Source: Glycera tridactyla (lineage: Eukaryota). From it: 64,000 nucleotides of DNA. A program made the position numbers and the translations under genes. The notes beneath the pieces were generated by a model. That model was given only the letters and a program-made list of their open reading frames with translations. It was not told the DNA's origin and did no database searches. Shown here piece by piece: positions 1 through 64,000 of this stretch (its first letter is position 1; each line of letters opens with the position of its first letter). The stretch is taken from contig OZ286470.1 in assembly GCA_965644265.1 (NCBI GenBank), positions 83,576,001 to 83,640,000 of the forward strand. Reading direction: 5' to 3'.

Positions 1-1688
1 AAAAGTAGAAAACTGCTCACAGAATTGTGTAGACATTGTCAATAAGTGTATAAATGTAAGCAACATCCCATCTGAGTATTGTACTTTGTTATCTGGATCC
101 ACGCTCTTTCATACTAACTATTGTTCGCTGCAGAGCCGAATAAACCCATCCTAATCTATCATTCCTGGTGCCTGCTCACTTTTCTTTATTCTGGAGGGGA
201 CCCACAGGTGACTGATCTGCAAGGAAGCAATGTATATGACTATATTCAGGGTCACTCACGTCGCCAGTGGTGGTACTTGAGAGACACAAAGAGCTGTGGT
301 CACATTCCCATCTTATCTTGTCATAACAAGACAGAAACGTGCGAAAGGATAGCCATTAAAAGCTCTATGACAACCGATAAAAGTCACAAGATAGGCATTG
401 CTTGTTATAAATATTATCATCTAACAATTACTTGCAGAATAAATGCCACTGTGTGACATGAAATAAGCATTGTATGCTCTATGATGACAGAACGTGTCAT
501 GGAATGTCATAGTTTAATGAGACATAGGATAGCCCTCCAGTCTCTGAATAAAACAGTGCCAATATCCCAGGCTGGAATGCGTTAGTACGTAGACTCAGGA
601 ATGCATTTGTATAATAACATGAACGTGACACTCACTTTTCCATGATTCAAAATTTTGAATTCAAATCGAATGGGCTAAGATATGGTGGTCCTCCCCATAC
701 CCCCATCGTAATCCTTGTCTCGATATCCATGAGCCAGGATGACTCAGGTCTGTCCATTGCTTGGAAACGGATAATCTACAGGCTATACTCTGGACACTTC
801 GGAAAGTCATATGGCTTCATGAAATCCAATAAAGATGGATACGTTCTATCACAAGGAAATAGCAAGAAACTAGGGATACAATGAGGAGCCAAAATGGATT
901 GCCGATTCATACAGAACTCCACCTATTTCTTATATATGATCCCTCTCAATAAGTCTCATATGTTGCGATCTAAGATGGCGACGCAAATAGCGTTTGGATA
1001 CAGATCATTTGCCTCGATTTTTCTGATATGGTCATATCAATGTTCGATCATGTGTAGTCGGGTGTATGGAATTAGGAAGAAAATAGGGATGCAGACAATA
1101 AGAATAATTTGGTAAAAGAAGAAGGAAAAAAGTGAGCGAGAAAAGAAACCATAAAGACAGAATAAACACAGGGAACGGGAGGAAAGAAAAAAAGAGAGAG
1201 AAGTATTGATTTTCTTCCATGTAAATGGTTTCTCGGAAACTAAATGGGGGTAAGACAAGGAGAACAAAATGTCTTACAACCTATTATATGTGATACACTT
1301 TTTGACCCAGTCACGTTACATTTGTCTATGATGAGATGTGCATTAATATACCCAGTATTATCCTCGAAGACATGACGTTCCACTGACACTGAATCGAATG
1401 TCCAGGTGAAATTTCACGCCCCCACAAGTTCTGATACCATATTTCACCCAGATTTAATACATCTGATTCATAACGTCACATGATCCATGATATATTAGTG
1501 AACTCTCCGAGGATTGACTGGTTGTCAAGATGCCGGAAGCCGACAGTTAGCATCCTTGGACTGGCTTCAGCATCCCATTCCGCAACTGGCCAGGTTGTTC
1601 TCTCACATTTGCTATTATTCCTAATATATGATACCCTGTCTATAGATGAGTCGACCTAGAGAGGTCAGGTTCAGGTCGGAGGTGAAGG

Positions 1689-1773
1689 TCAATGGTTCAG
1701 TTCGACCTCGCAGACAGCCATGATACTCCCAATGCCATGGATATCACATGGGGCGTCATCCCACTTCAAATAC
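1689..1773 (-). CDS. Coding exon 6 (last): CTLD C-terminus RYLKWDDAPCDIHGIGSIMAVCEVELNH*
   Basis: Acceptor ctgtttttccag, phase 2. Contains the WxD..C and final VCE motifs that close the CTLD; TGA at 1691-1689. Confidence 0.9.
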
Positions 1774-4700
1774 CTGGAAAAACAGAGATAATTGTTTGAG
1801 TTCATACAGCAGGTATCAAACCAGAGGATTATGCATGCCATGTTTTCCTGGTCAATGAATTGGATTATAGCCACTCGCACATGCACTGAGTTGGAATGTA
1901 TACCATCGGTCTGTACTGACCTCTTTATAACTGAGTGCACCAGGGACCGTCCACGTTCGATACAAGTGATTTGATCTAGCCCAACATTAGTGTGATGTTG
2001 TCTGCATCGACATTCATGGCCACCAGTGAATATTCCTATCTCAGGACAGGAATACGTCAAGTCTTTTTGATTCATTGAAGGCTGGATGTTCTCAATTCTG
2101 CAGATATCACTCTCACAAACTCCGAACACGAGATGAGGGGGAACCTGGAACGTCATCAAGTGGATGTAGCTGACTACTCACTGAAATTCACCTCTACCTC
2201 GTTAATATGTCCACAACCAGGGCTATTTTATAGCTGAGATCGCCGCATATTTCCCAATCACCCGTCACATCCAGAGCGAGTGAAGCAGTAGGAATTAGTC
2301 GGGTTCACCTTCAACATTCTTGCAATTCCAAAGGCCACAAGGAATACATGAAATAGAATGTGATTACGAATTCCACACAAACATGCACGAGCATGTGATC
2401 TTTATCGAAAGGGGGCCTTTTTAGAAAGGTTAGTCACTGTGGTCTACGATCTTTTGGTTACCACATTGAGTGGTGCTTTGTAGATAGGAGGGTTCCCATG
2501 AGCCCAACTGCAATATCACATGAATGATACTTAGTAAACTGCATTAAATCTATGATTCATCCCACTCCGAGAATCTTCATCAAATTTACGAACTCTTCTT
2601 CCATGCTGCAATTCGAATATAGAATTGACATTGATCTGAGAATACAGGATATCGGAAAAGGTCCAGGCTCCGATATGTATCAATGCTAATATTGAAAATT
2701 GGATGGTCAGTGTAATTTGCTGCTGTGAATAACTGTGGTATTCCACTCAGTATTCTGAGCGGATTGGGTTCACTTCAGGTCAGCTTTGTAGCTGGGAAGT
2801 GGCAATATGGAGAAGGAGGTGCTAACTAAAGATTTGCTAGGGCCTTGGGGGCAATTGTTGTCTAGACGCGACTGTCAAATCAGCATATGCAAATTGGACA
2901 ATTGCAGTGATTGGCCCAACGCCCCGCTCCTATAAATGCATTGACCAGCAGGCATCATTTGTATTTTTATCATCAGGCTCGTTGAGGCTAATTGCCGAGT
3001 TCGAATCCCGCAATTATTTCCTCCCAATCAGGGAAGATTCACACCATTGTTAAAAACATCTCAGCTCTATGCATCTAACCAAAAGAGAACACTCCATTGT
3101 GCTTCTCAAATCATACCATAGAAGAATCACCCTTTAGATTATACAACTGCTTTCGTTTGAAACATGCTCATTCAATAGTGATGTTTTCAACAATTTCGCT
3201 TCTTGATGGTAATGAATAAACATTAATCACAATATCATTAGTGTCATATGCATTGATACGCTCATTCAATAGTGCTGTCTTCAACAATTTCGCTTCTTGG
3301 TGGTGATGAATAAACATCAATCACAATATCATTAGTGACCTATGCATTAATACGCTCATTCAATAGTGCTGTTTTCAACAATATCACTTCTTGATGGTGA
3401 TGAATAATCATCAATCACAATATCATTAGTGACATATGCATAATTTACGCTCGACCACACGAGTTGAATGATCAGACATTGAAGCAATTTGGATGATGTC
3501 TGTTTTGTTTGTTTGTGAAAGCATTTCGTCAAAGTCATAGTATAAGTTTTCTTAACAATGAACAGAACGGAACAAATGAAAACAGAGCTTAACTAAATGA
3601 GGTGTACATCAAAGCCATTCAGTGATTGGAGACCGACATACATACAAGTACTCGGAAACCATCAAGATACATCATCTCAGTGGCAAACATAATACATAAA
3701 ACATATTATACCACAGACACGGCCTATTTCAGTGAGATACAGACCCATGAGATATTGTGACAAATATACCACGGTTTTGGAAATATCTCATGGATACTAT
3801 CGGCGTTGTCATCAGTGATATTTTGACTATTTACTGTCAAAATCAACCAAAATTATTGAAAATGTATCAATCCAATGAAAACATGTTTTTTTGCTACGAA
3901 TATTTGAGGAGAATAAGTGCCGAACTGGTGACCTATATAACGTCTCGTAGATATACGCGTATTCGTTTCAGCGTTCTGCGTGACGTTTGATGAATCGGCA
4001 GTAACCATGGTATCCCGCACTGACAACTCTTCTCAATTTCACGTGTATACGAGTCAAATAGCAACTTTGGCAATCATCATCACTCGAATGTGTTTTGCTC
4101 ACTCGGTTTTGAAGCCTGGAAAACCGCCATTTCTGACAGTATCCAAAAGGTCTGCAAATCGTTGCGACAATAGGAGTGCATTGATAAGTGGTACTCACCT
4201 ACTTTCATGATATCCATTATTGATTGATAAATAAAGACACTCCTCTGGCTTGTAGTAACTGAAAAGAAAAAAAAAACGTTATGAGACGCATGACTCACAA
4301 TATGATGACGATTCCATAAATACTATCATCGCCATCATCAGTACCACCAGCATCACCAGCACTACCNNNNNNNNNNNNNNNNNNNNNNNNNNNNNNNNNN
4401 NNNNNNNNNNNNNNNNNNNNNNNNNNNNNNNNNNNNNNNNNNNNNNNNNNNNNNNNNNNNNNNNNNNNNNNNNNNNNNNNNNNNNNNNNNNNNNNNNNNN
4501 NNNNNNNNNNNNNNNNNNNNNNNNNNNNNNNNNNNNNNNNNNNNNNNNNNNNNNNNNNNNNNNNNNNNNNNNNNNNNNNNNNNNNNNNNNNNATCTCAGG
4601 GGAAATGTGATGTTCACTTGCATATCTCGCTCCAACGCACCAAATAAATCAATTTTGTGCTGGTTTCCCAGTGGCTCCTCATTGATTCACTAATGATGCC

Positions 4701-6223
4701 CGCAGATCTGGAGTGAAAAAACCAAAGAAACCAGGGTGCACTCTCTTCACAAGCATACAGATAGACGAAATGCAGGTTCAAAATCACGGGATGACCTATA
4801 CAAACCATTCGTCCATTAGGACACAGTTAGGATGAGAAATGACAACAGGAGTGTTCGAAACGTATCGTCAGATTGCATTTGACGGAGTAGAGTATGACTT
4901 ACTTGTCTGGTTTGCCGGGAACGAAGGCGGCGAAGCCACTGACGGAGCCATGTTCTCGACCGTAGACGTCGACCCACTTCCACTGATTGTACGAGCAGCT
5001 GCCACTGTGGCTTCCCCGAGCACGACGGGCACCGATCCAAAACCCGATCGTACCACGCGGGAAGGCTGCAAACAAAGGCCAAGCATAGGATAAGATTCGA
5101 AGTAGGCCAACAGCGGGCTCTATCATAAGGAGTGATTAGGAAAGATCAAGCTGAAGGTAGGGAGCTGGCAGTATCATAAGGAGCGATTGGGAGAGATAAA
5201 GCTGAAGGTAGGCAGCTGGCACTATCATAGGGAGCGATTGGGAAAGATGAAGCTGAGTGTTGTGAGCTGCCATTATCATAAGGAGCGACTGGGAAAGATA
5301 AAACTGAAGGTAGGGAGCTGGCACTATCATAAGGAGCGATTGGGAAAGATAAAGCTGAAGCTAGAGAGATGGCACTATCATAAGGAGTGATTGGGAAAGA
5401 TAAAGCTGAAGGTAGGGAGCCAGCACTATCATACGGAGCGATTGAGAAAGATAAAGCTGAGGGTTGTGAGCTGCCACTATCATAAGGAGCGGCTGGGAAA
5501 GATAAAGCTGAAGGTAGGGAGCTGGCACTATCATAAGGAGCGACTGGGAAAGATAAAGCTAAAGGTAGGGAGTGGCACTGCCATGAGGAGTGATTGGGAA
5601 AGATAAAGCTCAGGGTAGGGAGCTGGCACTATCATGAGGAGCTACCGAGAAAGATAAAGCTGAAGGTGGGGAGCTGGCACTATCATGAGGAGCGATTGGG
5701 AAAGATAAAGCTGAAGGTGGGGAGCTGGCACTATCATAAGGAGCGATTGGGAAAGATAAAGCTGAAGATAGGGAGCTGGCACTGTCATAAGGAGCGATTG
5801 GGAAAGATAAAGCTGGGGGAAGGGAGCTGGCACTATCATAAGGAGCAATCGGGAAAGATAAAGCTGAAGGTGGGAGCTGGCACTATCATAAAGAGTGATT
5901 GGGAAGATAAAGCTGGCACTGTCATCAGGAGCGATGGGAAAGATAAAGCTGAAGTTAGGGAGCTCCGGAGTGAAGTGTGAGAAAGAGAGTGAGAAATTGT
6001 AACAAAAAGTGATGAGATGGCTACAGAGCCAGAATGCGACAGCGGGTAAATGAAACAGTGATGAAAGAGGAAGCAAATAAGTGATCTTATTTCAAACTCT
6101 TTTGCCGTATCAACCCCCATTAACATAAATGCTAACGCGAGACCATGACAATGTGAGCTCATGAAGTTCTAGATTGGTTATACTTGAATAGAACGATAAG
6201 TCAAGTCAAATAGACAGACATCT

Positions 6224-6293
<70 letters not shown>

Positions 6294-9200
6294 AATACGC
6301 CGGACATTTATATCCAGAAAACCGTGAACAAACGAACAGCTAAATGGAGATACTGATAGTCACAGAGCCATAAATAGCCAACGTTTTCAGTAACAGTTAG
6401 ATGGACTGACAGATAGACAAAAGGAAAGGTGACAAGAGATTGATTGAGAGCAATCATTCTCACATGACTGCGACAGTTTGAGTGTGAGATTGGGGGGTGT
6501 GAGATTACATGAATCTCACACTCCTGGCTGCCGGTGCGTTCTGTGCATTGTGACGTCACGTGGCTCATGCTGATACAATCGTTGCTATGGTGAAGTTACC
6601 CCACATAACGCCAGCCGGCGAGCGTGCGTCAGGTCAACAAACCGAACCTTTGTCCACTGTCACTGGTGCGTTCGCCTCCAAGCATGCATGCAGACACTCT
6701 CACAAACAATAAAATACACATACACACACGACGACGACGGCGATAATGATAACGATGATGACAGAACAAACACACACACACAGGCGAACGCACCAGTGTC
6801 AGCGAACAAACGTTCGGTTTGTTTACCTGACGCGCGCCCGCACTGCGCCTGACGATAAGCTGTCAGTGGCTGGGCATGCTCCCGCTCATGCCCTAAAAGC
6901 GTCACATCCTCCCTGTCATTTCGGCCCACAATTATCGAAATACATCAGAAGTAGTCATGTGAGAAAAGTAAGACGACATTGGTGTGTGAGATCCGCTTGT
7001 TTATTCCCAACTCGGTTGGCTGAGCGGCCGGAGGCACACTCGGCCTTCGGCCTCGTGTGCCTCCGGCTGCTCAGCCAACCTCGTTGGGAATAACGCGGAT
7101 CTCACACACCAATGTCGTCTTACTATAATGAATTGCGAAGCAGCCAACCTGTCTACCTATCAGCCTGAAACGCAAGCAGACTGGTGGGGAGAGAAATAGA
7201 CGGATAGAAAAAAAAGGCATACAAAATCTGAAGAATATTATTATATCATTGTGAACAAACTAAAGAGGGAGCAATAACAAGAACCTGGAAAAAAGGGCAA
7301 GTGGACCCAAGTGGCGTGATTTGGCAGAAAACCTGACTTATCTACGAGTATTGCTTCGGATCATAATAATGAGAAGAAACTATGCATTTATCGTCTATGC
7401 AAATTCAACCAGCAGTCATCAAGTGCGAGGTTTGACCGGGAAGATTCCGGTCTGCCAAGTTGTTTACATGATCATGACTGTGGGAGGTAAATTCGTTTGG
7501 AGCGGTCCCCTGGTAACCTCATCCATCGAGTCATCATATGTATATAAGTCGGGCACGACCACATCGATGTTTTTCTCGACAAGACCCACTGTAGGTCAGC
7601 CTTGAGGCTGTGGAAGTGTTGCCAGAATGGCCCAGATTCGGGAGATTGAGTCAAATCGAGAGGAAGTTGTAGCAATCAGCATGGGAGCTAGATAAGTGAT
7701 TGGTTTAACCTCAACATAATATGGTGACGTCACTTCGTTACATATATACTGCTGGTTTGGCTCTCTCGTATGGGCTATCTTAGTATGTATCGATTGAGAA
7801 GGTGGGATAGGGGTATGATCCCTAGAGAGAGGCAGTCCTAATGGCCCATCTCTTCACTTCACCACACTAGTCTAGATTGTTCGTTTGTTTGTTTGACTGC
7901 TGTGACTAAACTCAACCCTGTATACCACTGTGAGAGCCCAAAGGCTCTTATCTTTGCAGTGCTGCTGTCGTTACATATATACTCAACCCTGTATACCACT
8001 GTGAGAGCCCAAAGGCTCTCATCTTTGCAGTGCTGCTGTCGTTACATATATACTCAACCCTGTATACCACTGTGAGAGCCCAAAGGCTCTTATCTTTGCA
8101 GTGCTGCTGTCGTTACATATATACTCAACCCTGTATACCACTGTGAGAGCCCAAAGGCTCTTATCTTTGCAGTGCTGCTGTCGTTACATATATACTCAAC
8201 CCTGTATACCACTGTGAGAGCCCAAAGGCTCTTATCTTTGCAGTGCTGCTGTCGTTACATATGTACTCAACCCTGTATACCACTATGAGAACCCAAAGGC
8301 TCTTATCCTTGGAGAGCTGCTCTCGGCAATTCGTGGGTGACTGGTTTAACCATGGCAAAGCACAACCGTCTGGCTGTGATCGAATTTTGAAGTCTCTTGT
8401 GTGCTTGCATGTATGCTGAGGAGTGGTATCAGTGTAGCTGGTCTGTAATCACATTTTCCAGCGCCTCTGCAGTCTCGCTTTTGTGTTGTATAGCTCTTAG
8501 TCCCTTGCCATGAGATGAATATTTTGACTTGTCGGGTAGTGGGTATGCTTCATCATCGAATCACAGGGCTAAACATGATTTTTCCAACACCGAACCTCGC
8601 AGGTTAGATATTAATTCGTCGTTTTGGTACAGATCAGTTAGGCTAGCAAGGTGAAGAATACACTAATGCGATATGAAGGATCTAATAGGAACCTAAAAGT
8701 TGTAGTAATAATAGTTTTCCACAGTCAACCCAAATAGGAGTGCAAAAACAGCTATCCGTACAATGGATGATAGCAATCAGGTCTGAATGATGCATGCACC
8801 TGCACCAGGATATGGACTATTCGATGGAATCTAGCCTCTAATTTGGCTCAAGATATGGAAACAATCTTCACAGGGTTGCATCTTGCAAACGGGGACCCAA
8901 CCTCAGGAATACACATCACAGCAACATGTAGAACAGCAGGACATTTCCGGCACTCACAATATACCACCAGGCAAAAATGACACGCAACGAGCAAAAGTGG
9001 ATGAACAAACAAAATACACATGTACAAGCACTATTGAGAAGTTTCAGTATAGTTGACCCTAAGTCATAAGACGCTTTCATCTCACAACATGTTTTGTCTA
9101 CTATCTTATTATGTCAAGGTGTTAGGATAGTGATGCTTGGTGAGGACAGAGTATGGAGATAATGGCTTTGGTCAATACTGGTGCTGTTTAACTCCGTCCC

Positions 9201-12200
9201 ACCAGCTAATCGACCAACCAACCACCCAGCCAACCAACCAAGCTGAACTCTCTACAGAGATGACAGGATTCTCTGAGCCATTCCCCACTCTATACTGCAA
9301 GCACCAAGGAGAGGTCTTCCAATGAATAGCAGAGTGTTGCCAATGGTGTCGCTGTAGTCGTTATGTCTAGCTTCATCCCATCACATCAATTATATTTCTC
9401 CTATTCTCAGACCGATGTTTTGTCAATTTCATCCGTTATCTTCTTTGCCCCTCCTACTAGCTCTTCAGATACTATTCTGAGGTATGTTATGAGCAGCCAA
9501 CAGCGTTACAAACCATCAAAAGGATGTTCGACTTCCACTATATCAAGTCAATATAATAATCTTCACACACAAAAGGTATGTCCTTTATGTCTAGGTGGTT
9601 GATCCTATATGTCTATAGGTTGGCTGGTATGCCTTTGGATGTCAGCCAACCTATAGACATATAGGATCAACCACCTAGACATAAAGGACATACCTTTTGT
9701 GTGTGAAGATTATTATATTGACTTTATAGCCTTGGGCACTTGTTACTACACACACATAAATGTCCTCCATAGGCGATGAGCTAGCCACCAGAGTGGCAGC
9801 TTGGAGAATCAATGCTTCACACAGCAACACCAACGTGTCTGGCGCACCAAGCAGCTCTGATAGCTCCACAAGCATCAACACTGTTGTTAGACCTTCCACA
9901 TCAAGGAACCTTCTCCAACCATTCGCAAAAAAACGTAAGGCTGATGACCTTGAATATAAGGTGATCCCAGACGTGGCCTTTCCCACTTTCCGTGAACTTC
10001 GCAAGATCTCATTGAGACAAGCCAAAGTGACCAACCATCTTCGCTTCCTGTCAGAATGCCTGGACAAGAAGACCGTACCAGCGGGCCTAAAGCCGAACCT
10101 GAAACCAGCATTTGGGGCAGAAGAACCAGCATTCATGGAGAAATGGAACACAGCATGCAACGAGTTCAGCACCAACTTGATCATCCTTTTGGGAGAACGA
10201 GCAAACCAAGAACTGGAGGCCCTGAATCCCAGAGTAGAAACCAAGAAGACAGAGATGTTGGAAAAGATAACAGAAGAAGAGATGAAAACCAAAGCCGTCG
10301 AATACCTGAAGGAGGTGATCGCCAAAGACGTCCCAGAGACGAAACGACGCAGAGAACCCCAAGCGGGACCATCTCGCATCCGAGACAACAGACAACGCCA
10401 GATGGGCAACAGACAACAGAGAGACTTCCGAGGCCGAGGGAACCCCAGACAGGGCCGAACAACCGACTCGGAGGAAGACCTACTCCACATAATCAGAGCA
10501 CTGAAGAGCCGCAGAGGCCGCCGCTAAACCAACCACCAGACAACAACATCGTAGTCGATGAAGAACCACCTCCAGAACAGACTGTTAACATTTTACCAAA
10601 CAATAAACACATGGAATCATACAACCAGGGTTCAGTTGTGAACATATCCAACCACACCCTCAATACGGCAGAAATCAAAGCCCTAAGTAGAACCCTCAAA
10701 TTTTGCCCAACCCCACCACCCACCGACGTCGTAGACGTCATGGATGACTTTGATGAATATGTCAGAAAAATAAAATTGAGAATCTTCTTCAAAGATGATG
10801 ACACAGAACCAACACCAGATCAAATCATGCTACGATCCTTGAGAAGGATTTTTAAAATAAGATCCAAGTGGGTACCACCACTACAAGACGAATGTGTAGA
10901 GTCATTCAAAACAGCTGTAAAAAACAATATTCTAAGCCAGAAACCGATCCACAACAGAAGAAACAACATGAACAAACCAGAACGAGAAGCAATCAAAGCA
11001 CTATACAACAACAAAGACATAACCATCAAAAACGCAGACAAAGGCGGTGCAGTAGTAGTCATGAACACCACAGACTACATACGTGAGGCACACCGACAAC
11101 TCCAAGACGAGAATTTCTATATCAAACTAGATGAGGACCTGACTCCTACACATTCAAGTCAAATCGATAACTATCTGAAGGGGGAAACCCTCTTGGGCAA
11201 TATACATCCCAGGATAGCAGAAATACTTACACAATATGAGGCTAGAACAGCACGCTTCTACCTACTACCTAAAATACACAAAAAGAAAATCCCTGGCAGA
11301 CCCATTATCAGTGGCAACAAATGCCCTACGGAAAGAATCTCCAGTTTCATAGACGAATTATTAAAACCATATGTGTTGAAAATAAAATCATATGTGAAAG
11401 ACACCACGGAATTTACTAAGATCATACATGACCTACCAGAATTCAACAACAACTGCATATTAGCAACCATGGATGTTACATCCCTATACACTAATATACC
11501 CAACCATGACGGGATAAAAGCCATAGCTGAAACAATCAGAGGAAAACCTCACCTCATACCAAACACTATGATCTTAAAACTACTGGAGATGGTATTGCAC
11601 AAAAATAACTTTGAGTTCAATGGACAACACTATCTACAGGTGGGCGGAACAGCCATGGGCACAAAAGTGGCACCCACATATGCCTGTCTCTTCATGGCCA
11701 ACCTAGAAGAGAAAATGCTTCAATCAACGCCAGAAAAACCAAGAATATTCCTACGATACATCGACGATATTTTCATGGTATGGGAGAAAAGCCCAACAGA
11801 ATTACAGAACTTTGTCTCTCATTGTAACAACTTTCATCCCACGATCAAGTTCACGGCAGAACAAAGCCAAACCGAGGTAGTCTTCTTAGACACCAAAGTA
11901 AAATTCAACGCCAACACCAGGCGACTATACACTGATCTATATAGCAAGCCCACAGACTCCCACAACTACCTACCATACGATTCTCACCATCCTCAACATT
12001 GCAAAACAGCACTACCATACAGTCAATTACTACGTATACGTAGAATATGTACAAAAGAAGAGGATTTCGAAACACAAGCAGAAAATATGAAGGGATATTT
12101 CGCACGACAGGGATACCCAACAGAAACTTTTGACAACGCATACTCAAAAGCCAAAACCACTGAACGTGAAACACTACTACAACCTAGAACAAACAACACA

Positions 12201-15200
12201 ACGGGAGTGGAGGAACCACCCATACCTCTCATCCTCACATATGGCACAAACATGCCCAACATTACAAAAGTCCTCAAACGAAACTGGCACCTCCTACGCG
12301 ACTCTCCCCTGGCAAGAGACGTAGTAGGACCTGCTCCACTTATCGCCTACAGACGACCACAAAACATAAGAGAAAAACTGGTAAGAGCAGGAGTCAACTA
12401 CCCACCAGATGACGTCACAATAAACATCGTACAAACACCCACAACAAGAGAACCAAAATGCCCGAAAGTGGTATGCAACTTCTGCGGCCCACTAAGACGA
12501 CAAGAAACATTTAGATGCCCCAACACAGGCACAGTACACAACCTACCAAAAAACCTCAACTGCCATAGTAAAAACGTCGTCTATCTACTATACTGTGAAG
12601 AACATAAAATCCAATATGTAGGAGAAACCAAACGCCCATTCATCATAAGACTCAAGGAACATCTTGCAGACATCAAACACCAGCGAGACAAGCCAGTCGC
12701 AAACCACTTCAAAGAAAGACGACACAGAGCAAAGGAACTGAAGTTCTACATCCTCGAAAAACTCAAGAACACACAGGAAGATGACACAGAAAAGAGAAGA
12801 AGATGCGAGAGAAAATGGACATATTTGTTCCGCTCTTTCCACCCTTACGGTTTGAATAAAATGGGAAAATGAACCATATCTCCACCTTATTTTTGCTTTC
12901 CACTATATCAATTCAGATGGGTGTACCGAAAGGGAAATTCAAAGGTATCAAAATCTTTGAGACAAAATTGAGATAAATGGCACACGCATTCTCTTTCTAT
13001 TACAGATACACACCGCCTTACATACAAAATAACTTGACAATCTCACATCAGAAGAAGACATTTGTACATAATCAGACACAGATCTGCTTGGTTACCAAAT
13101 AATCAAAATATTCAGAAAATATTGCGAGTAGGCAGGATATATTCAAGTGATCAGAAGCAGATGCATTTGGCTGATTAATTTATGATGATATTCGAACCTA
13201 CATCTCACTATATTTAGACAATAAGCACTACAAGAACCTAGATGAACCAGCATTATCTTTCTAGTGAAAAGTAGACCTAGGATATACAAGACGATGGATG
13301 TTATCGATGGAATTGGTGAATTGCCATCTCCTGCTTCCCATCACATCTGATGCGATTCATCAAATCCTCATAACCTGATTACAGCAGATGAGGTGACGGT
13401 AATCAGAAATGAGGCTGTCTCATTAACGTCGCCAATTGTTGGAGTAGATTTCATCCAAGTGACAATTCAATCAATTTCTCACTGATGTCTATTTCAGCCA
13501 GGAAAGCCGTGCCTTGCGCCCACATGTCGCATCGCAATATTCCGAGAATTTCTGACTTAAGGATGTGCTCCATACTAATTGTCCAGACACCACATTGGCT
13601 GAATTATGAGCACCACGTGATCTATATTGAGACGTCCATCAGATCGGATCCCAAGCAAAACATGAAGTTTCCAGGAAAATCATAGACACTGTAGCAGGAA
13701 ACATAGATCGATTGACTTATGTATTGGATATGTAAATTAGTCTATGTGTAGAACTGCTAGAGTTGCCTATATATGGCACGGATAGATTGGCCGTGTATGT
13801 TATTGTTAGATTGGTATATATGGTTCACTTTTGAATTGGCCTTGGTTTGTCATAGGTACGAGAATGTTTGATTGGTGTGTGTAATGCATCATTAGATTGA
13901 TCCATTATCACATGGATGTGCCATTTTCAGGGAAGTGTTGAGTATTGCGTGTGATACTTCACAGCTGAATGAGGACTGCTTTTTGATGATTTCTCCCCTA
14001 ATCCATGTGATAAAAGCAAGACTATATGATCGTGAGGCAAAAACGCAATACCAAACTCGATGTGAATTTCTCCGGATGTCCCGAGGCCGAAATTTACTCC
14101 ACGTCATATAGTCTTGCTATACGTATTGGACTTACATAGGACTGCTAGATCAGCCTGCGTATGTCACTGTAATATTTTCAACTTCTAAATTGGCCAAGTA
14201 TGGCATTGCTTGATTGACAAGACACTATTGAAATTGCCAATGTATGACACTGTTAGAATGGTCGATGTCTGTCACCGTTAGATTGGCCTGTGAATGGCAT
14301 CCTCAGATCGAGATATATATGAATATCCCAGTGATAGTTTGGTATGTGTGCAGGATAATTGGACCGACTCAAGCATTGCACTGTTGAATTGGCTCACCGA
14401 CGGCAATGTTAGTAAGGCCTATTGTTTATATTGTTAGACTGGCCTATGTACAGTACTGTTGGACAACCTTATGTTAGAGACTGATGAAGTGACCAATACG
14501 TTGGACTATTCAGTAGGCCGATGTATGGGAACATGAACCAGTCCGAAGCATTAGAGAGCTATGTTGAACACCCTGACCAATCAATAAAGATCACACGTCA
14601 CAGAAGCCAGGATGAACGTCCTCCATTTGAACTCACAATCAATCGCTCCGCAAGGGGGCTCTTATATACTGCATTATGGTGAGTCCTGCAGAATACTTGA
14701 CAAGCATTGAAGCGGCGATTTCATAGCAAACATAACCATGCATTCTATCCTGATACTTACTTATCATCGATTATATTGCCTAGCCCCGTAAGAAGTGCGC
14801 AAATACCGTTTTACGTTGTTTCTATCGCTACATCAGTGATAAAAGGAGAGGAAGAGAGGGACAGAGAGGAAGAGACAGGGAGAGAGAGATAGGGATAGCA
14901 GGATGGGTAGTATAGGATGCGATCTCACATTTCTCCATACAATGATATTTTTCGTACTTCAAAGAAAGAAGAACACTGCTATTTGTGTCTAATTGTATTT
15001 GACGATGTAAGATAACGAGTTGAATCAAATCAAACTAATTCAACTCACTATAGCAGCAAAAATCATTATAGAAGGATCACCGGAGGACACTTTCAAAAGT
15101 TCAGAAGGGTAATGTAAAACAAGCCCACTGCAACTACTACGAGATGCTGAAATTATCAAATATGCATTCAATGACTAGCATCCTTCGAAAGTTCCCGTCA

Positions 15201-18200
15201 CTGAGGCAGCCATAGACTATAAAAGATGTGTTCGACAGTGTAATTCTACGGAGTTGAAGCGACGAACCAGTGTGAAACAACATGTCTGACTCATGGATAG
15301 GACTGGACAAAACACCGTTTCCACTAAGGCAGGTTTTGTCAAGCTCCAAGTCCACTGTGGAAACCTGAAAATTGTATCAGGTGAATTTATGATGGGTTAA
15401 ATGAATACCACCCAGTTGGGATGCAAGGGTGTCAGTTGTGATGTGACATAGGTTACATCTGGCGGTGGCAGCGTCTGCAGCATCCCTGGTGTCACGTGAT
15501 GGTCGCCGCATCCCGCCGCATCCCGCCGCATCCCGGCTACTGATGCAAGAGATGCTGCTCTATATGGATGGCACCACTATTGATCTATTGATCGTTTTTC
15601 TGTTCGCCTGATTGGACGGTTAGCATCCATCCTCATCAGCTGAAGGCGATCTCCATCAACCCTTGAAATAACACATTTATTTGGGCCTGATGCTCACATT
15701 CCCATTAATCTTGTCCATCTGGTCCATCCCACCCACATATCCCAACTAGACTTAAAAAGAAACACTCTCTCAGATTCCGAGAAAAATCAATCATGGTCCG
15801 ATGACCTAGAATGTCCAGCCCTGACCTTGTCGCATTCGGAGCAATGTCTTTCTTTGATTGAACTTTTCAATCGAATGCGAGGTGGCAGAAAGTAGAGAGA
15901 TTACGGACGCAGATATTAGAACGATCGATTTACCTAACTGAACTTTCCTATTCTTGCATTTCCATACTCCTTCCCTACCCCTACTCGCCCTTCTACCTCC
16001 CCTATTCTTTCTCTTGTTTTTCTTCTCCTTCATCTTCTCCGTCGTCGTCTTCTTCTTCTTTTACTTCTCCACCTCCTACCTCTCTTCTTCTTCTTCTTCT
16101 TCATCTTCTTCTTCTTCTTCATCTTCTTCCTCCTCTTCTTCTTCTCACTCTTCTTCATCTCTTCTCCCTCTTTGTCTCCTCCTCCTCCTACTTCTTTTCC
16201 CTCTTCTCCCTGTTCTATTTTCTTTTTCTTCATCTACTTTCTTTTTCTACTTCTCCTCATACTTCTTCATCTTCTTCCTCTCTTCGCCCTCACCATCCTC
16301 CTAAAGCTCCTTCCCCACTTCTCACTCTTCTTCTTTTCCTCTTTTTTCTTTTTCTTCTACTTCTTCTTCTTGTCCTTCTTCTCTTCCTTCTCCTACCTCT
16401 CTATCTTCTCCTTCTCCTTCTTTTCCTCGTCTTTTTCCTGCTTTGCTGCTGTAATTGCTCGTGGATATCATCTTTTTTTAGCCCCTTCGTCAACCCAATA
16501 TGTCATTGATACTGTGGTGGTTAGATAGGTGGTCTTTAATTGATATGGCGCCTTCATGGTTTATTGCAACAACTGGATTCTCTGTGGACATGACTTTGCA
16601 GGACTCGCCTTTCAAGCAATTTCATTCTCACGTGCTGATGGTCTAACTTTTTCTCCTTCTTCTCCTGCAGTCTATAGATAAATAGTGCAGATATTTATAT
16701 ATTAATGAGAACCTGTGACAAATCGACCATTTCCGTCTTCATGACTTTCGCAGAAACAAGTCATGCAAGGTGGGCATGTACACGGCTATCAATACAACAC
16801 ATATGGTCATACAAAACATTTATCATTCCTACAGATACGGTTAATGAAGCCTTATATTGACTTGTAAACAGAAACGCGGACGCTGTGGACAGGGAAATAG
16901 TNNNNNNNNNNNNNNNNNNNNNNNNNNNNNNNNNNNNNNNNNNNNNNNNNNNNNNNNNNNNNNNNNNNNNNNNNNNNNNNNNNNNNNNNNNNNNNNNNNN
17001 NNNNNNNNNNNNNNNNNNNNNNNNNNNNNNNNNNNNNNNNNNNNNNNNNNNTGCAGGGTCTGACAGTGTGATTACCTCATTCATGGCAATTAGAAAGGCT
17101 GTTTAGCGCTTCATTGTCATTTAGACGATAAAGAGGCCAATATGAAATGCAATTTTCGGTGTATATATTATCGAAGAACACCCTCAAACTTGACATGTTT
17201 ATTACAATATTCTTCAGATTAACTTGTTATGTGGTATAATGGAGCAGGATGCCAACAGGAAATGGCAGTCGGAGCAATAAGTGAGTTGGATTCGGAGTGC
17301 CTGAGAGGGAGCATTGGGGCATAAAATAAACCAGCAATGCCACTAATCTGTCAGAGATCTGATCAATCGTGTAGAATGCCCAGAGCGACCAGCAAAGATT
17401 AATGATCTCCGTCATCAATCAACTCCGCCATTTGTCTACTTCTCAATCTCCTAAGCGACATTTATGTTTCATTTCTCGATGATCCGCCGCGCGTTCCCAA
17501 CCCGCATAGCTTCCGGCCTGTGCCAGTACTTCACAAACTTTCTCACTGGATGGTGGGTCTGTTTTGAGAGAACATTCCGTCAGCATCAGGTGGGCTATAT
17601 TGAGATGCTCATGTAATTAGCATTGGGGGAGGCATTCAAGATTCCTGTCACACACACAGTTCACGTTATGGATTTCACGGTTATGCCCATGCGCATAAAG
17701 GATCCACCATTGTTATTCGAAAAGAGAAGAGAGTTCCCGAAGTGCTCGCTTCTTCAACAATCACTCATTCCTTATGGATTTTTTCGCATGACCATGTATG
17801 AATTGACCCATTACTTGTTGGAAGGATGTAAAAAAATGAAATGAAATGAAATGTTAAGGTTCTAGGTCCACTTTCTCCACTTGAGTAGGGTAAATCAGAC
17901 CACCTCCCAAGGAGGAGCAAAGATGAAGGGTGAAACATTCCTGCATGGTAGGGCCAGGGATTGAACCCCAGAGCCATGGAAGGATGGAATCAATCGACCA
18001 ATCAATCAATCGATCGATCAATCAATCAATCGATTGTAATTCACAGATCTCGTCGACCTCACTTGTATTGAAAGCATATGTCTATCCCATCAATGACGGA
18101 CGAAAAGCTGATGTTTTTAAGGATGCCTGGCTTGCAGGCATCCTTCTTCTCATCACTCTCGTTTGGGACTGCAGTTTAGATGACAAAAAATGGAACATAT

Positions 18201-21200
18201 TTCAACAGTTTATTTGTTCTTCTGTTGAATCGAATCTGGATCAGATAAGTCTTCGAAGCTTCGAACATAATGTCCATATAATACCGCGAAAGTGAAGTTT
18301 TCCCGTGTTGATATATGGTTACCTTACTGATAAAGTTAACCATAGGGTCAAACAACCATGTCACCAAAAGTTGCTGTCTATTTACGAAATAGACATGGTG
18401 AATCTTGTCCGTGAATGTAGTTGAGATGATAACACGAGTGGATGGTATTTTTCAACCATCAGGGACAACACTATGAGACGAGTGGGATTCTAGGCCTCCC
18501 AAGACGACCAAGCAAACAGAATACTTGCATACGTGTCAAGTCAGCAGAACGTCAGCTGACATCTCTCATGATAATTTGACCGACGACAAAAACGACAAAA
18601 ACTACAAAAACGCAGCAAACTATGATGACGTAGTGGAACTATCAAACAATCCTGTAATAACATATTCGGACTCAATTCCAGAGAAGGTCTTTCGAGAGTA
18701 CTTTCCCCAAGTTTATCCAGGAGAGTTCTCCGTCTGTCCTCGAAATTACCATATGGTACGGGATAGTTGACAGGTGCGGTTGGTCTAGATTGCTTGGTTG
18801 ATGATGCCTCAATCGACCAATCAATCAATTGATCAATCAATCAATCAATCAATTGTAATTCACAGATCCCATCGCTCTGACGTGTATTGAAAGCATATGT
18901 CTATCCCGTCATTATTTGGGATATACTAAGACGCTCGTGCAATGGGTATTGGTGAGATCATTCAACCCCACCCACCCATTCTTAATAGAAGGAGAAAAAT
19001 AATGAAATGCTCGGGGGACAGTACATGTGTGAATTTCGGCGGTGTGACTGGGAATGATGTTGGAATGAGATTCATCCCACGACAGATGGACGACCCGCCG
19101 GCCGACTGGTCAACTGGTTTCCCACAACCACCTGGTTTTTCTGGCACATCTTTCGCTGAATGCGGATAAGAATACACAAATGAGATGAAAAATGCACAAA
19201 ACTCTTTCTGTTATCACTCATCCAATCATTACTGGCACGAGGAACAACCGTGGCAACAGCATGCTGATATGATAGTGATATGTGAGGATAAATCAACTGA
19301 TGACTATAACAAGTGAGACAGATGCAGAATACACAAAAAATCTCGTCAGTGATGAGACAAAGATGACCCGAAATCAGTCTTCATATAAAAATCAATTGTG
19401 AGATAAAACAAGAATCCTCGGCAGTGAAAGATCGATCTGATATTCTGCACTGGGTAATATTAAAAAGAATATCGGTCCAATACGCACCTCGTGCGGGAGA
19501 GGCTTCATGAAGACCTTATAAAGACTGCGTCAATTCTATTTATATGGAGATCAGAAAATAAAATTAATTTTGACTTCACTTTCCCCGGATATATCACCAA
19601 AATCTCCCCGTCTGTCACTTCTATGTGCTAGAAATACTTTACAGATGCAATTAAGGAAAATTATTCGGGTGTTATCACATGTATGTGGCATTTTCGATGA
19701 AGTATCAGGTGTTGAGTACTGCATATGTTACTTCACACCTGGGTGAGATCTACTTCTTGATGATTTCTTCCCAATCCATGTTATGAAAGCAAGAACATAA
19801 GGCAGTGAAGTAAAAACGCAATACCGAACAGGGTGTGAATTTCGACCGATGTCACGAGGCAGAAGGCTGAGTGGCATACAGCGAAATCTTCCACCTTGTT
19901 TGGTAGTGCGTTTTTACCTCATGGCCATATATTCTTACCATAATGACGTCCAATTAGGGCAGAGTGCCGATCTTCCATTGACGTGATATTTTGTTATGAT
20001 ACTCACTATTTTTCTTGATTTCTCGGTCGAGATATTCCTGTAGAAAGACTTGTTCTCGTATATTGGTGACATGAGCCAGATGACCGCCCTGGTCCCGACA
20101 TGCGTCCTGGGCGCCCGAGAAGGTGAAAGCTTTTGATATGGTGATGTACCTGGATCCATTGGGGCTCCCACTCGAAAAATGCACCCAACCAGCAGTATCT
20201 GCAAGTAAGACCAAAAACTAGTGTGTTGGATAATTTGGACTATGGACCAGTTCATCCCCCACATGAGACGAGTCAGCAGAAAAAAATCAGCCGATTCCCC
20301 CAGTGTTCAGCCTGAGAGTGAACAGATGTTTCAAACCCTAAATCATGACAGTATCAAAAATAGAAGTCCGAAAATGTGACAGAAATTGCCATTTCAGGCG
20401 TTTCATGCATGTCTCACATATACTGCGATCGGGGCGGGGGTGAATGTTGACAGATTAGGCTGTTTTTTCCGCTTACTTCTTTTATTTCAGGGATGAACTG
20501 GTCCAAAGCACAAATTGATACCCCAACATATTACAAATTATGAACCACCCAACAAAACACTCAACGACATCTTTGAATCTGAGCTGACACCCGTGGAGGT
20601 CCAAATCAGTGTGACCGGGGTCACTTGACAAGTAAAGTGCAAGATCCTTCCACTATCCAGTATATCGTGTTAGACAGCAACACTTCTCACGTTTAAATTG
20701 ACAAGTTTGGGTTGGAAAAGAATCACGACTGGTATTGAACAGAGAGTCCTGAGAAAGTGAATGATTTATCTGATCGCGAGAAGAGTTTAGTTCTTGTGTG
20801 GATTGAGAAGATGAGACACTTGAGTGATGCCTCTATTATGTCCCCATGTTCGAAAAATATGATCACTAGACACAGCCCTACTGAAATGCATCTGCCACCT
20901 GGAATGACCAAGAAGCTGGCACACAGATTTTGACAGGAGAAACGCAGCGCAACAATGGGGTATGAAGAAACAACAATAGTTGGTGTTAGGAAATACTTCC
21001 TATATTGACATCCATGCAGGTGATACAGAGTATAACAAAATCAGGAACTACAGATTCGAGGACCATTTTGATGACTGTCCCACTATGTGTGGCATATCAT
21101 GCATGAAAATAAGCAAGCTTTGGGGACCACAACGATCTCACAAAATCATGACAGAAACCAATGACCATCAGAAGAAAATGCTTGGATTTAATTAGAGTAG

Positions 21201-24200
21201 ATGTTGTTGAAAAGTACAGTCGAACCTGCTCTAAAGACCACCTCTCTATAGGGACCACCTCTCGATAAAGACAACTCTGAGCTGCGACCGTGGTAGTATT
21301 TTCCACAGTAAATGACTTCTCTATAAAGACCACCCGCCTATAAAGACCACTTATTGATGCGACCGAAGGCGGTCTTTATAGACAGGTTCGACTGTACCTT
21401 CGTTCATGAGATTATCATAGACAAAATTCGGTGTCTACAAATTAGGACAGCAAGCAGCCCAACAGTTTATTGTAGGGTGAACTATACCACTGTCTCTCGA
21501 AGGAAAAATATTTCTGGACTTTTTTTTCATAGCACACACTTCTTACTATCAAGACAGACGCGCACAAGTGTCACAAGCAAGCGTTTCACACATGACATAT
21601 CAGTGACAACATATTTGGGGATCGTTATGGCAGACCTGTGCACATATTAGTAACATAACATAGACCAAGACTAGTATGAGGGATAGAGCGCAGTGCATAT
21701 ACCATCCCCACTTTACAAGAGTCAGTCAGTAGAGAAAGGTGGCGAAGATTAGGTTCATCTCCAATGTGATTTGGGGTTGAGTCATGAGCTGTAGCGCTGC
21801 AGAGCTGGTCAGGTTGGCTATTGGTCAGTGATTCTATCAGTCAGAAATTACATGAAAGAAAAGCAAAAGCGCATTCCGGTTTGAGATGAGATGGTTATTG
21901 TTGAGTAGATACAATTGGTGGGTTTGGTGACCTGATACAGAACGATAATTCACCATAGCCATACATCTATCACAATTTATTACTTCATTTCTCTCATCTA
22001 TTGATGAGATCGTGGGTATAACGAAATTTGAGTCAGTATTACAATGAATTGTGATGGCGTAAGTTATCCCTGATGGTCTGAATTATTTCCAGTCGAACAA
22101 TTGTCATCCTTCCCATCCGAAATTGGATTTTGAGTTCAGGGAGGAATCAGCTCTGGGACAGAAATGTACAAGCAACCAAGCGCTAAAAAATTGAAAAAAT
22201 ATCAGATCACAACACATTCTGTCAGTATCGGACAAAATAATCAAAAAGTGTTGACATCGAATCAATTATCAATTTGAACATTGACGAAATCATACTGGAT
22301 GGTTTTATTCTGTATAACAGATCATCCATTCAATATGAACAGAAGGTGAAGGAAGTTGATGTAATGTACATTATTCTGTCTTCATCATTGTCGTTGTTAG
22401 TTATCACATGTGTCTTATGTGTGTTACCCCTGTGTGTTACCTCAAACTTTGCATACTTGAATAATACAATCTGGTCGCGCGATCTCGTGAAAAACACATG
22501 AGCGATCATGAGGTAGGGCCGATAGATGGGAAGAGAGGGAAGGAGTTCAATGCATTGGATAGACGCAGCGCGCGTATGTGATATAAGAGAAATCCCCACT
22601 GGTGTGATAGACCAGGGTGTGATACAACAATGTATATATACTGACCTGCTTCATACTGGTCATCATTATTGCGTAAAAGCGGACTTAATGTGAAAGGTGA
22701 AACTGTACTTTTACCACCATCCCTCAAATCTGTCCCTGCAACACAAACAGGAGAACTGTTACGTCACAGTCAGTCGTGACGTCACCCTGTCAATCCTGAT
22801 CACAGTCAAAGACCCACAATTTAGATAAATCCGTCATAGAGGCCCATTGGAGACAACAATGACGTCATCGTCAAAATATAGAAGGCATCTCCCATTTTAT
22901 AAATGGGGTAATATTATGGTAATGTAGTCTATCTAGTCTTCTTGTAGTCGATATGCGAATTGCTTGAAGGGCCTGAAATTATATCCGTCATAGAGGCCCA
23001 TTGGAGACAACAATGACGTCATCGTCAAAATAAAGAAGGCATCTCCCATATCATAAATGATGGGGTAATCTTGTGGTGATGTAGTCTTTAATCTTCTTGT
23101 AGTCAATATGCGAATTGCTGGAAGGGCCTGAACTTGGACACAGTCAAGCAGATAATCTCACTACCTTATGTCTCTTTGTTATGGGCCCTAACTTTAGCAA
23201 GTCGTGAGCTCATTAATATGCATCAATTAAACATAGGGATCGCTGTATATGTTACCATTAGTTAGCATGCATATGATTCAAGCATGCGATAGGATCTTCT
23301 TGCCAGATAACATGCCTGAAACCTTCTCAACAAACTCAGTTAAAAAAAAAAGAGTTGTGGGATTCCAAAGTTTCTACAACTTCATTATGTCCAGGAGGAC
23401 AGTGGCAATCATTCAGAAAATCATGAAACGAAACATTTCAATGATGCATCATACGATATTAGGATCGGGAATTACAAGAAAATAGTAATGTCGAGGAAAA
23501 GTGTCCAGTGTCATTGCAGGTTGTTTGGAATGGGACATGAGAGAGATACAACAATCGGGGTTCGTAGTCGGTCAGATTGAATCGGCGATCATCCGCATGG
23601 AAAACATCTCATTTTGGAAGCCTCGGAAAAATATCACGAAGAATATCTCCAATAAAGGGAAATAATGAAAATTACTCGAATACTGGCTGAATTTGAGTAT
23701 GTTTGCAGGTATTGGTTCTTTGTGGTCGAGTTTCTATTCTTGAACCGACTCAAGATGTCATCATGAATTCATGACCCGGTACAGAATGTTTGCTCACACA
23801 GTGGAGAGAGATAATCGTATCCGCTCACATCCGGGACGCTTCCTGGAAGCTCGTTCACACCTGAGCCGAATGGCTGGTGAGCCATATTCCGTGACAAGCA
23901 TACGTGTGAAAAGGTTAACGACTCACACAGATGTAATTGTTATAGTATACTGGCTAGCCTGCTCAAAGAGAGCTTCTCCGGAAAATCCTATTGAAGCACT
24001 CAATACCGGACCATGTGAAGGAGACAGATGCCGGTGAACGTGACCTGGATATCTCCCGACGAGCATGTTCATCTTCGAGTCTAACTTAGTATTGATGGTC
24101 GGATACAGACGCAAACAGCTCGGTCCACGATCACCACTCTTGATCACACCTGGGTCGTGTGGAGTGGCAAAGTAATTTCGCCAGACCACTAGTCTATCCA

Positions 24201-27200
24201 TGACTCCCTCATGGGTATGCAACCCAGAATACATTATCAGTAGTCTATGATCTACATCACCATCTGTCGCTAAATACGTTAGGACACCTGGGCCAGGTGG
24301 AATGGTGCAGTTCATTATTTCTGCTCCGTTATCATTCTGCCTCTCTGGCTAGTATTCAAGCCCGAACATATGACTGACAGACTGGGTTAGTCAGTCCACG
24401 ATTAGCATCACTGTCAATTACAAATTGTCAATCATATCTGAGAGTACATAGTTTCCATTCAGTCACCCCAAAGAAATATAACTTTTTTTGTTTCAAGCAT
24501 AAGTCATAGTCCAAGAGTGGTTCAAACCCGGTATCGAATACTCCATACTGTCAAACTCTGTCAAACTTGGTCACGCTTATGGTGCAGTTTTCATGAGTCC
24601 CCCTCCCCTCCTTTGAGGTGTGGGTATTATTAGTAGTGGGGTATTGGAAAGCAGACATTGATGACGAAAATTATAGGAGTACAGACGGAACCTCTTGGAT
24701 TAACAAGCATTCATAAAGGATTTAGCCATTGGGTTAAAGCGTTGTGCTCATTAACTCACTCATTCTACTCACTCACTCATGCACACATTCACTCTCTAGG
24801 TCTGAACAACAAGATCTCGCACACTTCGACTCAAACCTTTCGTCCGTCTGTATGTCTGTCATTCTCATGCCACTCTGTTTGTCTGACTTTCTCACCTTCC
24901 CTCTCAATTCCACTCATTCTTTCCTCGCCCGTTTTCCCTGTTTCACTTTTCAAGTTTTACTTGAATCGGTGCGTCTGTGTATATGTGTGTATGTCTGTAT
25001 GTCGGTTTTATTACGTGTCTGTCTGTCTTTCTGTTGCTCTGTCCGTATGTCATTTTCCTGTACCCATCTCTCTTACCCTTCTCTCACCTCTTACCCTATC
25101 TCACCTCTCACTTTCTCTCCCCCACACCTACACATTTCCAATCTTCAACAGCACCATCCTTGCATGCTCACAACCTCACAAACTCACACCTCTCTACACT
25201 CGAGTGTCAACAGTAAGCCAAAGCTCCATCATGCAGGTCAATACCAATATGACATCGTAGCAGGAAGCCAGCCATTCATCTCCGTGGTATGCATCGGATA
25301 ACGACATCATGAATCCGCAGCCTGTGGATTGTGGCTGAGGCCTCACAAACAGTAGCAAATGACAGTATCATCCATAAGAGGAGGTCACAAAATGCAGGAT
25401 AGCCAGAACGAGAAGGAATCCGTGACCTGTCTCCCCTACGAGTGTGCGACTGGATTTATCACATGCTATTTATCGATCTAAATACCCTCTGAAGACATTA
25501 TTGTGACTTTCGAAGAAGAAAATACAAGTAAAACTGGTCAGAATGAGAAGTTTGAACGTATACTCGCATCTGAAACACTGGTTTCTATCTTGGGTTATTT
25601 AACTTGAATGCCTATTTTGATAAAGATGATATTTCCATTGGTTTTCGTCACATTAACGATCATTGGATGAGTGAACTTGAAAGTAGGTACAGCGCCACCA
25701 GCGGCCATGTAGAGAACTAGCGAGGCTGGTGTACTCGAAGATACTGCGCCTACTACGAGATACTGCACGCACTCGAGGATACAGGCCCACAAGTAGCGGA
25801 GACGGGGTCCTAGCATGTGATAATTTACCTTCCCGATATTCGTTATCACTTCGATCGAGCCTGTATAGGCAAGACTTGTGAAGATATGCGTTGTCTGAAT
25901 CGAGGAAGCCTTCATGTTTCGAGAATTCAGTCAACCATCTTTGAAATGAGCCTGGAGCTACTTTCAATTCAGAAGTGCGTTAACATTGAGCCACGCGATT
26001 CTGAAGCTCCGTCGTAAAGCCATAGTTATTCAAGAGTCAATGGCAGCTATTCTAAGGACACTCAGGATCGAATGAATTGTACCCGATATATTATCTATAT
26101 CTACAAAAAGGCTGCATATTTTACAATTAAATATATTCACTAATATTCGGGAGAAAACAGAAGGCTTCTCATTAGTTCTGTCCTTCATCAATTTGATTCG
26201 TCAAAAAAAAAACTGAGAAAAATTTACATTTGCATGCTACAACATCAAAATTCCTGTCTGCAATATGGATATCGCATATACATACATTATCAATATTCCG
26301 CAGTAACTTCCACAATGACCACAAATGTTTCGAAAAGATACATCACAATGATATGACTTTTGAGCGATTCAGATATGTGCCTGGTTATGGATTGTCGCTA
26401 CATTTTGATGAGTCTCTGACGACGTAGCCCAGAGGTCAATATAGTGAAGGATTCCGAGTGATCTTGGCATTCTGACACATTCGACCCTCACATTTTTCAG
26501 CGAGGATTGGTTTTATTAGCTACTGCTGCATTCCGTCATCGATGTGTAGGTGTGGGGATAGGGCAAGCATTCCGGTATATAAGCAGGAAGGACAAAGAAA
26601 GCGATGCAGGTTTGGTCAATCTGAACCCAAGATGATCAATCCTAGAGCCTTAATGGGTAACTGCCTGCTACTCTTTCGACAGTTTCTCTGACATACATAT
26701 TCGCATCAACAATACAATCCCATTCCCGTAGAATATCCAACCTATACTCAAGTGAGGATTGTTCCAGGATTTATACCACACAGGATGCTCACCATACAGC
26801 TTAGCACTCTCGAAATGCGACATATTAATGAAAATTTCTAATCAAACTTAGGCAATCTTCCATATTGAAGAACATTCAATGAAGTGTGAGGTAGTCTACG
26901 TTCAATTACCTGAAATTACCGACCTACTTCTCAATAAGACAACGAGTTGTGGGAGATATGAGTGAGGGAGTCGCCTGTTGCTTGGTAGCGAATCAGAATG
27001 ATAATTCTTTCGGTCCACCATCTATCACACATGATGCTGTTAGTTTGGACCCGAGGGTTGAAGTGACCTTGTTATCATATTCAGGTCAAACGATAGACGA
27101 ATACACACCCTGGGTTGTCCTAATTTAGCAATAACTCTCACTGGACTGCCCACATTCGGAGCAAGCATGGGAAGAACACCATTTACTTGTTGGTGAAGTT

Positions 27201-30200
27201 CGAATGTGATCAGTTCGGTAAGAGTCTTCATATTCAGGCAATCTAGAGGGTTAGTCCGCAAGGCGGGTCACTTTCCCTCAGGACAAATCTATAATTCGGC
27301 TTAGGTGATGACTAAAAGAACATGACAAGCGGAGAGTCATATAGTTGTTTCTTATAGCAGTCCCAACACGATGTGCTCATTCAATAGAAGCTATGTATGC
27401 GACTATCACTAGAACTCGGGGGACCTGGGTGTTGGGACTGTTCACACCAGTTGAATAACCAATTCCGCTAATCTAAGCGGACACACTGCAGAGAAAAAAA
27501 ACCACCAGGCGCTGATCTAATATGTGGCGGGAAATCGTATTAGTCGAAATCCAACAAAGCTGGACTGGGCAGAGGCTGCGTTCGATTCTACACAATGGTA
27601 GACTGGGTGACATTCGGTTATATTGCTAGCTCAGCAGGATGTGTTTTCTCTGAATGATAAAACAGCTGACATCCAGGGGTGGACAAAATGGCAGTTTCGT
27701 AAGGATAGGAATGAAGACATATCCGAAAGTTCTATAGTCTCTTCAATGGAGATCGGCGATAAATTCGGCACTTTGCAAGAACAGAAATCTGATCCACCTG
27801 AATTAGAGTCCTCACTAGCGATGTTATGGACAGTAGGATTGCGCTAAAGGAGGCGTTCGTGGTATGGCGAAAGCAGGCCACAATCTCAGGTATCGAACTC
27901 ACCGAAATATCATGGGCTATTGGAGAATGTCGGAGCACTGCTTTTCGGAACTAAGACACTAACCGTTGGTGTGATGTTATAGAATTCGCGACGGAATTAT
28001 TGAATGAAGGGAGAGGATGGTCGGTGGTATTGGAAGTGATACTTACTATTCGAATGGCAGAGTAGCTCCTGCACTATCCCAGGACATTCTTTCCGTCGGG
28101 TGCATATTTGGTGAGGGGATATACAACCCTTATTGCCACACCAGATGTAACCAACCTTGCACTGGTGAACTGAAAATAGAGCATAACCATTGCAACGATC
28201 GATCAATGCGATACCCGTCCGGTTTAGTAGATTAAATGTGCAGCAAAATTACGAGATTGATTGATAATGTGAGGTGAGATAATTGTCATCTCAGAAGTGG
28301 TGGTGACAGTGATGATGAAATGATTGCTGAAGGCAGGCGTTTAAGATGTGTGAGCAATTACAGCACTAATAGTAGTACTTGTTGTGGTAGTTGTAGTGGA
28401 GTGGTCATTGATGTAATTGTAGAATTAATAGTAGTTGTAGCCGTGGGTAAAGTAATGACAACNNNNNNNNNNNNNNNNNNNNNNNNNNNNNNNNNNNNNN
28501 NNNNNNNNNNNNNNNNNNNNNNNNNNNNNNNNNNNNNNNNNNNNNNNNNNNNNNNNNNNNNNNNNNNNNNNNNNNNNNNNNNNNNNNNNNNNNNNNNATT
28601 GTGAATACTGTGGTACTAGTCTTAGTAATGTAGCAGAAACAGCACCTGTGGTTGTGGCAGTTGTATGGGTATTTCTTCTCTTCTTTGATGTTGTTTCCAT
28701 TGATAGTAATAAGAGCAGCAGTGAGATGTAGTTGTGATTAGTGCTAATATTGGCATAAGCATTATCAGNNNNNNNNNNNNNNNNNNNNNNNNNNNNNNNN
28801 NNNNNNNNNNNNNNNNNNNNNNNNNNNNNNNNNNNNNNNNNNNNNNNNNNNNNNNNNNNNNNNNNNNNNNNNNNNNNNNNNNNNNNNNNNNNNNNNNNNN
28901 NNNNNNNNNNNNNNNNNNNNNNNNNNNNNNNNNNNNNNNNNNNNNNNNNNNNNNNNNNNNNNNNNNNNNNNNNNNNNNNNNNNNNNNNNNNNNNNNNNNN
29001 NNNNNNNNNNNNNNNNNNNNNNNNNNNNNNNNNNNNNNNNNNNNNNNNNNNNNNNNNNNNNNNNNNNNNNNNNNNNNNNNNNNNNNNNNNNNNNNNNNNN
29101 NNNNNNNNNNNNNNNNNNNNNNNNNNNNNNNNNNNNNNNNNNNNNNNNNNNNNNNNNNNNNNNNNNNNNNNNNNNNNNNNGTGATAGTAGTAATAGTTCT
29201 TGTAGGAGTAGTAGCAGCAGTCGTAGTAGACATGATAGTGATGGCGTTGTTGTCGTTGTCATCGTCTTTGTCGTCCTCGTCCCCTCCCCCCACCCCCTTA
29301 CTTCACCCCTTCACCATCCTAGGATATTACAAACCGTATATACAAGAAACATGTCATTTGACTCACCTCCCATTCGGAATGGTGCGAAGACAAGGAAGGC
29401 CACAACGATACCAGTGATTGCCAAGACGATACCTAACAAGATGGCGGTGATGAACACCCATCTCTTAAACCTGCGCATCTGCTTCTTCCTCTTGCTTTTA
29501 TGCTCGGGATAGACCTGCTTCACCGAGCGGGCCATCTTATTCTTCTCAAATCTTGGGCACGTCAAACTACCACAGGACTTGGAGTGTGTTTTTGACGTAC
29601 AGTACTCAGCTACGTTCAAAGTCCGCGAACGATTGTTTTCATTCTGCACCGTCGTCGCCGTATTGTTCCTCTTCCGGTCCAGAGCGGAGTAGGAACGACT
29701 GAGAAAGGCAATTCGTTCAGGTTCGTGGTTGCCATGGGGACCACAAAGACTATTATAATACAAGACAGCATCATCGTATAATCCGCTGGAATCTTCACTT
29801 TCGTCTTCTTTGAATAAGCGCGAGCGTGCTACGGAGGAAGCGGTAGCGCGTAAGGTATTGGCGGCGCTGGCGGGATGGGAAGGCGTCGGGGTACCGGGAC
29901 CAGCATCCTTGTGCTGACTCTCTGGTAGCATTCGTAAAAGATCCACAGATTCCTGAATGGCATCTTCCTCCGACTCCGTCTGTAGTCCCATCCTGTAGGA
30001 AGACCGGCGGTTGGGTCTCGGCCAGGATAACCGGCGACCGGTTTCGCCGGTTGTCACAACCTGCTGGTTGGCCTGCGAGGGTAAGGGTGCATAGATGGTG
30101 TTTCTAGTGACTTGTTTGGGACTGGTGGTGATGGAGGTGGTTGTGGTTGGCTGGAAGGAGGGAAATGCATCCAGCCTGCCTGTATCATACAGACTACAAC

Positions 30201-30219
30201 TTTCCATTATATCCTCCAT
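1689..30219 (-). CDS. Spliced gene model (6 coding exons, 491 aa): type II transmembrane LDLa + C-type lectin domain receptor
   Basis: Exons 30219-29367 (853 nt), 28169-28047 (123), 20198-20007 (192), 5065-4903 (163), 4258-4199 (60) and 1773-1689 (85) sum to 1476 nt = 492 codons including the stop. All introns are GT-AG with consistent phases (1,1,1,2,2). The last four exons join into one continuous CTLD. Additional small exons in intron 28046-20199 or in the N-gaps cannot be excluded. Confidence 0.85.
3166..3452. repeat. 94-bp tandem repeat, ~3 copies
   Basis: GCTCATTCAATAGTG...CATATGCA units start at 3166, 3260 and 3354, with a partial unit at 3449. Confidence 0.9.
4199..4258 (-). CDS. Coding exon 5: 60-nt CTLD exon (NYYKPEECLYLSINNGYHES)
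   Basis: Acceptor ttttttttttcttttcag, donor gtgagt; phase 2-2. Supplies the E-C motif expected after the PDN loop. Confidence 0.87.
4903..5065 (-). CDS. Coding exon 4: CTLD core (FWIG motif through long loop, KPD motif)
   Basis: Translates as FPRGTIGFWIGARRARGSHSGSCSYNQWKWVDVYGREHGSVSGFAAFVPGKPD. Acceptor ttgtttgcag, donor gtaagt; phase 1 in, phase 2 out. Confidence 0.9.
5122..5960. repeat. 51-bp purine-rich minisatellite, ~16 copies
   Basis: Unit GGAAAGATAAAGCTGAAGGTAGGGAGCTGGCACTATCATAAGGAGCGATTG; it produces 17-aa repeats (GKIKLKVGSWHYHKERL) in the ORF track. Confidence 0.95.
6224..6293. repeat. (GACA)n microsatellite
   Basis: Direct reading. Confidence 0.97.
6541..6600. promoter_or_regulatory. 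Candidate intronic regulatory cluster: CRE palindrome overlapping E-box, and an RFX X-box-like site
   Basis: TGACGTCA at 6551-6558 overlaps CACGTG at 6557-6562; GTTGCTATGG at 6581-6590. The surroundings are locally CpG-rich. Motif matches only. Confidence 0.3.
6626..6833. repeat. 52-bp imperfect inverted repeat (fold-back / MITE-like)
   Basis: 6626-6677 matches the reverse complement of 6782-6833 at 47/52 positions; the spacer is ~104 bp of simple sequence. Confidence 0.85.
6950..7130. mobile_element. Non-coding long hairpin element (arms 6967-7124) with ACTCGGCC-TTC-GGCCTCGT apex
   Basis: Near-perfect ~77-bp arms around a TTC loop. Its borders CATGTGAGAAAAGTAAGAC...GTCTTACTATAAT match those of the dispersed family at 13.9, 19.7, 37.3, 39.6 and 60.8 kb. 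Confidence 0.8.
7875..8460 (-). mobile_element. SINE-like fragment with (CAAA)n tail, internally expanded into a minisatellite
   Basis: The minus strand of 8312-8450 aligns with 57360-57490 (CTCCTCAGCATAC...CACAAGAGA...TTGCCA.G.TTA.ACC.GTCACCCA.GAA). A (GTTT)n tail lies at ~7880-7895. Confidence 0.55.
7910..8312. repeat. 71-bp minisatellite, ~5.6 nearly identical copies
   Basis: ACTCAACCCTG starts at 7910, 7981, 8052, 8123, 8194 and 8265; each unit has a small stem AGAGCC-CAAA-GGCTCT. Confidence 0.96.
9545..9724. repeat. Perfect 82-bp inverted repeat with 16-nt loop at the 5' end of the PLE
   Basis: 9545-9626 is the exact reverse complement of 9643-9724 (82/82 checked by eye); loop GTATGCCTTTGGATGT. 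Confidence 0.97.
9760..10527 (+). CDS. PLE ORF1 (255 aa): N-terminal helical domain plus R/Q-rich basic tail
   Basis: Open ATG-to-TAA ORF. Contains HLRFLSECLDKKTVPAGLKP...FMEKWN, resembling the FLxxC...IPxGL N-terminal motif I recall from PLE polyproteins, then a charged helical region and an RGRG/RRGRR basic C-terminus. Confidence 0.75.
   Translation: MSSIGDELATRVAAWRINASHSNTNVSGAPSSSDSSTSINTVVRPSTSRNLLQPFAKKRKADDLEYKVIPDVAFPTFRELRKISLRQAKVTNHLRFLSECLDKKTVPAGLKPNLKPAFGAEEPAFMEKWNTACNEFSTNLIILLGERANQELEALNPRVETKKTEMLEKITEEEMKTKAVEYLKEVIAKDVPETKRRREPQAGPSRIRDNRQRQMGNRQQRDFRGRGNPRQGRTTDSEEDLLHIIRALKSRRGRR
10056..12872 (+). CDS. PLE ORF2: reverse transcriptase + GIY-YIG endonuclease (recognisable homology starts near Met 10611, 753 aa)
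   Basis: RT motifs: FYLLPKIHK, PGRPIIS, MDVTSLYTNIP, GTAMGTKVAPTYACLFM, LRYIDDIF, HPTIKFT, FLD. Linker CPKVVCNFC (C-x4-C-x2-C). Endonuclease: NVVYLLYC...YVGETKR...RLKEH...NHF...ERKW...PYGLN. No internal stops. Confidence 0.95.
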   Translation: MPGQEDRTSGPKAEPETSIWGRRTSIHGEMEHSMQRVQHQLDHPFGRTSKPRTGGPESQSRNQEDRDVGKDNRRRDENQSRRIPEGGDRQRRPRDETTQRTPSGTISHPRQQTTPDGQQTTERLPRPREPQTGPNNRLGGRPTPHNQSTEEPQRPPLNQPPDNNIVVDEEPPPEQTVNILPNNKHMESYNQGSVVNISNHTLNTAEIKALSRTLKFCPTPPPTDVVDVMDDFDEYVRKIKLRIFFKDDDTEPTPDQIMLRSLRRIFKIRSKWVPPLQDECVESFKTAVKNNILSQKPIHNRRNNMNKPEREAIKALYNNKDITIKNADKGGAVVVMNTTDYIREAHRQLQDENFYIKLDEDLTPTHSSQIDNYLKGETLLGNIHPRIAEILTQYEARTARFYLLPKIHKKKIPGRPIISGNKCPTERISSFIDELLKPYVLKIKSYVKDTTEFTKIIHDLPEFNNNCILATMDVTSLYTNIPNHDGIKAIAETIRGKPHLIPNTMILKLLEMVLHKNNFEFNGQHYLQVGGTAMGTKVAPTYACLFMANLEEKMLQSTPEKPRIFLRYIDDIFMVWEKSPTELQNFVSHCNNFHPTIKFTAEQSQTEVVFLDTKVKFNANTRRLYTDLYSKPTDSHNYLPYDSHHPQHCKTALPYSQLLRIRRICTKEEDFETQAENMKGYFARQGYPTETFDNAYSKAKTTERETLLQPRTNNTTGVEEPPIPLILTYGTNMPNITKVLKRNWHLLRDSPLARDVVGPAPLIAYRRPQNIREKLVRAGVNYPPDDVTINIVQTPTTREPKCPKVVCNFCGPLRRQETFRCPNTGTVHNLPKNLNCHSKNVVYLLYCEEHKIQYVGETKRPFIIRLKEHLADIKHQRDKPVANHFKERRHRAKELKFYILEKLKNTQEDDTEKRRRCERKWTYLFRSFHPYGLNKMGK
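13935..14121 (+). mobile_element. Dispersed tail+hairpin element, copy A (right arm largely deleted; GAA-type apex)
   Basis: GTGTTGAGTATTGCGTGTGATACTTCACAGCTG tail, CATGTGATAAAAGCAAGAC arm start, CGAGGCCGAA apex and GTCTTGCTA end; aligns with copies B-E. Confidence 0.75.
15060..15400 (+). pseudogene. Decayed non-LTR retrotransposon RT fragment (RTE/CR1-like)
   Basis: After a 1-nt frameshift the sequence reads AAIDYK..VFDSV, resembling the FxDYxKAFDSV RT motif. It is preceded by a QKFRR (QxGFRxG-like) segment; several stops. Confidence 0.35.
15960..16445. repeat. Polypyrimidine (TTC/TCC)n low-complexity tract
   Basis: Direct reading. Confidence 0.95.
17236..17430 (+). mobile_element. Possible decayed RTE-type LINE 3' end
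   Basis: Fragments IME/RMPTG..SR and NAQSDQQR resemble the RTE C-terminal GxRxRGRP...AQDR..W region; heavily degraded. Confidence 0.25.
17540..17855 (+). mobile_element. SINE-like element with (GAAAT)n tail
   Basis: Internal ATAAAGGATCC...TCGAAAAGAG segment resembles central domains I recall from invertebrate SINEs; ends in AAATGAAATGAAATGAAATG. Confidence 0.5.
17870..17985 (-). mobile_element. tRNA-derived SINE head fragment
   Basis: Minus-strand GGGTTCAATCCCTGGC at ~17953-17970 is a Pol III B-box-like motif; no cloverleaf. Confidence 0.45.
17991..19310 (+). pseudogene. Possible decayed plus-strand (antisense) CTLD-like gene relic with duplicated exon starts
   Basis: ~100-bp duplicate at 17991-18088 and 18810-18907, each with (ATCA)n + TGTAATTCACAG acceptor. 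CPRNYHMVRDS* ends at 18770. DWSTGFPQP...AECG*...FCYH...YWHEEQPW...VICE lies at 19100-19290 with an in-frame stop at 19167. Confidence 0.3.
19690..19943 (+). mobile_element. Dispersed tail+hairpin element, copy B (near complete; GAA-type apex)
   Basis: TTTCGATGAAGTATCAGGTGTTGAG tail, both arms present, apex CACGAGGCAGAAGGCTGAGTG at 19853-19873. Confidence 0.8.
20007..20198 (-). CDS. Coding exon 3: N-terminal part of C-type lectin domain
   Basis: Translates as TAGWVHFSSGSPNGSRYITISKAFTFSGAQDACRDQGGHLAHVTNIREQVFLQEYLDREIKKN, the CTLD beta1-alpha1-alpha2 pattern. Acceptor tcttacttgcag, donor gtgagt; phase 1-1. Confidence 0.9.
20232..20516. repeat. 26-bp imperfect inverted repeat pair (MITE-like) next to the exon 3 acceptor
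   Basis: 20232-20257 matches the reverse complement of 20491-20516 at 23/26 positions. Confidence 0.55.
21217..21394. mobile_element. Tc1/mariner (pogo-like) MITE, 178 bp, TA target duplication
   Basis: TA|CAGTCGAACCTG...CAGGTTCGACTG|TA with internal AAAGACCACC repeats; second copy at 44035-44211. Confidence 0.9.
22829..23131. repeat. 154-bp tandem duplication (2 copies)
   Basis: ATCCGTCATAGAGGCCCATTGGAGAC...GAAGGGCCTGAA starts at 22829 and 22983. Confidence 0.92.
28047..28169 (-). CDS. Coding exon 2: LDL-receptor class A-like module (6 Cys)
   Basis: Translates as HQCKVGYIWCGNKGCISPHQICTRRKECPGIVQELLCHSN with LDLa Cys spacing. Acceptor ctattttcag, donor gtaagt; a symmetric phase 1-1 exon of 123 nt, typical of LDLa exons. 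Confidence 0.88.
29367..30219 (-). CDS. Coding exon 1: ~255-aa low-complexity cytoplasmic tail, basic cluster and transmembrane helix
   Basis: Part of the 302-aa ORF 29311-30219. KSKRKKQMRRFKR is followed by hydrophobic WVFITAILLGIVLAITGIVVAFLVFAPF. The donor is GGA G|gtgagt at 29366. A strong acceptor (tttttgtatgtttcag) lies upstream, with the exon starting at 30280. Confidence 0.88.
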
Positions 30220-33200
30220 ATCAGACGCTCAGCTTGGCTACCTTCCCATTTGTAGAAATCTCAAATTGTCTGAAGAAAACCTGAAACATACAAAAACACA
30301 AGCTCCTATTAGTAGAAGGTATATCCGGTATATTTTGGAGAGCCAATATTTCTATGGAGTTGCCCATATACATTCGAACACTGCAGCTGCAAGAAACGTC
30401 CGTTCAATTATAGCAATCGGCTATTTGGAAGCTTTTATGACAGCTATATTTGGTGAAAAAAGTCAAAATACAGTGCAGCCATTTTTCACAAGCAAATTTA
30501 TCAATGAATTATTGTGTGTGGAATATTTTTCAGTGTGTTTGCCTGTATGTCTGGCTGTTTGTGTCTCTCTGTCTGTCAGTCTGTCTGTCTGCTTGTCCAT
30601 CTGCCTCTCCATTTTCTGTCAGTTTGTCTGTCTGTATGTGCACACGGATGCATGCGTGTGCCGTCTTTATCCGTCCGTCCGTCCGTCAATCTGTCCGNNN
30701 NNNNNNNNNNNNNNNNNNNNNNNNNNNNNNNNNNNNNNNNNNNNNNNNNNNNNNNNNNNNNNNNNNNNNNNNNNNNNNNNNNNNNNNNNNNNNNNNNNNN
30801 NNNNNNNNNNNNNNNNNNNNNNNNNNNNNNNNNNNNNNNNNNNNNNNNNNNNNNNNNNNNNNNNNNNNNNNNNNNNNNNNNNNNNNNNNNNNNNNNNNNN
30901 NNNNNNNNNNNNNNNNNNNNNNNNNNNNNNNNNNNNNNNNNNNNNNNNNNNNNNNNNNNNNNNNNNNNNNNNNNNNNNNNNNNNNNNNNNNNNNNNNNNN
31001 NNNNNNNNNNNNNNNNNNNNNNNNNNNNNTGGATTCCTGGCTTAAATGCAAGAAATTCCATGTACGAAAAGAACGATGACCAAATGATGTATACATCTGT
31101 CTCTCCTTTTCAAGAACTATTGTATTGTTTAGCTGAATTCCATCTAACCCTGCACCGGGGTAGGCAATCACATCGAGAATAGTCTTCAAAGTAAGTTCGA
31201 GGTGGTGAAGAGGTTTTGAGTCACTATACCAACGCAACTAAGAGGTGACATTCAAAGGCCCTGTGATAAGTAAGATTATTCGATGCAAGTGAGAAAGAGT
31301 TGAGCAGTGAAGGCAAAGACGGAAGTGGTAAGCATTCACAAATCGCACGCAGATACATAATGTATTTGTTCCATTTCCGCCTGGTTTTTCCTGCAGACTG
31401 TATGCCACCGATCAACTAAGCATCCGATGGGTTTACACCTATTCACACTTTCAAATATGCATAAGTGTTTCACACCTTCCAACTGCGCCAACTGACCCTT
31501 GTCGGTCCACTATCTCTAAATCATTTTTTTTTTCAAATATCAATTCAAGTGAGCCGCCGAGTATTTACTTACAGTTGATGAGTGTTCGCATGTTGTAGGT
31601 AATTGTTCATGGTCTGAACATATATCTTTGGAATGGGTCGTTGTGTTTGGGGTAATTGGGTGAACTCTACATTCTTTATCATTTTACTGTACCCGGTTAT
31701 GAATAAGTGCTAAGTGAAAATTCAAATAAGACAATATTGATTCGTCGACTGTCTCTCAACCAAATAATCAATATTTTGCTTGACATTATATTTAGTCAGT
31801 CTGTCCAATTCTCTGTGTGTCTGGCTGTCAGACTGCCTGCTCGACTGTAATCATTTGCATGGGATTCTTGTCGGACTTGTGGTTGTGTTGGTCCCTTTCC
31901 TGTCCAATTAGCAAGTGCATTGGCCACGTAATTGATGCTGCTTTTTCTTCCTCCTTTCCCTGAAGAAATGCGGTACTCAAGTTCTAGAACTACCGAAATG
32001 CATCCCTTTCATTTTATCTCTCGGACCCAGTTAACTCTATCTGGCACCTGGTGCCCAAACTGACCCTGTTCATCCGAGGAAATTGCTTTAGTGGGCTTTC
32101 AATAACTATGAGCTTCTGTCAACAATCAAATGATTTCGAGAACAAAAGCCGCCCAGGCAATTAGTTCAATTATTAAACTTTCTCATAAAAAGTCGAATGC
32201 CAAGTGAATGCGTTTTTTTGTTCTTCCAGACGTTGTCATGACGACGGCACAAATCACATTTATCATGAGGCCAGACATAAGTCGTTTGCGGCGGATCCTT
32301 TTGTTATTTTACTTCATTACTTTAATTGCATCTGTGCCAATTGAGATGAATTATTGGTTAGCTTTCAGCTGCTTCATAGTCATACACATTTCTAGAACTC
32401 GACCGGGAATACTAAGGTGGTTATCATATGTTCACTAGCATCTCATATTAGATATGAATTTAAGTATATTTCTCCCACAAAATTCAGCCCAACAACCCAC
32501 GAATGTGCTCTTAGTAAACATACGCATACTATAGGCACGCAACAAATAGTAGCTGGGAGTCTTACATTAGAGTAGGCCTTTATGAGTGACGCCCCTTTGA
32601 TTTTACAAACCCAATGTGACTGAACCTTCGCTGATCATTAAATTAGTCTATTATCTATATCGTTAAATGCAATGAACTTCACCGATTGACTTGATGCAAC
32701 TTCTAATTTCTAACAAACAGCCCTAAAAAAATGTCGATGTGGATTTCAGAGATATTTTATTCCANNNNNNNNNNNNNNNNNNNNNNNNNNNNNNNNNNNN
32801 NNNNNNNNNNNNNNNNNNNNNNNNNNNNNNNNNNNNNNNNNNNNNNNNNNNNNNNNNNNNNNNNNNNNNNNNNNNNNNNNNNNNNNNNNNNNNNNNNNNN
32901 NNNNNNCACACCTATTCACCTAATTGACTCACAGGGGAAAGCACTCGAGAATATTGATATGTCGATGTAATTTCAAACAACTAGACCGTTATTCAAAGAA
33001 AATAGAATTCTATGCATGCCGAGAATAATCGTGCGTTGTCATATGAATGACATAGCCCGATTTTAATTAGGTCGTTTTCGAATTGAACCACTGGGTATAT
33101 GTTGGAGCACGTCTTTGATTGAAATGCTACGGAAACGAAAACAAACACATCGCATGATCCAACCATGAAATGTTCATCATTTCGATGGAAAATACTCGGA

Positions 33201-34282
33201 TGAATCAAAATGCACCCTGGAGACCATCTCAACAGCGACGTATAAACAAGGTGTAATCAGGTCCTGGGACAAAATTCGCTGAATCCATAGCAAATGAAAA
33301 CATATACCACCCGGATAAACCTAGCATTCGATGACACTGGTTGTTGGCCAAAGGATCCTGGAAACTCCCTTGATCTGCCGATTTGTGGAGCTTCGACAAA
33401 AATGCTGGAAAAGGCAGGCTGAGGATCGTCATAGTTCGATTATTACATACATCATAAGCCCTAGTTGGAGAGAGTATTCACAACTGACAGTGAAAATATC
33501 AACGATGAATGATGGCCCAATTATCGTCGAATATATTCCACAAGGCCGATGCTAGACGAGTAAACTAAAGGCCTGGTATTTGACGAATGCGAAATAAATT
33601 GAGTAGTTATGGGCTAACAAATAGAGACTGTTATGCAATATCGAACAAAATTGGCAAGCAGCATCACTAACTCGACTCTTTTATCACCACTGACTGTACA
33701 GAATCGAAACAATTCTATTCGATCAAAACTCTTTATTCTGGGAGCAATACATATTCAGGTGTCATACACATCCCCCAACACCTTGTTCCACGTCGGTCAC
33801 TCGAAACACCATATATGAATATACAGTTTTCAGAATGATGAATAGTCTTTATTCCGCCACATAGAATGGATCAAAAAGACAATGCGTCGGTGCTTGTTTG
33901 TTGCCTATTTGTTACCCTATTTTAATTGTAGTTAGCAACATTCTTTCGGAGAATATTGCTTTATATCACATCGTATACCCAATGATTGCTTTGTTACCAG
34001 ATTCTAATCAGTGAATGTAATAACTATGGAGTTATGAGGTATTGAGATGCCACAATGTGTTGTATCACGTAAGACTGAATAAAATGGAGGGCAATGAAAC
34101 TTGCTGGCTACCTCAACACACAGGTGAAAAACAAGTCACCACTGGGTTGAAGCGCAAGTTCATGATTCCATACAGGAGAATGGCGGGATAAGAGCTTGGT
34201 GGCTGAGGACCTTTCTCCACTCTTATAGGTGTACGCAGCATATTTGCTAAAACATCCCGCTTTGAATCAGCGAGTCCCTAGC

Positions 34283-34347
34283 ATCTACCTATAAAGGCCA
34301 CATTTTTATGCGACCGGAGGTGGTCTTTTCAGGGAGGTTCGACTATA
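34283..34347. mobile_element. Degenerate right-end fragment of the same TA-MITE family
   Basis: CTATAAAGGCCAC...ATGCGACCGGAGGTGGTCTT...AGGTTCGACTATA matches the right end of the 21.2 and 44.0 kb copies. Confidence 0.6.
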
Positions 34348-34526
34348 CCTCTCCTGTACTTTCTTTCAAATCTATGCTGGTAAGGGGTATTGGAGTGACT
34401 GGTTTGTAGTCACATATTATAGTGCCAGCACTAACCCAGGATAATTGTTTTCAGATCCCAAATAGATACTCACGCCATCATCCCGTCCTATCTCTGTGTA
34501 GCTCATCCCTATTTCAGTGTTTTGAG

Positions 34527-34655
34527 CTCAGACCAATCATGTATCCCGTGACTGCAGTATAACCTGTATCTCAGACCAATCATGTATCAGGTGACTGCAG
34601 TATAACATGTATCTCAGACCAATCATGTATCCCGTGACTGCAGTATAACCTGTAT
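34527..34655. repeat. 43-bp tandem repeat x3, each unit ending in a MITE TIR
   Basis: CTCAGACCAATCATGTATCCCGTGACTGCAGTATAACCTGTAT starts at 34527, 34570 and 34613. Confidence 0.92.
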
Positions 34656-34826
34656 CCGGCAACCAGCCTCGGGAAATCTCGGGAAATAAAAAGTGGTTGG
34701 TTAAGACAGATGGTCGCTTGATACAGGTGAATTATAGTGAAACAGAACCCTGGCTGGATTCTGAAAAGTGGCTGCTTAAGACATGTGGTTGCTGAATACA
34801 GTGATTGCTTAATACAGGTTACACTG
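34641..34826. mobile_element. Tc1/mariner-type MITE with CAGT(A/G)TAACCTGTAT TIRs
   Basis: Left CAGTATAACCTGTAT (34641-34655) is the inverse of right ATACAGGTTACACTG (34812-34826) with one mismatch, followed by TA; internal GTGG(T/C)TG.TTAAGAC subterminal motifs. Confidence 0.7.
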
Positions 34827-37311
34827 TATAATGTAGTGTATGGTCAAGCATACTGATAGGCCTCCCCATACCTTTGTCAAAGTCACCTATCCAATGACCG
34901 GTTTCAACCACAGCCATTCCAGGATTGGTTCAAGTGTACCGACGCTACCACCAAAACATGCAGCACCTTCGAAATCATATCTGCAAGTGTAGAGTATAGA
35001 CCGACATATAAATATATATCCATCCATATACTTATGTATTTAAGACCCGATCCTGAAAGCTGGAAGAGATGCTGAATGACAGCCGCTAGAGATAATCCGT
35101 TTCCTGCATTCACTGGCACAGATAATTCTATATATGGCGGATGTAAGTATGTAAATGGCTGCAAGCCAACACTCTAGTCTGAAAGCAACGTCTTTCAATA
35201 ACGCCGAGTACCTTGAAGACAGAATTGAAGCACCATGAAAAAAAAACTCGTTTCTGCAGGTAATATTGTTCTACTCACTCCAGTATTGATGCTGACAATA
35301 TTTCTCACTTGTCTGGCATTGTATTCAGTAAAGAAAGAAGTTTGATGGATTTTCCCGTGTAGTATTCGTGCCTCTTGAGAATTGGTTCGGATATCCCCTG
35401 GCAGAAGTGAAATAGCTTAGCTAGTTCCCCATTATCACCCAACTCACATTCCGTACTTTTAGGTCGCCAATTTCTCATAAGATTTCTCATCCGCACGATT
35501 TGGCATGAAGGTTTTCAAAAGTATGAATGAGTAGCTTTGTTCAACGTAATGTTGAAATTTTGCCAGAATACTAACTTCACTTCATACTCATTGCTGATAT
35601 TTTCAGTGACGGTTTCAAAGAAGTAACCAGAATATTTCCACGCCCAATTCGATCAATATATCTTCACCTGAACAAGTATTCGGAGAAAAAACTTTTGAAA
35701 TTTCGACAGCTTGCTCTGCGCATGAATGTAATTCAAATAAAGACTCTGAAAGTCACTCATTCATCTAGGTATGTTATCGCGATGGGTCAGTCTTGGAACA
35801 ACGCAACTTTTCTATATCAATCTGTCCTCCTTGCAACCTTCACTTTTGAACAGACCGAAAAAGAGATGGAATTTTGCTGGGCGCCGGCACCTATGCTCGG
35901 GCGGGAGAATTACTATATACTCCTAATATGTGCCGAATATCCTATGAAAATTCATGACTATCATGGATATTTAATGTGTCACCGTGAAATATATAACTCA
36001 TGGGAACATCGAGGACTTCCCACGGGTTTTGTACTTGACACGGGAGTTATAAATCTGCTTACATTCCTTCCCTGATTGACGGCACATGGCTGAAAGGTAG
36101 GTAGCTTGTAGTATTATCCCGGCTGAGCAGTCAGGCATGTAATGTGTGAGCCGTTACTGTATGTACCGCGAGTAGGCAGGCCCAATACGCCGGCGAGCAA
36201 GCCCAATTGAGCAATGTTTTGTCGTATATTGTCTGGATAATGAAGCAAGCATAATATTGTCCTGCTCAGCATAAAGCTGTTGGCCAGGTGTTGGACTCAA
36301 TTACACCGGCTTAGTATATAAACATCACTGAATCAATCGTGTACAACACACGATTGCCAGATAAAATCACCACATTCTACAAAACAAGCAGTTCACAAGG
36401 CACCGATAAATATCCGATATCAATTTGTGTACTCAAGTTGTGTTCTACACACAAAACACTCTATCTTTCTGTGGTACATTGTAGGGCCTAGGAGTAGGTT
36501 CATGATAGGTACTTTCGAATATTGTATATATGTGTGTGCGTATGCGTGTATATATCTGTGTTCTACTGGGTCCATGAATGTGTCCAAGTCTGGCCATGTT
36601 ATACCCGATTCGTGCTAGCGATCAAATGTGGATGATTTGCATCCCACCACTACACTTCACCTAGGTGTGAATAGTACATGACCAGGAGCAAAGTTGCAGT
36701 CTCATAACGGCCGTCACTCTCAAACTTTTACTGGAAGACTCAACTTTACAATACCTAAATTCAAATATATCGGAACATGGACTGCAGAATTGGAGGGAGA
36801 AAGGGTGAGTATATATTCATGTATTATCTCTCAGATTATTGACTTGGAGCGATAAGTAGGCTTGGTGAATAATACAACGTAGATGCATTGATACTGACCG
36901 ATTCTAAATGAATTCCCTCTACCCTGATTCGATATATGATGTGTACCATTATTCGAGATTAACCCCTTACCTAGCAGCAATCCGTAGCTATGGCATAATG
37001 GTACATCATACATGTAGCGTGAGCCGATGGTTTTAGTACAGAGCGGCTGAGTATGTGACTGTCAAACTGACAAGCGGGTGAAAAAAACACAGATTATTTT
37101 GTAACTGACTTCAGGAGATCACTGATTTTGTTGTCTGTCTCTCACTAGTGAGCTTTTGCGTTAATATGTGCATCTGCATCATTGGTATTACCACCAGTTA
37201 TTTTAAAATATTTCTAAGATCGGTTCCAGTTGGTCCCCATCCTTGCCACATAGATGAATGTGATTGAATGGACCTTTTCCATTCATTTGCACGTCGTGAT
37301 GAAGGGAATGC

Positions 37312-37448
37312 ACTGCGTGTGATACTTAACAGCTGGGTGAGAAGTACTATTACATGATTTCACCCCTATTCCATGTGATAGAAGCCTTCGGCATCTTAAC
37401 ATCCGGTGAGTATTGCGTTTTCACTTCACGGCCGTATATTCTTGCTAT
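37312..37448 (+). mobile_element. Dispersed tail+hairpin element, copy C (left arm deleted; TTC-type apex)
   Basis: GCGTGTGATACTTAACAGCTGGGTGAGA tail, CCATGTGATA joined to GCCTTCGGC apex, and right arm ...CACGGCCGTATATTCTTGCTA. Confidence 0.7.
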
Positions 37449-39619
37449 GGTATACAAAATATGACCACCAGTTTATATACGGAGATGCAACCGGATGTCA
37501 TACTTCCCTGACCAATGTGATCGGGTCCATCATGATTAATTGTTAGGGATTGTATTTCCTTTCTACATCACTTACCAGACAATAGAATTCTACGTCAACT
37601 CGCTTATTTGATACAGCACTGCGAAAACTTCGTGTAATTGAACATACTGTAATAAATACGGAAGTTGAAGGGTGGCTGATCGTTGGGATCTGTTGAGTGT
37701 GAATTTGTGTCCTTGAATCTAACTATTATCTTACCGAATATCAGTGGGGTTAATGCATAACCCTGTCGATACACCCAGCCCCATTCAATGTATTGTACTC
37801 CCACTACCACGCAAACTACCCCACTAGCTATTCATACGTCTGATTATGTGTGTAAATATTATATAGTCAAGTGTTTGTGTTCGTGGTGATACTCTCCCCC
37901 ACTCTAACAACAGGTGTGTGATTAGTCTATGAGCCCCTGGAATCACTTGAATGACATGCAGGCTTCGGGAATACGAGCTTACGTCTCTTCTCTTCCTCGA
38001 AATGTTAGTCTTTGATCTATATTTAAGTGGGACCCCTGCGATCATGATATAAACATCATGAAATCGATGTTGGTCTCAGGTGTGCGGGTTCACGGTTGAG
38101 TGCTGACGTAAGGGTACGGTTGGGTAAATATTCAGTCAGGCGTGGCAGGAAACCTTATTAGTCATACTGAATGATTTCTTTCTTGATATAGCCTTGATGA
38201 CGTAAGACGAGTAGAGCGGATTAGATTGGTCAATGATTGCCGTGTACATTACAAGTGCTGTGTATACTTATCAAACAAACTCCGCACTCAACCCTTCCCT
38301 CTTTACCTACTTCTACTGCATGATATGTCTCGCAATTCAGTTTCAGGCGCAGGAGCACGGGGCGTAACCCAGCACTTACAGACATCGAAGCATTCCTCTC
38401 CACTGACAATTTTTCAGGCACCTTTCAGGTCCCGATCCACTCACACGCAATTGGGCCCTATTCCACTATTATGACAAATTGGTAAGCAGAATCTTCATCG
38501 AGATATGATACAGGATTTGTGAAGTCCAGACTATGTTGTGTGTTTGATGTGGTTATCTCCAGTATTGCGGATTTTGAATTCATGGTCGAAGGGCAATTAC
38601 ACTGGTGTCTTCTATGAAGCGAGTGTGATGTCACATGGAGAGGTATCAGTAAATGCTGCAGGTGTTTGAAATCAGCACTGCTTGGATTCTGAACTCTGAA
38701 GGATCTCAGTCTCGCAAGTACATATATCCTGCATGCTATCATACACACCACACCGTATCTTTATTCGAGATTAAAGTTATGCATATTGCATGATTGTTGA
38801 GATCGAGTGGAGAAAGTCTGGCTGTAGCAAAGTATGTTCAAAAGCCATCTTTGTGCATCTCTTTTTCACTCCGGGGATTAGGTAAACCTCATATAATCAT
38901 CATATGGGTTATTATGCTAAATACTCACACACACATACCGACACACATATACCCCTCACACACCTACACACATATATATCATTCCAATTCTCTTCGGTTT
39001 GGGTTTGACAGTATGCTCAGCAATCATTCTCCGTACAATTGGATGTGACTCCTAATTGCCCCTTTCAAACAAAGACGGAAAAGATTCAACTTATCCAAAA
39101 ACAGATGTATGACTGATATATCATTATACACTCAATTTGAGATAAAGATCATCTCTCGATGATATGGTGCCTATATATCTAAAATCACAGCTGCGGTTTA
39201 GTGATGGATGTGACAAGAGAGGACATTGTTGATTAAGACTGAGGGAGTAGGGGTACACTAGGGAATTGATAAGTGATTACTCATATCAGAAGATATGTAG
39301 GTCATGCTGCTTCTGATCAGTGCTCATCACAGATGCAGGGAACTGATACACCCACTGATACATCATGTATGATATGATGCGGTATGGAACATACATCTTT
39401 TCATGTTCTCCCGATACATCATATATCCGGCCTCTGTTCATTTATTCGTTTATCGGCTCTTTTATTGTTAGACAACAGCAGGATTTGCAGAAAAATGTGG
39501 TGACCCTGAAACATCCAGCTCTAGCCAATAACCTTTCTGAAATTATCATTCTGTTATTATTCCTAATATTCTAAATTTTCCTGGGTTGTGGTCTGTTTTG
39601 TAACTGTGATGTTGATGTC

Positions 39620-39816
39620 ATAGCGAGAATATGTGACCGTGAAGTAAAACGCTTCGGACAAAATTCATACCAAGTTTGGTATTGCGTTTTGAGCTCACGG
39701 CCATATATTCTTGCTTTTATCACATGGATTTGGAGAGAAATTACAATGAGGTAGTTCTCTCCCAGCTGTGAAGTTTCACCAGTGATACTCAACACCTGAT
39801 ACCTAATCGAAAATGT
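39620..39816 (-). mobile_element. Dispersed tail+hairpin element, copy D (reverse orientation, apex deleted)
   Basis: The reverse complement reads TTTTCGATTAGGTATCAGGTGTTGAGTATC...CCATGTGATAAAAGCAAGAATATATGGCCGTGAG...CGCAATACCAAAC. Confidence 0.75.
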
Positions 39817-42800
39817 CACATCCATGTAATGATATGTGTATCAGTATTGGTGATGACGCTGTTGTTGTATTGTCAGAAGCGCCATCTGGTGCATATCGGA
39901 GAGTAAATCTACAATTGATTGATGGAACGTGAGTATAAACTGATTGTGTTCAATAATTGAGCCAAGGGCAGGGAGGAAAAACAAACCTTGAGCGGCCAGT
40001 TGGTTCACCACTATCAATCATGCATCTACTAACAAACATCGATCATCTTATCTGAATTGCCCATCTGATCATTATACTAGGCTATTAATATCAATCATTG
40101 ATAAGAACAAATGAGAGTCAAGCTTGTTTTCCGATTTTTGATAATGATCTGCATCATATAACTGATTCGACCAGTCATTCGACTTGCCGATATGACCTAA
40201 ATATTTGTTGTCCTTGTAAAGTAGAATAATCTCAGACCTAGATATTCTCTAAATTTCAACCTATGGAGAAATACGATTGTAGGTCCCGGACATTCAATCG
40301 ACACAACGGAATCTAGTATGTACATGCTCCATGCCTTCACAAGTAACATTCAAGAATTCGCCTGTATAATCATGTGTTCTATATCATCACTGCAAAAGCA
40401 CAAGCAAGTATATTCAGCTCCTAGAAAGAAGAGAATAATGTAATTAATCGAGCATGGTTGATATATTCGGCTTAGATTAGACCCGCTCATATTATCCCAC
40501 TGGAATAGTGCAGGAATGCATACGGTCCTACCTTCTTAACTAACAAATGGATCAAACCCCAATCGGCTCACATACTCATCCCCTCCAGAGTCAGATGTAC
40601 CAGAGAGGAGAATGGAATACCGTGAGAAATACATTGAAAACGCTGATTCAGATACATGAGAGACGTCTTGCTTGCAATGACATTGACGGCATTGAACAAA
40701 GGGAAAATATGATGAATGCCGATGGGACATAAACTCTGAGCAATATATCGAACAATTGATACCACGCTAAAGTAGTATAGGGGTATGAAGTTATATCGAT
40801 AATATCCATCATCTCCTGGGGGGTTTATAGCATTAACAAGACGCTGGACATGAGCTTGGGTCAAACAAAACAGCTCACCAATAAAGAACACCACAAGAAA
40901 CATCCAGTGGGGAAATCATCATACTTGAATTTTCCGGAATCCCAACAGTTTTTCTTAATTATCCGAGTAAGACATGTGAATACGAATGTGGATGTGAATA
41001 CGATCGAGGGTATATCATAGATAGGAAAAGATATTTGATTTTGAATTGATTCTTTATTTTTGTTCGTCTTCAAACAGTAGCAACAAGTGATACAGTAGGT
41101 ACATGCACCCTCATACTGGGTCGTTTCCATGCTGACTTCAATCAATTTCAACCATATCTTCAACATAACAAAAATAAACTTATTAAAATACAAGGCTCTA
41201 CCATCCAGCTATACATATATCGATGATCATAGTATGTATGATAATGAGGTGAAATAGGTGATAGTAATGAAATAGGTGATAGTAATGAATGATATGATTT
41301 AATGAACTGAAGCGATGATTCCTGCAAACCACGTAGATTTATTATGTTTAGTATATTTTGATATATCTTTATATTTTTATATATGCAGGAAATTCTTGAG
41401 TTTGTCTTTGAACTTTTTCACAGTATCTCTCCCAAAATCCGAATATTCGTTTACGTATTTATTCCACAATTCGGGGCCGCGATGTCTGAAGGAGCCTTCG
41501 GCTTGTTTTAGCCTGGGCTGATATGTTGTCAAATTTGAGATAGCGTGATTGTGTCCTGCTGTGATGTCAGGCTCTATATGAATGTCAAACTCACCTCAGT
41601 TGGAGGATTTAGCAGAAGATGATGGCTACTAAACATGCGGAGTATGGTACATGGCCCGGATCATGTACAATATACGAACTCACCTTCTCGAGAAAACAAT
41701 ACTTCACACATCGCCATATCTGATAGTTTGAGTAGATTTGAGGCCACTTTGAGAATATACTTCTCAGCCAGCTTGAAAGTGAAGTGTCTTCATTTCAGTC
41801 AAGTCAAAGAAGGCAACAGCGCACACACTCATCTCTCAAGCTGGTTAAAATGAAAACAATTTAATCTGAATCGAAGCTAGCTGAAGATATGTGGAATGGA
41901 ACACCACTCAATCAGATCAGAGGAGAAATGAGTACAGAGTTCAGTGATGCGTGTTAATGTGAATCTGATTGTATCAAATCGAGCGTTAGCGAGCTGGTTA
42001 AAGCCGACGTACTTGTGTACTCAGTCATTCATTTGTCAATCTGATCTCACCAGTGACGTTACCATGGTGGAGAGAACGTTACGGGAGGAGTCAACTTACT
42101 TCACATGATTTTGAAAAATATATTCTGTGATGTAGCTGTGGTATAAATGCAGGAAATATGGTTACAGACCGTGCGTGACAGCTCGGGTATCAAAGGTCGG
42201 TCTTGTGGATGGGAGTCATAAGGCTTCATAAGTCTCATACATTTCTATTCTGTTATGAAAGTATATCTCAGATACTTCTCCCCTCAAAACAGTGCAGATA
42301 CAATCACATACAAACAAATCCAATAATTATATAACATGTTGAGAAAAATATCATCATGTGATTTTGGGGTTTTGCTTGTCCTGTAGGCACATAAAGGAAC
42401 CAATGCTGCCTTTCGCAAAGATGGAGGAGCATCTCTGTCAGCGCTTCCTGTTTTCTCGAATGTTTCTATTTTTTCAGTTCGATATGACCTGTAGATGTTA
42501 TCAGGATGTTGAACCAATCAACAACCTAACTCACATGGAGGGGTGACGTACACAGCAAGTCACGTGAAGAAACTCAACTAAATAGCACTGTTACATAATA
42601 TTGAGCAGGGATCATTTTTAGATGGGTGACGAGAAAGAATGAGTCTCACCAAACTATATTGGACCCATATAACATCGATCATGTAAGTACGTTATGCAAA
42701 AATGAAAAAGGGAGTTATATGACATCAGATCTGTTCGGATCCTAATGCACTCAATTCGATGGACCCCTTCTTCGGATTTGCATTCGGTCACGGTACTAGA

Positions 42801-42855
42801 TAAACGACATCGGTAGTTGCGGTGTCATTTTTGCGTGTAACCATCATAGACATGA

Positions 42856-43196
42856 TGGTACAGGAGCAAAATTCGACCCAAACCGGAAAAAAATAGAGAA
42901 AGCTGATTTTTTTCAGGAAAGCTACCTTGAGGGTCCAAAAAAAAAGAAGCAAATGTTCAAAAGTCCTCGTGGTTCTAACCGTGTGGTGGCACAAAATTGA
43001 AGATGGCTGCCATGAATAATAGGAACATATTATAACCTTGGACAAAAATGTCACTCATGGATGTGCCGCCGACTGGTTAGCATCATGGGGACTTTTTGGG
43101 ACTTAATATTTTCGGGCACAGGGACAACAAGACAGCTTGACTGAAAAAAATCAGCTTTCTCTTTTTCTAGGAGTGAATGCTAACGCTTCTGTACCA
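42856..43196. mobile_element. MITE-like element with long imperfect terminal inverted repeats
   Basis: TGGTACAG...AGAGAAAGCTGATTTTTTTCAG (42856-42916) is inverse to CTGAAAAAAATCAGCTTTCTCT...CTGTACCA (43141-43196); no clear TSD. Confidence 0.6.
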
Positions 43197-44034
43197 TAAG
43201 CAAGCAGCCCAAAGATGATTTCAATTTTCTAAGTTTATGCTCCATATCCATCATTTTTCACTTCAGCGCTTGTTTTTCTTTCTCACCTTCGCTCATGCAG
43301 AATTTATGGCACAATTCGGTCTTTTCCAGATTATCGTATGCCTGCCAAGTGACATGTGGTTCCAATTCATTTCAATGGAGTCGATCATAATACGCATGCG
43401 TCAATCCTCGTATAATATCACATATTCATGTACTATTTCAAGGTGTAGAACTTCTAAGGTTTCTCTATAGAGGGGTGTGTGCATGCGATGCTCTCACTTC
43501 CAGATATTTTTGTCTGATATTTCGATCTTCAAAGACAATTTAGAGGTCACGTATACTCGTATAGAATGTCCCGAGTGTCGTGTACAGTGACAGCGTACAC
43601 GTCAAGTAGCGAGGCCATGGGGACGCATGAGACGCGTATGCTCTCACCGTACACGAAACGAGTGATATTCTGTATTTATCATCCGATTGCTCTATGGTTA
43701 CATGATGCAACCACCGAGATTACACGATCCCTACCTACGTACACGGTGAATGACGATTACATACATACATACTACATGCGGTATCGGATGATATCAAATG
43801 GCAAAGATCGTACAAATTCCTTATTTCTAGATATTTTTCGCAATGTATCGCAGCGGGACATGCAGGGCACCCTAAAAACTCCATCGGGATTCCTTGTGCT
43901 TCAATCGTACATGCTAGTCATTTATATACTTGTGCAGCAAGAACGAGAGAGTGAAAGAGTCGTTCCACAACTCCGCAGGGACCATCTACCAACGACGTAT
44001 GATCGTATAAAAACACAATACGCAATTACTTATA

Positions 44035-44211
44035 CAGTCGAACCTGCTCTAAAGACCACCTCTCTATAGAGACCACCTCTCTATAGAGACCACCCTAGCT
44101 GCGACCATGGTAGTATTTTCAACAGTAAATAACCTCTCTATAAAGACCACCTGTCCATAAAGACCACTTTTTGATGCGACCGAAGGTGGTCTTTATAGAC
44201 AGGTTCGACTG
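44035..44211. mobile_element. Tc1/mariner (pogo-like) MITE, 177 bp, TA target duplication
   Basis: Same TIRs and internal repeats as 21217-21394. Confidence 0.9.
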
Positions 44212-44309
44212 TATATGCACAATGATGATATGCTAGAGCAATAATGGTCAAATTATCAATGTGAGAGATATCTATTTTCGCTGAGCACGTGACCAGAGTT
44301 CACCATTTT

Positions 44310-44430
44310 TTTTTGCTTGTTTGAGGTTTGCCGGTATGTATCAACACTAGGGTTATGTATGTTGTGTCTTCCTGATTGATGAAAGCTAGATGTTGATCCT
44401 CTCTGCAGACATCACCCTCACGAACCCTGA
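44310..44430 (-). mobile_element. SINE/LINE 3'-end fragment with CAAA-type tail
   Basis: The reverse complement aligns closely (roughly 80% by eye) with 46801-46930. Confidence 0.65.
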
Positions 44431-45744
44431 ATACAAGGTGATGGTAAAACTATGATATTGATATAGTGAGCCACGAGCAGGAATTGCGTGTATATGGTGG
44501 ACCTGTCGATTCACCGGTGTTTGAAGTCAGTTATTCTAGCCGATGTTAGTGATTTATCTGCTACCAGTCGCATGCGACATGGAATCTATCAGGGCAAGTA
44601 GCTAGTTTGATTCAGGATTGGATTTCTCGCATCTCCATCAGGCCAGTGCGGATTAGCATACAATGGCCCGTCTCTTAACAACCTAACCATCTCCGATAGA
44701 AGGTCACATTAGCATAGGGCCAAGCATCTCACCCTTGATAACATCGTTGAAATACATGAGATTGTCCATATCACGTTGTCTGTATCTATTTGTTTGCTAC
44801 TCTGGGTTTGTCAGCATTGATATCGGCCATGATTCTCCCACTTTTATCAACTGTCTGCACTTTTGTATATACATTTTAACCCCTATTGATTTGACGAGAT
44901 AGCCCAATATGTGTTGTAAGAATTTATAGCAGCTTTTAACTGCTTCTTTCGTGAGAGTAAATCTCCTGGATTCAGTCAGAAGGAATAGGCTTCGGCCGAT
45001 TACGTATTATTATGGTTCATTATAATCAATGCATATTATGAGCAGAAGAGATTGATAGTATACCCACCACAATGGTCAAGCTCCAGATTCAACAGTAAGG
45101 TGATCTGCTAAAGATTCATTAACCTACTAATGTCATGAAGTCATACATCTACATTTTATAATTGTATGTTATCCATCTGTTCACATACCGTACAAATCTG
45201 TCACCTTTATCCATCACCCGTAGTGATGTACGCAGCCATGTATTGTGTCTCACTGCTGGTACTTGTTTACACATTTATTGTACATATGTTTTTTTTTCTC
45301 AAGTGGTTGCGATATGGTCTCCAGACTCCTCCACGAGAGTGATAAATACGTTTCAAATTAAAAACGTAAAATGTTTTCTTGAATGTGTGTGAGAGTAAGT
45401 CGGTGAGTGAGTGTTTTTTTTTTCAAAGTTGATATGAATGTGTATGTGCTTGTGAGTGAATGCGTGTGTGTAACAGTGGCTAAAGATTTATTCCAAGTCA
45501 TTATGAATCGGTTTCCGATTACGAGCGTTTTTATCATGCTCTGCCATTTTCGAATACAGCTCTTTTCCTAACATGGATAGCGAATGGGTTCAGGGTTTGG
45601 TCAATGGTATGTACGTATACATTGTAATCTTTTTCCTAACTCCTTATCGATCCTATTTGTTCGCTCGTCGAATCAAGTCACCATCAAATGCTATATTTCG
45701 TGTCATATTCACGCAATGCATTTCAGACATATATTTTTTGATCT

Positions 45745-45922
45745 ATCTATCCATCCATCCATCCATCCATCCATCCACCCATACATGCATACATACATAC
45801 ATACATACATACATACATCTATCCATGTATCAATGCATCCTTGCACCCATCTCTCCATACACCCACCAATTTATCCATCCATCTACATATCTATGCATCT
45901 ACCAATACATCCATTCAGAGAT
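45745..45922. repeat. (ATCC)n/(ATAC)n compound microsatellite flanking a gap
   Basis: Direct reading. Confidence 0.93.
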
Positions 45923-46800
45923 NNNNNNNNNNNNNNNNNNNNNNNNNNNNNNNNNNNNNNNNNNNNNNNNNNNNNNNNNNNNNNNNNNNNNNNNNNNNNN
46001 NNNNNNNNNNNNNNNNNNNNNNNNNNNNNNNNNNNNNNNNNNNNNNNNNNNNNNNNNNNNNNNNNNNNNNNNNNNNNNNNNNNNNNNNNNNNNNNNNNNN
46101 NNNNNNNNNNNNNNNNNNNNNNNNNNNNNNNNNNNNNNNNNNNNNNNNNNNNNNNNNNNNNNNNNNNNNNNNNNNNNNNNNNNNNNNNNNNNNNNNNNNN
46201 NNNNNNNNNNNNNNNNNNNNNNNNNNNNNNNNNNNNNNNNNNNNNNNNNNNNNNNNNNNNNNNNNNNNNNNNNNNNNNNNNNNNNNNNNNNNNNNNNNNN
46301 NNNNNNNNNNNNNATCGTCAATCCATCTTTCCATCCATCCATGAAATCGTTGTTGCTTTTTCGGGGTATCGCAGATTTGAACATATTTAGATATGCTCAA
46401 GCCAGTACTTTGATATCATTTAGCTCTGAAATAATGGGGTTGCTGGTTAATTTAATCAATGCTATAGCCATGGATTAGAGACGAGTAGGCTGTGAAGGGA
46501 TTAGTGGAATAGTAGTGGAGGGCCAGATAATCCGTGACAGATGTGTTAATCAATATATCCCGTAATGTCGCAATTAGAGCGGATCAGCCTGGAATAATGA
46601 GCTCACGGCTGATTGCACACGCTCACAAGGGGCAATTAGGGGTAAGGCTCATACACCCCCCTAGATTGCTCAACTTATACACTTCCTTAGACATACTGTA
46701 TTCACCCGCCGATTTCCAAGGTTTCAAATACCTAGAGGTGTGTATGAACTGTCAGCTACTCCCACTTGACAACCTTTCAGGTTCCCCATCATCTTGTGTC

Positions 46801-46930
46801 CAGGGTTTGTGAGAGTGATGTCTGCAGGGGAGAGAACATCTAGCTTTCATTAACCAGGAACACACGGCATACATAACTCTGTGGGTTGATACATGCTGTC
46901 AAACCTCAAACAAACAAACAAACAAACAAA
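46801..46930 (+). mobile_element. SINE/LINE 3'-end fragment ending in (CAAA)n
   Basis: CAGGGTTTGTGAGAGTGATGTCTGCAG...AACATCTAGCTTTCAT...AAACCTCAAACAAACAAAC; inverted partner at 44310-44430. Confidence 0.65.
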
Positions 46931-49300
46931 CCCCATTCCACCGCAAAACAATGCCATTGGCAAAGTTCAATTTCAGTTGGCATAAAGGCTCAAATGTTTT
47001 TTCACACCTACGTTCTGAACAAAATATGGTGGGTAGAGCTTTGCACAGAAGACGAATAATTATTCAGAACATATATTAATGTTATGAGACCCAATATGTA
47101 TAAAGCCATCATAGGTATATCACATGATCTAAGACGAAAAAAAACATTTCAATATCCCCACATCACATTCAGTGCCAGTTGAGGCAGTCCACCAAATGAG
47201 GTTTGAATCACATAATTGGCGTTTGTCCTTGAATGCTACCGATTGATAGGAAGCAATGAATCGAAATGGGATGAGCTGCCAGACTCTTACCCAAGTGTGA
47301 TCTCTGGGTGATGATGACGATATAACTGTAAATGAGAGTACACCTAACGTCGGGGCCATTGTTCACTAGCTCTGCATTCCTCTGTCTTCTCTATCTCTGT
47401 CACATACATACCAACTCTGTCTGTCTGTCTGTCTCTTTCTTTCTCTCTCCCTGCATCTCCTATTTCTGTTACGAGCTGGAATGGATGCTTGCAATGTCCA
47501 GATATCTCTATACCTATCAATCACTTTCCATGTAACTCTCTTTCTACTCCTCCCTATTCCCTTTTCATCTCTATTCATCCTCTCTTTTTATCTTGTTTCC
47601 CTCTCAACCACTATCTCTCTTTCAACAGCTCACTCCCTCACCTTTCTTTCAGCCTTTTTTCTCCGGCCATTCCACCCTACTTTTCCCCAACCGATAATTT
47701 TGATTGCAGCTACACGCGAGTGGTGAATACATGCGGTGTCTAAATATATCAATATCGTGGGACAATCGGTGATTTTTTTTTAAAGGCTTCAACCGGGATG
47801 GGATCAGTCCAGGTACTATTGGCATGGCTTTTTTATTTTACATCATTGGTTAGACATAGTCCAGGTATTATGTGCATGGTCTTTTTCCCAAGGCTACACC
47901 ATTGACCGTGAATGAGTTTATGAATAGATAATATCAGTTTGCTATGAATACTGATCCATCCCGGGACCTGAATGCATCCGTGGCGTAGAGTAGTCAATAT
48001 ATGATAACAATGTTTCCACACAGGTAAACGTCAGTCTACATGTTGATGCAAGTGATAAACTTCCGTTACCGATGATATACCATCATCTACATGGTGCTTC
48101 GAGCCAAGTTTGCCAAAATCGAGTGTTATTATCTCGACTCCGTTCACTGAAGGCTGGGTCACTTGAGCTAGGAGTATATTGAAGTGATCCGATTCATAAT
48201 TCCCACGAGTGCAATAAAATTCAAGTTGTAGTATGCCAAAGGATCAAACTGAGGCTCAGATTATCCACATTCACACTCCAGCAAACCACACAACTATGAA
48301 AAATCCAACTCTTTCACCAGAACTTCAGAGCAGGTTCGAATGGATATTCGGATAGATGAGGGCGAAAAGAATGTTCACCACTCATCATTCAGCGGTACTT
48401 TCACAATCTCACTTGGTTCCAGACATGGAGAACTTCAAAGCGGACCCATCCCACGAGATATGCTTTCATTAGATTCATGCACACCTGTATAACACTCTCT
48501 CAGCCAGTAGTTCGTTGAACATGAAAGCCGTGTAATGAGANNNNNNNNNNNNNNNNNNNNNNNNNNNNNNNNNNNNNNNNNNNNNNNNNNNNNNNNNNNN
48601 NNNNNNNNNNNNNNNNNNNNNNNNNNNNNNNNNNNNNNNNNNNNNNNNNNNNNNNNNNNNNNNNNNNNNNNNNNNNNNNNNNNNNNNNNNNNNNNNNNNN
48701 NNNNNNNNNNNNNNNNNNNNNNNNNNNNNNNNNNNNTATTAATACCCGAGATTCGTTCATACTGAAATATAGGCCTTGTTATGGGTGTGAGAGAGTTAGC
48801 TGAAATCATGTTGATCTCTCAAAATGTAGAAGGTGCCTCAACAAGGAGGAGGCGGAAGCGTGATGAAAACGAATGCAGGCTGCTGATGCTTAACAACGGG
48901 CACTGAAAATCTGATGGGTGATAAAACGTGCAGCAGATGACAAGGTTGTATGGTGTAATCAAAGAAAAAATGCGTCAGCACAATACCACGCCTGCACCTC
49001 TCTATTTATAAGTCAGGTTAGAGTGTGTACACCGCCACTGTTAATCAGCTTCATATTTACAATTTGTGATAAGTTAATATTTGTTCATGTGAATCCATAT
49101 GAGGCATGTACAATACAGCTAGTTAGCACCAGGGGAGGCCTACCAGTTAACGACTTCTTCATCACATACACATGAACACAAGGAATGAAGAGTCAGCAGA
49201 ATAAATTCTTCACTATGTTATGACTACGCAGCACAAAACACTGAGTAAATCTCAAAGGCGAAGCACTCGCCAATCACCAGCAGTGAATTTAGTGTTTTCT

Positions 49301-49513
49301 CAACTCATACTTGAGTTAAGTGTAGTGATAATAATACAACTCATACTTGAGTTAAGTGTAGTGATAACAATTCAACTCATACTCGAGTTAAGTGTAGTGA
49401 TAACAATACAACTCATACTTGAGTTAAGTGTAGTGATAACAATACAACTCACACTTGAGTTAAGTGTAGTGATAACAATACAACTCACACTTGAGTTAAG
49501 TGTAGTGATAACA
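49301..49513. repeat. 36-bp tandem repeat, ~6 copies, with internal palindrome
   Basis: Unit CAACTCATACTTGAGTTAAGTGTAGTGATAACAATA with stem AACTCA-TACT-TGAGTT; head-to-tail with no spacers. Confidence 0.95.
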
Positions 49514-52151
49514 AACATACGTGTTATCATACATAGATGATTTACAGTAAAACGAGTTGACAATGCTGTGGAATTTTGGATGGGGAAGCATCACCACAGT
49601 GAATCCGACTGCATATGTACTAAAGATCAGAGTAATATATGATGTTGAGTTTACAGTATACTGGATAAATAGAATATCTTGCTGATACTTGGAAAATATT
49701 CAAATGTTTTCGATAACATCTGCCCTTTTTTCTTTCTCTAGAGATGGACTCACCCTTGACGTGATTTTCAAGGCTCCTTGAATGAGCAGTGAATCAGGAT
49801 TCTACACGAGATGACTGGGGCACTGAATGAAATGCTACCTTTGGCTGACAGCTATGAGAGTGATAGTACCTAGATTAAATGAATAGGGATGGTGAGGTAG
49901 AAAAAACATAAATATACAAAAATCCACGCATATTCATTTTCGCGGCACAGGTACCCTCCGAGGCAAGTAGCCAATTGAATTGACCGCCTCAGTCATACGA
50001 CACTATTCAGATTGCACTCATTAAAAAGCGCAGAATGCTTTCATTTTTGGAAAGTTATTCATTTTGTATGGCATGGTATGTGCGAATGAGATTGGTGGGC
50101 CTATCTTCATCAATCGCAGCTCATCGAAAAAATTGCGCGTATGAATTATCATGACCGATTCTCATAGCTGGATGAAGATCATCATTTTCATGATCGTCAT
50201 GTGGATAGAAAAGAGACAAGCCCCCCAACCCAAAAAATATCATCTTCCGTTTGTCAGTCTAGCCTTTATCACCTTGGTCACTTGGTTGATTGATTTATTT
50301 ATATCTCATTAATACGATAGCTCTATTTTGCTATATTGACACACCGATGCGGGATTCCCGGTTCCCCAGCCAAAGGGGAACATTATGGAAATTCATGGAT
50401 ATTCGAGTAGGCATTTTTGACGCTCTATATGAGGCGTAATCACAAAGTAAAATATCTTTGCCAATACACCATATCAACTGCAATCATTTATCTTTGTCTT
50501 TGTCCACCATCAAACTGATGTATATGGGGATTGAGTGACGCTGGTAAATATGAACACATGTATATGTCATCTTATAGTTGGTGAAGGTATCCCTGTTGAA
50601 TTGTTATTTATATCCTCGGGATTGGGCAGCTAATTTATTTATTACACATTGCTATTCGACACTGGCGACGATGTTGGGGGCACATTCCAGCAAGACAGCA
50701 ATAGCAAGAGTGTGTCAGGGTGGTGCTATGACTATGTATGGGTGTGTGTTGATAGTGTATGGTGAAAGTTGTGGCTAGTTATTCTGGGGAGGCCCCCATC
50801 CGTCTTCCTACTGGTGCTTGCAAGCCAACTGCAATATGTCCACGCATAATTTAATGTTAGCAGCATGGGAATTCTATCACGCGTGACAAATTATCCGACC
50901 AGTTCATTTGCAAGAATGTGATATGTATGCTTTATCAGAGGCTTATCCCCAGCCACGCCTTTTCTTGGGACAGAATATAAAGCAACTAAAATCCCAGGGT
51001 GACATCTTCAAAGGTTGTATATCTGGTCTCAATACGGGCATCTATTCAGGACCTCCCTAGATAACCTGTTTTTCATGTATTTTTATTCATCGGGTTGTGT
51101 ATGTATTCGGATCATATCATTCATCGGTACCAATATTTGACAGAGGTTCTGAGGAACTTGATCATACACTCACTCATAATCAACCCCACCCACTCGATTA
51201 TCAACAGTAATCACTCACAAACGCGAAATCACATGCACACACAAAAATATAGGTTTTCTCCTGAACGAAACCATTGAACACACGAGCATTGATAATAACG
51301 GAAACAACGACCAAATCATTTTCAGCAACAATGATAACAATTCTGAAAACGGTAATATTGAATATCATACTTATAATTAGAATGATAGTCATGGTGGTGT
51401 AGAGAGTGATGCTATTGATGGAATCGAAACGGATGATGGAAATAATGATGATCATGATGATGAAATCACTACTTCCGGTGATGTTGATGCCTCTTATGAT
51501 GATAATGATAGCCAATGCCAATGAGATGATAGTAACATTCAATATTTTCACCATCATTCATTTCATTATTCTCATTGTCAATGTTATAATCAACATTGTT
51601 ATCATCGGTATATACTTCATTCTCCTCATCATTGAGTTTGCTGCCACATTTAAAATTATGTAATCTGACAATCCGACCCCGCTTATATTACGGGAAATAT
51701 ACCACAAAGTCGATAGCTGCCACTGGACATGACTGTCATGATGTGATATCATACAATTTTCCCAATCGTCGCTATGAGTTCAAAGCGACTAGTTTTGATT
51801 GCATGCCTGCAATATGACTGGTTTTAAGACATCACTAAAAAAGGGTGAAGTCAACGTGAATTTTTGTTCACGAAGACTGAAAGCAGGCAGCCATTCATCA
51901 TCTAGTTTTGAAGGCTGCTGGTGCTCTATCATGGGGAGACTCTGAAAAGAGAAAGACAAGCACCGAAGTGGTGCTGAAGGCACGTTTGTCCCTACAGAAG
52001 ACAGCAAGGCCACGTTGATATATTAGCGCACTTGTAAAAGCTTCGTCGTCGTACAGCGTGATAAGGCACGGTGATAGCCAATCATCCAACTGTACTACAG
52101 AAACACTCCTCCATAAACACAGTCATGCATACCCCACATACACAAACATGG

Positions 52152-52152
<1 letters not shown>

Positions 52153-52219
<67 letters not shown>
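52153..52219. repeat. (CA)n microsatellite
   Basis: Direct reading; a further (CA)n tract lies at ~60424-60479. Confidence 0.96.
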
Positions 52220-52221
<2 letters not shown>

Positions 52222-53529
52222 ATAGATACATTAGCCAGAAAGAATGATAAATAGAACCCAGAATGAAAAAGTGGACCTGAAGATGATTGAACTATTGAAT
52301 AGAATATAGATGAATCAATGAAATGAATCGAATGAAAAATTAAGGAATGAATAGATGATTGATAATGAATAGATTTTTCCGTGAGAAAAGGGAACAGATT
52401 GTTGAATAGATATAGGAAAAAATATACAAATGAACAGGTAATGAAATAGATCAAGCAATTGATCAAGCATTGAACTCTTTAAATCAGCCATCTATCTACA
52501 TGATGTTTCCTCAGAGATGTACACATGAATAAACATGAATTATAGAATATATAAATGAATGGGCACTTCGATAAACGATAAGGAGATGATTACTCACTGA
52601 ATAATTGCGAGATGAGGTCATTCATCAGACTCACCACTGATGGAAAAATGGAGGGAAGACAAATTCGATTAGGTATTGAAGATGCGATGTGTCCTGAGCA
52701 CACTATCAATGCCAGTCCTCTGGTTTATATCTACTTCACTAATCAATTTCGTTTGAGCATCCTCTCTTCTTCTCTTCCCAGTCATTCAAGTGTCCTCTAG
52801 ATGTCACCGATAAAGTGTGAGCCCTACTGTGCTCAATTTTNNNNNNNNNNNNNNNNNNNNNNNNNNNNNNNNNNNNNNNNNNNNNNNNNNNNNNNNNNNN
52901 NNNNNNNNNNNNNNNNNNNNNNNNNNNNNNNNNNNNNNNNNNNNNNNNNNNNNNNNNNNNNNNNNNNNNNNNNNNNNNNNNNNNNNNNNNNNNNNNNNNN
53001 NNNNNNNNNNNNNNNNNNNNNACCATCACCATCATCATTTTCATATTCATCTCCAACAGCATCCTCGCCGACATATGCTACTAGCCAATTTATTCTTATT
53101 CACACTCCCGTTATTTGTTAACAATGTTTATGCTATTGACATCAATGACATACTCATGCCATCGCATATACATACAGAACATTCGGAACTACTGCAAACA
53201 TACACTATCTATAGCATGCTGGATACACATTGCAATAAAGTGTGTCTTACCTACACTATTCCTCAGTGTGGCATCATAAATGGTATGCTTAGCCTCTGAT
53301 ATCAGAGCGTACTTCCTGGTATATCCGGTGTGGCAATGGCACAGTGTTGTGAGATGGGCGGGTCAGTGGGGGAGTGTGTGAGTGAGTGGGGCCATATGGT
53401 ACACACTCGTCTTGCCACGAGTGGAAACTCTTTGACTAATTGACTACTCGAGTGAATAATGGTCGCTACTGCTCCCCCTCCCCTTCACATACCCACGTAC
53501 GAGGAGGAAAGGCACATTGCTGCCCACCT

Positions 53530-53790
53530 TTCCTTCTCACTTTCCCTCCCTCTCTTTCTCTCTATATCATTCTTAATCTCGCAATCTCTCTCTCCCTCTC
53601 TCGCAATATCTCTGCCCCCCTCTCTGCTCTCTCTATATGCCCCCCCTCTCTCTCTCTCTCTCACTCACTCACTCTCTCTCTCTCTTTCTCACTCTTTCTC
53701 TCTGTCTATCTCTCTCTCTATTCCATCCATTCTCTCTCTCACACTCTCTGTGTTTCACTCTCTGCTTCTCTCATTGCCTCTCTCCCGGTC
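53530..53790. repeat. (CT)n-rich low-complexity tract
   Basis: Direct reading. Confidence 0.93.
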
Positions 53791-54789
53791 CTAGCCTGTT
53801 TATCTATTGCGCAACCCCTCACAAAATAGGTGGAAAGAACAAGATACAAAATATATTATAATGTATCATGAACTGCATGATGCGGGACGATTTATTCAAG
53901 TATGAATTGCATGCATGCTGACCGAGTGCATTTTGATCAAGGCGGCTTGATTGGTTGCCCACTGTTGTCCTCCATAGAGGATGTGATACAGTCAATGATA
54001 TATCACATTTCTTGAGCATTGCCTGTCCGATATAACTCAGTGTTCCTCAAAGGACGTTAGACCCAGGCAAACTAACAAACCAACAATCTCTTTTCACTTC
54101 TCTCCCCTCTGTACGTTACACATTGACAATACCTAATCTTTCATCAGAGTGAAAAGAACTCAATAAATTCATAAATTATGACAATTGCCGATAAACCCAA
54201 TGTGATTGGTTCATGTGATAGTTTAGCCTGGCTAAGCGGTAGAAGAGTGGAACGGACATGAATGTTGGAGCAAGAATTATCCACATGTTTTTTCAGCAGA
54301 ACCAGCAGACGCAGGAACTAGAGCAAAAACAGGAAGGGCGAGTGGGACAAGGAAAAGAAGGATGTCGCACGTGAAGTGTATCAAGCGTGTAGATAAACAG
54401 ATAGAGAAGGGAGAGTGGGGGAAGTTAAGAAAGTAGAATGGGGATATTCAATTGCAGAGATGAAGTTTACAGCGGCGAAAAAAAAATCATGAAGAGATGA
54501 TGCACCCTGTGCTACAATGTGCGGCAATCAAAAATCAAAAGTAGCACTACCGTGCTTCGTTTCTGAACTTCAGCAGGTGGAGGATTGGTTTGTATCAAGC
54601 TGACACATACAACTGTGAATCTAGATTGCCTTTCAAAACATGACAGATTTGTCTTATCCTTCCTGTCAGATTCTGACAGAGCCTGGGTCATGTCCGTGTC
54701 TCCCATTCAATATCAGCTGTCCTTGATTGACATGCAGGCTCTGAACTATTGAGCCACTAGTCTTCCACTTGAGCTATGGGATAAGATAC

Positions 54790-55350
54790 TTTCATTATAA
54801 AGACAGCTACACTTGACTGTCTGGCTCCGGTCTGTGATGGTTGAACTGTATTGGTTTATGTTTCACTCGGAGGTGGAAATCCGAGATTTAACAGTTTCAC
54901 TTATCACTTATCATTCTTTCAGAGAAAGATGGTTCTTTTAGGAACATTCCGTCTTGAAAAGAGCTTCATTGATTGTCTGGCTCTATTCTGCGACAGTTGA
55001 ACTTCACTGGTTCATGTTTCATTTGGGAGTGAAAATTAAAGATTTATCAATATCACCTATCGCACTACCAGAAGAATGTTGTTCTCTTGACCTTCCACTA
55101 TGAAGATACCTGCAATTGACTTTTTGTCTCAATTCTGCGATGGTTGAACTATATTGCATGATGTTTCACTGGGAGGTGGAGATCCGAGATTCAACAATTC
55201 TACTGATCATACTACCAGAGAAGGACAGTTTTAAAGAGAACCACTTATCATAAAGACAGCTGCAATCAACTGTCTGGCTCCATTCTGCGAAGGTTGAACG
55301 TTATTGTCCATGTTTCACTCCGGGTGAAAATTCGAGATTCATCGAACTCA
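54790..55350. repeat. Degenerate ~150-bp tandem repeat, 4 copies
   Basis: The anchor motif (C/T)TGTCTGGCTC...GTTGAAC...TGTTTCA recurs at 54817, 54973, 55120 and 55270. Confidence 0.85.
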
Positions 55351-57034
55351 CTGATTACAATCAGGGAGTAATGTTGTCCTCTAGGGCAATTGGTACTCGC
55401 CCTGACTTCTTATCGAAATCGCAGGTGTTGGACTACACGAACATCACCATCATTGATGTGACCATACAGGCTGATCAGTAGGTGATAACTATCTAGATGA
55501 AGGAATGGCTCTTAGAGATGTATCACCTAGTGGATCACTGCCGTTACCATTCTCGAGGGCCAGAGGTCAAAATACCAAACTACCCGACATAGGAGGGTGA
55601 GATCACATGTTGCAGGACGCCAGATCTCTCGGAATGTCAAAGATGCTCATATTTTCAACGGATACCTCAGTGCATCTTTCACAAAAATATGATTTTGTTG
55701 GTATACAACATTGGAGGGTCAAATTATCAGATATATCTCCCTTTCAACAAGATATGATGGATAGATGAGTGTGGTTTATCGTAACACGATTATCCTTCAA
55801 GTTCACAATATCGTAATAACGTCGCTGAAGATTCTAATCATACTTGTGCAGGATTCTGTTGACAAAGTCATAGTATCGCCGTTCATGCACCTGTTGACTC
55901 CACAGATAGGCTTTTGTCGGGAATGTCTGTTGAGGATTACCACTGTGGGAATCCATGATATGCTGGGTTGTTTTGATTGTTAGTGGTTCTGGATCTCTTG
56001 AGCATAATCTGGGATACGTTCAGTCGCCTTCGTGACTGACATGCGTAGATTTATCCAATGCCCCCCCCCCCCCCATACACAGGAGAAGCTTTCAATGTTT
56101 ACTAACCAATACGAATTAATTTTTATGTGTGTACATTCATCCAAGTCCACTCCTTTATCTACTAGATAAAATCATTTTATGAGGAAATACCCATCATAAA
56201 GTGGAATCTGTCTATATGGTTGAGCCAGTACACAGCGTTCGATTGGCATCCCATCCAGAAGATCGCAACAAGTTTTGATCGATGTGATGATACTAAGTGA
56301 CACCTATGCCCTCTAGCGTCCAACCGGCACATATATTTGCATCAAGATAGCATACAGATGTCGCTACCGTCGATATATGCAAATCCACTCGCAGGCTCGT
56401 TGGTAGAATGTTGGTATGGCGCAGCTCATTGGTCCACATAAAGTGCTGCCATCACATGTAGCGGAAATTGATGTATGCTAGGGTGGCATGCTTTCCACGA
56501 ATTCCTGCAAACCTATGCCATGCTGACATTAGGCCAGCCAGAATCAAGACCGGACTCCTTTTTTCACATATGCGTACGTGCACTCACATATGATACAAGT
56601 GCTCCAAATCGTCACATATATCTCATCTAACCATATTAATTAGGAACACCTACATAACAATAACTTATCAGTGAAAAGGTCCCCTGTCGCATATGGAGAT
56701 AAATCGGTGTAATTTGCTGCAATACTAAACTGTTAGCTCTCACTGCTTTCTGTGATGACCCAGTGAACCTATCATTCAAGTGATGGAGGTGGTCTCAGTC
56801 ACGACAGTTCCAGGAGTGAGATTATTGCTGATTGATAGTATCCATAAAAGTTGGCGCCAGAATATATTTCATTTGAACGAATGCCACCACAATTTTGAGG
56901 ACCTGTTTCAAATCCGATGGTCAGCAGTTTAGCGAAGCTTTGCGGCATGTTTTCTTTTTCTATTGTTAATGTTAAATCTATTATCACTCCCAAGTATATC
57001 ACTCACTTTGAAGGCTCGATCTCTGCTTCTCAAA

Positions 57035-57345
57035 GGGGAGCTGCGTGGTGTAGTGGTAGCGTTTTCACACTTGACTCAACTGTAGAACAGCTGCGACAGC
57101 AGCTAGTCATGGGATGGGTGACCATGGCAGGGTGTGAGGATGTAGTGAGTACCTGTATGGGCGGACCATACACTACACTAATAGTCACAGACTACACAAG
57201 TGGTTCGGGCCACCCAGTGTTGAGCTCAAAACATGGAGAGAGGCATGAGCTCAACACTACCAAGGCTGAGTGATGGCGTGAGCACCTATCTAGGATCTGA
57301 AAACAATGGTCCCAGGTTATCGGTGGCGCTATAATAAGTGACTAC
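57035..57345 (+). mobile_element. SINE-like element with Pol III A-box and 5S-like internal segment
   Basis: TGGTGTAGTGG at 57046-57056; GCTAGTCATGGGATGGGTGACC at 57102-57123 resembles 5S rRNA GGTTAGTACTTGGATGGGAGACC; the 3' end GGCGCTATAATAAG is typical of L2-partnered SINE tails. Confidence 0.55.
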
Positions 57346-57349
57346 AAAA

Positions 57350-57510
57350 ACTGGCAACAACAATACTCCTCCTCAGCATACACACTCAGACAGGCACAAG
57401 AGAGGAGGTTCAAATTCAACCACAGGCAGAGGGTTGCACCTTGCCAAGATTAGACCTGTCACCCATGAATAGCTATCAGCAGCACTTGGCTGAGATCAGT
57501 CAAAACAGTC
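57350..57510 (+). mobile_element. SINE-like fragment homologous to 8312-8450
   Basis: Colinear similarity with the minus strand of 8312-8450; ends CAGTCAAAACAGTCAACAAAAC. Confidence 0.5.
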
Positions 57511-57941
57511 AACAAAACCGAATCAATTCTATGTCCATGGTGCATGTAATTCTGCATTCGCTTTTGACCCCACTAAANNNNNNNNNNNNNNNNNNNNNNN
57601 NNNNNNNNNNNNNNNNNNNNNNNNNNNNNNNNNNNNNNNNNNNNNNNNNNNNNNNNNNNNNNNNNNNNNNNNNNNNNNNNNNNNNNNNNNNNNNNNNNNN
57701 NNNNNNNNNNNNNNNNNNNNNNNNNNNNNNNNNNNNNNNNNNNNNNNNNNNNNNNNNNNNNNNNNNNNNNNNNNNNNNNNNNNNNNNNNNNNNNNNNNNN
57801 NNNNNNNNNNNNNNNNNNNNNNNNNNNNNNNNNNNNNNNNNNNNNNNNNNNNNNNNNNNNNNNNNNNNNNNNNNNNNNNNNNNNNNNNNNNNNNNNNNNN
57901 NNNNNNNNNNNNNNNNNNNNNNNNNNNNNNNNNNNNNNNNN

Positions 57942-58060
57942 TCCCGTCGAAACCTTGGACTAGCATCTGCTGTTGAAGCGGATATGCCAGTGTATCAAGT
58001 GGAGATCAGAGAGTGATTAGGATGGAGGGATGCAGGAGGTGGTTACCACTTGACGCTGAG
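57942..58060 (+). mobile_element. Possible decayed RTE LINE 3' end next to a gap
   Basis: RRNLGLASAVEA...IRE*LGW resembles LKRDAGVSTTDEL...DRKDW at 59.1 kb. Confidence 0.3.
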
Positions 58061-58939
58061 GTGATGGATGAGTGTTGAATGTATTCAGTCGGAGTCTGAT
58101 GGCTCTCTTGAATTCGTTGTCAACCAATTATCCGCCTGTCAGAGAATTAGCACATCTCCGATCATCACTCATCCCAGCTGTCTTTTGCCCCCTCCCCTAT
58201 TTCAGCTGGCCAATTCCTTTAGCACTCTTCACACACATCTACATGCGCATTCTTCTGGCAATGCATATTTGAGAATGCACACATATACGAGCACACCGAT
58301 ACATGAAGATATCGATTCAATAAAGTTACTCAACTTCAAAATTGGACAGCATTGTCAACATTGCTGAGCCAGGTTACAGCTCAGATGGGTGACCGAAATA
58401 TACAAGGTTGAAGAATACTGGACCTTCATCATCACCAATCTCTGAAGGATGCCTGCCACTCACGGAGGAAGCAGATAGATTTATTCTCTATATACTACAA
58501 TTTCCCCCAGCGTTGGTGTGGATGGTACTCGACTGACGCGAGACCATTCTGTTCTTTCTGGTCCTGTAGAACCCGGAGAAATAAGGAATGTTCATGGATT
58601 GACATACATTCCATGAAATTCAATTAAATGTCGGGATAACACCACATTTACAGTTTATACATATCAAAGAACATACTCACAATCGAACACATACAAATAT
58701 AACCATGCACATGCCAACAAACCTGTCCCCTTATACATATACAACCCCATTCATTTGCCGATCTGGATCTTAGTTGCGATATGCATGGACATCAGATTCA
58801 TGAGATGCGCAATTTTTTTGTGTTCAAATATCGGGTTTCAATGGCAATTTGGGCCCACGAACTTCGGATACGGTAGCGTTGCCAGCAACATCTAGCTGGC
58901 ACCCTTTGCCGCTTGTAGATGTCACTGGGAAGACTCAGC

Positions 58940-59220
58940 CAACAGCTAGGAGTCAAGCGGGACATTGCACTCGACACATGGAGCTTCCAGCAGCACCCCT
59001 GATTCTTTGGAAACTAGTAGAGGGTAAACCTAAGAGGGGCAGGAGGAGGACCAACTATGTTGACGTTCTGAAGAGAGATGCCGGAGTGTCTACGACGGAT
59101 GAGCTGCGCACATGCATGATGGATAGGAAGGACTGGAAAGCAAGACATTGTTTGACCTGTACTACTGGAGGATCTGCCACAACAGAACTGCCCCCAGACA
59201 CGACATGATGATGAGGAGGA
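58940..59220 (+). mobile_element. 5'-truncated RTE-clade LINE, C-terminal coding remnant
   Basis: AGHCTRHMELPAAPLILWKLVEGKPKRGRRRTNYVDVLKRDAGVSTTDELRTCMMDRKDWK matches the RTE C-terminal pattern (AGHC.RH...LW.P..G...RGR...Y.D.L..D......M.DR..W); ends in a TGATGATGA tail. Confidence 0.85.
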
Positions 59221-60436
59221 GTCAAGCCCCGGCAATGTATCCCTCCTATCACATGTCCGCGACCCAATGAAGCCCTGGAGTTGTGTTTTTGTAATGGTGA
59301 ACTAGCATATACGAATCGACTCATACCTTGAAAGAATGGGGTTTGTTGGTGAGATGAGTGGCCCATTTTTGTGGATTTCTCATATGCTGGAGACATGTCC
59401 GCCCCCCCCCCGTGACAAGTCATCCCTGTTCTTACTAGGGGCTAGGCTCTATTTAACCTGGCTTTGTTCTTGACAGGGTTCGAATCAGAGAACAATTCAC
59501 ATTTCAACCCATTGTAGACGTTTGGATTTGTAGACGTTTGGATCTACAGTATTTCAATGCAGCTTTCGGGTATAAACTAACGACTCGATCAATTGCAGTA
59601 AATTTCCTCATGTAAATTTCACACCTATTTGATCGAAATAGGGTCGAACACACCACTTCCGCAAGGGCTAGACAATAGGAACAACAACAAACGAGAAACG
59701 GTGTGAACACCAAAGTCGGCGGTAGAGAATACTATTACAACACCAGACCTTGAGACGGCCATGACCACCCACGACGGATCACACTCCTGGGGATATATGA
59801 CTCATGGGGAAAGCGATGGATGGTATTTTCTGGGCCTGGAGTCTGGTTGATTGTCCTCTAGATGGAGCCTCGAAAATGAGAAAGTAAGACGACACGCTAC
59901 GATCATTGCTTCGGAAAAGGATGGAATTTTGGAAGAATATTCCAGTGACTGCTCGTGAATGAGGAATGGACGCACAATTCATCTGTCATCATATGGAATA
60001 GAACATAAATTATTCATTCACGCATTTAGAGAGTTGTTGATTTTGAGATTGGATGAATGAGTGTGAATGCATTTCCGCCATTTGTTTTGTCTGGAGGGAG
60101 TAAAATCACGGCAGAAAGAGCAATAGTCCTGACCTTCCACGCATATACCAATCAGCCTCCCAGCCTTCATCTTCTTCCAGGATGACTGAGCCTGGCTAGG
60201 GCCTACATCACTATACTTCATCAACAGTTAGAGCATCCTACTCCATATTGTTAGGGTTTCTGTGTGTTATTGTGAACATTTGAATCCTAGTGAATAGGCT
60301 CATGTTGATCAGCATCCCGTTGCTGAAGGCGAAAGCTTTGACATGGCGAATGGCTGGCGATTGATTGGCGAATTGTCGAGATTTGTCACTTTCATTTAGA
60401 TGTTGACCTAAGCATTCTAACGGGACACACACACAA

Positions 60437-60482
<46 letters not shown>

Positions 60483-60830
60483 CATACACAGACACAAACA
60501 CAACGCATGTCTCAGCAGCCACAGTAAAGAGCATTCGCAGGCACCTATTTTATTCTTTCACTCTCCGGCGCCTCAGCTATCTGAATGAATGGATCAATTA
60601 ATCAATCAATCAATCAATAGAAAATAATCGAATGAATGATTAAGTGAAAATATCATTCCGTGATTATTCAATTCATTGACTATTCGGTGTTTTCATTAAT
60701 CCATCAATTAATAAAAATCGAATCCATATGATTGAATACAGAACAAATGAATCGAGCATGAAACAAGAAATTGTTATAGAAATATGTGTGCGATGATGCT
60801 AGTGCGTGAATCACTCGATGGGTGAGTGAA

Positions 60831-64000: not shown

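Follow-up and report, generated by a model that had tools for sequence, protein, structure and literature searches.

A six-exon gene of Glycera tridactyla predicted to encode a type II membrane protein with an LDLa-like module, a C-type lectin-like domain and a long cytoplasmic tail

Gene structure and orthologs

The window analyzed here, a 64,000-nucleotide stretch of Glycera tridactyla DNA, carries on its minus strand six exons that join through canonical splice sites with phases 1, 1, 1, 2, and 2. All donors read GT[AG]AGT, every acceptor consists of a pyrimidine tract and CAG, and the codons at the five junctions are GTT (V), AAT (N), ACC (T), AAT (N), and AGG (R). The spliced coding sequence amounts to 853 + 123 + 192 + 163 + 60 + 85 = 1476 nt, i.e., 491 codons and a stop, and an in-frame TGA (30231-30229) lies shortly before the ATG of exon 1. 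The exons are as follows.

29367..30219, minus strand: exon 1, 853 nt, with the ATG, the tail, the basic cluster, and the transmembrane helix; phase 1 at its 3' end, GGAG followed by gtgagt
28047..28169, minus strand: exon 2, 123 nt, phase 1 to 1, six-cysteine LDLa-like module
20007..20198, minus strand: exon 3, 192 nt, phase 1 to 1, N-terminal part of the CTLD (C-type lectin-like domain) with its first helices and Cys1 in DAC
4903..5065, minus strand: exon 4, 163 nt, phase 1 to 2, with FWIGA, WKWVD, an extra conserved Cys, and KPD
4199..4258, minus strand: exon 5, 60 nt, phase 2 to 2, YYKPEECLYL with CTLD Cys2; located through the ortholog on contig L011
1689..1773, minus strand: exon 6, 85 nt including the TGA, YLKWDDAPCDIHGIGSIMAVCEVELNH, with WDD in place of WND, Cys3, and Cys4

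Four N gaps in the assembly (4367-4592, 16902-17051, 28463-28597, and 28769-29180) fall in introns 4, 3, 1, and 1, respectively. All are intronic and touch no exon; the smallest distance to a gap edge is 109 nt for exon 5 and 187 nt for exon 1. The introns, which are gap-bearing, include large ones of 7.8 and 14.9 kb. The order of the exons across the gaps depends on scaffolding and agrees with the order on L011, an ungapped contig on which a distant ortholog has six exons in identical order, strand, and phases. When the whole locus was compared with L011 by tblastx, the six exons were the sole conserved blocks. Exon 4 shows 70% identity with L011:19439-19597, exon 5 has a 60-nt counterpart with its phase unchanged, and 22 of the 24 residues of exon 6 are identical in L011:20819-20890. 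Furthermore, linkage of exon 1 to exon 2 was seen in two other species, orthologs of exon 2 lie 3' of exon 1 in L001/L003, L004, and L011, and orthologs of exon 3 were found in P0029/L008 and L011. Within the readable 10-15 kb of L001/L003, L004, L002, and L012, no CTLD exons were found.

The gene model derives from genomic sequence and ortholog comparison, with junctions that are predicted rather than read from transcripts. A first-pass annotation of this DNA had described six in-phase exons of one gene coding for 491 amino acids; its exons, phases, and length were reproduced exactly, and the collinearity with L011 supports a single gene. We consider it very probable that a single protein-coding gene occupies the locus and specifies a 491-residue type II membrane protein with an altered lectin sugar/calcium site. 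Each homolog found was an unspliced exon fragment; the libraries searched contained no full-length spliced homolog, and the searches returned no named relative.

The gene is under purifying selection, with pN of 0.03-0.29 against pS of 0.64-0.95 and saturated synonymous sites; the CTLD exons retain 62-92% identity between species at this saturation. A search of the 2.04-Gb genome with exon 1 gave a single match, indicating a single-copy gene, and revealed no paired activating relative. Neither the copy number nor the rate of change corresponds to the multigene, rapidly diversifying clusters of NK-type or self-recognition CTLD families, as a single copy and low pN at saturated pS are unlike these fast-evolving, multi-copy families. 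A single-copy gene with a highly conserved CTLD fits a fixed ligand.

Membrane topology and ectodomain

Type II (signal-anchor) topology, as the first-pass annotation had assigned it, was upheld. The protein has one internal hydrophobic helix, flanked on its N-terminal side by basic residues, and a stop codon precedes the ATG.

29377..29499, minus strand: basic cluster KSKRKKQMRRFKR (residues 241-253) followed by the transmembrane helix (residues 254-281), from hydropathy, charge, and AF2

The Kyte-Doolittle maximum over 19 residues is 3.04 at residue 260, while values are at most 0.13 throughout the first 60 residues, in which hydropathy detected neither a hydrophobic stretch nor a signal peptide. 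The 20 residues before the helix carry a net charge of +9. In the AF2 model of exon 1, residues 1-240 are disordered and residues 242-281 helical, with pLDDT of 90-98 for the basic cluster and transmembrane region. The assignment rests on hydropathy, flanking charge, AF2, and the upstream stop.

Outside the membrane, the proposed order of an LDLa-like module and then a CTLD was supported, but the first of these modules is degenerate. Exon 2 has the cysteine spacing of the class A module (C-6-C-4-C-6-C-5-C-8-C, with G-C-I before Cys3), and all six cysteines are invariant across four species. Its sole Pfam match is Ldl_recept_a (PF00057), which covers profile positions 1-29 of 37 and stays below the cut-off of 24.1 bits (13.6 bits for the window, 14.0 and 21.5 bits for orthologs, and no match for one ortholog). 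The acidic calcium cage (D-x-x-x-D-x-x-D-x-S-D-E) is absent; the region reads TRRKECPGIVQELLC and retains one acidic position across orthologs. A sequence profile search of exon 2 against the PDB was negative. All of the top 30 matches in the ESM Atlas were LDLa clusters (score 0.91), and the AF2 model of exon 2 (pLDDT 77) matched mostly megalin, VLDLR, CD320, and LRP repeats in Foldseek, but with a best E of 0.92 and TM of ~0.5.

The exons of the CTLD were searched singly. Exon 3 matched Pfam Lectin_C (PF00059) over profile positions 2-37 of 107 with 23.7-25.2 bits against a cut-off of 22.6 (26.9 and 27.3 bits for orthologs), so that three species pass the threshold, and a PDB profile search returned CTLDs of DEC-205, PLA2R, and the mannose receptor with E down to 1.7e-13. 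This exon also has a conserved NGS sequon. Exons 4-6, searched one by one, gave no family match, and exon 4 alone had no Pfam or PDB match and a weak Lectin_C lead in the Atlas. The landmarks of the fold (WIG, WxW, E-C, W-D..C, and V-C-E) and its four canonical cysteines are present, and all of them occur in L011: DAC in exon 3, FWIGA and WKWVD in exon 4, EEC in exon 5, and WDDAPC and AVCE in exon 6. At calcium site 2, the window and L011 have KPD for EPN/QPD, with Lys at the position of the Glu/Gln calcium ligand, and WDD for WND, so that the domain lacks the residues of a classical carbohydrate-binding site.

Conserved motifs of the cytoplasmic tail

The cytoplasmic tail of about 253 residues is predicted to be disordered and contains the following short elements.

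30082..30099, minus strand: TIYAPL (residues 41-46), confined to the window, P0001, and P0002 (as TIYAPF)
29998..30036, minus strand: RRLS (62-65) and RRSS (71-74), basophilic kinase-type sites within residues 62-74
29935..29952, minus strand: ESVDLL (residues 90-95), acidic dileucine of the type [DE]xxxL[LI], opening the conserved block ESVDLLRMLPE
29746..29763, minus strand: LYYNSL (residues 153-158), fitting both the ITIM pattern and YxxPhi, after the invariant acidic block E142-D143-S144
29680..29718, minus strand: ERIAFLSRSYSAL (residues 168-180), containing the second invariant YxxL (Y177-S-A-L180)
29554..29607, minus strand: EYCTSKTHSKSCGSLTCP (residues 205-222), conserved block Cys-x4-His-x3-Cys-x4-Cys

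Shuffling of the single sequence gave P=0.26 for the ITIM pattern, P=0.06 for T.Y..L, and P=0.08 for RRx[ST]. Since none of these motifs is above chance in one sequence, only conservation carries weight. The best-conserved element is ESVDLL(R/Q)M(L/V)P. Within it, ESVDLL is alone among the tail motifs in being retained by all homologs; it occurs in each of the 16 sequences spanning this position, the distant P0024, P0025, P0027, and P0028 among them, and V92, D93, L94, L95, L98, and P99 are invariant in the alignment. This dileucine had not been listed in the first-pass annotation.

The match of LYYNSL to an ITIM, which that annotation had put forward, passed the comparison of orthologs. The site reads V[LV][YF]Y[NT]S[LIV] in 13/13 core homologs that cover it, with Y155 and S157 invariant, L or V at position 153, and L, I, or V at position 158. 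Of the tail homologs, the four most distant keep the tyrosine and lose the hydrophobic (Phi) residue at +3. The second claim, that TIYAPL resembles an ITSM, was not supported: outside the window and two close relatives the site reads DTYART or VTYATH, and a strict ITSM is TxYxx[VI], to which TIYAPL does not conform. The RRxS sites that had been noted are present, but RRLSWPR and RR[STPA][ST]Y are confined to the five closest species, where they are possible sites of regulatory phosphorylation, judging by their sequence.

Two further blocks are conserved. In the region of ERIAFLSRSYSAL, E168, I170, F172, L173, S174, Y177, S178, and L180 are invariant, as are E205, Y206, C207, T208, S209, K210, H212, S213, C216, G217, L219, and P222 in EYCTSKTHSKSCGSLTCP. 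For the Cys-His-Cys-Cys pattern of the latter, we can only infer that it might serve metal binding or palmitoylation.

Comparison with known proteins

The vertebrate type II C-type lectin receptors of groups II and V include ASGPR, DC-SIGN, MGL, DCIR, NKG2A, and Ly49. Like them, the protein described here is N-in/C-out, lacks a signal peptide, has a single C-terminal CTLD, and carries tyrosine-based and dileucine-type linear motifs in its N-terminal tail. Compared to these receptors, it also shows several distinct features. First, its stalk is a six-cysteine LDLa-like module instead of a coiled-coil neck. Second, its tail has about 253 residues instead of about 40-70, and no sequence relation between the tails is detectable. 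Third, its CTLD with KPD/WDD is neither an EPN/QPD sugar-binding domain nor an NK-type domain. Fourth, it is encoded by a single-copy gene instead of a gene cluster.

Other proteins share parts of the architecture. DGCR2/IDD (CTLD group XIII) is likewise a membrane protein that pairs LDLa with a CTLD, but as a type I protein it carries a signal peptide and, in addition to a VWC domain, a tail at its C terminus, while the present protein is type II and has no VWC. The type II transmembrane serine proteases TMPRSS, matriptase, and corin also have a cytoplasmic N-terminal tail, a signal-anchor helix, and one or more juxtamembrane LDLa modules, but end in a protease, optionally combined with SRCR, CUB, or Frizzled, where a CTLD is found here. 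Crustacean lectins with LDLa and a CTLD, for example the secreted LDLa-CTL of Marsupenaeus japonicus with a QAP motif (PMC5379193), likewise place LDLa before one CTLD with a non-canonical sugar-site tripeptide. These lectins are short secreted proteins that have a signal peptide and an LDLa of Pfam grade, whereas the present protein is membrane-anchored and long-tailed, with a cage-less LDLa-like module. The host genome shows no arthropod cuticle R&R domains, which makes a crustacean source improbable.

Functional interpretation

The reading that we prefer, with a rough probability of 0.42, is an endocytic or sorting receptor whose ectodomain binds a ligand and whose tail drives clathrin-adaptor trafficking. 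The ectodomain would bind a conserved, probably endogenous ligand, likely by means other than the classical Ca2+-dependent mannose/galactose chemistry, and the odd, conserved fifth cysteine of the CTLD may permit a covalent dimer. The tail would move the protein between surface and endosomes through clathrin adaptors that recognize ESVDLL and the two invariant YxxL/I motifs. [DE]xxxL[LI] and YxxPhi are AP-complex sorting signals in the type II lectin receptors ASGPR, DC-SIGN, and MGL. That the best-conserved tail element is of the [DE]xxxL[LI] type points to trafficking, and the invariance of Y155xx[LIV] and Y177xxL in the core family fits sorting signals. By their sequences, the best-conserved signals of the tail speak for the uptake and sorting of cargo rather more than for inhibition in immunity. 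Against a sorting receptor, the tail tyrosines are ambiguous and also fit an ITIM or SH2 docking, and the conserved block extends past the dileucine (LLRMLPE), which means that its binding partner may not be an AP adaptor.

An ITIM-type inhibitory receptor is a less likely alternative. Here, ligand binding would lead a Src-family kinase to phosphorylate Y155 in V-L-Y-Y-N-S-L, and the phosphotyrosine would recruit an SH2 phosphatase (SHP-2/Corkscrew-type) that dampens an activating pathway. LYYNSL fits [ILVS]xYxx[ILV] with positions -2, 0, and +3 kept in the core homologs, it sits in an accessible tail that AF2 predicts to be disordered, and type II CTLD topology is common to DCIR, NKG2A, and Ly49. 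However, the distant homologs lose the +3 residue, the pattern is at chance level in the single sequence, TIYAPL is not conserved, and the same residues also match YxxPhi. Furthermore, the gene is single-copy and strongly constrained, with no paired activating relative in the exon-1 search. The earlier proposal of an invertebrate inhibitory or self-recognition receptor is partly supported: the conserved LYYNSL speaks for it, and single copy, low pN, and the poor conservation of TIYAPL speak against it.

Less likely still is a cell-adhesion or developmental receptor or co-receptor, in which tail blocks (LLRMLPE, ERIAFLS, and Cys-His-Cys-Cys being the candidates) would bind a dedicated cytoplasmic partner instead of adaptors or SH2 proteins. 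The conserved blocks exceed a minimal sorting motif in length, the C-x4-H-x3-C-x4-C block is invariant, and the gene is single-copy with a very conserved ectodomain, but AF2 predicts no folded domain in the tail, and the tail has neither a Pfam family match nor a recognized partner motif.

Activating or phagocytic receptors such as Draper, Dectin-1, and CLEC-2 recruit a Syk/Shark-type kinase, and an ITAM- or hemITAM-like use of Y155 and Y177 for such recruitment appears improbable. Two invariant YxxL/I motifs are present, and the acidic stretch (EDESEDSSGLYDD) before the first of them recalls the residues that precede a hemITAM tyrosine. The ITAM rule, however, places 6-12 residues between the YxxL/I motifs, while Y155 and Y177 are 22 residues apart and more widely spaced elsewhere through insertions, and the acidic residues do not adjoin Y155 as in DEDGYxxL.

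A chimeric model, with exons 1-2 from a type II LDLa-like protein and exons 3-6 from another gene, for a secreted C-type lectin with an overlooked signal-peptide exon that may lie within an intron or assembly gap, could draw on the predicted junctions, the long, gapped introns, and the contigs that lack CTLD exons in their readable part, but is very improbable, as exon 2 ends in phase 1, exon 3 begins at a phase 1 acceptor with an in-frame stop just upstream and no ATG, L011 keeps order, strand, and phases across saturated synonymous divergence, and whole-locus tblastx shows no further conserved block that could be a leader exon.

Significance

Type II C-type lectin receptors whose tails serve signaling or sorting play a central part in the immunity of vertebrates and in glycoprotein clearance; to our knowledge, their invertebrate counterparts are poorly defined. 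The gene provides a conserved single-copy example that is built differently, with an LDLa-like stalk, a 250-residue disordered tail, and an altered sugar site. It is rather doubtful that the protein founds a conserved family of invertebrate type II LDLa-like/CTLD receptors, as yet without a name, in which the invariant V-L-Y-Y-N-S-L is a working ITIM or a dual ITIM/sorting switch; if it did, phosphotyrosine-based inhibitory signaling by type II C-type lectin receptors would have arisen outside vertebrates, on a different stalk and tail. Since homologs were found only as exon fragments, gene calls based on open reading frames in public assemblies miss the whole family. The few invariant tail motifs can be mutated individually and would offer a clean non-vertebrate system for studying sorting, phosphotyrosine signaling, or both.

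Gene structure

Six exons on the minus strand make up the predicted gene, with a coding length of 1476 nt (491 codons and a stop). This is exactly the figure of the in-phase, six-exon model of 491 residues put forward in the first-pass annotation.

Exons of the gene, all read from the DNA and checked by script
30219-29367, minus strand: exon 1, 853 nt
28169-28047, minus strand: exon 2, 123 nt
20198-20007, minus strand: exon 3, 192 nt
5065-4903, minus strand: exon 4, 163 nt
4258-4199, minus strand: exon 5, 60 nt
1773-1689, minus strand: exon 6, 85 nt including the TGA stop codon

Every intron has a GT[AG]AGT donor, and its acceptor is a CAG preceded by a pyrimidine tract. Introns 1-5 are in phases 1, 1, 1, 2, and 2 and split the codons for V, N, T, N, and R. 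Four runs of N occur in this gene, all of them intronic; by script check they touch none of the exons, and therefore no reading frame crosses unread letters. The order of the exon-bearing pieces depends on the scaffold, and it was tested by comparison with the ortholog on the ungapped contig L011. Several of the gaps are flanked by tetranucleotide (CTGT-like) runs.

Runs of N within the gene
28463-28597: in intron 1
28769-29180: in intron 1
16902-17051: in intron 3
4367-4592: in intron 4

The true exon 5 was located via the L011 ortholog. The ORF that leads into exon 6 holds a decoy just upstream, with the sequence QENMACIILW (1822-1846, minus strand), which resembles the E-x-C strand of a C-type lectin-like domain, or CTLD. 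Its piece ENMACIILW (1846-1822, minus strand) was rejected as exon 5, as there is no phase-2 acceptor at that position and the piece is not conserved.

At the 5′ end, the ATG is preceded, at a distance of three codons, by an in-frame stop, TGA (30231-30229), and therefore no upstream exon can contribute a signal peptide. Roughly 60 nt ahead of the start there is a strong acceptor, tgtttcag, which suggests a 5′-UTR intron and an untranslated first exon further upstream. There are two candidate starts, Met1 and Met5 (30207-30219, minus strand); as most homologs begin at or align to Met5, the protein length may be 487 residues instead of 491.

Conservation of the locus

Comparison between species indicates that the locus is very probably a single, functional, and conserved gene. 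First, the 94-kb contig L011, whose encoded tail is 43% identical to that of the window, carries all six exons within 11 kb in the same order and strand arrangement. Donor and acceptor positions and phases match, and exon 5 is again 60 nt. When the whole L011 locus was compared with window positions 1-31000 by tblastx, the six exons, in order, were the only conserved blocks. An additional conserved exon, such as the leader of a secreted lectin encoded separately, is therefore unlikely. Exon 3 begins at a phase-1 acceptor, with an in-frame stop just upstream and no ATG, and is unable to start a protein. Second, the proportion of synonymous differences between species is 0.64-0.95 (saturated), against 0.03-0.29 for non-synonymous ones. 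The gene is single copy in the host genome (2.04 Gb, 207 contigs).

Homology and family searches were run exon by exon. Exon 1 found 11 homologous proteins by word search and 13 by exhaustive representative search, and neither search returned a named protein or a full-length relative of the gene. All of these homologs are ORF calls reading past the exon-1 donor, and they are therefore unspliced genomic fragments. Downstream of exon 1, an LDLa-like exon was found in homologous contigs L001/L003 (68% identical) and L004 (55%). No CTLD exons were detected past exon 2 within ~15 kb in L001/L003, or within the reachable sequence of L004, L002, and L012. The only match of the exon-3 word search sits on a 1.3-kb contig and thus carries no linkage information. 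Contigs L009 and L010, which hold the loci of four distant homologs (P0024, P0025, P0027, and P0028), are short, and the downstream region lies beyond their ends.

Contig L012 comes from a species closely related to that of L011. Its exon-1 homolog is broken about 310 nt before the part coding for the transmembrane segment, by an intron or a disruption (L012:10900-11210). A DDE_1 transposase ORF lies downstream on the opposite strand (L012:13695-14426), and exons 2-6 were not found within 9.5 kb.

Membrane anchor and cytoplasmic tail

The first 60 residues of the protein are not hydrophobic, and its sole hydrophobic segment spans residues 254-281, preceded by 20 residues with a net charge of +9. 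AlphaFold, run on a 19-sequence alignment, left residues 1-240 disordered (pLDDT below 50) and folded residues 242-281 into a single helix. Pfam searches of the whole exon-1 ORF gave sub-threshold noise only. The helix, its charged flank, and the disordered stretch carry the signature of a type II signal anchor whose tail, bearing short linear motifs, is predicted to be intrinsically disordered; together with the in-frame stop before the ATG, they bear out the type II topology originally assigned.

Within one sequence, no tail motif was above chance; conservation is what sets them apart.

Tail motifs and their conservation
ESVDLL(R/Q)M(L/V)P: in 16/16 sequences covering the site, including the distant four
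E142-D143-S144 acidic block: invariant across the core family
V[LV][YF]Y[NT]S[LIV]: in each of the 13 core sequences that span the site; the distant four keep the Tyr and lose the +3 residue
ERIAFLSxxYSxL: invariant across the core family
EYCTSKxHSxSCGxLTCP: invariant across the core family
TIYAPL: in the window and two close relatives only
RRxS sites: in the five closest species only

On this alignment, the strongest conservation signal in the tail is ESVDLL, which was absent from the motifs first listed and matches the acidic-dileucine sorting consensus, [DE]xxxL[LI]. The ITIM-like LYYNSL, lying in the V[LV][YF]Y[NT]S[LIV] block, proved to be conserved in the core sequences. The ITSM-like TIYAPL did not prove so, and the RRxS kinase-type sites held up among the closest species and no further.

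The distant four form a second group of tail and transmembrane proteins, from environmental assemblies. They have in common ESVDLLQMVPE, a G-S-[IVT]-Y-F-[ND]-Y-[LI] block, and a CC-basic block, and their exon ends just past the helix, as in the gene under study.

Ectodomain

Exon 2 encodes six cysteines, invariant (6/6) across four species, with the class A spacing 6-4-6-5-8 and G-C-I before Cys3. There is no acidic calcium cage; the region reads TRRKECPGIVQELLC. Ldl_recept_a was the sole Pfam family matched, below threshold (13.6-21.5 bits vs 24.1; positions 1-29 of 37), and a sequence profile search of the PDB was negative for this exon. In the ESM Atlas, the nearest 30 of 30 clusters were LDLa (score 0.91, 201 shared features). 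Foldseek with the AF2 model (pLDDT 77) placed mostly megalin, VLDLR, CD320, and LRP repeats on top, with a best E of ~1, which is not significant. The module is termed LDLa-like here and is probably calcium-free: the cysteine pattern of the LDLa domain first annotated stands, whereas its calcium cage and a Pfam score above threshold are lacking.

The CTLD of the first-pass annotation was confirmed. It starts in exon 3, which scores above the Lectin_C threshold in three species, matches many solved CTLDs by profile, and carries a conserved NGS sequon. Exons 4-6 supply the remainder, with the landmarks FWIGA, WKWVD, EEC, WDDAPC, and AVCE; searched singly, they gave no family match, and the PDB profile search with exon 4 was negative. 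Calcium site 2 reads KPD and WDD rather than EPN/QPD and WND, in the window and L011 alike, which makes calcium-dependent sugar binding of the classical kind doubtful. A fifth cysteine (4995-4997, minus strand), conserved in L011, lies in the long-loop region in exon 4 (GSCSY; GTCQY in L011). The ectodomain has 11 cysteines, and with this odd number a disulfide between chains or an unpaired thiol is possible.

Comparison with known receptors and possible function

Domain shuffling around CTLDs is common among invertebrates. In its working mode, the predicted product would be most like the vertebrate type II lectin receptors ASGPR, DC-SIGN, MGL, and DCIR, although stalk, tail length, and sugar site differ and no tail homology to them was detectable. 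DGCR2 likewise combines LDLa and CTLD but is a type I protein, and the resemblance to type II serine proteases is confined to the tail, transmembrane, and LDLa part. Crustacean LDLa lectins are secreted proteins (PMC5379193). The literature on transmembrane lectins with LDLa and CTLD yielded type I or secreted architectures only, such as TcCTL16 (CCP, CRD, and transmembrane segment) and the shrimp LDLa-CTLs. No type II LDLa-CTLD receptor was found described there.

Our preferred reading, to which we give a probability of roughly 0.4, is an endocytic or sorting receptor. The very conserved, single-copy ectodomain would bind a fixed ligand, and the tail would recruit clathrin adaptors via its dileucine and YxxL/I motifs. 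The same tyrosine fits both ITIM and sorting patterns, which keeps some probability with the inhibitory receptor originally proposed. Conservation of LYYNSL in the core family agrees with that proposal; however, TIYAPL is not conserved, and a single-copy, slowly evolving gene is unlike the NK-type inhibitory families, which leaves an ITIM-type receptor unlikely. Binding of the conserved tail blocks to a dedicated cytoplasmic partner appears rather less likely again. ITAM-like signalling is improbable, the tyrosine spacing falling outside the ITAM rule. A chimeric gene model, considered beside the collinear exons of L011, is the least credible of these alternatives.

Other features of the introns

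A Penelope-like retroelement that appears to be intact sits in intron 3, in antisense orientation relative to the host gene. Pfam found no match in its 255-aa ORF or in four other long intronic ORFs. A six-frame search of the host genome found no match to the arthropod cuticle domain Chitin_bind_4 or the molluscan haemocyanin beta-sandwich; as control genomes were also without a match, this hints at the lineage of the animal weakly at most. Tandem arrays and a long microsatellite were found as well.

Intronic elements and repeats
9533-12911, plus strand: Penelope-like element
9760-10527: its 255-aa ORF, preceding the 938-aa ORF
10056-12872: its 938-aa ORF, RVT_1 (E 2.6e-11) and C-terminal GIY-YIG (22.4 bits vs a cut-off of 22.6)
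3166-3441: tandem array, 94-bp unit, 2.9 copies
5112-5915: tandem array, 51-bp unit, 15.8 copies
7910-8325: tandem array, 71-bp unit, 5.9 copies, 97% matches
16012-16437: long TCT-type microsatellite
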